From: Mytilus trossulus
Taxonomy: Eukaryota
Assembly (NCBI RefSeq): GCF_036588685.1
Contig: NC_086375.1
Location: 75,826,001-75,890,000, forward strand
Direction of reading: 5' to 3'
Length of the DNA stretch: 64,000 nt
Positions within the stretch are counted from its first letter, which is position 1. Every line of letters starts with the position of its first letter. The translations under genes and the position numbers were made by a program. Positions 1-64,000 of the stretch are shown here, piece by piece. Under the pieces are notes generated by a model. That model did not search any database. It saw only the letters and a program-made list of their open reading frames with translations, and had not been told where the DNA came from.

Positions 1-802
1 AACATAAACCAATCATCTATAAATACACATTACATAATCATATTTTAAAATCAACAAACAAAGCAAAATATCTTGGCGTTTCCATCACAAACGATCTGAC
101 ATGGAATTCTCATATAAATGACATCACGAACAAAGCAAATGCATCACTGAGATTTATAAAACGACGTCAAAACTAACAGCATAAAAACAAAAGAACTGGC
201 TTACAAAACATACGTAAGACCAAAAATTGAATATTGCAGTGTCGTCTGGGACCCCTGGCAGAAACAACAAATACATAAAATCGAAATGGTACAGAGAAGA
301 GCTGCCAGGTATACACTCAACCAATACAGCTATCAAAGCAGTGTAACAGCCATGCTTGAACATCTAAGATGGCCAACATTACAACAAAGAAGAAATCTTG
401 CATCCGTCACCATGCTATACAAAATTCAACACCAATTAGTCTCCATCCCAGTAAATACATACCTAATACCATCCAAAGAACATAAATTTATACAGCCATT
501 CTCTCCCACAAACTATCATTTGTATTCATTTTTTCCTAGAACAATAAGGTTGTGGAATACCCTACCATATCAAGTAGCCTGTAGCCCAGACTTAGAAGCT
601 TTTAAGTCTGGTGCAAAACCACATATGTATTGCTAAATCAAACCATGTTTTTAACTATATACAAAAAAAAATAAAAATAAAAAATGTTTTTTCTTGCAAT
701 TATTGTAAATATGTTTAGTTTTAATTTGTTTCCCTAGCATGTGCCTTCTTGTAATCTTCAACATATTGAAGTTAAGAAGTATTATGTAGATAGATAGATA
801 GA
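1..802 (+). mobile_element. 3' end of a non-LTR retrotransposon (CR1/L2/Jockey-type RT C-terminus), frameshifted
   Basis: KYLGVSITNDLTWNSHI...YKTYVRPKIEYCSVVWDP...VQRRAAR...SFFPRTIRLWNTLP; frameshift near 165; ends in a short (ATAG)n tail. Confidence 0.88.
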
Positions 803-1194
803 CATAAGAAGTTGTCATTGACAAGCTGCTGACAAAATATTTAGTCATTCTGTTTAACAGTTTCTGAGAAAAGTGTGAAGATTTAAAACAACTTATCAGC
901 AAACAGGAAGTATAGTTATCTGACAGATTAGAAGAGTGCTCCAAATTCAAAAACTCAGCACAGTTAAGCTGTAGATCGAATATGAAGGTATTCTGTTTGT
1001 AATTCTAAGAAAAGTGTAATGATAAATTTTAAGTTCATTCAGCAGATTAGAAAAAATATGGTTAACAGGAAGAAGGTAATTGACGGATACGTTAATACAG
1101 GATGCAGTCTTGTAATTGACTGCTCAATAGGCTTACATGCAAAACCATGCAAAAGCTGACCTTTGAAAATAAAATGAAACTGCGAGCTGACTTA

Positions 1195-1350
1195 AATAAA
1201 CCCTGAAACCAAATTTCAGAAATCCTTGTATCGTAGTTCCTGAGAAAAATACGAAGAAAAATATTCATGGGACGGACGGACTGACGGACTGACGGAAGGA
1301 CAGACAGAGGTAAAACAGTATACCCCTCTTTTTGAAAGCGGGGGTATAAA
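1195..1350 (+). mobile_element. 3' part of a Helentron/HINE-like non-autonomous element
   Basis: (GGAC/GACG)n microsatellite then hairpin tatacccc...ggggtata and an A run. Confidence 0.65.
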
Positions 1351-1478
1351 AATAAAACATGCTACATAGATAAAAAAACATGTTCCTATCCTGTATGTAC
1401 TAATGTGAAATTGTGATTTAATCGAGAAAAAAAAGTGGGTCATGCCACGATGAATAAAAAGTTAAAAACATATTTTTT

Positions 1479-1609
1479 CTACTTTCTGTTTGCTGTTTTT
1501 AGTAGGCTGCACCACTTCCAGTAAACATGATATCCTTCCACTTTCCTGGATTGATATCCCCAAAAAGATGCCAGATTTATTTTCACTCTATATATATGTT
1601 TCAATTCAC
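1479..1609 (-). CDS. Candidate terminal exon of the myosin
   Basis: tgcag acceptor, phase matches exon 28, open to TAG (GELKHIYRVKINLASFWGYQSRK...TANRK*). No recognisable homology. Confidence 0.3.
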
Positions 1610-2067
1610 CTGCATAAACATATAATCAAACAGAAAAAACTGGACTATTTTGTTTTCCTCCATCTTTTGACATGGACTGGAAACTAGAGTTGTAATACAA
1701 GACTGATACCTGACACATTACAGCTCATTGTGAACCTGCTGACCAAAATATAAAGTAACTTTGTTCAAACAAGGAATTATTCGAATCTGGAATGATTTTA
1801 AATTCTGGAAAATAACAAAGAAAAACTTGAGATAAAAAGCTAACCCAACCAAAATTGGTTAGCATATGACTATGGTACATTTTGCTCTAATGGATTAAAC
1901 TAACAAAGGCCAGAGGCTCCTGACTTTGGACAGACACAAATTGTGGCGGGGTTAAACATGTTAATGAGACCTCAACCCTCCCCTTATACCTCTATCCAAT
2001 ATAAAAAAGTAAACACATAACAATACGCACATATAAGTCTCAGTTCAAGAGAAGTCCGAGTCTGATG

Positions 2068-2847
2068 TAGGCCTGTAACTAACTATAACTGACCTTGATC
2101 AGACCTATTACTAACTATAACTAACCTTGATAAGGACTATAACTAACTATAACTGACCTTGATAAGGCCTATAACTAACTATAACTGACCTAGATAAGGC
2201 CTATAACTAACTATAACTGACCTAGATAAGGCCTATAACTAACTATAACTGACCTTGATAAGGCCTGTAACTAACTATAACTGACCTTGATAAGACCTAT
2301 AACTAACTACAACTGACCTTGATAAGACCTATAACTAACTACAACTGACCTTGATAAGGACTATAACTAACTATAACTGACCTTGATAAGGCCTGTAACT
2401 AACTATAACTGACCTTGATAAGGCCTATAACTAACTATAACTGACCTAGATAAGGCCTATAACTAACTATAACTAACCTTGATAAGGACTATAACTAACT
2501 ATAACTGACCTTGATAAGGCCTGTAACTAACTATAACTGACCTTGATAAGGCCTATAACTAACTATAACTGACCTAGATAAGGACTATAACTAACTATAA
2601 CTGACCTTGATAAGGACTATAACTAACTATAACTGACCTAGATAAGGCCTGTAACTAACTATAACTAACCTTGATAAGGACTATAACTAACTATAACTGA
2701 CCTAGATAAGGCCTATAACTAACTATAACTGACCTTGATAAGGACTATAACTAACTATAACTGACCTTGATAAGGCCTGTAACTAACTATAACTAACCTT
2801 GATAAGGCCTGTAACTAACTATAACTGACCTTGATAAGGCCTGTAAC
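2068..2847. repeat. 32-bp minisatellite, about 24 copies, copy of exon 28 end + donor site
   Basis: Unit ccttgataaggcctataactaactataactga. Confidence 0.97.
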
Positions 2848-2921
2848 TTATGGCATCAGTATAAGGATTCTCAATCATGTCTTCTAAATCATCAAAGGTA
2901 TGCAGTATTTCTTCTATTACC
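2830..2921 (-). CDS. MYO16: MYO16-like exon 28 (tail)
   Basis: [31 protein letters not shown]; tttcag / AAG|gtcagt; phase fits exon 27; donor is the first unit of the 32-bp array. Confidence 0.78.
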
Positions 2922-5900
2922 CTGAAAGTATAATTCAACCTCTAAGTTAAAATAATCCAGTTTCTTCTGGTACTCTGAAATAATCCAATGTCTAAATTAG
3001 AATAATCCTATGTTTCTTTATACTTTAAAAAAAAACAAACAACCAAGGTTAAAGTTCTGCAAGTCACATTTTGCAAATTGCTGGATACATTACAAAGCTA
3101 AGTTATATTTAAATACATGAGGGTTGTCTCAAACCTAGATCTCACATTACAAAGGAAATAAAGAGGAAATTCACTTTCAATAAGTTTGTCAACTGAAGAT
3201 AATTGATTTTAACAAAAACTTCCTCAATTTTCATAATTTGGTTAATAAAATGCATTTAAAAACTCTTATCTTCTGAATTTAAACACTAAACATAAAACAA
3301 TAGAACAATGATCTTTCCTCCTTCTAAGATACATCTTATATTAAAGACTTTTTACAGCTTGGTTTACAGAATATTGTATAAAAACAACATAAAATGGTAG
3401 AAAACTATAAAGGATTAAAATTAGTTTAGGTGTTTAAGTCAGATCTGTTATTTCTATCTTTATAGACTCGGGCTGCTTGGCATAATATAAGTTATTGTGC
3501 TTTGACACAACTAACAGGATTATATAGACAGTGTTGAAAATAGTTGATCTTTGAGGATGAAACTCTAAACTCTAAACTTCTACGAATTCAATGCTTTCTA
3601 AATAAAAGAACAGAGTTACAATGTCCCCTGCCTTTCACATAATTTATCTAGACAGCAACTAACACATTGTTTGTTCTTATAAACTTTTTATGAATATCTT
3701 AGAGAAAAGAAGGCTTCAGAGTAAAAACAATTCAGGTTTACAATATAATTAATTATTCCAAGGGGCATAACTCATGAACAAAATGCTAGTTTGATATACA
3801 TGCTAGACAGTTAATTTCATAAGGAACATGTGTGCTAAGTATTAGGTTGATGTAACCAGACTACCTTAAACATAATCTTTCACCTGGTATGGGCAGATGG
3901 AATTACAAACAGACAGTAAAACACAATGCTTCTCTGCTATTGAGGAAGGGTATAAAAAGTTCAGACAAATTCAATTTTCATGATAGAAATACAAAGGATA
4001 TGGGTATCCATCCATAGCTCAAATCATAGTACCGATACATGCACAGAAAAAAATACAAATAAAAGCATAGACACTTAGCTTTTATTGCTATTCTTTATCT
4101 TAAAATTACAGAGGCCTTCAACACAGAGCAAACATGCTCTCATCTCACAGCAAGTTTAAGACAGATTTTACAAAGAGTAAGTTCTGCTCATTTCAGAATG
4201 AAGGAAGGACATAGAAATGAAATAGCATACATAGGGAGCACTATATGCTCAGTTGCCTTAGCTACCTCATGGTGGGGTTGTGAGAATGGAATAAATATAA
4301 ATAATTCCATTTAGAATTGAAAATCTTGAAAACCTGCCACGTTATTCACAAAATATATAACTACTAAATGTGATCACAGGTTATACTGATGTGTTCATGA
4401 ACAGCAAGTATTTTTATCAGTAAATTTTTCAGGGAAAAGGGGCACTGTCCAAAAACTATTAGTAAAAATTAATATGTTTTTCCTAATGAATTTTCTGATT
4501 TATTGTTACAAAACCTTTGCTGTATGAACCAATTCAATTAATCATTGAAGTGTCATATCTTAAATAATTTTATGGAGACCTTTTTCAAATCAAAACTAGG
4601 ATGGGTGGACAAACACATGCATAATTTTACAAAAAACACAAGCCTAACTATAAACAAGATTGCACACGCTGAAATGTCGCGCCTTCTTTACTAATCATTG
4701 ATTTTATGTTAATAGTCTAAGTATAAAGCTTTATTACAACTGTCACATAAAACTTAACATTAACCAAGATAACTAAATAAAGACCAATGAACCATGAGAA
4801 TGAGGTCAATGTCAGATGAACCATGCCAGGCAGACATATTAACGTTAAAGACACCCTTGTAGATTTCGAAAAAGAGTAGGCTAATGCCGCTACAAGGCAG
4901 CACTCGCACCCACAAAGTGGAAAGGGATTAATATAAGTTGCAAAACTTGTTTCCCAATCCACGATAAATAAATATGTTTAAACTATATACAGCTAACAAT
5001 GCTTCCATACAACAATTATAGTTGACCTATTACTTAGAGTTTAAGAAAAATAGACCAAATCACAAAAACTGAACACTGCATGATCAATGAACCGTGAAAA
5101 TGAGATCAAGGTCAAAGAAAACCTGTGCCACTAACATATAGATCATAAAATATTTCTATACACCAAGTATAGTTGACCTTTGGCTTATAGTATTAGATAA
5201 AGAGACCGAAACTCAAAAACGTAACTTTGACCACTGAACCATGAAAATGAGGTCAAGGTCAGATGACATCTGCCCGCTAGACATGTACACCTTACAATCA
5301 TTCCATACAACAAATATAGTAGTCCTATTGCATAAAATATGAGAATAACAGACCAAAACACAAAAAATTAACTATAACTACTGAACCATGAAAATGAGGT
5401 CAAGGTCAGATGACACCTGCCAGTTGGACATGTACACCTTACAGTCCTTCCATACACTGAATATACTAGCCCTATTGCTTATAGTATCTGAGATATGGAC
5501 TTGACCACCAAAACTTAACCTTGTTCACTGATCCATGAAATGAGGTCGAGGTCAAGTGAAAACTGTCTGACGGGCATAAGGACCTTGCAAGGTACACTCA
5601 TATCAAATATAATTATCCTATTACTTATAATAAGAGAGAATTCAACATTACAAAAAATCTGCACTCTTTATTCAAGTGATCACTGAACCATGAAAATGAA
5701 GAACATTGGACATGTGACTGATGGAAACTTTGTAACATGAGGCATCTATATACAAAGTATGAAGCATCCAGGTCTTCCACTTTCTAAATATAAAGCTTTT
5801 AAGAAGTGAGCTAACGCCGCGGCCGCCGGATCACTATCCCTAAGTCGAGCTTTCTGCAACAAAAGTTGCAGTCTCGACAAAAACTAAATATTTCAATAAA

Positions 5901-8900
5901 CCACAACTCATAAACAACCAATTTTCAATTAAACATCAGACGGCTTGGACGTTATATTGTGGAGATCCACAGTTGGAAGTGAAAATATAGAAATGTTTGA
6001 TGATATTTATTTTCAATCAAACAGAATACAAAATTGAGGTCACTGTAGTTTTGGCTCAATTTGCATTTCCACTAATTGATAAACTTTGAGATTAAGTTAC
6101 TTTTAACTCTTTGGTTCTTCAATAAGTTGAACCTCAGTTCTAATTCTTATTAATAACAACATGGAGTACAACTTACTGATTACTTGGCTCAGCTGACTTT
6201 TTAGCTCTATCTTCTGCTTGTTTTTTAGCTCTATCTTCTGCTTGCTTTTTAGAAGACTCTGCTTGCTTCTTAGTAAATTCTGCTTTCTTCTCTTTGTAAA
6301 CTTGTATTGCTTTATGTCTCCTGACAGCTGAAATAATTGTGAATGACTTTAAACATACAATTTAATAAAAGCAGAAAAATAATTTTGAAGATACAAAGAA
6401 GGAATGCAACATAATAAATCCTCCATAGAAGTCTGTTCACAGGTTATACTGATGTTTTCATGAACAGCAAGTATTTTTATCAGTAAATTTTTCAGGGAAA
6501 AGGGCCACTGTCCAAAATCTATCAGTAAAAATAATATGATATGACACATTCCCCATTTCCTTTCTCAATTTTATTCTGCTGTTATTATGTAGAATGTAAC
6601 AAATGAAAATTTGGACTGGTAAATAAAGGGTTGCAAAGATTTTTATAGATGAAAAATGATCAGTCTCTTCAAGCTGCATTTGTGTAACAGAATTATTGCG
6701 GTATGTTCAATAGTTTCTTGAGGTTGATGAGAAGGAACATACCATGAAAAGGTACACAGACTTGTTTCTGAAGATAAATATACAAGTCTCCTGCCATCTC
6801 ATTGAGTTCAACTAAAGATATTTCAAATAAATAAAAAGAGTGATATGTTTTGGTTTTTTTCTTCATGGATTTCTTTATTGGTGTATTTGTTGATATACCT
6901 GTAACTGATATCCTCTTACCTGACTGGGATATGACAAGTTTCTTTAGTATTTCATCATTGGCTTTATCAACATTACATACAACACCGTCTGTCATGAATA
7001 CTTTGGTTTTACCAATCTGAAATACAATTGCTGGTGTCATATGGCATTTTGAACCTCATGGAAAATTGACCCTGTCCTAATACATGTACTGCTATGGTAA
7101 AATCCCCCCCAAAAAACCCTTATATGGAAAATTGCCCCCCCCCCCTGGTAAATTGAACCCCTACATAATTACTAGAACATTATACATAATATTAAGGCTC
7201 ATCAATCATTGAAAATCAGACATACAAAAAGGGGAGGTAAATATTTCATGAAAGGAAAAAAATACCCTGGTTTGGTATATGTGCTCTGAACATACTGAAT
7301 GAAGACTTTACCAACAAAACTTAATTCAAAATACTTATTGAAGCATTTTGACTAAACCATGTATCTGGAATGCTTTGGTTATTTGATATCATGACTTAAA
7401 TTTACCATGGTAATAAAGGGGCAGTGGCAAAGTTATCATGACTCAGTGTAATTGTAAAAACATCTTCAAAATATGATTTTATATGTACCAAATATTAGTT
7501 AAGGTATCAAAACTTTACAAATAATTTGAAATATTTTTTTTTTTTAAATTAGAGGTGTATGGACAATGGTTATTAAATATAATTACTGTTGGTATGGGCA
7601 AGTATGAGCTAAATGAACAATAACATATCAACAGTGACCAAGTTCAATATTTTAAAACGACAGTTGAACAATATAAAAAAGGTTGTGTCACTGTTTTATT
7701 TGCAAAATAGTATCCAAACAATCATAACAAGTATGAGAATTTTCGTTAAACAGTCTTAAAAACATAGTTGACACTCGGTGAAATTGCAGTAGTAATTACA
7801 CCTTATATAAGAATGCCAGCTTTTGATTGGCTGATAGCCAGTGTATTTTTCGCATATTCTAACATATTTTCCTCATTTCAAACGGATCTGCCTTTTTTCA
7901 CCACTGCCAGTGAATATGCCTCAAATACCATGGTACATGTATTTGCCATTTTGGATATTCCTTTTTTACCCTTGCGAGCATCTTCCCGTCTTTTTTTTCG
8001 GATATGACGTTACATAAAGACAGTGCGAACACGTATACGTACCTGTATAGTTCCTGCGGTATATTTTATGACAGTACTTGTCCTCAAATAAATATTTCCT
8101 TTTCCTAGTACAGAGAGTTTAAATTAAAATTTATTCGGTGTAATTAAACAGATATATCATGTTATGGAGGGTATTTGCAAAAAATACAAGTCTTGGGACA
8201 AAATTTCCCTTGCCTAGCGGCTCGGGAAATTTATGTCCATCAACTTGTATTTTTCGCAAATACCCCTCCATAACATGATATATCTGTTCAATAGTCCCAA
8301 AAAGTCAAAATTACTTTACTTTGGTTAATTTAGTAAATGATGTAACTTATATGACCTACGTTTTTTTTTCAATCTATGTCATGCTCTGTGCTAAAACATT
8401 TACTTAACAATATCCAGAGCAGTATGTGTTGACCTTTATGTTAATCTAATCAATATTAAATCTATTGTTATCACATCTCAGTTATACATATGATAAACAA
8501 ACTCTGTCATATTACCTGATATCCATCTTTTTCACTGATCACACAGAATTTGAACATTTCTTTACATTTTTCAACGTCAGGTATCATAGAGTGGGAAGGT
8601 AAACAAGACAACATCAAAGCTTTATATCTGAAAATACAACCAGTCAGGTATCATAGGGAAGGTAAACAAGACAACATCAAAGCTTTATATCTGAAAATAC
8701 AACCAGTCAGGTATCATAGGGAAGGTAAACAAGACAACATCAAAGCTTTATATCTGAAAATACAACCAGTCAGGTATCATAGGGAAGGTAAACAAGACAA
8801 CATTAAAGCTTTATATCTGAAAATACAATCAGTCGGGTATCATAGGGAAGGTAAACAAGACAACATCAAAGCTTTATATCTGAAAATACAATCAGTCGGG

Positions 8901-11900
8901 TATCATAGGGAAGGTAAACAAGACAACATCAAAGCTTTATATCTGAAAATACAATCAGTCAGGTATCATAGGGAGGGTAAACAAGACAACATTAAAGCTT
9001 TATATCTGAAAATACAATCAGTCAGGTATCATAGGGAAGGTAAACAAGACAACATTAAAGCTTTATATCTGAAAATACAACCAGTCAGGTATCATAGGGA
9101 AGGTAAACAAGACAACATCAAAGCTTTATATCTGAAAATACAATCAGTCAGGTATCATAGGGAGGGTAAACAAGACAACATTAAAGCTTTATATCTGAAA
9201 ATACAATCAGTCAGGTATCATAGGGAAGGTAAACAAGACAACATCAATGCTTTATATCTGAAAATACAATCAGTCAGGTATCATAGGGAAGGTAAACAAG
9301 ACAACATCAATGCTTTATATCTGAAAATACAATCAGTCAGGTATCATAGGGAAGGTAAACAAGACAACATCAAAGCTTTATATCTGAAAATACAATCAGT
9401 CAGGTATCATAGGGAAGGTAAACAAGACAACATTAAAGCTTTATATCTGAAAATACAATCAGTCAGGTATCATAGGGAAGGTAAACAAGACAACATTAAA
9501 GCTTTATATCTGAAAATACAATCAGTCTGGTATCATAGGGAAGGTAAACAAGACAACATCAAAGCTTTATATCTGAAAATACAATCAGTCAGGTATCATA
9601 GGGAGGGTAAACAAGACAACATTAAAGCTTTATATCTGAAAATACAATCAGTCAGGTATCATAGGGAAGGTAAACAAGACAACATCAATGCTTTATATCT
9701 GAAAATACAATCAGTCAGGTATCATAGGGAAGGTAAACAAGACAACATCAAAGCTTTATATCTGAAAATACAATCAGTCAGGTATCATAGGGAAGGTAAA
9801 CAAGACAACATCAATGCTTTATATCTGAAAATACAATCAGTCAGGTATCATAGGGAAGGTAAACAAGACAACATCAATGCTTTATATCTGAAAATACAAT
9901 CAGTCAGGTATCATAGGGAAGGTAAACAAGACAACATCAATGCTTTATATCTGAAAATACAATCAGTCAGGTATCATTGGGAAGGTAAACAAGACAACAT
10001 CAATGCTTTATATCTGAAAATACAATCAGTCAGGTATCATAGGGAAGGTAAACAAGACAACATCAATGCTTTATATCTGAAAATACAATCAGTCAGGTAT
10101 CATAGGGAAGGTAAACAAGACAACATCAATGCTTTATATCTGAAAATACAACTTGAATTAATGGTCAAAGCAAAAAACCGAATGATTTAAATCTATCAAG
10201 TAAAGCTGATAACAGATATGTTGAATGTCATTAATTCAACATTCTCTTTCCTTCTATTATTGTAGTTTCATAATAAAACCCATTAAAAAAGAGACAAAGC
10301 AGAATGAAGATATGTATCTTTCAGGCTTGTTTTTCATGAAATGTTTTCTTATGTATTCTTTAATCTCAAGTGTTAGAAAACTTCTCTCTACATGTCATCA
10401 CTACATACCTACTGACAAAGTCATGAAACTTGATCCTGTAAGGATATCCAAACTTCTTTATTTTGATTGTCTCACTGATACCAGTATATCTCAGTTGTGC
10501 TAGAACATATTCTGGTATAAATGTCATAGCTGCCTTTGTAGTATTTGGTTTCAAACATCTAATTATATGTGGTGTAGAGGACTGGACCTTGATCATCAAT
10601 TCTGATAAGGAACACTGAAATAGATACATTAATTCTAATAAGGAACACTGAAATGGATACATTAATTCTGATAAGGAACACTGAAATAGATACATTAATT
10701 CTAATAAGGAACACTGAAATGGATACATTAATTATGATAAGGAAGACTGAAATAGAGACATTAATTCTGATAAGGAACACTGAAATGGATACATTAATTC
10801 TGATAAGGAACACTGAAATAGATACATTAATTCTAATAAGGAACACTGAAATAGATACATTAATTCTAATAAGGAACACTGAAATGGATACATTAATTAT
10901 GATAAGGAACACTGAAATAGATACATTAATTCTGATAAGGAACACTGAAATAAAGACATTAATTCTGATAAGGAACACTGAAATAGATACATTAATTCTA
11001 ATAAGGAACACTGAAATGGATACATTAATTCTGATAAGGAACACTGAAATAGATACATTAATTCTGATAAGGAACACTGAAATTGATGCATTTAATTTTA
11101 AGGAACACTGAAATAGATACATTAATTCTAATAAGGAACACTGACATGGATACATTAATTCTGATAAGGAACACTGAAATAAAGACATCAATTCTGATAA
11201 GGAACACTGAAATGGATTCATTAATTTTGATAAGGAACACTGAAATGGAGACATTAATTCTGATAAGGAACACTGAAATAGATACATTAATTCTGATAAG
11301 GAACACTGAAATAAAGACATTAATTCTGAGAAGGAACACTGAAATGGATACATTAATTCTGATAAGGAACACTGAAATAGATACATTAATTCTAATAAGG
11401 AACACTGAAATGGATACATTAATTCTGATAAGGAACACTGAAATAGATACATTAATTCTAATAAGGAACACTGAAATGGATACATTAATTCTGATAAGGA
11501 ACACTGAAATAGAGACATTAATTCTGATAAGGAACACTGAAATGGATACATTAATTCTGATAAGGAACACTGAAATAGATACATTAATTCTAATAAGGAA
11601 CACTGAAATAGATACATTAATTCTAATAAGGAACACTGAAATGGATACATTAATTATGATAAGGAACACTGAAATAGATACATTAATTCTGATAAGGAAC
11701 ACTGAAATAAAGACATTAATTCTGATAAGGAACACTGAAATAGATACATTAATTCTAATAAGGAACACTGAAATGGATACATTAATTCTGATAAGGAACA
11801 CTGAAATAGATACATTAATTCTGATAAGGAACACTGAAATTGATGCATTTAATTTTAAGGAACACTGAAATAGATACATTAATTCTAATAAGGAACACTG

Positions 11901-14900
11901 ACATGGATACATTAATTCTGATAAGGAACACTGAAATAAAGACATCAATTCTGATAAGGAACACTGAAATGGATTCATTAATTTTGATAAGGAACACTGA
12001 AATGGAGACATTAATTCTGATAAGGAACACTGAAATAGATACATTAATTCTGATAAGGAACACTGAAATAAAGACATTAATTCTGAGAAGGAACACTGAA
12101 ATGGATACATTAATTCTGATAAGGAACACTGAAATAGATACATTAATTCTAATAAGGAACACTGAAATGGATACATTAATTCTGATAAGGAACACTGAAA
12201 TAGATACATTAATTCTGATAAGGAACACTGAAATTGATACATTTAATTCTGATAAGGAACACTGAAATAGACATTAATTCTCATAAGGAACACTGAAATA
12301 GAGACATTAATTCTGATAAGGAACACTGAAATAGAGACATTAATTCTGATAAGGAACACTGAAATAGAGACATTAATTCTGATAAGGTACATTGAATTAG
12401 ATACATTAACTTGGGGTCTCATTGGGGGGGTTCTGATCCCAGATCCCGCTCACTGTTTTCTTAGATTCCCGTATCCCACTTACACTATGTACATAAGCAA
12501 TTCTCAATTTTTTTGTCATTTCCCAGGTCCCGCAAGACCTCATTTCCCGTTTTCACGACACAATAATTTGACTTTCACGTTTCCCTCTTACGAAAAATTG
12601 GCAATCACGCGTCACGCTTAAACCCCAATGAGACCCACTTAACTAACATAGCTGTTGGTTTGATGTCTAACTGACATTAAAGTTGCAAAGGTCTTGAACT
12701 GAAAAACTCAAAAAAACTAAAAACCTAGTGGCTTAAAAGAGCCTGAGTTGATCACTTGAATCAATGTTCATCTTAATCATTATAGCCACTCTCCATCATT
12801 GCTTTTCAAAGTTCCCCAAAAATTATAGCGTTTATGATAAAAGTCAATAACGCAAATCATGGTAATAATTGTTATTTAAGAGCAATAACTCTTTATAGTT
12901 GACTGTTGATTGAAGTCATGTGGACTTATTTACTGATAAATTTTGCTATTTTCTAAATTTATAACTATCAATTATAGTATTCTTGATAATAGGCAAAAAA
13001 ATATAAAAATCGGGAAAATCTTTATTTCACAACCAGAGTAAGTAGATCTCAACATTCCCAACATTTCTGTTTCAGACAGATTTTCTCCGGTTACAGTGAT
13101 TTTCAAGATAATAGACAAAGTGCATTGTACTCCTGTTTTAATCTCAGCCATATCAGCCATGTTCTTTTATGGTAGAAAGTTGTCTATAATATGATTTTAA
13201 TATGTGTATTTTAATGTAATACCAAAATGCTATATAATAATGACATTTGTAACATACCCTAAAATGGTAAGCCATTGTGGCTGGTCCTTTCCTCTCTGAA
13301 GCGGTCATTGGTTTGGCAGGCTGTTTTGTCTGAAAAAAATAATTAAATACTTATCTATAAAAGAATGGGAAAAAATAATATGACAAAACTCACATGATTT
13401 ACTACTAAGCCTACAGTAGAGGATACTTTAACTTGAAATACCTCTCTTGTAATATTTTTTGTATATTGCAGGTTTCTTGGTATTAGAGATGTATACATTA
13501 TTGTTTATCTTTATATAGAGTATTGAAGTATTCAAGTCATAGTAACCTATATTTTGTGAGATGCTAATTCTCCCTAGACATTTCTGTACAATACGTTATA
13601 TGATTACATGACACCTAATAACTGAGATATAAACTAAGATATAAACTAAGTTAAAAAGCAATATTGCTAATAAGTTTAAAAAGACTTAAAAAAAATGATG
13701 GTTATGTGGCCATCTTGATCTTATGGAAGTTTCTCAACACAAATTAGTATTAAAAGTAGGTCATATACAGTTTTGGAGCACACACAGACAGGAATGCTAA
13801 GAATATCAAGACAATCCCTTCTGTTTACTAGTTTTGTTATCTTGCCTACCTTGTCTGCCTTTCCACCTCTCAGTTTCTTAAAGAACTCAAATGGAGATTT
13901 AGATGTATTTCTCCTGGATCTTTGTTGTCTGGCACTGGGGGCTAATGAACCTGTTCTTGTTATATTTGACTGAAACAAATCCTTTATCAACAGACTGTTA
14001 CTCGCTGAAAATATGGTAAAACATTAACTTATCACTTATATAGTAGCCTAACATTATTTCTAACTTGTAAGGACAACTAAAGGATAACATACAGTTTACC
14101 CTTTTCACTGAACTAGTACACATTCTTATTCAAGAGCCAGCTGAGGCCCACCTCTGGGTGTGGTATTTGGTCCAAGGACACAGTTATCGTCCTTTGGTTT
14201 TCGTTGTCTACGAATATAGTCCCTAGTGTAAACAGTGTATAACTTGCATGTTTTATTTGATACACTTTCCAAATTTATTTCTTGATATTAAATGCATGAA
14301 ATATTAAGTAGGGGGATGTAATTACATGTCAAAAAACTTTTGGTGCTGAATCTTTATGTTAAGTAGTGAATTGGTCCAGTTCTAAGAGGTCAAATTTTAT
14401 CACGTCTGACTCTGTCAAACTGAATTTTACACCCCCTTAACACAGAATTGTCAATATTTTGAGTTAGAGCTGGTAGAAGTTTCTATAATTTTGATAACAT
14501 TTGTCTCACTGGTAGTACACTACACTGTAAAAATCTTTTTGAGAAAGAGCAGGTGTGATTTTTTTAATTTGAATTTATTGTCTTGAATTTAATGTCTAAA
14601 AGAAGTGCACTACGAAATAACTGTGTTCTCGGGCCATTTTCTCAATGGATTAAAGATCCATCGGTGGCCTTCAGTTATTTTCTGCTCTTTGGTAGCATTG
14701 TTGTCTATCTGACATCTTCCCCTTTTCCATTCTCAATTTTATTCAACTGTGGACAAAAGTCTGTGCAGTATTCCAATCATCAAATGTGGAGTCAAAAAAA
14801 GTTATTTACTATATATAATCAACAACTTTTCAATCCAATAAACAATTTATTTTTTTATTACAAATTTAATTTATTACGCTATCAGATTTTACTTTATGAT

Positions 14901-17900
14901 ATGGTACAAAAATCAACCAAAACAATGGCCCCAGATGACTTTTAAAATGTGTATATCATTGATAAAGCTCCAAATTATCTCCCTTTGGTGCAAAAAAGCC
15001 ATTTTTTTGCATCAAAATTGAAATATCTTTTTTCTCATCGGTGACCTAAGTTTTTTTATTATTATTTTCAAATAAGCTGTACTTCCACTTATTCTTTCAG
15101 CTAACAAAGTAGCTTTGATATTCAAATTTTTTAAAGTGAATTTCACAGTTACTTACTTTTCATAGTATACATAATGGAGTTAGGCAGTGTATCTCTATTT
15201 TTATCCAGTGTTCCAAGTAGATTATAAGTCACTGCTCCAGCAAAATGGACAACTGTAAATGTTCCACCACCATCTTTTGGTGACTTATATACATGTGAGA
15301 ATTTCTTTCCTGGAAAAAAAAATATTATAATTTGTGAATTGTTTCAGTTAGCTTCAAACTGTGGAAATATTATTATAAATCATCAGCAGGAATAAAATAC
15401 ATAAGTTGGAAGATTTTGGACGTTCTGATTTATTAACTGTAGCCTTTCAATACTAATGCAAGATTTATCAAAATGGACAAGAAATGTCTTATAAATTAGT
15501 ATGAAATATTTAAGATAACTGATACCTGGTCCTTGATGTAATTTAGCAGCTAATGACAGATCTGTTGCTTTAGGAAATCTACTTTCTTCATCTAGTACTG
15601 CAAATACTCCAGTGTGTTTCTAAAATAAACAGTATTTGTATATTAAAAACAAGAATGTGTCCAAAGTAAACGGATGCCCCACCCCCACTTTCACTTTCTA
15701 TGTTCAGTGGGCCATAAAAGTGGGATAAAAAATTTAATTTGGCATTAGATTAGAAAGATCATGCCATAGGGAACATGTGTACTAAATTTCAAGTTGATTG
15801 GACTTCAACTTCATCAAAAACTACCTTGACCAAAAACTTTAACCTGAAACTCTCACTTTCATTTTCTATGTTCAGTGGACCGTGAAATTGGGGTCAAAAG
15901 TTTAACTTGGCTGTTAAATTAGAAAGATCATATCATAAGGATCATGTATACTAAGTTTCAAGTTGATTGGACTTCAGCTTCATCAAAAACTACCTTGACC
16001 AAAAAATTTAACCTGAAGCGGGACAGACGGACGAACCGTACGACGGAAGAATGAAAGGACAGATGGACGAACGGTACGACAGACGAACGGACGAACGAAC
16101 AGATGCACAGACCAGAAAACATAATGCCCCTCTTTTATCGTAGGTGGGGCATAATAACATGACCTTTAGGAGAGTCTTCCACCTATCATTTTATAAAGCA
16201 ATAAAATTTGGTCTTGCAGCTTCTTTGAAGGAACTTACGGACAATCAGGTGTACAGAAGGACAAGTGTTACACTTAATGCCCACTCTGAATGAGCTGCAG
16301 CTCAAATTTTTTTAAAGAGTGGAACTTTTTGAATATTTAGTGAAAATGTTTATCTCAAATTAAATATCAAAGTCATCTTTCAACTAAAGGGACTTCAACT
16401 TTTTGATACTGAAAAAATATGTAGTATTTGAAAATAAAGAAAGGTGTTCCTTAAGAATTTACCATTAACTTTTTAGGTAGCTTGGGGTCTAAATTTCTAA
16501 ATTAAAATCCATAGAATATTTTACTTATTCATCAAAAGGTTGTTTATATCATGCTTTTTTCAAAAATATAATAAATAGTATGGGGTCACCAGGCTTACAT
16601 TGATTCCCACTACAGGTTGTGCAAAATTGTAGAATTTTGTTTTAGATAATGCATTGAAAACAGAATTTTGAGATAAAATATGAGAAGATAGCTCTTATTA
16701 TGTGCTTTAAGATTAGAAAAAGAAAATATGGGGTCGCAGAAATAATAGAATTCAAATTTTCTTGCTATAAAATAAAATTGGTTAATTTACAACACATTTT
16801 ATTGCAAAAGTTACTTTACCTGCATTATCTCCCCTTACATTTGAGTTGTCTCTACTTATGTGGAAAAGTTGAAAAAAAAATAATTAAACAAAATTTTTCA
16901 AATACATCCATAAATATGATAAAACATCTTATGAATCACATTCTACTCTCGAAATTTGCACATTTTATTAAAGATCTAGACCGATTGTTATCTGGTATTT
17001 CAAAATCCAAGATAGAGAAAGACACCTCCGTGCAAGGGCTGTATAGCCAGTCAAGATAATTAAAAACTCCCATCATCATCAGACGCTTTAATTCTTGAAA
17101 ATATTAATAATCTCTTCAATTCTGATGGTTTTGCAAGTTACCTCCATAAAGGTATCCAGGATAGACTGATTATTTTTGTAAGTTAAATCCACCAATTTAA
17201 TGCCTTCTAACAAACAGTCCTGTTGTTCTTTGTTAAATAGATGCTCATTGGTAAAATTCTGCATCTGCTCATTAGCCAAGTTGATACAAATCTTAAAAAT
17301 AAAATGAACTTTGAAAAGATGTACATAATATTGTATAATTTAAAAGATAGCAGACAATCAAATGTTTTTAAATTGTGTTACATTTTGCCATCACTTAGCT
17401 TATTATAGCTACAATATAATACAGTTTTGCTCATTGCAGAGAGACATATGGTACCCTGTACAATTGTTCACATCTTTGTCCTTTGGGTTTTGATGTATAG
17501 TTGTGTCATTGGTAATATATCCAGCATCTCTTTGTTTTTATATAATTTACCCAAAGTAAAACTCCTCAAATCATCAAAACAATTTTGTGTGTTAATATTT
17601 AGTAATCTAGCATCATGTTATTTCACTCCTATATATATGTAATCTTTCAAGCTGTAATATCATCCAAAATCATTGAAATATGATAAAAGACAAAACCAAG
17701 TCAACAGATTTGAACAGTAAGGTAAAATTATGTTCCTTCTTTGTTCAAGAATAATAAGCAATTGAAATATGTCTGTTATCTACATATTAAAGTATCTCCA
17801 AGTTTGGCAACTGGATGATTATTTATGAAACCTAAACTTTATCTTTGATGTCAAGTGTGAATTTCACACATAGACTTTTGTAGAGTTAAAAGTAAACTTG

Positions 17901-20900
17901 TAAATCTTTCTCATTAATTCTAAAGAAAACTATTTACCTGCTCAAAGCTATTCACTTTGAAATTTTCAAAGCCAAATATATCCAATATACCAACATTATA
18001 CTGTTCAATTCTAGAAAAAAAAATATCATTCAGTATTCCAAAGTACAATATACTAAATTATTTGGGTATCTTGATAGTTTTTTAAAACCTTCCTATTATA
18101 TATCTAACCCTACAGCAGCTTATAAGTTTAATGAGATGTTCCATTCCATTAATTAATAATTAAGTAAAAATTTTAATCAACTTATATATGATTATCTATC
18201 AGATGGAGGTTGTTATAAAGGGACATAACTCTACCCATAAAAAAAAATGAGATGTTTAAAGGCTTCTTATGATTAAAATTGTAATACTTGACAAAATATT
18301 TTATCTCATAATCGAGTTTTATTATATATTCTATTTATGAACTTTCTTTACTTGCCTACATATTTTTGTGAGCATCTCTAAACTGTCTTATTTATCTTAC
18401 AATCCCTCATTTTCTCATTTGAATTGGAAATTGAGGTTGTCTTTCATTTTCCAATGCTTAAGAATAGAGGTTTTAATAGTGATAAAATATTCAATAGTTG
18501 TACCTGTAATATGTTGGTTCAACTAGTTGGTTTATGCCATTAACAATCCAACTAAACAATCGGCTATAAATAGCTTTGGCGAGAGCATCTCGACAGTCAG
18601 AAGCTTGTTGTACAGTTCGGTCTTTTTTTATCTGTTCACCTACAACATGCAAACCACATGCACACATGCAAAACAAAAATAAATAAAAACAGATTTAGTA
18701 AGCCTCTGTTAATTGCTACTTCTTTTTCAGATGAAAACGAAATTTAATAATTCAAACAAATAAATTTTTATTTATTAAGTCTACAATATCTATTCCAAAC
18801 ATAAAAACAAAAATCCCAAATCAGAATATAATATATTGGTAACAAACAACAACTGATTAATACAAAAATAGCATGCATCTAAAAATAAAATCTCAAACCA
18901 AGGACAAGCCATAACAATAACAACAACAAAACAAAAAAAATATTTATGATTAAGGGGGCTAGCGGGTCTAAATCAATTTTTTTATTTAATATAGGATGTC
19001 GCTATATTTTTCTATAAATGAACTTTATCTTATACTTAATAGAAAAATTAAATTAAAAAATGGGGTCATTGTTCATTTACGCTCACAATGTGCCATCGAA
19101 AAAAGCATACGTTTTTGTTAATGTCCCTTTTTTCTGTTGAACTAATAGGAGAAATAGAGGTAATATCAAAATAAAAAAAGAACTAAATTACAGAAATCGC
19201 TTAAATTGTGCAATTATTTAGTTTATGTACAGCTTATTCGAAAACAACAATAAAAAATATAGGTCACCGATGAGTTAAAAAAGATATTTCAATTTTAATG
19301 CCCCAAAATGACATTTTTGCACCAAAGGGAGATAATTTGGAGCTTTTTCAATGATATCTACATGTTAAAAGTCACCTGGGGCCAACACGAATTTATTTTT
19401 TGGAAAGATTTTTGTACCATATGATAAAGTAACAACTATTTAAGGTAATAAATAAAATTTGAAATAAAAAATAAATGTTTAATTTTTTTCTAAAATTTTT
19501 ATACCCGCGAGCCTCCTTAAGCACACTTTTTGTAAGTTTATATTCTTTGTTGCAGTGTAAAAATATCCTACACAAGGTTATTTTTTCTGTGACTGTAAAT
19601 GACATTTTTATACTATAAAATTCATTATAAGTTGGATGCTTACTGATTAATATTTTAGTCCTAGATACACGAGATTTTTTATTAATTGTTACCGGTATTG
19701 GTTTTGAAATAGATTTCAGTACTCTCAGTCATCCATTCTGTGAGATTCGGAACAGGAGTAACAAATGAAAGTACTATCTCCTCTAAAGAATAAAACCCTC
19801 AAAACTGTCCCCCTTTTAAGTTTTTGTCTGATCATCAAATTAGTCCCAAGTTTTTAAGGTAAGATAATATTTGTACAAATTTGCAGAAAATGACACAAAA
19901 AAATAAATTTATAAGCATATAATGCTTCAAAACAAATAAAATCATAAAAAAGTAAACTCTTCATATAAAGTAAATATATTTGTAAATAACTGCAAAATAC
20001 AGATTCAGTCTTTGCATTCAAATGGATTTTTTAACATTTACATACCTCTTGTTGTTGTATACTCTGCTACTAAGGCAGAACTGAGTTCCTCTGGTGATAC
20101 ATCAAGCATGGAGGACACTATAATTATAAAATTGTCATTTATTATCACATATCCCTAAAAATCAAAGTCAAACTAGTCACTAAAGACAAAAGTATAAAAG
20201 TATAAAGTTATATTTCCAAACCATAACAATGGATTAGCTAGATCAGAACTTCACAAGTTAAATAAAGGTCTGAAGCATGGTGATAATAGATATAAGAAAT
20301 TATAACAATATGAGGGCATACACCACAAGCATGGGAACACATTCTACTGCATCCACACAGCACAAGCAACAAACTGCAATAAATAGATTTAAGAAATTAA
20401 AAAATATAACCATAAGTCCCTTTAAATATCTATCAATGTATTTTGATTCGTTTTAAAATTTCCAATTACATAAAAATGATTGATAGCAATTTCCTTAATA
20501 CTCTTGAGTTTTATGAGCATGTCACAAATTTGAAATGTAAAACAATATGCAAAATTATAGAAATTGGCAGGTCTGCAAAGGTATCTCTTTCTACACAATC
20601 AGAAAGTAGACCAAGAAATGCAAAACTAGCTTTATTTTAAAATGTACATCAAATTCCATAAAGCTGACCAATAATGGCTTGTGTAAGATTTCGTCTCATT
20701 CCTAAAATTGCTGAAGTAGATGCATGCTTTTATGATATATTTCATTTCATATAAAAAAAAATATTGCAAAATAAATACTTCTCAAAATTAAAATTGTCGT
20801 TTATTTTCTTATAAAATATTATTATAATCCATTTATTTGCAAGATGAAAGTAAGATTAAACTATGTAAATTATACTGTTGAATTAAAAGTATTAACTAAA

Positions 20901-23900
20901 TTTACATTACCTTCTTCAATTTTGTTTTCATTTGCAATAGTAGCAGCATCTGTTTTACTGTGGGGAAAGAAGGTAATATCACCTATATGGATTACTGCAG
21001 CCAAGGTCAGCAGTAAATTCTGAATATCCTATATAAAGAAATAAGAAAAGGTGGCAATAATTCAAATCTTTAATGAATCACAAATAGTTTTAAAAGAAAC
21101 AACACAATATATAAATTATATAAATGTACTGTAAATTCAGAAATTATTGTGTGCATTTATTATTGCAATTTTGTCATTTCAGAATAAAATGCGATTTTAA
21201 TGTTTGCCATATTCAGTTGAAACACTTTGACTATGAAATGTCAACATCAGAATCAATAAAATTTGTATCCAATATGAAAAGGATATTAATAATAATATCT
21301 TGACTTACAATTATTTGATGAAATATTTGTTTTTTTGCAATACATTGATACTCTGCTTACTCTTTAGTTTTCTATGTTGTGTCATGTGTTCTATTGTTTG
21401 TCTGTTTGCCTATTTCATTTTTAGCCATGGTGTTGTCAGTTTATTTTTCGATTTATGAGTTTGACTGTCCCTCTAGTACTTTTCGGCCCTCTTTTCACGC
21501 AAACTTTCAGCATTTTATTGAAAAATCCTATGCAAATCAAGTATGAAAAAAAAATCAATTGAGGAAAGGATTAAGGAATTTGGTGAAATAAAATGTTTCA
21601 AACACTAGAAAATCTTCAAAAATTCTACAAATGTGAGTTTACAGAGTAAGATGAACATTTTGCATACAAATCTTAATAATAACTTTTTTCTTTCTGTGTA
21701 TTCAAATACTGTAAATTCAGAAATTATTGCGTGCATTTATTATTGCGATTTTACACTTGAATGCGATTTTAATTTTTACGATTTTGAGAAAAGTCATGCT
21801 GAATTCAGTTAAAATATCGCAAAATGCGAGTTTTAATTATTGCGTTTACAACTCAGTCGCATTATTCGCAATAATAAAAACCTCGCAATAATTTCTGAAT
21901 TTACAGTATTCAAATGCAACACCAGACTTATAATTGTAATTTTACTAAAAATGTTACCAAACATAGGCTTTTCCTCATCAAACTTACATCTGCAGAAAAT
22001 CCAATAAAGCCAAGACATTTTTTCAGGTCCCAGAATTTCTCTTTATTTTCTTTATTTTGTAGTTGTGTCATTTCAACTCTACTTCTTACATATCTGTAAA
22101 ATAAAACTTTGTTCATTACTTCTTCAACTTTTAATAAATAATCATACAAGAGTGCACACTATACATTTATTTCCCGTGCCTGAGGGAGATATGAAGATTT
22201 GTTCACCCAAGAATATTCATATTTCACGAGGGCTCTGCCCGAGGGAAATGTGATTTTTTGGGGGTGAACAAATCTTCATATCTCCGGAGGCCAAGGGAGA
22301 TGATTGTTTTATTCCACTGCCTAAGCTTTGTATACTATCTGAACTTCAAATATTAGTTTGCATACCGACATTTTTCAGACTTATATTGGCTTGTTTTTAT
22401 TACTGAACACAACATACGTATTGATAAACAGTACAGATAAACATTGATTATTTAATTAGTCTTTTTGTTTTAACGTTTGAAATAACTTTGAACACGATAA
22501 TGATATTTGCTATTGCTATTTAGAAAATAAGAAGTTCAAGACGTTATGTACATAAACCGCGCATAACGTCGCACGAATTAGTCCCAACATGTCAGAGGGG
22601 AATATGATACTCAGAGGTGAATATGAAGTTTTGTTCGACGTCACGTGTCAAAGTTTCAACCAATCAAATGTTGATTTCGCTATCAAAATCAACATGCAGT
22701 GGAATAAACTGAAATGTCTCACCTTCTATACCATTGATAGAATGTTGTCAGTCCTAAATATAAAGCTTTATTTCAACAATATATTTTTTAATTTTTTTTA
22801 AATTCATAAAAAAGAACTAAGTTGTTTATTCATGATATTACCGGTACATATATATTTCTATAAAAATGACATTAATCTAACTAGAGGCTCCAAAGAGCCT
22901 GTGTCGCTCACCTTGGTCTATGTGAATATTAAACAAAGGAAGCAGATGGATTCATGACAAAATTGTGTTTTGGTGATGGTGATGTGTTTGTAAATCTTAC
23001 TTTACTAAACAGTCTTGCTGCTAACATTTATCTCTATCTATAATGAACTTGGCCCAGTAGTTTCAGTGGAAAATGTTAATAAAAATTTACAAATTTTATG
23101 AAAATTGTTAAAAATTGACTTTAAAGGACAATAACTCCTTAGGGGGTCAATTGACCATTTCGGTCATGTTGACTTAATTGTAAATCTTACTTTGCTAAAC
23201 ATAATTGCTGTTTACAGTTTATCTCTTTCTATAATAATATTCAAGATAATAACCAAAAACAGCAAAATTTCCTTAAAATTACCTTAAAAGGGGCAGCAAC
23301 CCAACAATGGGTTGTCAGATTTATCTGAAAATTATAGGGCAGATAGATCTTTATCTGATAAACAATTTTACCCAATGTCGGATTTGCTCTAAATGCTTTG
23401 GTTTTTGAGTTATAAGCCAAAAACTGCATTTTACCCCTATGTTCTATTTTTAGCTGTGGCGGCCATCTTGATTTGATAGTCGGGTCAACGGACACATTTT
23501 TAAAACTAGATACCCCAAAGATGATTGTTGCCAAGTCTGGATTAATTTGGCCTAGTAGTTTCATAGGAGAAGATTTTTGTAAAAGATAATTAAGATTTAC
23601 GAAAAATGGTTAAAAATTGACTATAAGGGCAATAACTCCTAAAGGGGTCAACTGACCATTTCGGTCATGTTGACTTATTTGTAAATCCTACTTTGCTAAA
23701 CATTATTGCTGTTTACAGTTTATCTCTATCTATAATAATATTCAAGATAATAACCATAAAACAGCAAGATTTCCTTTAAATTACCAATTCAGGGGCAGCA
23801 ACCCAACAAAGAGTTGTCTAATTCGTATGGAAATTTCAGGGCAGATAGATCTTGATCTGATAAACAATTGACCCCATGTCAAATTAGCTCTAAATGCTTT

Positions 23901-26900
23901 AATTTTTGTGTTATAAGCCAAAAACAGTATTTTACCCCTATGTTCTATTTTTGGCTATGGCGGCCATTTTGTTTGGTGGACCGGGTCACCGGACACATTT
24001 TTTGAACTAGATACCCCAATAACAATTGTGGCCAAGTTTGATTGAATTTGGCCCAGTAGTTTCAGAGGAGAAGATTTTTGTAAAAGATTACTTTAATTTA
24101 AGAAAATGGTTAAAAATTGACTATAAAGGACAATAACTCCTTAACGGGTCAACTGGCCATTTCAGACATGATGACATATTTGTATATCTAACTTTGCTGA
24201 ACATTATTGCTGTTTACAGTTTATCTCTATCTATAATAATATTCAAGATAATAACCAAAAACTGCAAAATTTCCACAAAATTACCAATTCAGGGGCAGCA
24301 ACCCAACAACAGGTTGACCGATTCATCTGAAAATTTCAGAGCAGATAGATCTTGACCTGATAAACATTTTTATCCCATGTCAGATTTCCTCTAAATCCTT
24401 TGGTTTTTGAGTTATAAGCCAAAAACTGCATTTTACCCCTATGTTCTATTTTTAGCCATGGTGGCCATCTTGGTTGGTTGACCGGGTCACGCCACACATT
24501 TTTTAAACTAGATACCCCAATGATGATAGTGGCCAAGTTTGGTTCAATTTGGCCCAGTAGTTTCAGAGGAGAAGATTTTTGTAAAAGTTAACAACGACGA
24601 CGGACGACGGACGCCGGACGACGGACGATGACGGACGCCGGACGCAAAGTGATGGGAAAAGCTCACTTGGCCCTTCGGGCCAGGTGAGCTAAAAATGAGA
24701 GCTTTTGTACCACATAAAATAATGTTTAAACAGATATTCCCTATACTCTGACCTTCACATCTAAGACAAGCAACTTTACCTATGAGCATTAACAGACTGC
24801 AGATGGAATAAATTAAATTCTTCTGGTGTTAGTCCAGAAAACATCCAATAAAATATGTGAAAGTTTCTTTCTCCTTCATTCTGGTAGACAACACGAGACT
24901 TCTCCAACAAAAACTCTGTTAATTTGGCTACAGAAGAAAGATATCATAAACATACAAGTCATTCATAAGTATGTATTTTTGTAACATGTTCTGTTTGATC
25001 TCATTTCATTTATACAGATACCAAACACATAACTTTTATTCATTTTGTGGAATTTTGTGTAAATTATTTTTTTCTATTGAAAAATAAGAAATCCCTTGTT
25101 CTAATTTTACACATTCAATTGCAAATCATTTAAAAACAAGAATGTGTCCAAAGTACATGGATGCCCCACTGGCACTATCATTTTCCATGTTCCATGGACC
25201 GTGAAGTGGGGTCAAAAGTCTAATTTGGCTTTAAAATTAGAAATATCATATCATAACAATCAAGTGTACTAAGTTTCAAGTTGATTGGACTTCAGCTTCA
25301 TCAAAAACTACCTTGACCAAAAACTTTAACCTGAAAATCCCACTTTCATTTTATTTGTTCGGTTGACCATGAAATTGGAGTCAAAAGTCTAATTTGGCTT
25401 TAAAATTAGATATATCATATCATAAGCAACAAGTGTACTAAGTTTCAAGTTGATTGGACTTCATCTTCATCAAAAACTACCTTGCCCAAAAACTTTAGCC
25501 TGCGGACGAACAAATGGACGAACGAACAGACGAACGAGCAGACGGACGAACGAATGAACGGAGCCACAGACCAGAAAACATAATGCCCCTCTACTATCAT
25601 AGGTGGGGCATAATTACAATACAATATACAGGCCCGTAGCCAGGAATTTCCAAAGGGGGGTTCGTTGGACTCACAAACTCGACTTTAACAGTCACAATTC
25701 GAACAGAACATTGCCTTTAACAGTCCTTATTTGTTTTCAAGGGGGGGGGTTCATCCGAACCCCCCTGGCTACGGGTATGATATAGTCCTCAATATATACA
25801 ATTTAAAGTAGGCCTCAACTGTAAATGCATGAAAGCATAAAGGAACAACAAAAAAAAGCATATTTTAACTACTAGCTGGTATACTTATTTAGTTACTGGT
25901 ATAAGAGCATAGAAAATGTAACTAATATATAACTAGATATAAGAAGATGCAGTATGAGTGCCAATGAGACAACTCTCCAACCAAGTAAAAGTAAACCATA
26001 ATATTACAAAATACGGTCTTCTACACGGAGCCAACTGTCCAATAAGCTGTCAAATATCTCTACAGAATTCTTACCTCCAACTAATTTTCCCTGCTGACTA
26101 AACATTAATTCAATAAATTTAGCAAAGCGACTAGAATTATCATTTATCATCGTCTGTGCATTCCCAAAAGCTTCTAACAAAGGATTCACCTAAAAACATC
26201 AAGATCATATCTAAATTATGCATGCAGTCATTTGTGACCAATATTTAATCAACAAACTGTATTATCCTGCTATTCAAATATATTATAAGTTACATTCAGA
26301 AATGTTTATGTGCATTTATTATTACAATTGTTCAACAATAGACACAAAATGTGAAAATATATTGTTGAATATCTGGAAATACTGTGGATTCATTATTATT
26401 TGTTTGGATACTAACAGTAGATTATATGTGTGTGTAGGGTCACCATGAATTTAAATGTTCAAAGAATTGCAAATTTTCTATGGGAATGTATGCAAACATT
26501 TTAAGAACCACAAAATCAATATCCACGAAAATAGAAGTTTTCGTAGATCAAATAGTTCTATGAACAGCTACCTCATTGCCAGTAACTATAGATTGTATAA
26601 TTACCTGATTAATTTTGTTATTCAAGTTACCCTCTTCACTGCCAGTTACCCTAGCCAGATGTTGGACCAATAGTTTACATGTTTCAGACTTTCCTGCTCC
26701 ACTTTCACCACTGATGACACAGCACTGGGAGGTTTTATCATTCCTCATTGAACCATATGCCTCCTCAGCTGTGCAATAAAGATGAGGAGGTAGGGAGGTT
26801 AAATCTCCTGTCATGTGATACAAAGTAGAAACCTACAATAGAAAGGAGTTGAATGTTTGATTAATAGTTGCTAAACAACCAGCAGCAAATATCCATTTTT

Positions 26901-29900
26901 AATTTTAAATGTTGGTATTTAATCCACATGAAGAAATAAAATTCTACCTAGACACAGCATCATCACTCCATTCCAACCAATCTTTGTTCTTACCATTGAA
27001 TGTCTAGCACTATGAGAAACATCTGATACCAATTATTTAGAAGCCTTTGGTTTGATTCTGTTTGTGATTGAACACATGACCTCAAATAATCCTATTTGAC
27101 GTGAAAATATATGGTCTTCTATTCTTCCCATTATAAAAACTATTGCAATACTGGGTCAATACAGAGTTATTGGTCTTGTTTATGTCTTGTGACCTTGACA
27201 TTGCCTGTTAAAACATATAGTGTTTTTGAGTGTTCCCTTGATATCTTTTTTCTAAGAAAACTGCTGTTTTAAAATTTCCAAACTTTTAGTAACATTATTT
27301 TACAAGGATGTTTCCGCTGTGCTACACATACAAGTACTGAAGCACAACTCCGGGTCTGGTATTATCTCGCTGCATTGGTGGCCTTCAGCTGTTATTTGCT
27401 CTTTGGTCGGGTTGTTGTCTCTTTGACAAATTCCCCATTTCTATTATTTTACAGATGAAGAAAAATGTTGACCGATGACAAATAAATATATCAATAAATT
27501 GTATTTACATAAAAATGTATTACTTGATTGATTCATTGGTGTTTAATGCCACTGTTAACTTTATTTTGCTTTATGGTTACTTAGTGGAGTAAGCAGGAGT
27601 GCGAGGAGAGGAAAACTGTTAATTAGCACTCCTGCAATGTGGGGATTCAAACTCAAAATGGGCTCAGTATTGTCAGGCTAGTGATAGCTGACAACTTAGA
27701 CCACACAGCCACTGAGATCCCTATATTTTTAAAATAGAGACTGTGAACCTTTATTTCTGGTACCATGAACTTATATATATGGTACCTGTTTGGCATATAT
27801 TGATAGTTCTTTGAATGGATTAACAGCAAGCAGTACATCACCAATCTTTGTCTGAAATAACATTGTAAATTCTTTACTGATTATGATAACATCTTCTCAT
27901 CATTATTTCAAATGAAGACAAAACAAAAGAAATCTACATCAACAAAGATTGCCATGTCCCATAATTGATTCCAGGTTTTGGTGGGGTTTGTGTTTCTCAT
28001 TCTTTAGTTTTCTATGTTGTGTCATGTATGCAATTTTTTATCTGTTTGTCTTTTTCTTTTTTAGCCATGGCATTGTCAGTTTATTTTCAATCTATTAGTT
28101 TGACTGTCCCTCTGATATCTTTTGCCCCTCTTTTACACAGCACTTTTTAATTCTTTCATTTAACTTGATATACCTGGACATCTTGATTCTACCTTCAGAG
28201 CTTCTATTTATATACTTACATATATCTGGTCATCTTTATATCTGTTTTCAATGTGTGACAGTACACTTTCTTCCGATATATCACTTAAATTCTTTAAATT
28301 ATCTGTGTCTCTTACTTTTGGTAGCTGAATCTAATATAATTGATTTACATCTATTAGTTACATATTGTGAAAATGTACATATAATAATCAACTTTTCTGT
28401 TCTTTACTATTTACAGTTTTTGCTTAAGAGTAATAAAATTTCTATTTTTATATGTGAAGTTACACATACAAGATCATACCAGAAGTTATCTTGTTATATA
28501 AGTGTCTCATAAGTCAAATTTATGACTGGGTATTGATTGTTTTATTGTATACTGTGATTTGTAAATATTGTCAATCAATATGTGACACTATAATAAAATA
28601 TATATTTATTTGTTATAATTGAACTACAATAAGATCAGTGCTGTTACACAAAACTATGTTAGTCTGATAGTTTAGTCATTTAATAGGATTGACAAGTAAG
28701 AGGAGAATTTCATATTAAAACTCCATTTTTATCTTTAAATCTGCAATTTATTGTGATTGATTTAAACCTGAATTGTATTGTATCAGTATACCTATACTCT
28801 AATTCGTTTTAATAATAACAATAATGCATCTAGCAAGCAACACAAGAAAACAATCTAAAGACATACATACTTGAGTATAACAGCTGTAAAGATATATTTA
28901 ACCAAATTTTCATTTTATTTGTGCATGTTTCAAAGACATTTGAAGTATGGGAACTTTTTCTTAATGTATGTAGAATTAGTGGTGAAGATGGCTATGTCCT
29001 AGTTAATTTAGTGATGTCTAAGGAAAGAACAGGGAAAATGTGCAAACTTTCCAAAAATGAAAACTTAATGCTGTTGTATTTTCAACATTTAAACAAAACC
29101 AATACTGGAATGAAAAGGCAGAGACATGCTGAGATAATCTTTCTATATTATGCATTTGACAAGTAATATACTGAATAGCAGCACAAAATTGAATAATTTT
29201 TGTGTCATTCATTTTTTAACACTTGATAAAGCATATAAGATGAAAACGACAAAAAGTAGCTATGCATGAAAAAACAAAGTGGACAATAATAATCATCAAA
29301 TGAAATGTTTTAAGGGGAGGTAAAAAATGTGTTCAAGAATGTAGTAAACCCTGTATGTGAGTAAATTTCAAAATCTTAAGATGTGTATTTGTTGAGAAAC
29401 AAATGACATTTAATTTAAGGCACTAGGCACCAAAACATGAAAATCAATAAATTTTCTGCAGCAATCCCTAAAGTGTTGTTGTAATAAGACTTTTTACAAA
29501 ATTTTATATTTGCATTGGCATAGAAGCTTTAATCTCTAAGGGTTCAGATTTAATGATAGAATACAACCAGATGCTCCGCAAGGCGTAGCTTTATACGACC
29601 GCAGAGGTTGAACCCTGAACGGTTGGGGCAAGTATGGACACAACATTCAAGCTGGATTCAGCTCTAACTTTGGATTGTGATTAAATAGTTGACACAGCAT
29701 AGGTTTCTGACACAGAATAAATGTGTTCTAATGAACTTAAAATTTTTGTTTTCTCTTAGAGCAATTCACTATGCTGTTGAATATTAATCCTCTCAAAAAA
29801 ATGTTTGAAGAAATTTTCTTTTTATTTATGAAATTTCAAATGAGAAAAATTGAACCCAATTTTTTAATCACATCCCCCTTTCCCTTATTCTAAAACTAAT

Positions 29901-32900
29901 CTCAATTAAAATATTCTAATGGAGTTTGCAACAATAACTACTCATTTAAATACATCATAAAATATTAAGATGTAAAAAAACTGCTTGTTATCACTGAATG
30001 GTAAAGATTATTTAAATTTATCAGTTGGTAGTAAAAAGTGAATATACATTGTATATTGTATATAACAAAGATTTAAGTTGATTCTGGACAAAGAAAGATA
30101 ACTCCAATTAAAAAAAATTCTTGCTATTGCACAATATTGTGCAATAAGATATTTCTTGCTTACTATTCTGGACAAAGAAAGATAACTCTAATTAAAAAAA
30201 AAATGCTATTTCACAATATTGTGCAATTAGATATTTCTTGCCATTGCACAATACTGTGCAATTGAAAAGACTTGCTATTGCACAATACTTAATATAATAA
30301 TTTTAGATCCTGATTTGGACCAACTTGAAAACTGGGGCCATAATCAAAAATCTAAGTACATGTTTAGATTCAGCATATCAAAGAGGCCCAAGAATTCAAT
30401 TTTTGTTAAAATCAAACTTAGTTTAATTTTGGACCCTTTGGACTTTAATGTAGAAAACAGGACCAAAAATGAAGAATCTACATACACAGTTAGATTTGGC
30501 ATATTAAAGAACCCCATTTATTCAATTTTTGATGAAATCAAACAAAGTTTAATTTTGGACCCCGATTTGGACCAACTTGAAAACTGGGCCAATAATCAAG
30601 AATCTAAGTACATTTTTAGATTCAACATATCAAAGAACGTTTAATTAAAGAAAGTTTAATTTTGGACCCTTTGGACCTTAATGTAGACCAATTTGAAAAA
30701 GGGACCAAAAGTTGAGAATCTACATACACAGTTAGATTCGGCATATCAAAGAACCCCAATTATTCAATTTTGATGAAATCAAACAAAGTTTAATTTTGGA
30801 CCCTTTGGGCCCCTTTTTCCTAAACTGTTGGGACCAAAACTCCCAAAATCAATAACAACCTTCCTTTTATGGTCATAAACCTGGTGTTTAAATTTCATAG
30901 ATTTCTATTTACATGTACTAACTTTATGGTGCGAAAACCAAGAAAAATGCTTATTTGGGTCCCTTTTTGGCCCCTTATTCCTAAACTGTTGGGACCTAAA
31001 CTCCCAAAATCAATCCCAACCTTTCTTTTGTGGTCATAAACCTTGTGTCAAAATTTCATAGATTTCTATAACTTAAACTAAAGTTATAGTGCGAAAACCA
31101 AGAAATGCTTATTTGGGCCCTTTTTGGCCCCTTATTCCTAAAATGTTGGGACCAAAACTCCCAAAATCAATACCAACCTTCCTTTTATGGTCATAAACCT
31201 TGTGTTAAAATTTCATAGATTTCTATTCACTTTTACTAAAGTTAGAGTGCGAAAACTAAAAGTATTCGGACGACGACGACTACGACAATGACGCAGAAGA
31301 CGATGCCAACGTGATAGCAATATACGACGAAAATTTTTTCAAAATTTGCGGTCGTATAAAAAATAACCAATTATTAATGGTAGTCAAATGTAATTGATAA
31401 CCTCCATGTAAAACTAAAAATCAATAAAAAACATCAGTCGGTCTCATATTCAAAAATTGTATACAGAGATTCTGTATTTTACAGAAAGATTTATAATTAA
31501 GAAGTATTCTAAAGGTGAATAGTAGGATAAGGTGACTGAGCGTTAACCTTATTTACCTTGGTAATGTCAGCAGTCTTCCAGATTTTAGAAACATAAACTT
31601 CTTCTTCATCACTGTCATCATTCTTTACATTCCTTTCTTCAGAGAAACATTTGTCCTCAATGTTTATTCTTCCAACAGTTTGTTCTGTTTTACTTTTTTG
31701 TCCACCAAAATCTTTGCCATTCATTAACATATACTGCCTTCCTTCAAGAAGACTATCCATTTTTCCTACACTTGAATGGCGGGGTTTCCTAAAAATTATC
31801 ATTTTCAAGTAGATAAAGAACAAGTTTTACTCTTCCTTTTTATTTTTTAAAACAATGAAGTATGTGATGATCTTCCACAGGAAATAAGACAAAATATCAA
31901 CTACTAAGTAAATAAATTATTTGTTTATATTTTTTCTTTTCTTTTAGTGTTGTTTGTTTGCAAAAATTTCATATTGAAAATAAACTGCAATAACACAAGT
32001 GTAAATAAACAAAAAGTGTACACATGCTCAATTGTATCACCTGTCTTACTTAAAATAAAGTTCATGTTGAAAATCTGTAATATGAAGGTTTTACTACAAG
32101 TATCAATGATCCACGAAAATTAAGTCATGGCCCCATGAAAATTAAGTTACGGTCAGATGCCAGACAGACATGTACATTCAGTAATCATTCCATAATCCTA
32201 TTGATTTTAGTACCAGAGAAACAGATCAAACCACAAAATCATAATATTGACCAATGAACCATGAAAATGAGGTTAAGGTAATATGAAACATGCCAGTCAG
32301 ACATGTTCACCTGACAATCATTCCATACACCAAATATAGTGACCTTATAGCCTATAGTACTTGAGAAGTAGACAAACCACACATACTAAAGTTAACATTG
32401 TTTTAAACCATAAAAATTGATGTCAAGATCAGATCAAAGCTGTCAGTCCAACATGAACACCTTACAACCATTCCATAAACCTAATATAGTTGACCTACTT
32501 CTCATTGTATTTGAAAAACAAACCAAAATATAAATGCTTAATATAGACCATTAAACAATGAATGAGGTCAGGGTCAAATGACACCAGCCAAACAGACCAG
32601 TAAATCTTACAGTCATTCAATATACCAACTACTGTGGATTCTTTTATTTTTCTGGGTATCAAGTTAAGTAGATTGAGTAAAACTGGCAACTCTGTGGATT
32701 TTTGATTTGTGGTTCACCTCCACACACAAAACCTTCTGACAATTGGTATCCAACGAATAATAATAAATCTACAGTAGATTTGACTTTTCTTGTTTTTACT
32801 TTAATACTCGTATTTACAATAATTCAAAGTTTTTCACACAACCCATATGTTCTATTTTTGCCATGGTGGCCATATTGGTTTGCAGGCAGGATAGTTGTAC

Positions 32901-35900
32901 AAAAAACTAGAAATGCTTAGGGGGGTCTTGGCTAAATTTTGATGCAATTGGCCAGGAAGATTCAAAGGAGAACAATAATTCCAAAATGAGTTTTTTTATA
33001 GAAAATATATCATTTATATTATTTAATGAATGTATTTAAAAAGAATTTTAATTGTAAACTTTTTATAGTTGAAAGAGGAAAATTAAATGATCTATTCTCA
33101 CCTCTAAAACATTCCAAAGATACAAAATCATATAAAAAAAAAACTTACACTGTTTTACTGTTAATTCTTATTATACCCCCTCCTTGTAGGCCATCATCTT
33201 CATCTTCTACATCATCATCATCTTCACCATCTAGTTCTGATGATTCAGAATCTCTGTTAGTTTTTCTTTCTCTCTTTAGAAGGAGAGCTTTGATCTCATT
33301 ACTTCCTGCTAAAGCTGATGGTTTATTTCCTTCGTTGTCTAAAGCATTTAAATCTGCTTTTTGCTTGATCAAAGTTTTGACTGTTTCCAACTGCAAATGA
33401 AAGCTAAATCTTACTCCTGATGTTCAAACATCGGACTTATTTTCAACCATACTTTCTGGGTATCATTTTCCTATGGACATAATGCTTTTACCTTTATAAC
33501 AACAGTACACACAATGGTTCATATAACCTATAAGTATGTGTGCAAGACGTACACTTTACAACCTCAAAGAAAGACCACCATTCCAAAGTTGACCTTGTTA
33601 ACTAGTTTATTTTGAGAATTGAGTTTTAATGGCAGATCTTTGATTGTTTTATAGTAATACATATATATATTAAATGTCAGAGCAATGGTCTTTGAGGGTA
33701 TTTTCATCCTATCTGCATCTTTACTCCAAGATATCCTATTGTAGATGATTTCTGTATTTGAAACTGGCTCAAATAAATTCTAACAGTAAGCAGGATGCTA
33801 ATGTTTCCATTGAGTCAACAAGAAATGAGCAAAACACAAAACTCAAGTAACAAAGTAAACAATTTCAAGAAAAGATTTACAATACATGAACTGACCTGAT
33901 TAAATCTAGAAGCTACATGCAACGGGGTCCAGTACAGGTTATCTTTAATATTTATGTCTGCACCATGTTTCATAAGCAACTTTATGACTTTTTTGTACCC
34001 ATTAGCACAGGCTATGTGTAACTGAAAAAAACCAAGTAAACCAAATGGTTAACAAAAAAAGCCAAGTGCAAAAACTTTGTGACAAAATACATTTAACAAA
34101 ACATTAATAGCTAAGCTAAAACTTTGAAGTTAACTTTATTCTATTGTAATTTAAGCTTTACAAGTTGCACTTTATTCCATTGTTAATTCAGCTCAGACTT
34201 ACTAGTGACACTTTATTCCACTGTATTATATTGTTAGTTAAGACTAAAAAATGACACTTTATTCCATTGTTAACTAAGCTAAGACTTACAAGTGACACTT
34301 TATTCCATTGTTATTTATGCTCAGACTTACAAGTTTCACTCTATTCCATTGTTAATTAAGCTAAGACTTACTAGTGACACTATGTTCCATTGTAAATTGA
34401 GCTCAGACTTACAATTAGTAGTTTATTCCATTGTTAGTTAAGCTAAGACTTTAGTTCATTGTTAATTAAGCTCAGACTTACAAGTTTCACTTTATTCCAT
34501 TGTTAATCAAGCTCAGACTTACAAGTTACACTGTATTCAATTGTTGATTAAAGCTCAGACTCACTAGTGACACTTTATTCCATTGTTAGTTTTAATCTAA
34601 GACTTAAAAGTTACACTGTATACCATTGTTAATTAAAGCTCAGACTTACAAGTGACACTTTATTCCATTGTTAGTTTTAATCTAAGACTTAAAAGTTACA
34701 CTGTATTCCATTGTTAATTAAAGCTCAGACTCACTAGTGACACTTTATTCCATTGTTAGTTTTAATCTAAGACTTAAAAGTTACACTGTATACCATTGTT
34801 AATTAAAGCTCAGACTTACAAGTGACACTTTATTCCATTGTTAGTTTTAATCTAAGACTTACTAGTGACACTTTATTCCATTGTTAATTAAGCTCAGACT
34901 TACAAGTGACACTTTATTCCATTGTTAGTCTTAATCTAAGACTTAAAAGTTACACTTTATTCCATTGTTAATTAAGCTCAGACTCACTAGTGACACTTTA
35001 TTCCATTGTTAATTAAGCTCAAACTTACAAGTGACACTTTATTCCATTGTTAGTTTTAATCTAAGACTTACAAGCTACACTGTATACCATTGTTAATTAA
35101 TCTCAGACTTACAAGTGACACTTTATTCCATTGTTAGTTTTAATCTAAGACTTAAAAGTTACACTGTATTCCATTGTTAATTAAAGCTCAGACTCACTAG
35201 TGACACTTTATTCCATTGTTAGTTTTAATCTAAGACTTAAAAGTTACACTGTATACCATTGTTAATTAAAGCTCAGACTTACAAGTGACACTTTATTCCA
35301 TTGTTAGTTTTAATCTTAAGACTTACTAGTGACACTTTATTCCATTGTTAATTAAGCTCAGACTTACAAGTGACACTTTATTCCATTGTTAGTCTTAATC
35401 TAAGACTTAAAAGTTACACTTTATTCCATTGTTAATTAAGCTCAGACTCACTAGTGACACTTTATTCCATTGTTAATTAAGCTCAAACTTACAAGTGACA
35501 CTTTATTCCATTGTTAGTTTTAATCTAAGACTTACAAGCTACACTGTATACCATTGTTAATTAAGCTCAGACTTACAAGTGACACTTTATTCCATTGTTA
35601 GTTTTAATCTAAGACTTAAAAGTTACACTGTATTCCATTGTTAATTAAAGCTCAGACTCACTAGTGACACTTTATTCCATTGTTAGTTTTAATCTAAGAC
35701 TTAAAAGTTACACTGTATACCATTGTTAATTAAAGCTCAGACTTACAAGTGACACTTTATTCCATTGTTAGTTTTAATCTAAGACTTACTAGTGACACTT
35801 TATTCCATTGTTAATTAAGCTAAGACTTACAAGTGACACTTTATTCCATTGTTAGTCTTAATCTAAGACTTAAAAGTTACACTTAATTCCATTGTTAATT

Positions 35901-38900
35901 AAGCTCAGACTCACTAGTGACACTTTATTCCATTGTTAATTAAGCTCAAACTTACAAGTGACACTTTATTCCATTGTTAGTTTTAATCTAAGACTTACAA
36001 GCTACACTGTATACCATTGTTAATTAAGCTCAGACTTACAAGTGACACTTTATTCCATTGTTAGTTTTAATCTAAGACTTAAAAGTTACACTGTATTCCA
36101 TTGTTAATTAAAGCTCAGACTCACTAGTGACACTTTATTCCATTGTTAGTTTTAATCTAAGACTTAAAAGTTACACTGTATACCATTGTTAATTAAAGCT
36201 CAGACTTACAAGTGACACTTTATTCCATTGTTAGTTTTAATCTAAGACTTACTAGTGACACTTTATTCCATTGTTAATTAAGCTCAGACTTACAAGTGAC
36301 ACTTTATTCCATTGTTAGTCTTAATCTAAGACTTAAAAGTTACACTTTATTCCATTGTTAATTAAGCTCAAACTTACAAGTGACACTTTATTCCATTGTT
36401 AGTTTTAATCTAAGACTTACAAGTTACACTGTATTCCATTGTTAATTAAAGCTCAGACTCACTAGTGACACTTTATTCCATTGTTAGTTTTAATCTAAGA
36501 CTTAAAAGTTACACTGTATACCATTGTTAATTAAAGCTCAGACTTACAAGTGACACTTTATTCCATTGTTAGTCTTAATCTAAGACTTACTAGTGACACT
36601 TTATTCCATTGTTAATTAAGCTAAGACTTACAAGTGACACTTTATTCCATTGTTAGTTTTAATCTAAGACTTAAAAGTTACACTTTATTCCATTGTTAAT
36701 TAAGCTCAGACTTACAAGTGACACTTTATTCCATTGTTAATTAAGCTCAGACTTACAAGTGACACTTTATTCCATTGTTAGTTTTTATCTAAGACTTAAA
36801 AGTTACAATGTATTCCATCGTTAATTAAGCTCAGACTTACAAGTTACACTTTATTCCATTGTTAATTTAGCTCAAACTTACAAGTGACACTTTATTCCAT
36901 TGTTAATTAAGCTCAGACTTACAAGTGACACTTTATTCCATTGTTAGTTTTAATCTAAGACTTACAAGTTACACTGTATTCCATTGTTAATTAAGCTCAG
37001 ACTTACAAGTGACACTTTATTCCATTGTTAGTTTTAATCTTAGACTTACAAGTTACACTTTATTCCATTGTTAATTAAGCTCAGACTTACAAGTGACACT
37101 TTATTCCATTGTTAATTAAGCTCAGACTCACTAGTTACACTTTATTCCATCGTTAATTAAGCTCAGACTTACAAGTGACACTTTATTCCATTGTTAGTTT
37201 TAATCTAAGACTTACAAGTTACACTGTATTCCATTGTTAATTAAGCTCAGACTCACTAGTGACACTTTATTCCATTGTTAGTTTTAATCTAAGACTTACA
37301 AGTTACACTGTATTCCATTGTTAATTAAGCTCAGACTTACAAGTGACACTTTATTCCATTGTTAGTTTTAATCTTAGACTTACAAGTTACACTTTATTCC
37401 ATTGTTAATTAAGCTCAGACTTACAAGTGACACTTTATTCCATTGTTAATTAAGCTCAGACTCACTAGTTACACTTTATTCCATCGTTAATTAAGCTCAG
37501 ACTTACAAGTGACACTTTATTCCATTGTTAGTTTTAATCTAAGACTTACAAGTTACACTGTATTCCATTGTTAATTAAGCTCAGACTTACAAGTGACACT
37601 TTATTGTCATTGATTTTGTTAGGGGATCCACCATTACATAAATGATCATCAACATCCTTGTACATCTGACGAGGTTTCCATAACTGAATTTCTTTTTTCC
37701 TATTAGCATCCAATCCTATATAAATTATAAAGATAACAGATACACAGAAAGTAAACAGAAAGTGACTTCAGGTAACATTCTTAGGTCACGCCTATTTGGG
37801 ATCTATTTTTGTTAATAAAGTTTTTTTCATTATTATATGTATGTCATAATTTTCATATTATCATGAAAATTTTCATTTAAATAAATATCTTCATTGATAT
37901 TTTTTTTCCTGAGTTCATTCACCTTTGTTTTTTTAAAGAGATGTTAACAATATATTTTTAAGGTGTTCTTACAAAAATGTTGCTTTCATTTGTACTACAT
38001 GCACTAAAGGGGTTAAAACACAAATCTGAAATATCTATCTTTAAGTTTTGTGAAAGTGCATGAATGCTTGAGCATGAATGATACATTAAAACAAATTAGA
38101 TCATATTGAAGTCATGTAAATGAAAAAATACCCATTTAAAAATAGTATGCATATCAACATTATTACATAAATTAAAGGAAAAATTGGAGAGAAATACAAT
38201 GAATTTATTGGAGATCAAAAGGAAGTATCATTATATGCATGCCGTCATCTGGTTTTCACTCAATACTAATAAAGAAAGTCAATTTATTTTCTGTTCAAAA
38301 CAGGAAGTTCTAGTTTTAAACCTTATAAAGATAGGAACATCTAAGTTTTCACTCATTTCACCAACATGATATGAAGTATCATTTTGTAAATCCCAGTTAT
38401 GCATGATTCTCTTTTCTGGAAAATTGTGACAAATTATACCTATTTATTGATACTGTGCTGTTTGTTAACAAAATCCATCTATCTACCATTAATGAACATT
38501 ACAAAATTTCTTCTTACTTAATACATATTCTACACAGAGTAAGGTTTTTTCCTACACATCATTAAAAACATTTTGGACAAAAACCAATAATAACAACTAG
38601 TTTTATAGTAAATCTAAAGTTGTACAAAAGTAAATATTAAAACAAGAGTGCACAGCCTGACATATCTCGCTTGCTTAATTATCATGATTGAACAGGTGCT
38701 GATAATGTGTAATACATGTATGAAGATAACCATATATAATGTTTCACTATAAGTTTCCAATAAAGTTAACATTATCAATGATCAATAGAAATTACCTCAA
38801 AGTCAGATGAACCCTGCCAAACAAATGTGTTCACCTTACAATCATACCATATACCAAATATAGTTAACCTATTCTCAATTACAATGTATCTGAGAGACAG

Positions 38901-41900
38901 GACAAATTACATAAATGGAAATTGACAAATGAACCATGGAAATGAGGTCAAGGGCAGATAGACCATGACAGACATGTGCAAAATGCATGCAATCATTCTA
39001 TACACCAAATATAATTCATGTTGACATATTTTTTGAAGTATCTGAAAAACAGATAGATGAGAAAAGGTAACACCAGGCCACCGAAAGCTTTATTTTTGTG
39101 AAGTCTAGGTGGTCGTGTGGTCTAGCAGAACGGCTACAGTGCAGGCGATTTGATATGTGAAAATATAGACTGCGTAATATAATCAGTACAAGAAAAACAC
39201 TTCTTTGTAAAGTAAAAGTAAAATAAATAATGATTATGGATGACGGATGTCAAGTGGCATATTGAATGAATTTTCAGAACAAAAACATCAAATGGAAATA
39301 TAATATAATAAAGGGCTGCGCTTTAGCACATGATACGCCCGTTGCTCTTTTAACTTGTCTTTTAATGAAATTATATGATCAACTAGAAATAGTGTGAGCC
39401 CTGTCAAATACCCCCCCCCCCCAAATAATAAATAAAAATGCACAAAAAAAATGGCACTATTAAGGCTACCTCAAATTTACCTAAGTTTGTTGTCTGAATT
39501 TTTCATCCATACATTCTATCTTGTTCACAACAAACTTTCTGAGTACCAAGTACCTTTTATATTTATAAAATGGAAAGGGAGCTTATGTGAGTTATTGTCT
39601 GAAGTGCGGACGACGGACGGACAGACGGACAGACAATGGTATACCATAATACATCCTGTCTGAAAGACGACGGGCGTATACAAAATTCATGGAACCTATT
39701 TTTTTACAAGAAATTTAATGGTTTAAATAGAACTAAAGATTTTACAAATTTCATGTTTTCGTCAGATTTGATTAAGTATTATTTGTGACATCAAAGTTTC
39801 ATGGACATTGGTGAAAGCCTTTTTGAGTTATTGTCCGAAGTGTTAAAAATCCCCCTTTTTTTATGAATGAAGCCCCATAAATCCAAAACTTTAAATCTGA
39901 AATTAAAAATAAACGAAAGGTAGCTAACGTCAATAGATATAAACAATTCACTTAAGTTTCATGGAAATTGGTGAAAGTGTTTTTGAGTTATTGTCCGAAG
40001 TGTGGACAATGGACGGACAGATGGACCGACAACGGTATACCATAATACGTCCCGTCCCGGGCGTATAAAAATTAACCCTGCTTTGTACTATAGACCGACA
40101 CACAGAAACGGACACAATAGTAACACTAACTGAACTTTTATCGCATCCAGATACTGGTTCCATATAAATAAAAAGATGCGATATGAGTGCTATCCAGACA
40201 ACTATCCAACAAAGTCATAGTTTATAAATACATTTGTCTGCCACACGGTCATACTGCCTTTGAAAAATTAGCGTCATACTGCCTTTGAAAAATTAGCAGG
40301 GAAATATAACATCTTTTCCCAAACGTCTTTTCCTGAAACGTCTTTTAAATTTTTGGCACAATTTGTGAGGCTAATGGAAGGGATTGAGTAAACAATATTA
40401 TACTACCGGTACTCTTTTTTTCTCAAAAACAATTATGGTGACAAATATTTTTTCAAAACGTTATGTTCCATTTTTTTCAAAGAATAACATATCTTACTTT
40501 TATTAAATCGCCACTGTTAGAAATATTTAAAAAAAAAATCAAAAATGTGCATTTCAAATGTTCATTTCCTGTCGTTCTTTCGGTCCACCATAACGTTTTG
40601 GCTTTATTTGAGTAAGAATTAATGCTTTAAATGGTACAGTTAGATTTTTCTAACCATCTTGAATTATTTTTGCTTCAATTTGAGCCCTATTACATAAGTA
40701 TATGTTGATTAAACAAGAGTGCATGCACTGAAAACTAAACATTGACCAATGAACCATGAAAATGAGGTCAAGGATAGATGAACCATGCCAGGCAGACATA
40801 TACTTAAATATCTATATCTAGCTAGTAGCAATTATTTCATGCATGTTCATGACAAGCAATGTTTAACGCAGCAGCCAAATCACTAAACTTGATATGATCA
40901 GATAAGATATTTTATTTTCAAAATAATATAATTGATATGAATCAATGAACCATAAAAAGTTGTAAATGGTTCTGCAGAACAGTTTGTCTTGCCTGTGATT
41001 GCTGCTGTCAGTGTAAAAGTGTAATGTTGACAGGGAAAAAATAGTCAATTTATTTTCACAAAATAAATCTCTTATCTTATAATAGGTGTAATTTATTGGT
41101 TTTGATCCAAGATGAAAAATACTAAACTAATATTACCAGTACATTCATATTTTCAAAAGTTATTAAATGTAAAAAAAAACTTAGTCCACTTACACAAAAT
41201 TATTTACCAAAAAATATACAGAAAAATTAAAATAAATATTTTCAAAATTTTGATATAGATACATGTAGATCATACTGTCTCTGGTCATAAACAAGCCTCT
41301 GTACTAATTTCATAAAATTCCTTGGAGGTTTGACAAAGGTATTCATGACTGAAAACTTTTACCTTAAGCTGAATCTGAATGTTTTACTGTTATAAAAAAT
41401 CTTTAAGTTCATTTATCAGTACAATATGGGAAAATGAAAATATATGTTTCAAAATTTTTGCTCTGGATACTGTATTTGTTCATAATCAAGTTTTTGTCCA
41501 AATTTCATAAAATTCTATGAAGGTTTGACAAAGTTATTGATGTATAAAATACTTTTTCCTCAGACTGAACCTAAATGTTAATGCCTCAGGCGACAGATTC
41601 TAAGATAGTAATGTCCCGCATTGGCGACACGTCCACTGAATCATGAAAATTAGGTCAGAGTTATGTTAACACTTTCAGCACATATACACCACCAACTCTA
41701 TAGACCATTGTACTACATGTATAGTGCTGGGGAAAAAGAAGTGTATTATAATTATACATACCATGGGTCTCCATGTAATTATTGATAACTTGTTGACATT
41801 CTGATCCATCCTGACAATGGTCTCCAGCGAAAAATCCATCAACATCAACCAGATTGATATCAGCACCATTCTTAAACAAATTAAAGTCACACATAATTCA

Positions 41901-44395
41901 TTTAAGTAGACCAACAAATTAAAGGATTAAAGCCATTAGCTTATTTCTTGACAATAGTAATGTTGTTTTTTTGGAAATAAATAGATATAAGAAGATGTGA
42001 TATGAGTGCCAATGAGTCAACTTTCCACAAAGTATACATTTGAGTGATATATATATAATATTAAATATCCTATTTGGAAACTGTATCACTCTATCTTTAC
42101 TATTATGACTTACAGGGTTTTTTTTAATTTAAAAAAATCCAAATTCTCCTCGTTACAAGCAAAAAAGTTAATAAATTGTCCATTATTTTACTTTATTAGG
42201 GGAATGGTGGGCTTTCATAGACTTATTGATAAACATTACGGATTAATTCTCAATTCTATGATAATTAAAAGTACATGTACATATATCTGTTTGAAACACA
42301 TAACAACTTACATTGAGTAATAACTGTATCATATCCACAGAGTCACATGAACAAGCAGTGTGTAAAGGTGTCCACCAATCATCATCCTGTATATTGACGT
42401 CTGCTCCATGGCTAATCAATATGGCAGCTGTTACTGCATTGTCATCTGATGCACACTAAAATAAATATGAAGGTACTGTGTATATGATACTGAGCTGAAT
42501 GACTTCATGCACAGATCCAGGGTTTGATGTTAAGGGAGGGGGGGGCTCCTGATAATCAAAAGTTGAAGAACCATATTTCGACATAAATTGGTTGTTATTT
42601 TTAACTATTTATTACATTTTTTATTTCTTAGACGGAGAGTTCTAAATGCACCCAAGTCTGGATCTGTCAGGGAATCAGTGACTATATATATAGACTTGCA
42701 ACAGATTATCAACTTTCTTCCACTGACATAATTCTTTTGGCTATAACATGATTAATTTACACTCTCTTAGTTCTATAACTACCCTCGTCTTTGCTCCTTC
42801 TGTATCCCTATCTTACTGAAATGAGTGTATTACATGTAGCAGCATAAATTATATAAAATATTCATTAATTTTACCAAGAATTTATAATTTTTAAAAAGTT
42901 AATAATTTTGTCCAGGTTGATGCACTGATCATATATTATGAAAGAAATATTTGGAATGTTATATGGATCAAAACAAATTTTTAAAGATTTCAAACAATTA
43001 TAGAAATTGCACCTTAAATATTTTTTATTAAATGATATTTTGTGGTTCTTACATGAATAAAGAAGCTCTATCATACTGAAGAGACGGCTAAAATTTGTGA
43101 ATAGTAAATGTCAGCTCTTTCTTACTCACCTTATGCAACAATGATGTCCCATTTCCTGTTCTAAAATTGTGGTTAGAACCATGTTGTAATGATCTTGTTA
43201 CTAAAAATAAAACAATAAAGAATTTTGAAGCAGTTATATGGGTATGGATAAAAACCAGGTACAAGTAGTACAAATGTTAATGTATAGATGAATATGGCAA
43301 TCTTACTACAGTGTATTGTAACGAAATACTTGTCAGGTACATGTCTAACTCAAATTCTCAATGATAAAGAAAGGATTATATAGATTTCTACTATAAAGTA
43401 GTGCATGTCTACTTAAGCCACATACAATCATTCTTTACAATATGTGACAACATAGATTGTTTTAAAAAAGTTAAATAGTTTTACATCCGATTTCATTGAG
43501 TGTGAAGGCAAAGGTAATATTTTACTTAGCTAGCTTGCCAGCTAAACTGTGAAGTCGTTATTAGGTTAGGTAAACTACGGGAGTACCCTCTTTTAAGAGT
43601 AGACTAGTCCAACAGATAACCAATCTAGGCTACCCACTTGGAAAGAAGGGTAGTTATACCTGACTTCACGGTTCAGCTAACAAGCAAGCTAACCAAAGAT
43701 CATACTTTTGCCTACACAGTCAATGAAACCGGCTGTAATTTGCAAAGTATATATAACAGGCTATTATTTGAACTTGGAATTATTTTTAATTATGAAATTT
43801 GCTTGATTTCTTGTTATTAAAATTTTTAATAAATTCCATGTTTATTCTGTACTGAAATGCTCTGTGCTGCGCACAACACTTTCTATTACAAAGAAAATAG
43901 TATATTTTCAATAGAATGTACTGTGCCGCGCACAACACTATCTAACCAAATACATTGTATGGAAAGTTTTATTAACCACTCAAAAGATTATAATACCACA
44001 TAAACATTGAATTTATCAAAAAATTTAAACACAAGAAATTATGCAAATTCCATAATTAAATATAATTCCAAGTTCAAATAAAATAGCCTGTTATATATAG
44101 TATCTTTATATATCACATGTACATTAGCAACAAACTTATTGAATTGTAATCTAAATTAACCTTCTTTATCATCAAAATTCTCCACAGCATCCTGGAGCAG
44201 TATATCTTCAGGAAATGTAGGTCTAGTATTCTTTCTGTTAGGTTTGCATGGCTTTTTGATGGAACCACCACCTCTTTCTTTGAGATCTCTAACAAACCTC
44301 AGGTAACTTTCAATCTGTTTTTGTCGCAACTGTCGATTAATTTTTAGTCTTTCATTTGCTGATAATTTTTCCAGGACTGATTTGTCAAACTCCAT
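2830..44395 (-). CDS. MYO16: Unconventional myosin, MYO16-like (ankyrin repeats + motor + IQ); 28 coding exons read, 3' end uncertain
   Basis: Manual splicing gives one open frame with GT-AG junctions and matching phases. N-terminus [31 protein letters not shown] and [14 protein letters not shown] resemble the MYO16 N-terminus as I recall it; ankyrin motifs ([26 protein letters not shown]); motor motifs [49 protein letters not shown]. Confidence 0.88.
4653..5882 (+). mobile_element. HINE-like element with internal core repeats (aaccatgaaaatgaggtcaaggtc)
   Basis: Starts aacaag, about 150-bp tandem cores, (GCC)n, 3' hairpin gtcgag..tgcaac/gttgca..ctcgac then A run. Degenerate relatives at about 32120-32625, 38641-39060, 40711-40803. 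Confidence 0.72.
4850..4985 (+). mobile_element. 5'-truncated SINE-like insert nested in the HINE-like element
   Basis: gttaaagacacccttgtag...aataaatatgtttaaacta interrupts the core sequence cagacata|tacagc. Confidence 0.55.
6177..6327 (-). CDS. MYO16: MYO16-like exon 27 (IQ end + charged helix)
   Basis: [50 protein letters not shown]; tttcag / gtaagt. Confidence 0.85.
6920..7016 (-). CDS. MYO16: MYO16-like exon 26 (end of motor, start of IQ)
   Basis: [11 protein letters not shown]...KKLVISQS; tttcag / G|gtaag. Confidence 0.9.
7795..8292. mobile_element. Element ending in a long hairpin
   Basis: attacacc/ggtgtaat inverted pair, tgattggctga motif, hairpin 8143-8292. Confidence 0.6.
8516..8627 (-). 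CDS. MYO16: MYO16-like exon 25 (converter)
   Basis: [38 protein letters not shown]; acceptor is the last unit of the 63-bp array; CAG|gtaat. Confidence 0.87.
8576..10150. repeat. 63-bp minisatellite, about 25 copies, copy of acceptor + exon 25 start
   Basis: Unit cagtcaggtatcatagggaaggtaaacaagacaacatcaaagctttatatctgaaaatacaat. Confidence 0.97.
10409..10614 (-). CDS. MYO16: MYO16-like exon 24 (SH2/SH1 region); in-frame alternative starts at 10647, 10680, 10713
   Basis: [24 protein letters not shown]...[21 protein letters not shown]; acceptor is the last unit of the 33-bp array. Confidence 0.9.
10598..12409. repeat. 33-bp minisatellite, about 55 copies, copy of acceptor + exon 24 start
   Basis: Unit aattctgataaggaacactgaaatagatacatt. 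Confidence 0.97.
12413..12636. mobile_element. MITE with GGGTCTCATTGGGG terminal inverted repeats
   Basis: ggggtctcattgggg ... ccccaatgagaccc; ttaact on both flanks. Confidence 0.75.
13258..13329 (-). CDS. MYO16: MYO16-like exon 23
   Basis: [24 protein letters not shown]; ttttcag / AGG|gtatgt. Confidence 0.88.
13850..14004 (-). CDS. MYO16: MYO16-like exon 22 (loop 2)
   Basis: [20 protein letters not shown]...GGKADK; ttttcag / AAG|gtaggc. Confidence 0.88.
14168..14635. mobile_element. MITE (TIR tggtcc.agaacacagt), family shared with 54428-54881
   Basis: tggtccaaggacacagttat ... ataactgtgttctcgggcca; internal similarity to the copy in HMT intron 1. Confidence 0.7.
15157..15309 (-). CDS. MYO16: MYO16-like exon 21
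   Basis: [25 protein letters not shown]; tttccag / gtaagt. Confidence 0.93.
15526..15619 (-). CDS. MYO16: MYO16-like exon 20
   Basis: [28 protein letters not shown]; ttttag / G|gtatc. Confidence 0.93.
15648..16154 (+). mobile_element. HINE-like element (family shared with 25135-25613)
   Basis: aacaagaatgtgtccaaag start, two core repeats, GACG/GAAC microsatellite, hairpin atgcccc...ggggcat. Confidence 0.78.
17142..17291 (-). CDS. MYO16: MYO16-like exon 19 (relay helix)
   Basis: [31 protein letters not shown]...; tttaag / GAG|gtaact. Confidence 0.93.
17938..18010 (-). CDS. MYO16: MYO16-like exon 18 (switch II)
   Basis: [19 protein letters not shown]; ttctag / CAG|gtaaat. Confidence 0.95.
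18504..18639 (-). CDS. MYO16: MYO16-like exon 17
   Basis: GEQIKK...[21 protein letters not shown]; tgtag / AG|gtac. Confidence 0.93.
18954..19516. mobile_element. TTAA-flanked MITE (Kolobok/piggyBac-type target)
   Basis: ttaa|gggggctagcgggt ... acccgcgagcctcc|ttaa; inverted partial copy near 14850-15085. Confidence 0.8.
20046..20117 (-). CDS. MYO16: MYO16-like exon 16
   Basis: [24 protein letters not shown]; tatag / G|gtatgt. Confidence 0.9.
20911..21028 (-). CDS. MYO16: MYO16-like exon 15
   Basis: [20 protein letters not shown]...; tatag / G|gtaatg. Confidence 0.92.
21709..21906. mobile_element. TA-flanked MITE
   Basis: ta|ctgtaaattcagaaattattgcg ... cgcaataatttctgaatttacag|ta; partial copy at about 21127-21215. 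Confidence 0.82.
21988..22093 (-). CDS. MYO16: MYO16-like exon 14
   Basis: YVRSRVEM...[13 protein letters not shown]; ttacag / gtaagt. Confidence 0.88.
22165..22708. mobile_element. Element starting with a long hairpin
   Basis: Hairpin about 22168-22300; tttattccactg / cagtggaataaa inverted pair; ccaatca motif. Confidence 0.6.
22879..24694 (+). mobile_element. HINE-like element with three about 500-bp core repeats
   Basis: aactagaggctc start; cores recur near 23113, 23615, 24115; (GACG) microsatellite; hairpin agctcac..ggccc ttc gggcc..gtgagct. Confidence 0.78.
24780..24927 (-). CDS. MYO16: MYO16-like exon 13
   Basis: [31 protein letters not shown]; ctgtag / AG|gtaaag. Confidence 0.95.
25135..25613 (+). 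mobile_element. HINE-like element (family shared with 15648-16154)
   Basis: Same termini, cores and hairpin as 15648-16154. Confidence 0.78.
25629..25779. mobile_element. Short MITE
   Basis: cccgtagccagg ... cctggctacggg inverted termini, atata on both flanks. Confidence 0.7.
26075..26189 (-). CDS. MYO16: MYO16-like exon 12 (switch I)
   Basis: [30 protein letters not shown]; ttttag / G|gtaag. Confidence 0.95.
26605..26832 (-). CDS. MYO16: MYO16-like exon 11 (P-loop)
   Basis: PPHLY...[18 protein letters not shown]; tgtag / CAG|gtaatt. Confidence 0.95.
27786..27851 (-). CDS. MYO16: MYO16-like exon 10
   Basis: [22 protein letters not shown]; tttcag / CAG|gtacc. Confidence 0.92.
28220..28330 (-). 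CDS. MYO16: MYO16-like exon 9 (motor start)
   Basis: [37 protein letters not shown]; attag / gtaagt. Confidence 0.88.
29565..31361 (+). mobile_element. HINE-like element with several core repeats
   Basis: Subterminal tatacgaccgca near 29592 and tgcggtcgtata near 31348; (GAC)n; internal repeats; 3' hairpin. Confidence 0.75.
31557..31788 (-). CDS. MYO16: MYO16-like exon 8 (linker)
   Basis: [19 protein letters not shown]...[10 protein letters not shown]; phases fit both neighbours; tttttag / AAG|gtaaat. Confidence 0.8.
33149..33390 (-). CDS. MYO16: MYO16-like exon 7 (last ankyrin + acidic linker)
   Basis: [28 protein letters not shown]...[11 protein letters not shown]...; tgcag / gtaagt. Confidence 0.9.
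33896..34021 (-). CDS. MYO16: MYO16-like exon 6 (ankyrin)
   Basis: [42 protein letters not shown]; ttttcag / gtcagt. Confidence 0.92.
34120..37605. repeat. 41-43 bp minisatellite, about 83 copies, copy of exon 5 end + donor site
   Basis: Unit gacttacaagtgacactttattccattgttaattaagctca alternating with a 43-bp ...gttagttttaatctaa variant. Confidence 0.97.
37591..37715 (-). CDS. MYO16: MYO16-like exon 5
   Basis: [42 protein letters not shown]; tatag / CTT|gtaagt; donor is the first unit of the 41-43 bp array. Confidence 0.88.
39310..40070 (+). mobile_element. Two adjacent HINE-like element ends
   Basis: Two GGAC microsatellites each followed by ggtataccataatac...gggcgtata hairpins (about 39600-39684 and 40000-40070). 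Confidence 0.65.
41762..41870 (-). CDS. MYO16: MYO16-like exon 4 (ankyrin)
   Basis: [36 protein letters not shown]; tttaag / gtatgt. Confidence 0.9.
42312..42455 (-). CDS. MYO16: MYO16-like exon 3 (ankyrin)
   Basis: [48 protein letters not shown]; ttttag / gtaagt. Confidence 0.92.
43130..43200 (-). CDS. MYO16: MYO16-like exon 2 (ankyrin)
   Basis: [24 protein letters not shown]; tttttag / AAG|gtgagt. Confidence 0.88.
43524..43695. mobile_element. Short inverted-repeat element
   Basis: tagcttgccagctaaactgtgaagtc ... gacttcacggttcagctaacaagcaagcta. Confidence 0.55.
43749..44098. mobile_element. MITE with about 35-bp TIRs
   Basis: atataacaggctattatttgaacttggaattat ... ataattccaagttcaaataaaatagcctgttatat. 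Confidence 0.75.
44161..44395 (-). CDS. MYO16: MYO16-like coding exon 1 (acceptor at 44430; ATG at 44395)
   Basis: [10 protein letters not shown]...[10 protein letters not shown]; ttttcag acceptor, G|gttaat donor. Frame is open back to the acceptor so an upstream start is possible. Confidence 0.85.
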
Positions 44396-44914
44396 TTCCT
44401 TGAGCTTCAATTCACTTTTTCGACCATTCACTGAAAAAGAAAAACACTGGTCTAAACACAAATACAAAAAGAACAAAAGAACAGAGTTACAGGGTATCCT
44501 GTTTTGACACATATTATATCTGTCCACTTGAACATGTCCAAGGTCAATAAACTTTGAAAACTTTTTGTATGTTTCCTAAATAAAGGAAGACTTGGGAGGA
44601 CTTACACTACAATGCAAACTTTCCATAAAATTGATATTTCAAAGTGGCTAACTGTCTAGAAAACAGTTGATAATTTTTAAGAAATGTACGCTAGGGAGAA
44701 CATTGTCCTCAGTTTGATTTTCTAACTTGTTCAAGACAATGCTGATAATTATCAATTTCTTCAAATCTGGTAAATATTACGCATCTATAGGAGTACACTT
44801 AATACAATGCAGTTTCCAAAGAAATAATATTTTCTATTGGGTATTAAAAAAAAATCTTTGATTGGAATGTATTTTTGAATTTATTGTTTACAAAAAATGG
44901 TTTCAGGTTTAATT

Positions 44915-45700
44915 AGTGGTCAGGATGAACCTGCGTTTTCAGACTTGTTAACAGTTTAACTGTTGTCAGGATGTCCCTGCTTTTCCTTGACTTGTTTGCA
45001 GTTTAACTGTTGTCAGGATGTCCCTGCTTTTCCTTGACTTGTTTACAGTTTAACTGTTGTCAGGATGTCCCGGCTTTTCCTTGACTTGTTTACAGTTTAA
45101 CTGTTGTCAGGATGTCCCTGCTTTTCCTTGACTTGTTTGCAGTTTAACTGTTGTCAGGATGTCCCTGCTTTTCCTTGACTTGTTTGCAGTTTAACTGTTG
45201 TCAGGATGTCCCTGCTTTTCCTTGACTTGTTTACAGTTTAACTGTTGTCAGGATGTCCCTACTTTTCCTTGACTTGTTTACAGTTTAACTGTTGTCAGGA
45301 TGTCCCTGCTTTTACTTGACTTGTTTGCAGTTTAACTGTTGGCAGGATGTCCCTGCTTTTCCTAGACTTGTTTGCAGTTTAACTGTGGTCAGGGCTTCTT
45401 TGTTTTTCCTTGCCTTGTTTACAGTTTAACTGGTCGTCAGGATGTCTCAATTTTCCTGAACTTGTTTACAGTTTAACTGTTGTCAGGATGTCCCTGCTTT
45501 TCCTTGACTTGTTTACAGTTTAATTGTTGTCAGGATGTCCCTGCTTTTCCGTGACTTGTTTACAGTTTAACTGGTGGTCAGGGCAATCTTGATTTTCCTT
45601 GATCATTTACAGTTTCACTGTGGTAAGGGCATCCTTAGTTCCTTTAATGTTTACAGTTTAAGTGGTCATGGCATCCTTGTTTTTCTTTAAATGTACATTT
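44915..45700. repeat. 47-bp minisatellite A
   Basis: Unit gacttgtttacagtttaactgttgtcaggatgtccctgcttttcctt. Confidence 0.93.
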
Positions 45701-45739
45701 TTTAACACATCATTATGATGTTCCAATTTTCATAGACTA

Positions 45740-46960
45740 ATGTTTACACTTTAACTGTTGGTAAGAACATCCTTGTTTTCAGTTTGACTAATGGTAAGAA
45801 CATCCTTGTTTTCCCTGATTTCTTTACACTTTAACTGATGGTAAGAACATCCTTGTTTTCCTTGATGTGTTTACACTTTAACTGATGGTAAGAACATCCT
45901 TGTTTTCCTTGATTGGTTTACACTTTAACTGATGGTAAGAACATCCTTGTTTTCCCTGATTTGTTTACAGTTTAACTGATGGTAAGAACATCCTTGTTTT
46001 CCTTGATTGGTTTACACTTTAACTGATGGTAAGAACATCCTTGTTTTCCTTGATGTGTTTACACTTTAACTGATGGTAAGAACATCCTCGTTTTCCTTGA
46101 TGTGTTTACACTTTAACTGATGGTAAGAACATCCTTGTTTCCCTGATTGGTTTACACTTTAACTGATGGTAAGAACATCCTTGTTTTCCCTGATTTGTTT
46201 ACAGTTTAACTGATTGGTAAGAACATCCTTGCTTTTTTCACTTTTTTACACTTTAACTGATGGTAAGAACATCCTTGTTTTCCCTGATTTGTTTACTTTA
46301 ACTGATGGTAAGAACATCCTTGTTTTCCCTGATTTGTTAACACTTTAACTGATGGTAAGAACATCCTTGTTTTCCCTGATTTGTTTACAGTTTAACTGAT
46401 TGGTAAGAACATCCTTGCTTTTTTTACTTTTTTACACTTTAACTGATGGTAAGAACATTCTTGTTTTTCTTGACTTGTATACACTTTAACAGATGGTAAG
46501 AAAATCCTTGTATTTCTTGACTTGTATACACTTTAACGGATGGTAAGAACATCCTTGTTTCCCTGATTTGTTTACACTTTAACTGATGGTAAGAACGTCC
46601 TTGTTTTCGCTGATTTGTTTACACTTTAACTGATTGGTAATAACATCCTTGTTTTTCTTGACTTGTATACAGTTTAACTGATGGTAAGAACATCCTTGTT
46701 TTCCTTGATTTGTTTACACTTTAACTGATGGTAAGAACATCCTTGTTTTCTTGACTTGTTTACACTTTAACTGATGGTAAGAACATCCTTGTTTTCCCTG
46801 ATTTGTATATACTTTAACTGATGGTAAGAACATCCTTGTTTTCCCTGATTTGTTTACACTTTAACTGATGGTAAGAACATCCTTGATTTCCCTGATTTGT
46901 TTACACTTTAACTGATTGGTAAGAACATCCTTGCTTTCTTTGACTTGTTTACAGTGTAAC
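45740..46960. repeat. 47-bp minisatellite B (sister of A)
   Basis: Unit gatttgtttacactttaactgatggtaagaacatccttgttttccct. Confidence 0.93.
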
Positions 46961-48899
46961 ACCATGTGCAGTTAAATGGTTAAACTCACTCAGTCAGTGG
47001 TCAGTAGTCCCTGCTTTTCCTTGACTTGTTTACAGGGATATATAAGGTCGTTTTTAAAACCCATAGAGTCACCAATCAAATGCATTGATTGTCAAAAAAA
47101 GGTAGGTTCCATTGCCCAAAACCCTTCCTACCCCCTGGATCAGCAAGAATCAGCAACTGCCAGGTGTAACTAAACTTGTATTATGTTTTCCCCAATAATA
47201 TGCACTATCCTTGTCAAGTTTAGACATTCCAGTTATTAAAATCTTTCTCTTCATTTATTTAAACAAGGCCCTATTGGGTGTCCATTTGCCACTTAGGTCG
47301 GTATTCCAATTCGGTTTCAGATTTCTAGTCCAATGTTTCGCGTCCAAAGAACACTCCCAAATTCCAGGCAGAACAGGTTACTTCAAATAATTTTATATTT
47401 TATTGTACAATCATTTTAATACGGCATTATAGACTATCAATCAAAAATAAATGCATATCTACCTTTATAAAATCTATATTCTTTTCAACTGGTGAAGGTG
47501 ATACGCTTCCTTACAAATGTAATACTTTTTTCAATGGTAATTGACACCGACTGTACATGCATGCTAACTTTGTTTGTAAACAATATTATGTTTGAGTGAT
47601 CGAAAAAGTCCAAAATGTTCCGAACTGTTTGTGCAGTCACCCGTGACCAATTTTCATACCTACACAGGTGTTTTAATTTAACTTTATCATGTAGTAGGTA
47701 AAAGTGAGTCAGACAGCTGTATTACCGTCACGATCACGGTTTTCCAACATTTTGAAAATATATATATAACTCACGTTTACCAAACAAGTGTCAACAGAGA
47801 CATATTGTATTATATATCTATAATAATTGTTATTAATCACAAAGGTATACTTTAATACAGCTGGACCACAGACACAAAACTACCTACCTAACATATAATG
47901 TGTTTAAGAATCATTAAAGTATACAGGTGAAACAATTTCAGAGACAAGTGGCTGTAGCTGGGACGTTGTACATATATAATTGACTTAATAGTGACCGTCA
48001 CGTTTGAGATTTTTAGCCTCTAATAAATTCTGAAACTGATGAAAAAAAATGAGATTACATATAAACTTGAATTGACAATGGAACGGGGAATATGCTAATA
48101 GAGACACCAATCCGTCCAAAGAGCAGAAAATAGCCAATGGCCACCAATGGGTCTCCGGCAACACAGCGAGAAAATCCCGCACAACAGTTTTTTTTTCTAA
48201 TGATTCCCAGATTAATCTAAAACTTCCGACAAAAATCTGTGACTAGTATCATTATGATTTTATAGTTCGTTAGATCTATGCTTTTAATGTGACAACTCAT
48301 GTTAAATTTCATTCAATTAAACCATTTTTCGTACGGGTATGGAACCCCATCATATTGACTGACACAAGTGCCTGTGGCTTCTTTTAAACCATTTATTCAA
48401 TAGCTTAGTGTGATATTTGCCACTGGCAACCGGAATTTAATTCAAAACAGAATCAAAATTATAAAATTTGAATATTTTTAAGAACTGACTACATAAAAAT
48501 AAGAAATATATCTTTAAATGTACTTGTCATGTAAAATATCAAATGAAAATCCTTTCCTGTTCCGTCACTGCCTTTTTATTGTTGCCCACCTGAAGGTGCA
48601 ATTGATTTAAATTCAAAATGAACTGCTATTGTTTATTCTTTAGTTGATTGGGAGATTTTTGCCTTTCCCGCAATTCAGATAGTATCTTCCGACTGATGAA
48701 AGTTTTTAACTCTTATGAAAAACTCAACTACCGAACTTTTACCTAAAACTTTACAAATTTGCACAATTTTTCGATTCTACGACCGGTCAAAATTAGAGTT
48801 TGAATATTTCTCTAAACGAATCATAATTAAGCCTGTAGGTAGGATTGTTCATTCAACTTGATTTGTTGGCTTTGTCACTCAACTTTAAATATGGTGTGA

Positions 48900-49740
48900 T
48901 CGGGGCTTTGCTTTTGCGCCAATTGGCATTTCATTTGCGCCAAAAAAATCTTTCATTTGCGCCACAAACAATATTTCATTTGCGCCTAAATAAAACCTTA
49001 TTACAGGTAAATACAGGTAAATGGTATAAAACATATACATATTTAAAAAAAAAAACTATTGATAATTAAAGTTTGTATATTTATCATTGATGTATTCATT
49101 TCCGGATAATTTCTCCTCTCAAGTGCATACCATAATGATAAAAGATAGTCCGTTTTTTTATGAACCTCCATTTCAGTTGTTATACTTGCTTTGCAAGGTT
49201 TATTTCTATTTGGAGTACAAATACACGACTTGGTCTCCATTTTTCAGAACGTATGATCTGATAATAAACTAAAAGTGTGGTCATCAAATATTACACGCTT
49301 TTGAATTATTCTCCTGTTTTATGTCTAAATTGAAAATGGCCACCTTGACACCTCGAACATGTGAACACTATATATAATTATAAACCTTAGTGACTCTCAG
49401 CTTCTGAAATGAGTGTGGCATTGCACTCATCCCAATTATAAACCTTAGTGACTCTCAGCTTCTGAAATGAGTGTGACATTGAACTCATCCCAATTATAAA
49501 CCTTAGTGACTCTCGGCTTCAGAAATGAGGGTGGCATTGAACTCACCCATTATCCAGAGAAATGCTGTTGAGACAAACACTGTAGAGCAGTGCATATTTA
49601 ACGCTTCCGTTATTGCTTACCTGAATTACCTGTAAAATGGCGCAAATGAAGTTTTTATTATTTGGGGCAAATGAAATATTACCTTGTGGCGCAAATGAAA
49701 GATTGTAATTTTAAAAATGGCATAAATGCAATGCGCCCGG
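48900..49740. mobile_element. Non-autonomous DNA transposon with sub-repeated inverted ends, carrying a 3 x 59-60 bp tandem
   Basis: (ttcatttgcgcc)n + tacaggtaa on the left, ttacctgta + (ggcgcaaatgaa)n on the right; tandem at 49376-49550. Confidence 0.7.
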
Positions 49741-50797
49741 TGTTACCTTCAAAACCACCATCTAGTAAACAAAGAGTATAACTTATAGAACAGCTTCACA
49801 GTATTTTGACCATGTACAGAAGGTTTACTCTGTCGTTGAAATTTATACCTTATATCTCTTTTCATTGATAATATTATATAAATGTTTGAACTCATTGAAT
49901 GCTTTAAAACAACTACGTTTTAACGTATGGTCTTCAACAATGGGTAACACCTTAATAAGAACACTAAAGTAATAGAAAATGACGACAGACAGCAACAAAT
50001 GACAACCATGCACTGGATATACTCCTGACGTGGTACAGGCATATATATGATTGTTTCTACAGCTTTGTTTTCTCTACTCTTTTTCTGTGTATTTGTTTTC
50101 GCGCATCCGAACAGTTACTGATTATGTAGACAACCTGCTGTTGGTAATCACTCATCGGCATACGTAGAGGCAGACATATAGTACTGGTGCTGTACGCATT
50201 TTGAGCAAAACAATTCAGTCTTACTATTTTGTAGCTTCATACATGATTCTGTATCTATAAGTGGAATTCTTTTATGGACACATATATATGTCACATCCTT
50301 CACATTGTATCATGACAACATCGCTTCATTTCACAACGTGTTGGCAAAAAAGTGGTTTGACTGTAACCTTTCATTTATGAGAAATAACCTGGCAGGGTAA
50401 AGATATATATATATATATATAGATCATAAACTTGCATTTATTGCCCCATCATATTGGTTGAACCATTTTAAAAAAGTAACAAAACCAAACGATGAATTTG
50501 AAGAACGATTTTAGTTTGTAGAGCAAAAACTGATATTTTTTTAAAAAGGTGAATGTTTTCATGAACTTGACAGTATGATATCTGAAACTGAAATATCTAC
50601 TGCAATGTCATCTAAAAAGGTTGATAAAACAACATGCAGGCTTAGGTATTACCTCCAATACTATGGTCAAACCTTTTTACTACCATTTTTCCTTAAAATT
50701 TTAATTTTGGTAAATATCCTGAACCTTGGACCACACTTGACTCACTTTATTCACACTTACATTAAAAGGAATGATTCATCTGCTCCTAATAATTATT

Positions 50798-51348
50798 GAG
50801 GAATCGCAATCACTGACTCATTCGGGAAGCTTTGTAATAAGATACACGAGGAATCACATCACCGATTCATTGGGGAAGCTTTGTGAAAAGATACACGAGG
50901 AATCACAATCACCGATTCATTGGGGAAGCTTTGTAATAAGATACCTGCAAGAGGAATCCCAATTACTGATTCATCGGGGAAGCTTTGTAATAAGATACAT
51001 GAGGAATCAAAATCACTGATTCATTGGGGAAGCTTTGTAATAAGATACACGAGGAATCACATCACTGATTTATTGCGGAAGCTTTGTAATAAGATACATG
51101 AGGAATCACAATCACATATTCATTGAGGAAGCTTTGGAATAAGATACATGAGGAATCACAATCACATATTCATTGGGGAAGCTTTGTAATAAGATACACG
51201 AGGAATCACATCACTGACTCATTGGGGAAGATTTGTAATAAAATATCTGAGGAATCACATCACTGATTCATTGGGGAAGCTTTGTAATAAAATACCTGGG
51301 GAATCACATAACTGTATCATTGGGGAAGCTTTGTAATAAGTTACATGA
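50798..51348. repeat. 49-50 bp minisatellite, about 11 copies
   Basis: Unit gaggaatcacaatcactgattcattggggaagctttgtaataagatacac. Confidence 0.93.
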
Positions 51349-51439
51349 CACCCGTCTTTGTAAATTCCTAGATAGATATCCTATCCGATGATAACAAATT
51401 TTGGTTTACCAAAAAAACACTGATGACCATCATATATAT

Positions 51440-51660
51440 AGGCAGATGTGGTGTGAGTGCCAATGAGACAACTCTCCATCCAAATAACAATTAAAAAAAG
51501 TAATTTATAACTCCTAATGTATCTTATTACAAAGCTTCCCCAAAAAATTATTATATGTCAATGTACGGCCTTCAACATGGAGCCTTGGCTCACACCGAAC
51601 AACAAGCTTTTAAAAGCCACCAAAGTACTAGAGTAAAACCATTCAAACGGGAAAACCAAT
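51440..51660 (+). repeat. Dispersed repeat (gatgtggtgtgagtgccaatgagacaactctcc family)
   Basis: Related copies at about 25945, 40175, 41993 (+) and 53400-53670 (-). Confidence 0.75.
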
Positions 51661-53399
51661 GTTCATTCTTAAAACTGTACTTGATATAATACAAAAAAAG
51701 GTAGAGTTTTTTCCGCTTTGCTAATTTTGAGAAGTTTTTCCATACTTATACTGTCTTTGTTTGTAAATCGTACTTCTTTGAGTTTCTATGAATAAATGAG
51801 CACTGTCGGCTCATCTGCGTGTTCCATGAAAGAAACATCCCTTAGATTGACGAAATTATGTCCGCAGTGAAAAGAGAACTCCAAAAATAACCATGAAACT
51901 GTTTACTGGCGTTGTGGTATTAACCATGTGTGCCATGGATTCTTAACAAAACTCTAAAGAACTTCTGGATAGTTTAAAATCTCGATGTGTTTCTGAATAT
52001 AGCTCTACCAAAACTTTTAATTTTTTCAACCTTGTTTACCATTTCCATTGTGAAATTGATAAATCGTGTGAAAGAAATTATCGACCATGCTTTTCAACAT
52101 AAATTGGTAGTATAGACTGTTAATTTATTACTTTGGGATACCATACGGCATATTAAAAACGCTCCGATTCTAGCTTAGATATGAAAAATCTATCAAATAT
52201 GCCAAAAACTGTCACGTTTCATGATCTTTCATATGTTTTTTCATATTTTTTTTTTATTATTATTCTTTATTGTTTTCGGAGGTCGTGTCAATTTTTTATA
52301 TTCATTTTTTTTTTTATCGCAAACCACTTAAATCAGAATGAAATCCTTACGAAGGTATGTATATTTTCATGGAATCGTATGCAATACGGAAGTGCGGATT
52401 GGTGCCTTGACCGTTTATGCATGCTTCGCCAAACTTTTCAGTAACAGGTTGCAAGTGAGAAACATTCATGTATATTGATACAGAGATATTAAATAATGCC
52501 ACAAATTAATAAACTAACCTTTCGCTTGAACCAGTATTTCTATATTTCATTAAGATAGAATCTAACTTGGACTGCTTTTTTGGACGTGCCATGATGAAAT
52601 AACCAACCCAATCGCGGGTAGGGCTTTTTTACCTTCTTCGTGGGGAAAGTGAGGTGGGGGTGTTTAGAACTTCGATTATGAAAGAAATTGTTTATAAAAT
52701 CTGCAACTACACTGTCACAATTGTTTAACTTCAACTGCTAAACGCCTATGATATTTGTCATCAAACGCAGTACCGCGTTTGACATCTTCTTTTGAAGTAT
52801 AATATATTTATAGAACTTGAATACACCGTAGGTCAGACAGTAAAATTAGTAATCACGTTGCTTCTGTTAAACTTACTGTTTTATATATACTTCATTGAAT
52901 GTAAAAACAGATTCAATGCGACGACATTAATTTTCGTCGTCTGTTCAGATACTTTATTGAGCAAAGGGCAACCCATGATTTGCTAGGGGGCGCACGTCCT
53001 CCACGCACCCGCCTAAATCCGCCCCTAGTGTTATTTTGGTTTCTTGTGGAGAGTTGTCTCAATGGCATTCATACCACATCTTCTTTTTTATATAATCTGT
53101 TTGTTTTCCTCCGTTCTTCGAGGCTTTCCCGCTTTGCATATTCCACTGCAGGTCTTACAATGGATACATACACAGCTGCCTTTATAGGTTTTGTACAGCC
53201 TTTAAGGGCCAAGTTCTACATATAAATCCCGCAACGTTTTGTTTCCTTTGCCTGCTGTATTATATATGTGTTTATCCCACGTTGTTGCTGATGGTTACTC
53301 CAACATATTTACTTATATATTTCAAATATAACCGGGACAATATTTTGCCGGCGCTGGTATAGTAACCTTGGACTTTCTTGTGTTTTTGTTCATGTTTGA

Positions 53400-53670
53400 T
53401 ATACATCTGAGGAATCTGATGTACAATAGTTGTCGTTTGTTTATGTAATTATACGTGTTTCTCGTTTTGTTTATATAGATTAGACCGTTGGTTTTCCCGT
53501 TTGAATGGTCACTAGTAATTTTGGGACCCTTTATAGCTTGTTGTTCGGTGTGAGCCAAGGCTCCGTGTTGAAGGCCGTACTTCAACCTATAATGGTTTAC
53601 TTTTTAAATTGTTACCGTGGCTTGGATGGAGAGTTGTCTCATTGGCACGCACACTACATCTTCCTATATC
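53400..53670 (-). repeat. Inverted copy of the same dispersed repeat
   Basis: Reverse complement of 51440-51660 (gagccaaggctccgtgttgaaggccgtac; ggagagttgtctcattggcac). Confidence 0.75.
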
Positions 53671-54140
53671 TATAATATATAAATATGCTCAAAACTTAAT
53701 CCATGCACCCTCGTCACGCCCCCCCCCCCAAAAAAAAAACCAACAACGCACATAACACATATGAAGTTATTAAAAAATTACTAACCCCCTTTCATGATTC
53801 CCCGTAATTAATCCCCCCTTTATTTCAGGCTACAAATGACCAGCACCTTCAGGAAAAAGAGTGGTCCAGGATATTAGCAATGCAAGTTTTTTTATTCATA
53901 TTTTTCTATCTTATGATATACGAAAAAAAGTTACAAAAACTATGTATAGAAATAATATCAAATAAATCATGGGTACCATTTGGTAAAAAATATGGTACGG
54001 GTTGCCGAAAGTACAAGTCCAGGATGGAAGACTATAAATAACTCATTCGACAAACCACGACATATTCCGCGATACAAACCGAAAGTGAAAGTAAAACAGC
54101 TCAATCGATTATAGACACTGATTGAGACTGAGAAAGAAAC

Positions 54141-54212
54141 ATGTCCAAAATAACGATACTGGATGGTGGAACATCAATGGAACTTGCTAGATTGGGAAAT
54201 AAATTAATTGAG
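54141..54212 (+). CDS. HMT exon 1
   Basis: MSKITILDGGTSMELARLGNKLIE; GAG|gttgaa. Confidence 0.88.
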
Positions 54213-57200
54213 GTTGAATTTCTTTATATTTACGATAGGTTGTTGCTAGTAGTAAATGTACAGGAATTTGAAATGTTTGCAATAATTGCATAAAGCCCCA
54301 TAAAGTTTTATATTAAATTTGTCAAACACAACTACAACACTGACAGCACAGAAATAAATGGATATTTTTTTCTATTGAATTTAGCTGGATATATAAATCA
54401 ATACTGCATCTGCATTTTAATATAATCTGGTCTAAGAACACAGTAACGAATGTAGTGTGGAGTCTGGACAGTGTGTTACTTGCCAATGTTTTTTTTATCC
54501 CCCTTCCAAATGTATTTCTCTATGTTTTATGCCTCACATAGATAGAAAAGGGTGGGTGGGGGGGGGGGGGGGTGAAATGACACTGTACAAAATTTGGGTC
54601 CTAGATATATTATTAATGTTAAGTAGTGATTAGGTCCAGCTGAAAAAGGTTAAAAAAATAGCACTTTGGAAGCTGTCAAAAGATTTCAAGACCCCCTTAA
54701 CATAAAATTGTCCAAATTTTGAGTTAGAGCTGATGAAGTTTTCAATAATTTTGATATAGTTTGTCTCAAAAGTAGTACAACAACTGTAAAAATATTATTG
54801 AGAAAGGGCAGGTGGGATTTTTTTAATTTTCATTTATTGTCTAAAAGAAATGCACTATGACATAACTGTGTACTCGGACCATCTAGCAGTAAAACACCTT
54901 TTTCACATGTGTCGATGCAACTTCCCAGCAAGGACAGAAGCTCATAAACTCAGCAATCAAGTGTTAAACACAGGGTTTTGGGAATGTCCGGAGAGCCAAC
55001 AACCTTGCTTCAGAAGTTGGTGTCGATAAAGAGTGATGATCTGTAATCATCAAATAAATATAGAAATATATATTATAGAGAACTTGAGAGAGTTGTAAGC
55101 ATTACTCAAAAGAGAACAGTTCTCCTATTTGACATTTCCAAATACATGAAAGAGTGGACTATGGAAAATCTTAATTTTAATTTTGTAAAAATCTTCTAGG
55201 TGTTTGTTTAATATACATATGCCTTTTTTATGTGTATGGCTCAGATCTTGCTGTGGTTTAACATCTTAGAATTGGAAAAGTTAAATTCATATTTATGATT
55301 TTTGTCAATATTATTGTAACATTTATAAAAATCATCGTAATAAATTACTTTGCTCTTCATGGGCATTAATTAGAATACAAATATCTTATCTTATCTTATA
55401 TAAATTATGTACAAACCTGAAAACCAGGCAGTTATATATGGGAATCATGGGAAATGGGGACAACAACCCTACCAAAAAGCATAAAGCAACAATGATCACC
55501 GATGGTTTAAGTGCTGCCAAAAGTTATATGTACATGTATTGTGCACAAATGTTTTTGGTTAGAGTTAGGGTTCAGTCATGGTTATGGTTAGGTTAGGGGA
55601 TGTTCTAAGTTAGGGTTATGTTTAAGGGTTTGAGCTAGTGTTAGGTTTAGGTATGGGTTAGGGTAAGGTTTGGGGTTAAGGATAGTTTAGTATAGCTCTA
55701 TATGATCCTATATGGGATTGGACCTCTAAAGTAAAAAAATCCCAAAATGGTGACAAGATTTTGATTCTTATGGTTACATTTTTTTCTTCATTCTATAGGG
55801 TCTATGTAGAACTTCAATAAAAGAGTACTTTACTTTCAGAAAGATCCACTTTGGTCAGCCAGACTTCTTCAAACTAACCCAGCATCATTTGTACAGTGCC
55901 ATAAAAAGTAAGAATGAATAAATATATTTTAAGTAAGCAGCTGTTTTCTCTTGACCTACTCTAACAAAGTTTATTTGTAGAAATGTTTGCCCTACCTTTC
56001 CTATCAACTCAAGAAATCTATTTGAAAAAGTGTAGGATATTGAATTCTGGAGTACCTGTTGGAAAAATCATCAAGTTCTAATACATTGCCAATATATCAT
56101 AGGAAGGCAATTTTAGTCCTTCAGCAGTGACCTTAAAAGCCCACACCTTATAACAAGATCATAATTATAGTTATAGTAGCAAATTTTATTTTAAAATGAT
56201 TAATTTAGCATTTCAAAAACATCTTTACAAAAAATTCAGATCATACAGACCTGATATAAATCATCAAAATCAATAAATATAGATTTTGGCATACATGGCA
56301 TAAAGGCAATTAAAAATAAGTAAAAAACACAAGGATATTACTGAGGTTTTAAATCATACAATATAAACAAGTTCATTTTAAAAACAAATTGTTTTAAAAG
56401 TACATAAATTTTGTTGTAACAGCTGATTCTAGGGCTTCATTCATTTTGTAATATTTTAGTTTTATAGAAGCTGGTTCAGAGATAATATTGACTGGATCTT
56501 ATCAAGCATCAATAGAAGGGTTTGTAAAGCATGCAGGGGTAACAGAAGAACAGGCATACAGTTTGATTAAGAAGAGTGTTCAACTGGCACAACAAGCAGT
56601 TGAAGAAGCTAGCAAAGTTTCAGGTGAGGTTTTGAAATTTGAAAATACTTGTAAATTACAATACCAGTGTAAAAATAATCTAAAAGGAATAGCAACATTT
56701 ACAATTTTCAAGTCAATTTGCTGTGTATGTTTTGCTAAATGTATTATTTTTGGAGATATAATATAGAAAAATGTATATCTGCATCATATATTATAAGTGC
56801 CTATAAATAGCAGCACATGACATACAATAAGCCTGAATTATGTATAGATTTCATTTAAGTCCTATTTTTTACAGAAATTCATCATCTTTTTTTACCTTAT
56901 TATAACATGATTTCACATGAAGGGTTTCCAATGCCAGTCAATTTGAATAATATATGGCACCACCCGATGCCCATTGAATAGTAAAGAGTATGGTATATTT
57001 AAAATATTTCAGCAAAAATATTTGTGGGTGAGGGGTGATGCCACTAGAAAACTACCATAAAAGTAACTTTTCAAGTTTTCTTCTGGTTTGCTGGTGAAAC
57101 ATAGTAACACTTATTTTTATCATGCGAAAAACACAAATACAACCTGATAAACCTTTGGTCAGATTTTCAGAATACTTGTTATGTATAAAAAAATATCGGT

Positions 57201-60200
57201 ACTTATCTGTATCTGTTCCACATGTACATTCCCTTATTTTTAAACCAAAAGTATACAAAGAGGAAGTGAAATTAAACTAAACCAACAAGTTTTTATTAAA
57301 AATGAACAACAAAACCATACAAGGAAAATTGAGTTTGATGTAAAAGCAACTAAAGCTACCAAACAAAAATGCATATCTAAATGAAATGAAAATGGTACAT
57401 TTAAAATTTATCACGAACATAACAATGCACAGTGGTCACAACTAAAAATGCATCAGCTAAGGTGACAAATTTTTTTTTTCTCCATATCATGGTGATCATT
57501 CACCTTATAGCTGAATTCTTAATATATCTGATTTAAGGTTACAAAGCAAAGGTAGCTGGATCAGTGGGAGCTTATGGTGCCATACTACATGATGGATCAG
57601 AATATACAGGGACTTATATTGACAAAATGTCTGTTCAGGTACATTGTAGATTGATATAGGATATTGTACACCAACTTATCAACAAGTCAATATAATTGAA
57701 AGTGGGCAAAATAAACTTCTATTTAATATATGCACTCTGTATGTGCTTAGCCTAAGTCAGCTTCCTGTAGTTCAGTGGTTTTCATTGGTTAATATCTATA
57801 ATATCTGTTTTTGGTCAATTGTTTTGATATAAATTAGGCTTATCGTTTTCTTGTTTTAAATAATTTTTTTTATTTTTCATGATGAGCCTTTTCTCTTATG
57901 CAGTTCAAGAATTATAATCCTTTTTTAATTGGAACATGTGACTTCATATAACTTAGGAACTGTTCAACTAGTTCTTTTCAGATTTTGATGTATATTGTAA
58001 AATTTTGGTGTTGATTACTTTGATTTATCATATATTTAGTACAAAATACAGCTATTTTGTATATCTAATAAAGGTTCTTTTTTCCAGTCTGTATCACCTA
58101 CCCTGTATCGCATACCCCGTATCGCATGGCTAAACCCGTATCGCATACCCCGTATCGCATGGTAAAATCTGTATCGCATGCCTGGTTTTTTTTTTTTTTT
58201 TTTTTAAACTAAAGTAAAAAAAATTTGTGTTTTTTTGCTTAAGATTTTTTTTTTATAAAAATAGGTCATTTTTTGGAATGACGTCATTGTTTTGGTATGT
58301 AACTTCACGAACATCAAGTTTTCATATTGTATGTGACGTTACGAACATCAAGTTTTAACAACAATTTTTTTGGCACACTAAATGCAACTATAAAAAATAC
58401 AAAACACTCAAATATATACAAAAATAAACAAAATATTTTCAAAACAACAGATTGTAAGGTAACCTAGGTGCTTCGTATAAATAATTGAGCAGTTATTTTA
58501 AAGCTTTGAAACAAGACAAAAGCAGAACTGAAGGTAACCCATTGCTATGGATCAGAAAACAGTTCATATAATATAAAACTCTTCTGTTGAAATATATGAT
58601 AAAGCGTATAATACATGACAAAATCCGTATCACATGCCGTATCACCCTCGACCAAAATCATCCATCGGGCCTAAAGGCCCTCGGGCTGATATTGATGTCT
58701 CTGGATGATACGACATATGATACGGATTTTGCCATGTATTATTCTCTATGAATTGACGAAAAATTTTTGCAAGAGTTTGACATGTAAAAATATCTTATAT
58801 AAATTATCTTGGTTGTGTGGGGTAAAGTGTTGTATTTATAGCTGATTTGAGCTATATGTGCATTTTTTTTTATATAAAAATATATTTATTATTAAAGTGT
58901 GCTTAAATTGTCTTTCCATCCACTTAAAGTCATATGAAACGAGTGAGTGGCGAAAAATAATGTCTGTCCAATTCTTGAACCAATGCATGTATACATCATA
59001 AACTTAGCCTTCTGTGCACGATTTTATCATTATTTTCGCAAATATATCATATAATCGTCAATTTTTTTTCTCTCTGTTTGTTATGATTTAACAAATATGG
59101 CTGCTCATTAAATGCTGTGTTTTGAAGCTGAGTTTAACCGATTGTCACCTTATAGTAAACAAATCACAAAAAGCATGGGTATTGAGCACGTGTTTAACAT
59201 GTATAATCAGATATTTGTTTATTTCAATGACAAATCCATGCGTATTGTGGTCACCGGATTTTTACGAGGAGGGTTACGCTCGGGTCACTATGCATACGGA
59301 AAATATGTCGGCGAATTGCTTGCTGGAAGCAAGCAATTAAAAATAAGTAAACTTCTTCTAAATGTGGACAAATTAAAGAATTTTCCTCAGAAAAAAGTAT
59401 ATGTACATAAGTTGTATAATGAAAACTATCCATTTAGTTATAAAAAACATATGCATATTTTTTTTTTAATTTGAGGTTTCTTATGACTGTAACTCTTCAT
59501 AAATATAAGTTACTTATTAGAAAAAAAATCAAATAGAGTTGTCTCCCATTGTATGAAAATAAATTTTTCAAGTGATATAAATTGACAACTGAAAACAATT
59601 CTATGTAGATCTTAAAAACAATAATCTAATGAAATAAAATTATTGAATGTATTAGAAATTTGTTAGAAAATTTAAAAAAAAAAGTTTTAAAAGGGCATTG
59701 AAGAAGAATGTACTATTTTAGACCAAAAGCGATTATAAAAATTTTAAGTATATCCAAAAATTTGTAAGATTTGAGAAATTGCATGCTAAATCTGTATAGG
59801 TCAAGAATGCTAAAAATATTAATTTCATATTTTTCATTTATTGCTGTTTGTTTTTTTTAGGAAATTAAAGATGGCCACAGACAAAGAATAAAAGCATTAG
59901 TTGAAGCCAACCCTGATTATATTGCAATAGAAACAATTCCTTCATCTATTGAGGCAAAAGCAGTCGTAGATTTATTAGCGGAAGAATTTCCAGGAATAAA
60001 GTGTTGGGTTTCATATACATGTAAAGTAAGTGAAGATAGATATTCTTTCATTTAAGTATTGTTCAAATGTATAAGTCCTATTATACTTGTTATGTTAGAG
60101 AAAAGATAGCAACATGGGAAATCGTTTTATTAATTTAAACTAAGTACTTATTGATTCAAACTAAGTTTCATACATAATTCCTGATATATCAAAGAAATAA

Positions 60201-62274
60201 GCTAAATATTCAGGTAGAAAAGAATATAATATAAAAGAGAAAAAGCTTAAAGATCTAATAGTTATAGTGGAAATGATTATTAGTACTTATTTGATGTTAT
60301 AAGGAAGAATTAAGGTAACACAGTGAAAGCAATAAAAATGTTTTGGAACATAAATGAAAAGCAGAATTGTTAAAAATCTTGCCTCCATCAGGAAGAATTT
60401 TACAGATATATCTAGCCTGCATCCATTTGATTTCTATCTTATATATTGTTATATAAATTTTGTTTTTTCTTTTTTTTATAAAATGAATAGGATGAAAATC
60501 ATACAGGGTATGGTGAAGTTTTCTCAGATGCAGTAAAGGAAGTGGTATTCTGCGACAATGTTGTTGCTGTTGGTATTAACTGTACTCATCCAAGGTTTAT
60601 CTCCCCCTTATTAAAAAGTTTACAGCATTTAAACTTAACTAAAGCTGTGATGATTAAACCTAACAGTGGAGAAGATTGGTCTACAGAAAAAGGGTATAAT
60701 ATTTTTATTTACTTAGCCTTATTCATAAGACATGTTTAAGTACATCCATTTCATTAAGAGTCATTTAAAAAAACAAATCTAATTGACTGTGAAATTGTGT
60801 ACAGTGTACATGTGTATGTATAATTACATTAAATGTCTTGAAACAAGTAAAGAGAGGTTCTTTTGAATTATAGACTGAAAAATATGTAAGTATTATAACC
60901 ATCCTTATAAACTAACATTATATGTCTGTAATGGTTTTTGTTCAGTGTTTGTTATTTTATTCCCTTGCCTGTTCCTTTAACTTTCATTTTTGTCTAACCA
61001 AAGATGAATGTTGAAGAATATGAGATATACAGTATGAAATTCTGGCTACATCTTAGGCTTTCTTTAAAGAGCTTCACAATTCAGAAGAGCTGAAAAATCT
61101 TTATCTTGTATACTGAGACCTTATGGTCTGATTTTTATTTATAAAAGGCACATGTACATTTCCTTGACCTTCTTTTTATGGTTCAGTGACAGCTTTAAAA
61201 ATTGCATACTGATTACTCACAGTTTTTTTTATCAATTGATCATTTTGGTTATTTTGATTAAATGGACAACTTTATTAGGTATATAGAATCCTTGTAAGGT
61301 ATACATGTCTGTGACCTTGGCACACCATTTAATATGGCCTTGATTCCACTTATTAACTTTATTTCAAACAATATTTAGTTTTATCTTACCTAAAATATTT
61401 CTTCATATCTTTATATCTCTTTATTAAAGCCCCCGCAAACTAGTCTGCACTGGCTTATAGTTATTTGATCACTCTGTCTGTTGATCCATTTTGACTTCAA
61501 TGTTGTATGATAGGTCAAGATTGCCTCAACCCATTTCAATAGTTAACTCAAAGTGTTAATATCTATAAAAGGAAGGTATATCAATTAATTTTTGTGAAAA
61601 TGTGGGATACAAATTGTTGTTAAAACAATTGTGATTTTTGTTGTAGGATTTTAAAATGAATATTATTGTAAAGGTAAAACTTGGTTTCTTGTGTAAAAAA
61701 AAGGTAAAAACTGATTTTTTTGGTGAAACTATCACAAATTTTGAGAAACATCTATTTCTACAAGGGCTTTTAATCAAATTTGTTCCATAACATTAGTTTG
61801 CTGTTTCAAATTGAATCTGTATGGAAAAGTAAAATGAATTTTAAAATGATAGCAAAAATACATTACAAATTCATAGTATGAATTTTCTGAGAAACTATGA
61901 AATATTCGTAATATCCTATGATTAATTCCTTGTGTCAAAATTTATCTAAATTTGACATCCAATGAACATGTATTGCTTTGTTTGCATGAGTATTAATCAT
62001 TTGTTTCAAAGTGACCAAAACCAAAAGTATAGAAGTGGACCCCTTCCTGACTTGAGTTTCTAGTTTTCTATATTATTTTCCCTTTGATCTACAGTACTTA
62101 TACATTTATTAAAGGTGGTATGGTAGAGCAGAGTCGTCTCCCCTTAGACCAGAACAGATCAAAGAGTGGATTGGTTTAGGAGCTACATGGATAGGAGGAT
62201 GTTGTCAGATCTTTTCTCCCGATATAGCTAGTATGGCTAAAGTGATAAAGGCTTATGTAAAGGAAAATGACTGA
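54141..62274 (+). CDS. Homocysteine S-methyltransferase (HMT/MmuM family), 7 exons, 310 aa
   Basis: Spliced 933 nt ORF with ILDGG, PLWSA, VAGSVGAYGAILHDGSEYTG, ETIP, and the Zn-ligand motifs GINC and GGCC, plus PNSGE. Confidence 0.93.
54428..54881. mobile_element. MITE, family shared with 14168-14635
   Basis: tggtctaagaacacagt ... actgtgtactcggacca. Confidence 0.7.
55555..55690 (+). repeat. Degenerate (TTAGGG)-like tract
   Basis: ggttagagttagggtt...ggttaggttagggg...gggttagggtaagg. Confidence 0.6.
55840..55907 (+). CDS. HMT exon 2
   Basis: KDPLWSARLLQTNPASFVQCHK; tttcag / gtaag. Confidence 0.92.
56460..56623 (+). CDS. HMT exon 3
   Basis: FIEAGSEIILTGSYQASIEGF...; ttttag / G|gtgag. Confidence 0.93.
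57538..57638 (+). CDS. HMT exon 4
   Basis: YKAKVAGSVGAYGAILHDGSEYTGTY; tttaag / CAG|gtac. Confidence 0.92.
58025..58748. mobile_element. Element ending in a long hairpin
   Basis: Hairpin about 58612-58740 (acatgacaaaatccgtatca ... tgatacggattttgccatgt); (cgtatcgcat) sub-repeats at 58100-58180. Confidence 0.58.
58928..59488. mobile_element. TTAA-type MITE
   Basis: ttaa|agtcatatgaaac ... gtttcttatgact|gtaa. Confidence 0.6.
59861..60025 (+). CDS. HMT exon 5
   Basis: HRQRIKALVEANPDYIAIETIPSSIEA...CWVSYTCK; ttttag / gtaagt. Confidence 0.93.
60491..60693 (+). CDS. HMT exon 6
   Basis: VVAVGINCTHP...KPNSGEDW; aatag / GG|gtataa. Confidence 0.92.
62115..62274 (+). CDS. HMT exon 7 (terminal)
   Basis: WYGRAESSPL...EWIGLGATWIGGCCQIFSPDI...END*; TGA at 62272-62274. 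Confidence 0.92.
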
Positions 62275-64000
62275 CAGAGAAAAGGACAAGAACAAATCTG
62301 GGGCTTTAAAGCATATTTGTTTCATGCTTAGGGTTATTTTTTCACATCAATGAAAACACTATTCATGCTTTGGGTTATATTTGGTTTATACAAAATGAAA
62401 ATATGATACATGCTTTTGGTTATATTTGATTTATACGATGAAAATAATAGGTTCATGCAGTGGGTAAAGCTTGTTTGCTTTGTTTAATCTGACCATCAAG
62501 CTTATTTGTTACCTCAATAAGATGTGTGATTATTAAATGATGTTATTGCTGAAATATTCAAACCAATTGGACAGCATTTAACGTGCATTTAACTCAGGCT
62601 TTATCATCCTCTGATAAGCAGATTATCAAAAAGCTGCCAACAACACCAAGTTTATAGAATGAACAAGAAAGTGAATCCACAACAATCACTTATACCTATG
62701 ACGCCTATGTGGAATTTAGAGGCTTGTTTTCTGCTTAGCTGTTATCTCCAGTTACTCTGTCTATATCCATCAATAAACCTGCCACCATGATTTAGTCAAG
62801 TGTGCTGTAAGAAGTGTTAATCATCAATAATTAATCAATCAATCCAGGCATGCTCTGAGGTGTAACATCATTGTCAGAATGTGGATGTTCAAAGACACTG
62901 ACTTGACTGGCTATACAGCCCTTGCACGGTCGGTCATGTTCAAAGTGAATGTTGCTTTTCATTATATAGAGGGTCAAAGTGGATTGCCATCATCAATTTC
63001 ATGTTTTTAAATATGATTTAATAATACATTTGAAATAAAATACAAGATCTTTAGTTTTTAAAATAGAAAATTTAAAACATATTATGACATGAAAATGTGA
63101 CTTTGAAACAAGAAAATTGATTTTCCAATATTTGTTTTTACAAATGCACTGTGTTTTCTGAATGTGTTAAACATAAAAAAGCTATAATACTGAATTTCCC
63201 AAAGGTTTCTACAATTTATATCAACCACTAAGTATTGTAATTCATCACCATGATTTGTATGTGCTATGTGTTGCTGGACATTATACAGACAATATAATTA
63301 ATAAACCTAATTTAAAATGATTTGTTTTTTTGTTATGTTAAATTGTTATCTTGTTATTTTTGGGAAAAAGTATTATGGTACATATTGTTTGTTTGAATTG
63401 TTATGTTATATCTATGATATTCTATTGTATGTTATTTGGAGTGGTTTTCAAAAATATAATAAATTGCAAGAAAATTATTAAGCTACTGAAATGAATTTCA
63501 GTATCAAATATATATTTCTAAAACACAAATTAAAATGTTTAATGTATTGCATAATGTTTAAATGGGAAAGCCAATGTTGTATTAAAGATTAGAAACTGAC
63601 GTTTTTTGTTGGTTCTGTTATAAAATTATTGCCTTGGTATCTGTAGGTTTTAGTTTTTATCCCTGTATGACACAATCTAAAAACTTTAAAACTAGTTTTG
63701 TTGCTTCTCTTTTTAACTCATAGCAATAAGGAAAAAGAACAGAATCTGAGTTGAACTGTTACCTTAGAAACTAGTATGTAAAATTTGACTTCATTTATAA
63801 ACCTGGTACTAAATAATTTGCACATAATATTAACATTATTCTGAATACAGACGTTTAAAGTCCATTCATTCATATATCAAGCAACTTGTTTTTAGTGCAA
63901 GTAGCCTGACTTGAAAATTACTATTTCTTCTTTGTAAAGGACAATGTAAAAATCCATGTGGGATATTGAAAATAAGATTGAATAGATAACATCAAACATA

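Follow-up and report, generated by a model that had tools for sequence, protein, structure and literature searches.

Why should four minisatellites in a single gene each begin at a splice junction? The question is raised by a 64,000-nt stretch of AT-rich animal DNA from a mussel (GC about 0.31; hereafter the window), located at C3:75826001-75890000 of a chromosome-scale 1.30-Gb assembly. We place a probability of about 0.65 on the reading that these are four independent minisatellites of the kind known as mirages, in-situ duplications of exon-intron junctions that would have been amplified within introns and tolerated through positional splicing.

Junction arrays in a myosin gene

The window contains about 28 exons of a minus-strand myosin gene, in which N-terminal ankyrin-repeat exons are followed by the motor domain and the tail runs on past the window start. 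Exons were mapped singly with the closest ortholog, P0004, in exon-by-exon searches rather than with a joined spliced protein model. In single-exon Pfam searches, exons 3 and 6 matched Ank and exons 11 and 24 matched Myosin_head, and a genome-wide profile scan returned PF00063 matches at window positions 10372-10623 and 26590-26802. The best full-length relatives (P0004, P0008, P0017 and P0027) have in common an N-terminal ankyrin region, about 400 residues of which precede the motor. Because this region lies ahead of the motor in these relatives, the host gene of the arrays is, judged by sequence, a class XVI-like myosin. Searching exon 24 against a set of 5.8 billion proteins yielded a single match, P0151, a piece of genomic DNA of a related species that carries no junction information, and a whole-genome search with ortholog P0017, aimed at the tail exons, gave matches dominated by ankyrin repeats.

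The features on which the argument rests are as follows, in the order of transcription after the coding span.

2830..44395, minus strand: coding span of the myosin-XVI-like gene (Pfam, PF00063, exon-by-exon tblastn with P0004)
37591..37715, minus strand: exon 5, ankyrin region (sequence; P0004 182-235)
34158..37605, minus strand: array D (TRF: 41-43 bp, 82.5 copies)
33896..34021, minus strand: exon 6, ankyrin repeat, acceptor partner of exon 5 (P0004; Pfam)
13258..13329, minus strand: exon 23 (sequence; P0004 986-1008)
10594..12409, minus strand: array C (TRF: 33 bp, 55.2 copies, 91% match)
10409..10614, minus strand: exon 24, which ends in FVS (Myosin_head profile positions 565-630; P0004)
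8593..10151, minus strand: array B (TRF: 63 bp, 24.7 copies, 97% match)
8516..8627, minus strand: exon 25 (sequence; P0004 1077-1103)
2830..2921, minus strand: exon 28, tail region (sequence; weak ortholog match P0004 1190-1209)
2069..2848, minus strand: array A (TRF: 32 bp, 24.4 copies, 93% match)

TRF reproduced the four arrays at the places, and with the periods and copy numbers, given in the initial annotation, and found no other repeat of at least five copies inside the coding span 2830-44395. Each unit straddles an exon edge together with its splice signal, as had been proposed, at two donors (arrays A and D) and two acceptors (arrays B and C).

At the donors, the array A unit joins the last 17 nt of exon 28 to 15 nt of intron (a GTCAGT or GTTAGT donor plus 9 nt), and the array runs downstream of the exon into the intron. 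Exon 28 ends at 2830 with AAG/GTCAGT (the slash marks the junction), which is also the first unit of the array. With the next exon outside the window, this donor is not fixed by the ortholog; it is probably the authentic one, in view of the consensus AAG/GTCAGT, a stop three codons into the unspliced unit and the Q-G-Q read-through of P0004. The array D unit combines the last 15-21 nt of exon 5 with 20-26 nt of intron including GTAAGT, and the array has higher-order periods of 84 bp and 463 bp (TRF). Exon 5 ends in ...AATAAAGTGTCACTT at 37591, its donor CTT/GTAAGT forms the first unit of array D, and the array occupies 96% of intron 5. Exon 6 starts at 34021, where the ortholog crosses the exon 5/6 junction as ...SL/LHI...

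At the acceptors, the array B unit consists of the final 12 nt of the intron (ttgtattttcag), roughly 48 nt from the beginning of exon 25 and 3 nt of filler, and the array extends upstream of exon 25 into intron 24. Exon 25 itself, which starts at 8627 and is preceded by ...tattttcag, is the last and functional copy; exon 24 ends in ...FVS-AG/gtatgt, and exon 25 then reads R-YKALM, the counterpart of RYKSLAL in the ortholog. Array C extends upstream of exon 24 into intron 23, and its units join the final 12 nt of that intron (tatctatttcag) to 21 nt from the start of exon 24. That exon starts at 10614, preceded by ...tatttcag, and opens with CSLSELM, corresponding to the conserved F-R-x-S-L-x-x-L-M motor helix. 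The end of exon 23 (...AYHFR/gtatgt) provides the donor partner for this acceptor and sets phase 0.

Ortholog P0004, which crosses exons 4-5-6 and 23-24-25-26, settles the junctions at exons 5, 24 and 25 together with the Pfam profile; this bears out the earlier claim that the arrays extend into introns only and leave the frame intact. Reading frames were inspected by eye. The four consensus units were no more alike than shuffles, and their description as unrelated therefore stands.

Assemblies are prone to error in tandem arrays, and a draft genome got one amphioxus mirage wrong (PMC3087553). The mussel units, however, vary in a structured way, fall into subfamilies, have higher-order periods and decay at the distal end, as genuine minisatellites do, and the same architecture occurs at many loci. 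Collapse or expansion during assembly is accordingly a very improbable source of the arrays. Copy number is a separate matter: it could be wrong in this one assembly even if the arrays are real.

Decoy signals and array history

Intact splice dinucleotides are present in 24/24 units of array A (GT), 25/25 of array B (AG), 54/55 of array C (AG) and 65/81 of array D (GT), the last array including a TTAAGT subfamily of 15 units. Fourteen units of array A (AAG/GTCAGT) and 44 of array D (CTT/GTAAGT) are identical to the authentic donor. The near-complete intactness of the decoy signals could reflect selection rather than homogenisation. Use of a decoy in arrays A, B or D is predicted to give a premature stop within 3-15 codons. 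The three nearest decoys of array C are predicted to add 11, 22 or 33 in-frame motor residues and, since they are in frame and without a stop, transcripts spliced at them would escape NMD.

The unit of array B has a single locus in the whole genome, its own. The most distal unit of this array retains the native upstream intron, and its interior units open with exon-derived TATGATACCTGAC followed by TGA or TGG; together these two features indicate that the array started from a simple tandem duplication spanning the acceptor. A 4-nt ACTC is kept by the functional copy only and is missing from the 24 decoys. In the functional copy it maintains the frame, and the decoys run into an in-frame TGA. 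This is the pattern that concerted evolution within the array, combined with purifying selection on one copy, would be expected to leave. The inter-unit junction of array B gave 0 matches in a metagenome scan, and array D carries decayed units at its distal end.

Two other histories were rejected. That the units derive from a transposon or a satellite is contradicted by the single locus of array B and by the conserved motor-domain codons. Recruitment of the exon edge from a pre-existing array is ruled out for arrays B and C, whose exon parts encode conserved myosin residues.

In the in-situ duplication that we favour, a stretch of 32-63 bp across an exon-intron junction would have been tandemly duplicated in place, and unequal exchange or replication slippage would then have expanded the duplicate to 24-83 copies. 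Coding constraint holds only the copy continuous with the exon, the first at donors and the last at acceptors, and the remaining copies are intronic, near-perfect pseudo-splice sites. Positional splice-site choice (exon definition and oriented scanning, as for human F7) may leave these decoys largely silent, and NMD may clear most mis-splicing, since most decoys would give a premature stop.

The decoys might instead have a selected function, as decoys or landing pads that use NMD to adjust productive mRNA levels, accelerate splicing or, by recruiting U1/U2AF, prevent premature polyadenylation, with copy number as the knob. We consider such a function unlikely. The pseudo-sites are almost all intact, as a functional role would suggest, but concerted evolution alone predicts this intactness, and the 15-unit subfamily of array D is splice-dead. 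Also in keeping with a function are the share of the host introns taken up by the arrays (68-96%), the presence of four arrays within one gene, and the arrangement of each array D unit, in which AATAAA closely precedes GTAAGT.

Junction association within and beyond the window

The initial annotation had judged four junction arrays out of four to be unlikely by chance. In our chance model, seeds of unit length fall at random on 41.6 kb holding 55 junctions; the per-array probabilities of spanning a junction were 0.050, 0.097, 0.051 and 0.064, with a product of 1.6e-5. This product upholds the judgement for the arrays counted, but the count had left out a fifth large array, at 44907-47035, a short distance upstream of the coding span.

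Because the window was chosen after the fact, replication was sought in other loci. The independent sample comprised 200 kb with about eleven other myosin genes, picked by Pfam match only and blind to repeats; it was processed by TRF, and exon cores were mapped with 38 myosin proteins. On this incomplete exon map, 3/9 arrays of at least seven copies touched an exon edge against 0.60 expected (P=0.017), as did 5/25 repeats with periods of 25-120 against 1.77 expected (P=0.025). These P values are modest. The repeats lying at or close to junctions, listed by locus of the sample, are the following.

L014 6317-7127: 51 bp, 16 copies; 40 nt exon GYPIRVKFPTFIER plus GTATGTGGCTA
L007 7559-7972: 60 bp, 7 copies; 53 nt exon EASVLHNLRARYSNSLIY plus GTAAGTT
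L015 9492-9731: 79 bp, 3 copies; 64 nt exon plus donor
L005 2904-3833: 29 bp, 32 copies; ends 1-3 nt before the acceptor AG, without exon sequence
L014 5033-5110: 39 bp, 2 copies; ends 1-3 nt before the acceptor AG, without exon sequence
L005 9582-9851: array starting 23 nt past a donor

A genome-wide motif test counted three motif copies spaced 20-50 nt, with the reversed motif as control. Threefold AGGTAAGT gave 900 matches against 382 for the control, and threefold GGTAAGT gave 3159 against 1375, so that donor-motif arrays lie 2.4-fold above the reversed-motif control across the genome; on contig C1 there were at least 9 against 2. The acceptor motif TTTTCAGG, also in three copies, showed no clear excess genome-wide (290 against 245). 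Recurrence in the blind sample, taken with the genome-wide motif counts, indicates that some junction-linked bias exists, and the claimed association of arrays with junctions thus extends beyond chance.

These data also bear on coincidence or ascertainment, under which arrays fell at random in introns and the gene was noticed among many windows. The window was indeed picked post hoc from a very large scan, and the nearby array at 44907-47035 has no proven junction. Set against this are the window probability of 1.6e-5, the replication in loci selected only by Pfam match and the genome-wide excess of donor motifs, and we give coincidence hardly any weight.

A duplication at a junction should be more harmful than one inside an intron, so the enrichment calls for more than tolerance. 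The junction excess points to a junction-linked bias in the seeding or the keeping of repeats in this genome. One possible source is a junction-targeted mutational process, in which polymerase pausing, transcription-replication conflict or breaks at exon-nucleosome edges would seed duplications; to judge from the sequence, we regard it as a serious candidate, though at somewhat less than even odds. Such a process would be compatible with in-situ duplication and would supply the cause that this explanation lacks.

The enrichment in the independent sample and the genome-wide motif counts fit a targeted process, although the sample is of limited size, no enrichment is seen for the acceptor motif and selective retention may also be at work. 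Arrays lying 1-3 nt from an acceptor or 23 nt past a donor, without exon sequence, suggest a hotspot set by position and not by a motif, and junction-abutting arrays that copied no signal lean towards a positional mutational bias. The intron part of the units is, moreover, always short (7-28 nt). The sequence itself, however, points to no mechanism. Two of these arrays (L005 2904-3833 and L014 5033-5110) adjoin junctions without any splice signal, which also counts against a selected function of decoys. A still more tentative proposal is that a mutational process of the mussel germline, coupled to transcription, splicing or chromatin, is aimed at exon-intron boundaries and might seed tandem duplications there far more than elsewhere.

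Mirages, human VNTRs and significance

The initial annotation knew of no named system with this layout. That statement is contradicted by the amphioxus mirages and the human junction minisatellites already described (PMC3087553, PMC3902484, PMC1557585). Mirages in amphioxus Adh3 are credited to Canestro, Gonzalez-Duarte & Albalat 2002, as cited in PMC3087553; Ebner et al. described them in the globins BflGb6 and BflGb9 (PMC3087553), and Pavelitz et al. added troponin C and PGBD5 (PMC3902484). Amphioxus mirages occur at 5′ and 3′ boundaries, carry AG/GT signals and undergo concerted evolution from which the boundary units are excluded; RT-PCR shows normal splicing with silent pseudo-sites, and the authors termed origin and mechanism unclear (PMC3087553).

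The mussel arrays are further members of this known kind, not a new system. Each is a head-to-tail array in a gene, pairs an exon edge with an intron end and terminates in a real copy. As in amphioxus, the units span the exon-intron boundary, both boundary types are represented and AG/GT signals are included; the real exon edge sits in a terminal copy, and evolution within each array is concerted. The mussel arrays differ in scale, with 24-83 copies and four arrays in one gene against 3-6 copies in the amphioxus globins. They also differ in host, a mollusc and thus another phylum, and are known from genomic sequence alone. Genome-wide over-representation, a conjecture only in the amphioxus papers, is suggested by the mussel data.

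Human junction VNTRs compiled by Borensztajn et al. include the 37-bp repeat of F7 IVS7 and those of IFI6 (6-16) intron 2, CBS IVS13, LMNB2 and PDGFA; in F7, the most upstream donor alone is used, and this positional selection has been shown to keep the other donors silent (PMC1557585). Arrays A and D resemble the F7 type in that the first monomer covers the exon/intron boundary and the authentic donor is followed by sequence-identical pseudo-donors. The human cases are isolated, donor-side and of 5-25 copies, whereas the mussel gene has acceptor-side arrays too. Normal splicing with silent pseudo-sites in the amphioxus and human precedents (PMC3087553, PMC1557585) argues further against a selected function. 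The mussel arrays are probably tolerated by-products rather than devices, in which the first donor or the last acceptor is presumably the copy spliced.

Two other systems share single features with the arrays. The Rogers model derives intron gain from tandem duplication of an AGGT-containing segment, for example in potato RdRp (PMC4974935). It shares with the mussel arrays a tandem duplication that copies splice signals, but there an exonic duplication yields a new intron, whereas here an existing junction was copied without an evident new intron or exon. Short-range tandem splice sites of the NAGNAG type are separated by a few nucleotides and produce alternative isoforms (PMC2423196). They too are repeated, competing splice sites, whereas the mussel arrays are minisatellites.

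The interest of the locus lies in the scale of the arrays, in their presence on the acceptor side and in their apparent frequency in this genome. With junction-spanning minisatellites, a native gene comes to hold tens of identical, competing splice sites. At just 5-9 copies, human F7 has already been used to study how a 5′ splice site is chosen; the essential motor gene described here has donor arrays of 24 and about 80 copies and acceptor arrays of 25 and 55. To our knowledge, acceptor-side selection among identical sites has not yet been studied, and we know of no selection rule shown for it.

The origin of mirages has been regarded as unclear since 2002. If the junction excess is mutational, it would bear on how minisatellites originate and on junction duplication as a source of introns and exons. 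Were a boundary-aimed process to hold true, this genome would be a natural laboratory for minisatellite birth, splice-site choice and the gain of introns and exons. At a practical level, gene prediction in mollusc genomes will go astray at such arrays.

Junction arrays in other myosin genes

Loci from a 200-kb sample of other myosin genes, picked by Pfam hit, held arrays both at and beside splice junctions:

L014:6317-7127, donor-side junction array, myosin gene at C7:64.70 Mb
L007:7559-7972, donor-side junction array, myosin gene at C10:32.77 Mb
L015:9492-9731, donor-side junction array, myosin gene at C3:77.96 Mb
L005:2904-3833, array adjoining a junction
L014:5033-5110, array adjoining a junction
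L005:9582-9851, array adjoining a junction

Exon sequence dominates the units of the donor-side arrays (40-64 nt, with only 7-15 nt of intron), and the 51-bp unit of L014:6317-7127 keeps the frame and is stop-free. The adjoining arrays either stop 1-3 nt short of an acceptor AG or begin 23 nt past a donor, and their units contain neither exon sequence nor a splice dinucleotide. The existence of such arrays suggests that the hotspot is positional rather than signal-bound.

Array D and duplications in public myosin proteins

In array D of the window's myosin-XVI-like gene, which repeats the end of exon 5 with its donor, AATAAA lies about 10 nt 5′ of GTAAGT in every unit (including 37560-37605). 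The array repeats this pairing of a poly(A)-signal hexamer with an adjoining U1 site about 80 times.

Exact tandem duplications of motor segments were detected in P0044, P0001 and P0120, public predicted myosins from other organisms. In P0044 the duplicated segment begins at the homologue of the residue that opens exon 24 in the window's myosin. These duplications may represent gene models reading through junction or exon duplications.

Arrays and neighbouring gene 5′ of the myosin gene

44907-47035, fifth large array, just 5′ of the myosin gene's first coding exon
47036-47101, + strand, possible exon, AG/...AAAG/GTAGGT
50797-51348, 49-bp x 11 array (higher order 99-bp), between the two genes
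54132-62271, + strand, homocysteine S-methyltransferase-like gene, PF02574 on three exons

The fifth array comprises about 40 copies of a 47 bp unit and has a higher-order period of 141 bp. Read along the + strand, every unit closes with ...ccttgacttgtttacag, a strong acceptor-like sequence, and the final partial unit stops exactly where the possible exon begins; the array may be an acceptor-side array of that exon or, alternatively, a donor-side array of a 5′UTR exon on the minus strand. Neither end of the 50797-51348 array was assignable to an exon. The homocysteine S-methyltransferase-like gene contains no large arrays; it and the myosin gene are arranged head to head.

Low-copy repeats of a distinct type

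15686-16017, low-copy repeat
4988-5554, low-copy repeat
30314-31256, low-copy repeat
L009:2915-3594, low-copy repeat

These 126-169-bp repeats are interspersed, distinct in type from the junction arrays, and none of the four listed lies at a junction. They are probably transposon-borne; the 169-bp unit presumably resembles satellites borne by mussel mobile elements.

Follow-up and report, generated by a model that had tools for sequence, protein, structure and literature searches.

A 63-bp minisatellite across an intron–exon boundary of a mussel myosin-XVI-like gene places 24 stop-bearing acceptors before the coding one

An acceptor boundary in a myosin-XVI-like gene of the mussel Mytilus trossulus is preceded by 24 tandem copies of itself, each with an acceptor that leads into a stop codon. 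Only the last copy is coding; it is distinguished by four nucleotides (ACTC) and is the copy used in RNA-type contigs. The array is a "mirage" minisatellite, which is a described class and not a novel kind. It is regarded here as a tolerated by-product of repeat instability, the choice of acceptor being made mostly at the splice level (rough probability 0.7), and the mechanism of this choice is most likely ordinary. The window, that is, the whole stretch of DNA that was analysed, comprises 64 000 nt of contig NC_086375.1 (positions 75 826 001 to 75 890 000).

The host gene and its features

Homologues of the gene are bivalve "unconventional myosin-XVI-like" proteins. A tblastn search with the Mytilus coruscus protein gave 27 pieces of more than 55% identity (most of 75–100%); together with one further exon, these were taken as a set of 28 exons running from 44430 to 2830, with exon sizes of 66–270 nt. 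The exon upstream of the array matches Pfam Myosin_head (PF00063). The features around the array are as follows.

2830..44430, minus strand: myosin-XVI-like gene with ankyrin repeats and a motor domain; tblastn placed 28 coding exons, some with approximate ends (3′ part outside the map)
10409..10614, minus strand: coding exon upstream of the array, matching the myosin motor domain (PF00063, E 8.9e-18), with donor GTATGT at 10408
10140..10408, minus strand: unique intron sequence; TTGAC (−26) and TTAAT (−19) before decoy 1 are candidates for ancestral branch motifs
8628..10151, minus strand: 63-bp minisatellite, 24 units with 24 decoy acceptors at 10139−63k (repeat finding, motif search, scripted splicing)
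8628..8650, minus strand: context of the productive acceptor, supplied by unit 24, with the candidate exon-derived branch motif CTGAC (motif search)
8516..8627, minus strand: true coding exon, 112 nt, with donor GTAATA at 8515 (motif search, RNA-type contigs, M. coruscus protein)

Anatomy of the array

Motif search located 25 TTTCAG/ATATAAAGC acceptors on the minus strand, spaced exactly 63 nt from 10139 to 8627, and TRF reported 24.7 copies at 97% identity (8593–10151). All 24 upstream units are exactly 63 nt long, a multiple of 3. Each consists of 48 nt from the exon start (exon positions 1–35 and 40–52, ACTC being absent in 24/24 units) and 15 nt, TG(A/G)TTGTATTTTCAG, which hold the junction and the intron end; the splice signal is kept, with TTGTATTTTCAG closing every unit. 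Nine sequence types of unit are arranged in a polar order along the array and, at 97% identity, show concerted evolution within the cluster. The GCA allele is commoner toward the far end (rho −0.68; units not independent), and the distance of a unit from the exon sequence showed no trend with its position in the array (rho −0.25, p 0.25).

When acceptors 1–24 were joined by script to the donor of exon 10409, every product stopped at codon 82; acceptor 25 (8627) was open. The first-pass annotation, made from the same DNA, had called the 24 upstream copies poison and only the last one coding, and had attributed this to a lack of 4 nt that brings TCC CTA TGA into frame. Both statements hold, the latter for 23 units, unit 3 having TCC CAA TGA. 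The decoy stop occupies unit positions 39–41, the shortest decoy exon is 175 nt, and in every decoy product the stop precedes the next junction by more than 55 nt.

The array takes up 1524 nt (86%) of an intron of 1781 nt, in agreement with the earlier description of this intron as almost wholly array. The A of CTGAC was found at −17 relative to the productive exon start, where it had been noticed before, and acceptors 23, 24 and 25 have an identical 20 nt upstream. The first acceptor, which has unique intron upstream, is most simply the ancestral acceptor context. On the plus strand, a stop-free frame of 556 aa (8520–10190) is taken for a by-product of the 63-nt period; boundary arrays of this kind are able to mislead gene annotation.

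The coding copy in RNA-type contigs

Four of the 24 listed runs were aligned, all of them small shares; their RNA nature was guessed, no run being recorded as RNA. The data are assembled contigs, from which rare variants are lost and isoform ratios absent. The alignment target (10077–10660, 584 nt) contains a single unit of the 63-bp array and roughly one decoy of the neighbouring 33-bp array described below, and the joint therefore appears as 10409 to 10139.

In runs X1 (3628-nt contig, depth 16.3) and X6 (depth 5.1), which stem from two studies of the same organism (code A), 10409 is joined to a unit start with the 4-nt insert. The loose ends of both contigs agree with sequence unique to the exon, each with a single mismatch, and both contigs continue into that exon. 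Run X7, from a different organism code, also makes the joint from 10409, and its contig ends at the last base common to exon and decoy. It was left out of the count of ACTC junctions, a branch, an SNP or the end of coverage fitting such a stop equally well. The correct 10409-to-ACTC junction was thus present in 2/4 runs and a decoy junction in 0/4, in contigs only and from animals that may or may not carry the 63-bp array. Joining of donor 10409 to a unit lacking ACTC was seen in 0/4 runs (contigs, which drop rare forms), and exon skipping likewise in 0/4 (contigs only). Run X5 has no junction; it holds a contig of 93 nt that lacks the insert and returns on itself after 63 nt (depth 3, against 2.5 for the exon), from which it follows that a decoy unit is present in an independent sample.

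Because X1 and X6 join donor 10409 to the ACTC copy, the 4-nt difference is not an assembly error. The Mytilus coruscus protein also requires the ACTC copy across the 10409/8627 junction (tblastn comparison), and the corresponding residues in the scallop and oyster orthologues are HSMI. The last copy is therefore the coding one and the 4-nt difference is real, as had been proposed, and neither of the two results named beforehand as fatal to that proposal (skipping of 8516–8627, or a 4-nt assembly error) appeared in the four contig sets. Contig cover over 10140–10408 is absent in 4/4 runs; only joints crossing that stretch count as evidence. Scans of metagenomes for orthologous DNA gave 0 hits.

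Further arrays at boundaries of the gene

The array described in the first-pass annotation is not unique here: three further boundary arrays lie in the same gene.

10615..12409, minus strand: another acceptor mirage, with 33-bp units; 54 acceptors located, one of them the real acceptor at 10614
34158..37590, minus strand: donor mirage with units of 41/43 bp; the boundary 20-mer occurs in 77 extra copies
2069..2829, minus strand: donor mirage, 32-bp unit, 23 extra copies (donor inferred from homology, downstream exon unmapped)

Counted over 56 boundaries (a few approximate), the boundary 20-mer has 23–77 extra copies at four, a single stray hit at one and none at 51, and repeated exon centres number 0/28. 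These four are every array of at least 20 copies within the mapped gene span; for all four long arrays to meet a boundary by chance, a crude estimate gives 1e-4 to 1e-3. This gene is prone to boundary copying. Poison decoys are common elsewhere too (50/53 at the 33-bp array, 62/62 tested at the 41-bp donor array), and the nearest three decoys of the 33-bp array are in frame and open in the window haplotype, so NMD (nonsense-mediated decay) would be unable to hide their use. X1, X6 and X7 all enter at 10614, the last acceptor of the 33-bp array, and X1, which also has a contig of the 33-bp repeat, therefore carries that array. As an internal control, with the proviso that the arrays of these animals may differ from those of the window, the 33-bp array speaks for a choice made during splicing rather than for NMD alone.

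Derivation of the array

The exon reads ...CCTGAC/GTTG and the unique intron end ...AA/GTTG TATTTTCAG. A founding duplication of 65 nt through the shared GTTG would generate the first extra copy. This founder would then have lost ACTC and gained TG (65 to 63 nt) and may have expanded via slippage or unequal exchange. Since every unit carries the same 4-nt loss, the 24 stops represent one founder lesion and not 24 events, and the array likely arose from one duplication. The coding copy is last because tandem duplication of any acceptor boundary places it there. The stops would be incidental, with no regulatory design. The strangeness implied by the first-pass annotation was accordingly overstated: mirages are a class already described, and a single founder unit suffices to account for "all poison".

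Unit variants and the coding exon

Within the 48 exon-derived nt, five sites vary (exon positions 10, 13, 31, 40 and 49) with six alleles (GCA, TTA, CCC, TCA and CCA/CCC, respectively), and 6/6 alleles are synonymous in the frame of the true exon; in the other two frames 1/6 and 0/6 are. With a silent expectation of 21.5% per random change, 6/6 has a probability of about 1e-4, which becomes 5e-4 to 6e-3 once the allele adjacent to the deletion is dropped and 0.011 for the three sites before the deletion only; the pattern was spotted post hoc, in one of four arrays. Silent alleles make up 1/10, 1/6 and 3/13 in the other three arrays (5/29; Fisher p 3e-4 against 6/6, post hoc). Three of the alleles fall on the decoy stop or beyond it, and a decoy peptide therefore offers no explanation for these three. 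The junction pieces of X1, X6 and X7 differ from unit 1 at two letters, the exon of the window at one, which indicates that the exon start is polymorphic.

A tentative proposal, to which we give well under even odds, is that array and coding exon keep exchanging sequence, units being seeded from the exon start and conversion or contraction writing back. The decoys would then be an ordered archive of silent exon alleles with a borrowed coding constraint. Such exchange would explain both the 6/6 synonymous alleles and the departure of contigs of three runs from the exon of the window in the same short stretch. A literature search found no description of unit variants that are silent in the exon frame for mirages. 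Should the pattern be true, intronic repeats could record and feed the alleles of a coding exon.

Choice of the acceptor

With the array taken as a passive by-product, the spliceosome would select, of all the acceptors, the one closest to the donor of the same exon: U1 at the 8515 donor may favour the closest upstream acceptor, the branch point would lie in unit 24, at the exon-derived CTGAC or at a different A, and nonsense-mediated decay is predicted to remove slips. Acceptor strength was rejected as the selector, the true site being no stronger than the decoys (7.8 against 7.8–9.3) on a PWM from 26 acceptors of the myosin-XVI-like gene, a small set. A search for RNA structure marking the last acceptor found none (z = +1.21). 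Decoys 24 and 23 would yield exons of 175 and 238 nt; these fall within the 66–270 nt range of the gene, so exon size cannot exclude them. This would leave, as selectors, closeness to the 8515 donor or signals unique to the exon, with NMD as a backup.

In human genes, according to PMC9225289, preference goes to the sites nearest across the exon where the introns are long; the same paper states that, for 3′ splice sites, the exon-definition class merely reduces the upstream preference. Designed tandem acceptors, likewise human, are described without order preference in PMC6783452. Judged by these data, near-exclusive use of one acceptor may not follow from proximity alone, and the clean use of the last acceptor is not predicted by the human data. 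Exon definition from the 8516 donor, which the first-pass annotation had put forward as the likely explanation, would accordingly stand as plausible and appear insufficient on the published human numbers, given the normal size of the exons from decoys 24 and 23 and a downstream preference that is weak or none in human.

Splicing might instead be sloppy, the nearest decoys being used often and NMD filtering the products, so that array length tunes myosin output as a side effect. Decoys 23 and 24, with the upstream context of the true acceptor and exons of normal size, would suit this reading; so would the distance from the stop to the next junction downstream, above 55 nt in all decoy products, the real competition between acceptors that the human data (PMC6783452, PMC9225289) predict, and the decoy-unit loop of X5 with its depth of 3 against 2.5 for the exon. 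We nevertheless judge it unlikely. The open, in-frame 33-bp decoys, use of which NMD would not conceal, are absent from the junction contigs of X1, X6 and X7, and the X5 loop comes without a donor junction; pre-mRNA or DNA at about 0.1–0.4× would, across 24 copies, suffice for such a depth.

A selected and regulated poison-acceptor element that lowers gene output in some tissues or conditions is considerably less probable still. Stops in 24/24 decoys, a unit length divisible by 3 and unit variation that is non-random relative to the exon frame speak for it; yet one common lesion explains all the stops, the gene has three further arrays, differing in phase, at other boundaries, decoy junctions were seen in 0/4 runs (contigs), and 3/6 silent alleles, lying at or after the decoy stop, are beyond constraint by the decoy peptide. 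An assembly artefact as the source of the array, or of the 4-nt difference, is scarcely credible: the array copy number does come from this one assembly, but the independent run X5 has the head-to-tail 63-nt loop without the insert, X1 and X6 hold the exon with it, and nine unit types stand in polar order. A tolerated by-product with choice mostly at the splice level remains the reading we prefer; the silent-only unit variation, which a passive array alone leaves unaccounted for, counts against it, as does the fact that X5, the run that holds the decoy unit, shows no junction. With 25 near-identical acceptors at fixed spacing, the locus lends itself naturally to testing how 3′ splice sites are chosen, and the adjacent 33-bp array, its nearest decoys in frame, is a built-in NMD control.

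Comparison with known systems

In regulated poison exons and acceptors (AS-NMD), alternative use inserts a premature stop upstream of later junctions. The decoy stops of the 63-bp array lie beyond the 50–55 nt upstream of a later junction that is asked of such elements. Unlike them, the array is a young, homogenised repeat, and its alternative use was unseen in the four contig sets.

Two human cases are compared here. The 844ins68 allele of CBS duplicates the junction between intron 7 and exon 8, and the distal copy is strongly favoured (PMC2630376). As in CBS c.844_845ins68, the distal copy is used in the mussel gene and the defective upstream copy spliced out; the human allele is a single insertion with two copies, whereas 25 copies form a VNTR here. 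The 37-bp VNTR in intron 7 of F7 has an end unit that spans the exon boundary, and its identical pseudo-sites are silent (PMC1557585). In both the F7 VNTR and the 63-bp array, the exon-adjacent site is the one used among the copies. In F7 the repeat is on the donor side and the first site wins; here the repeat lies at the acceptor, and it is the last site that wins.

The closest likeness is to the mirages of amphioxus. Minisatellite-like duplications of intron–exon boundaries in the amphioxus globins BflGb6/BflGb9 and in Adh3 were named mirages; they occur at either exon end, are unstable in length and are reported to leave splicing undisturbed (PMC3087553). Troponin C and PGBD5 were added as amphioxus mirages, again with undisturbed splicing (PMC3902484). 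The mussel array shows the head-to-tail repeat spanning an intron–exon boundary (24 copies and the exon) and the retained AG/GT signals, the decoys scoring at least as high as the true site on the PWM. Shared with the amphioxus mirages are tandem boundary-spanning copies, occurrence at acceptor and donor ends, kept splice signals and homogenised units; mRNA is apparently normal in contigs of 2/4 runs, and the 63-bp unit lies inside the 10–72 bp quoted for Adh3. No mollusc case was found in a literature search that took in few subscription papers and no supplements, so that absence from print is not established. Relative to the amphioxus mirages so described, the present case differs in its host, a mytilid mollusc with four arrays of 24–80 copies in one gene, and in 63-bp units that all share a 4-nt loss creating a stop and whose variants are silent in the exon frame. 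Mirage repeats are hereby extended from lancelets to a mussel, in which a single gene can carry four.

Additional repeat arrays and neighbouring gene

Mirages, that is, minisatellites whose unit spans an intron–exon boundary, were also located elsewhere in the myosin-XVI-like host gene, and further features were found on the opposite strand:

2069–2829, minus: donor-side mirage in the host gene, 32-bp unit
10615–12409, minus: 33-bp acceptor mirage with 54 acceptors, preceding host-gene exon 10409–10614
34158–37590, minus: donor-side mirage in the host gene, 41/43-bp units
44907–47102, plus: 47-bp array, unit resembling an acceptor (pyrimidine tract and ACAG)
56452–56766, plus: reading frame with a match to homocysteine S-methyltransferase (PF02574, E 2.5e-10)

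The 33-bp acceptor mirage contains a higher-order repeat of about 23 units, and the three decoys (extra splice-site copies) closest to the exon are in frame and open. Many units of the 47-bp array carry GTAAGA 11 nt after the acceptor-like motif; a possible 67-nt exon, which would end at GTAGGT, lies after the final acceptor-like copy (about 47035). The homocysteine S-methyltransferase-like frame is read as a neighbouring gene.

Exon variant and homologous proteins

X1, the RNA-type run with a 3628-nt contig joining donor 10409 to the true exon (8516–8627), shows a single-base difference from the window in its loose end, at about 8570; the X1 base would give Ile in place of Met, as in the Mytilus coruscus protein. 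The gene model of that protein (P0009) has YRPYEG as its C-terminus, at the position of the 32-bp donor array in the window. Its first 865 or so residues are unrelated, and at each end the model is probably an annotation run-on.

In the annotated myosin-XVI-like protein of Ylistrum balloti (P0002), the orthologue of exon 8516–8627 closes with a repeat of CHLSEAKDK, and the orthologue of exon 2830–2921 has a repeat of DDCIPAPYPEEVF near its end. Repeats at these exon ends were found in this one of 30 proteins scanned, and both of its repeats are absent from three other scallops. They may represent boundary duplications read into the gene model.
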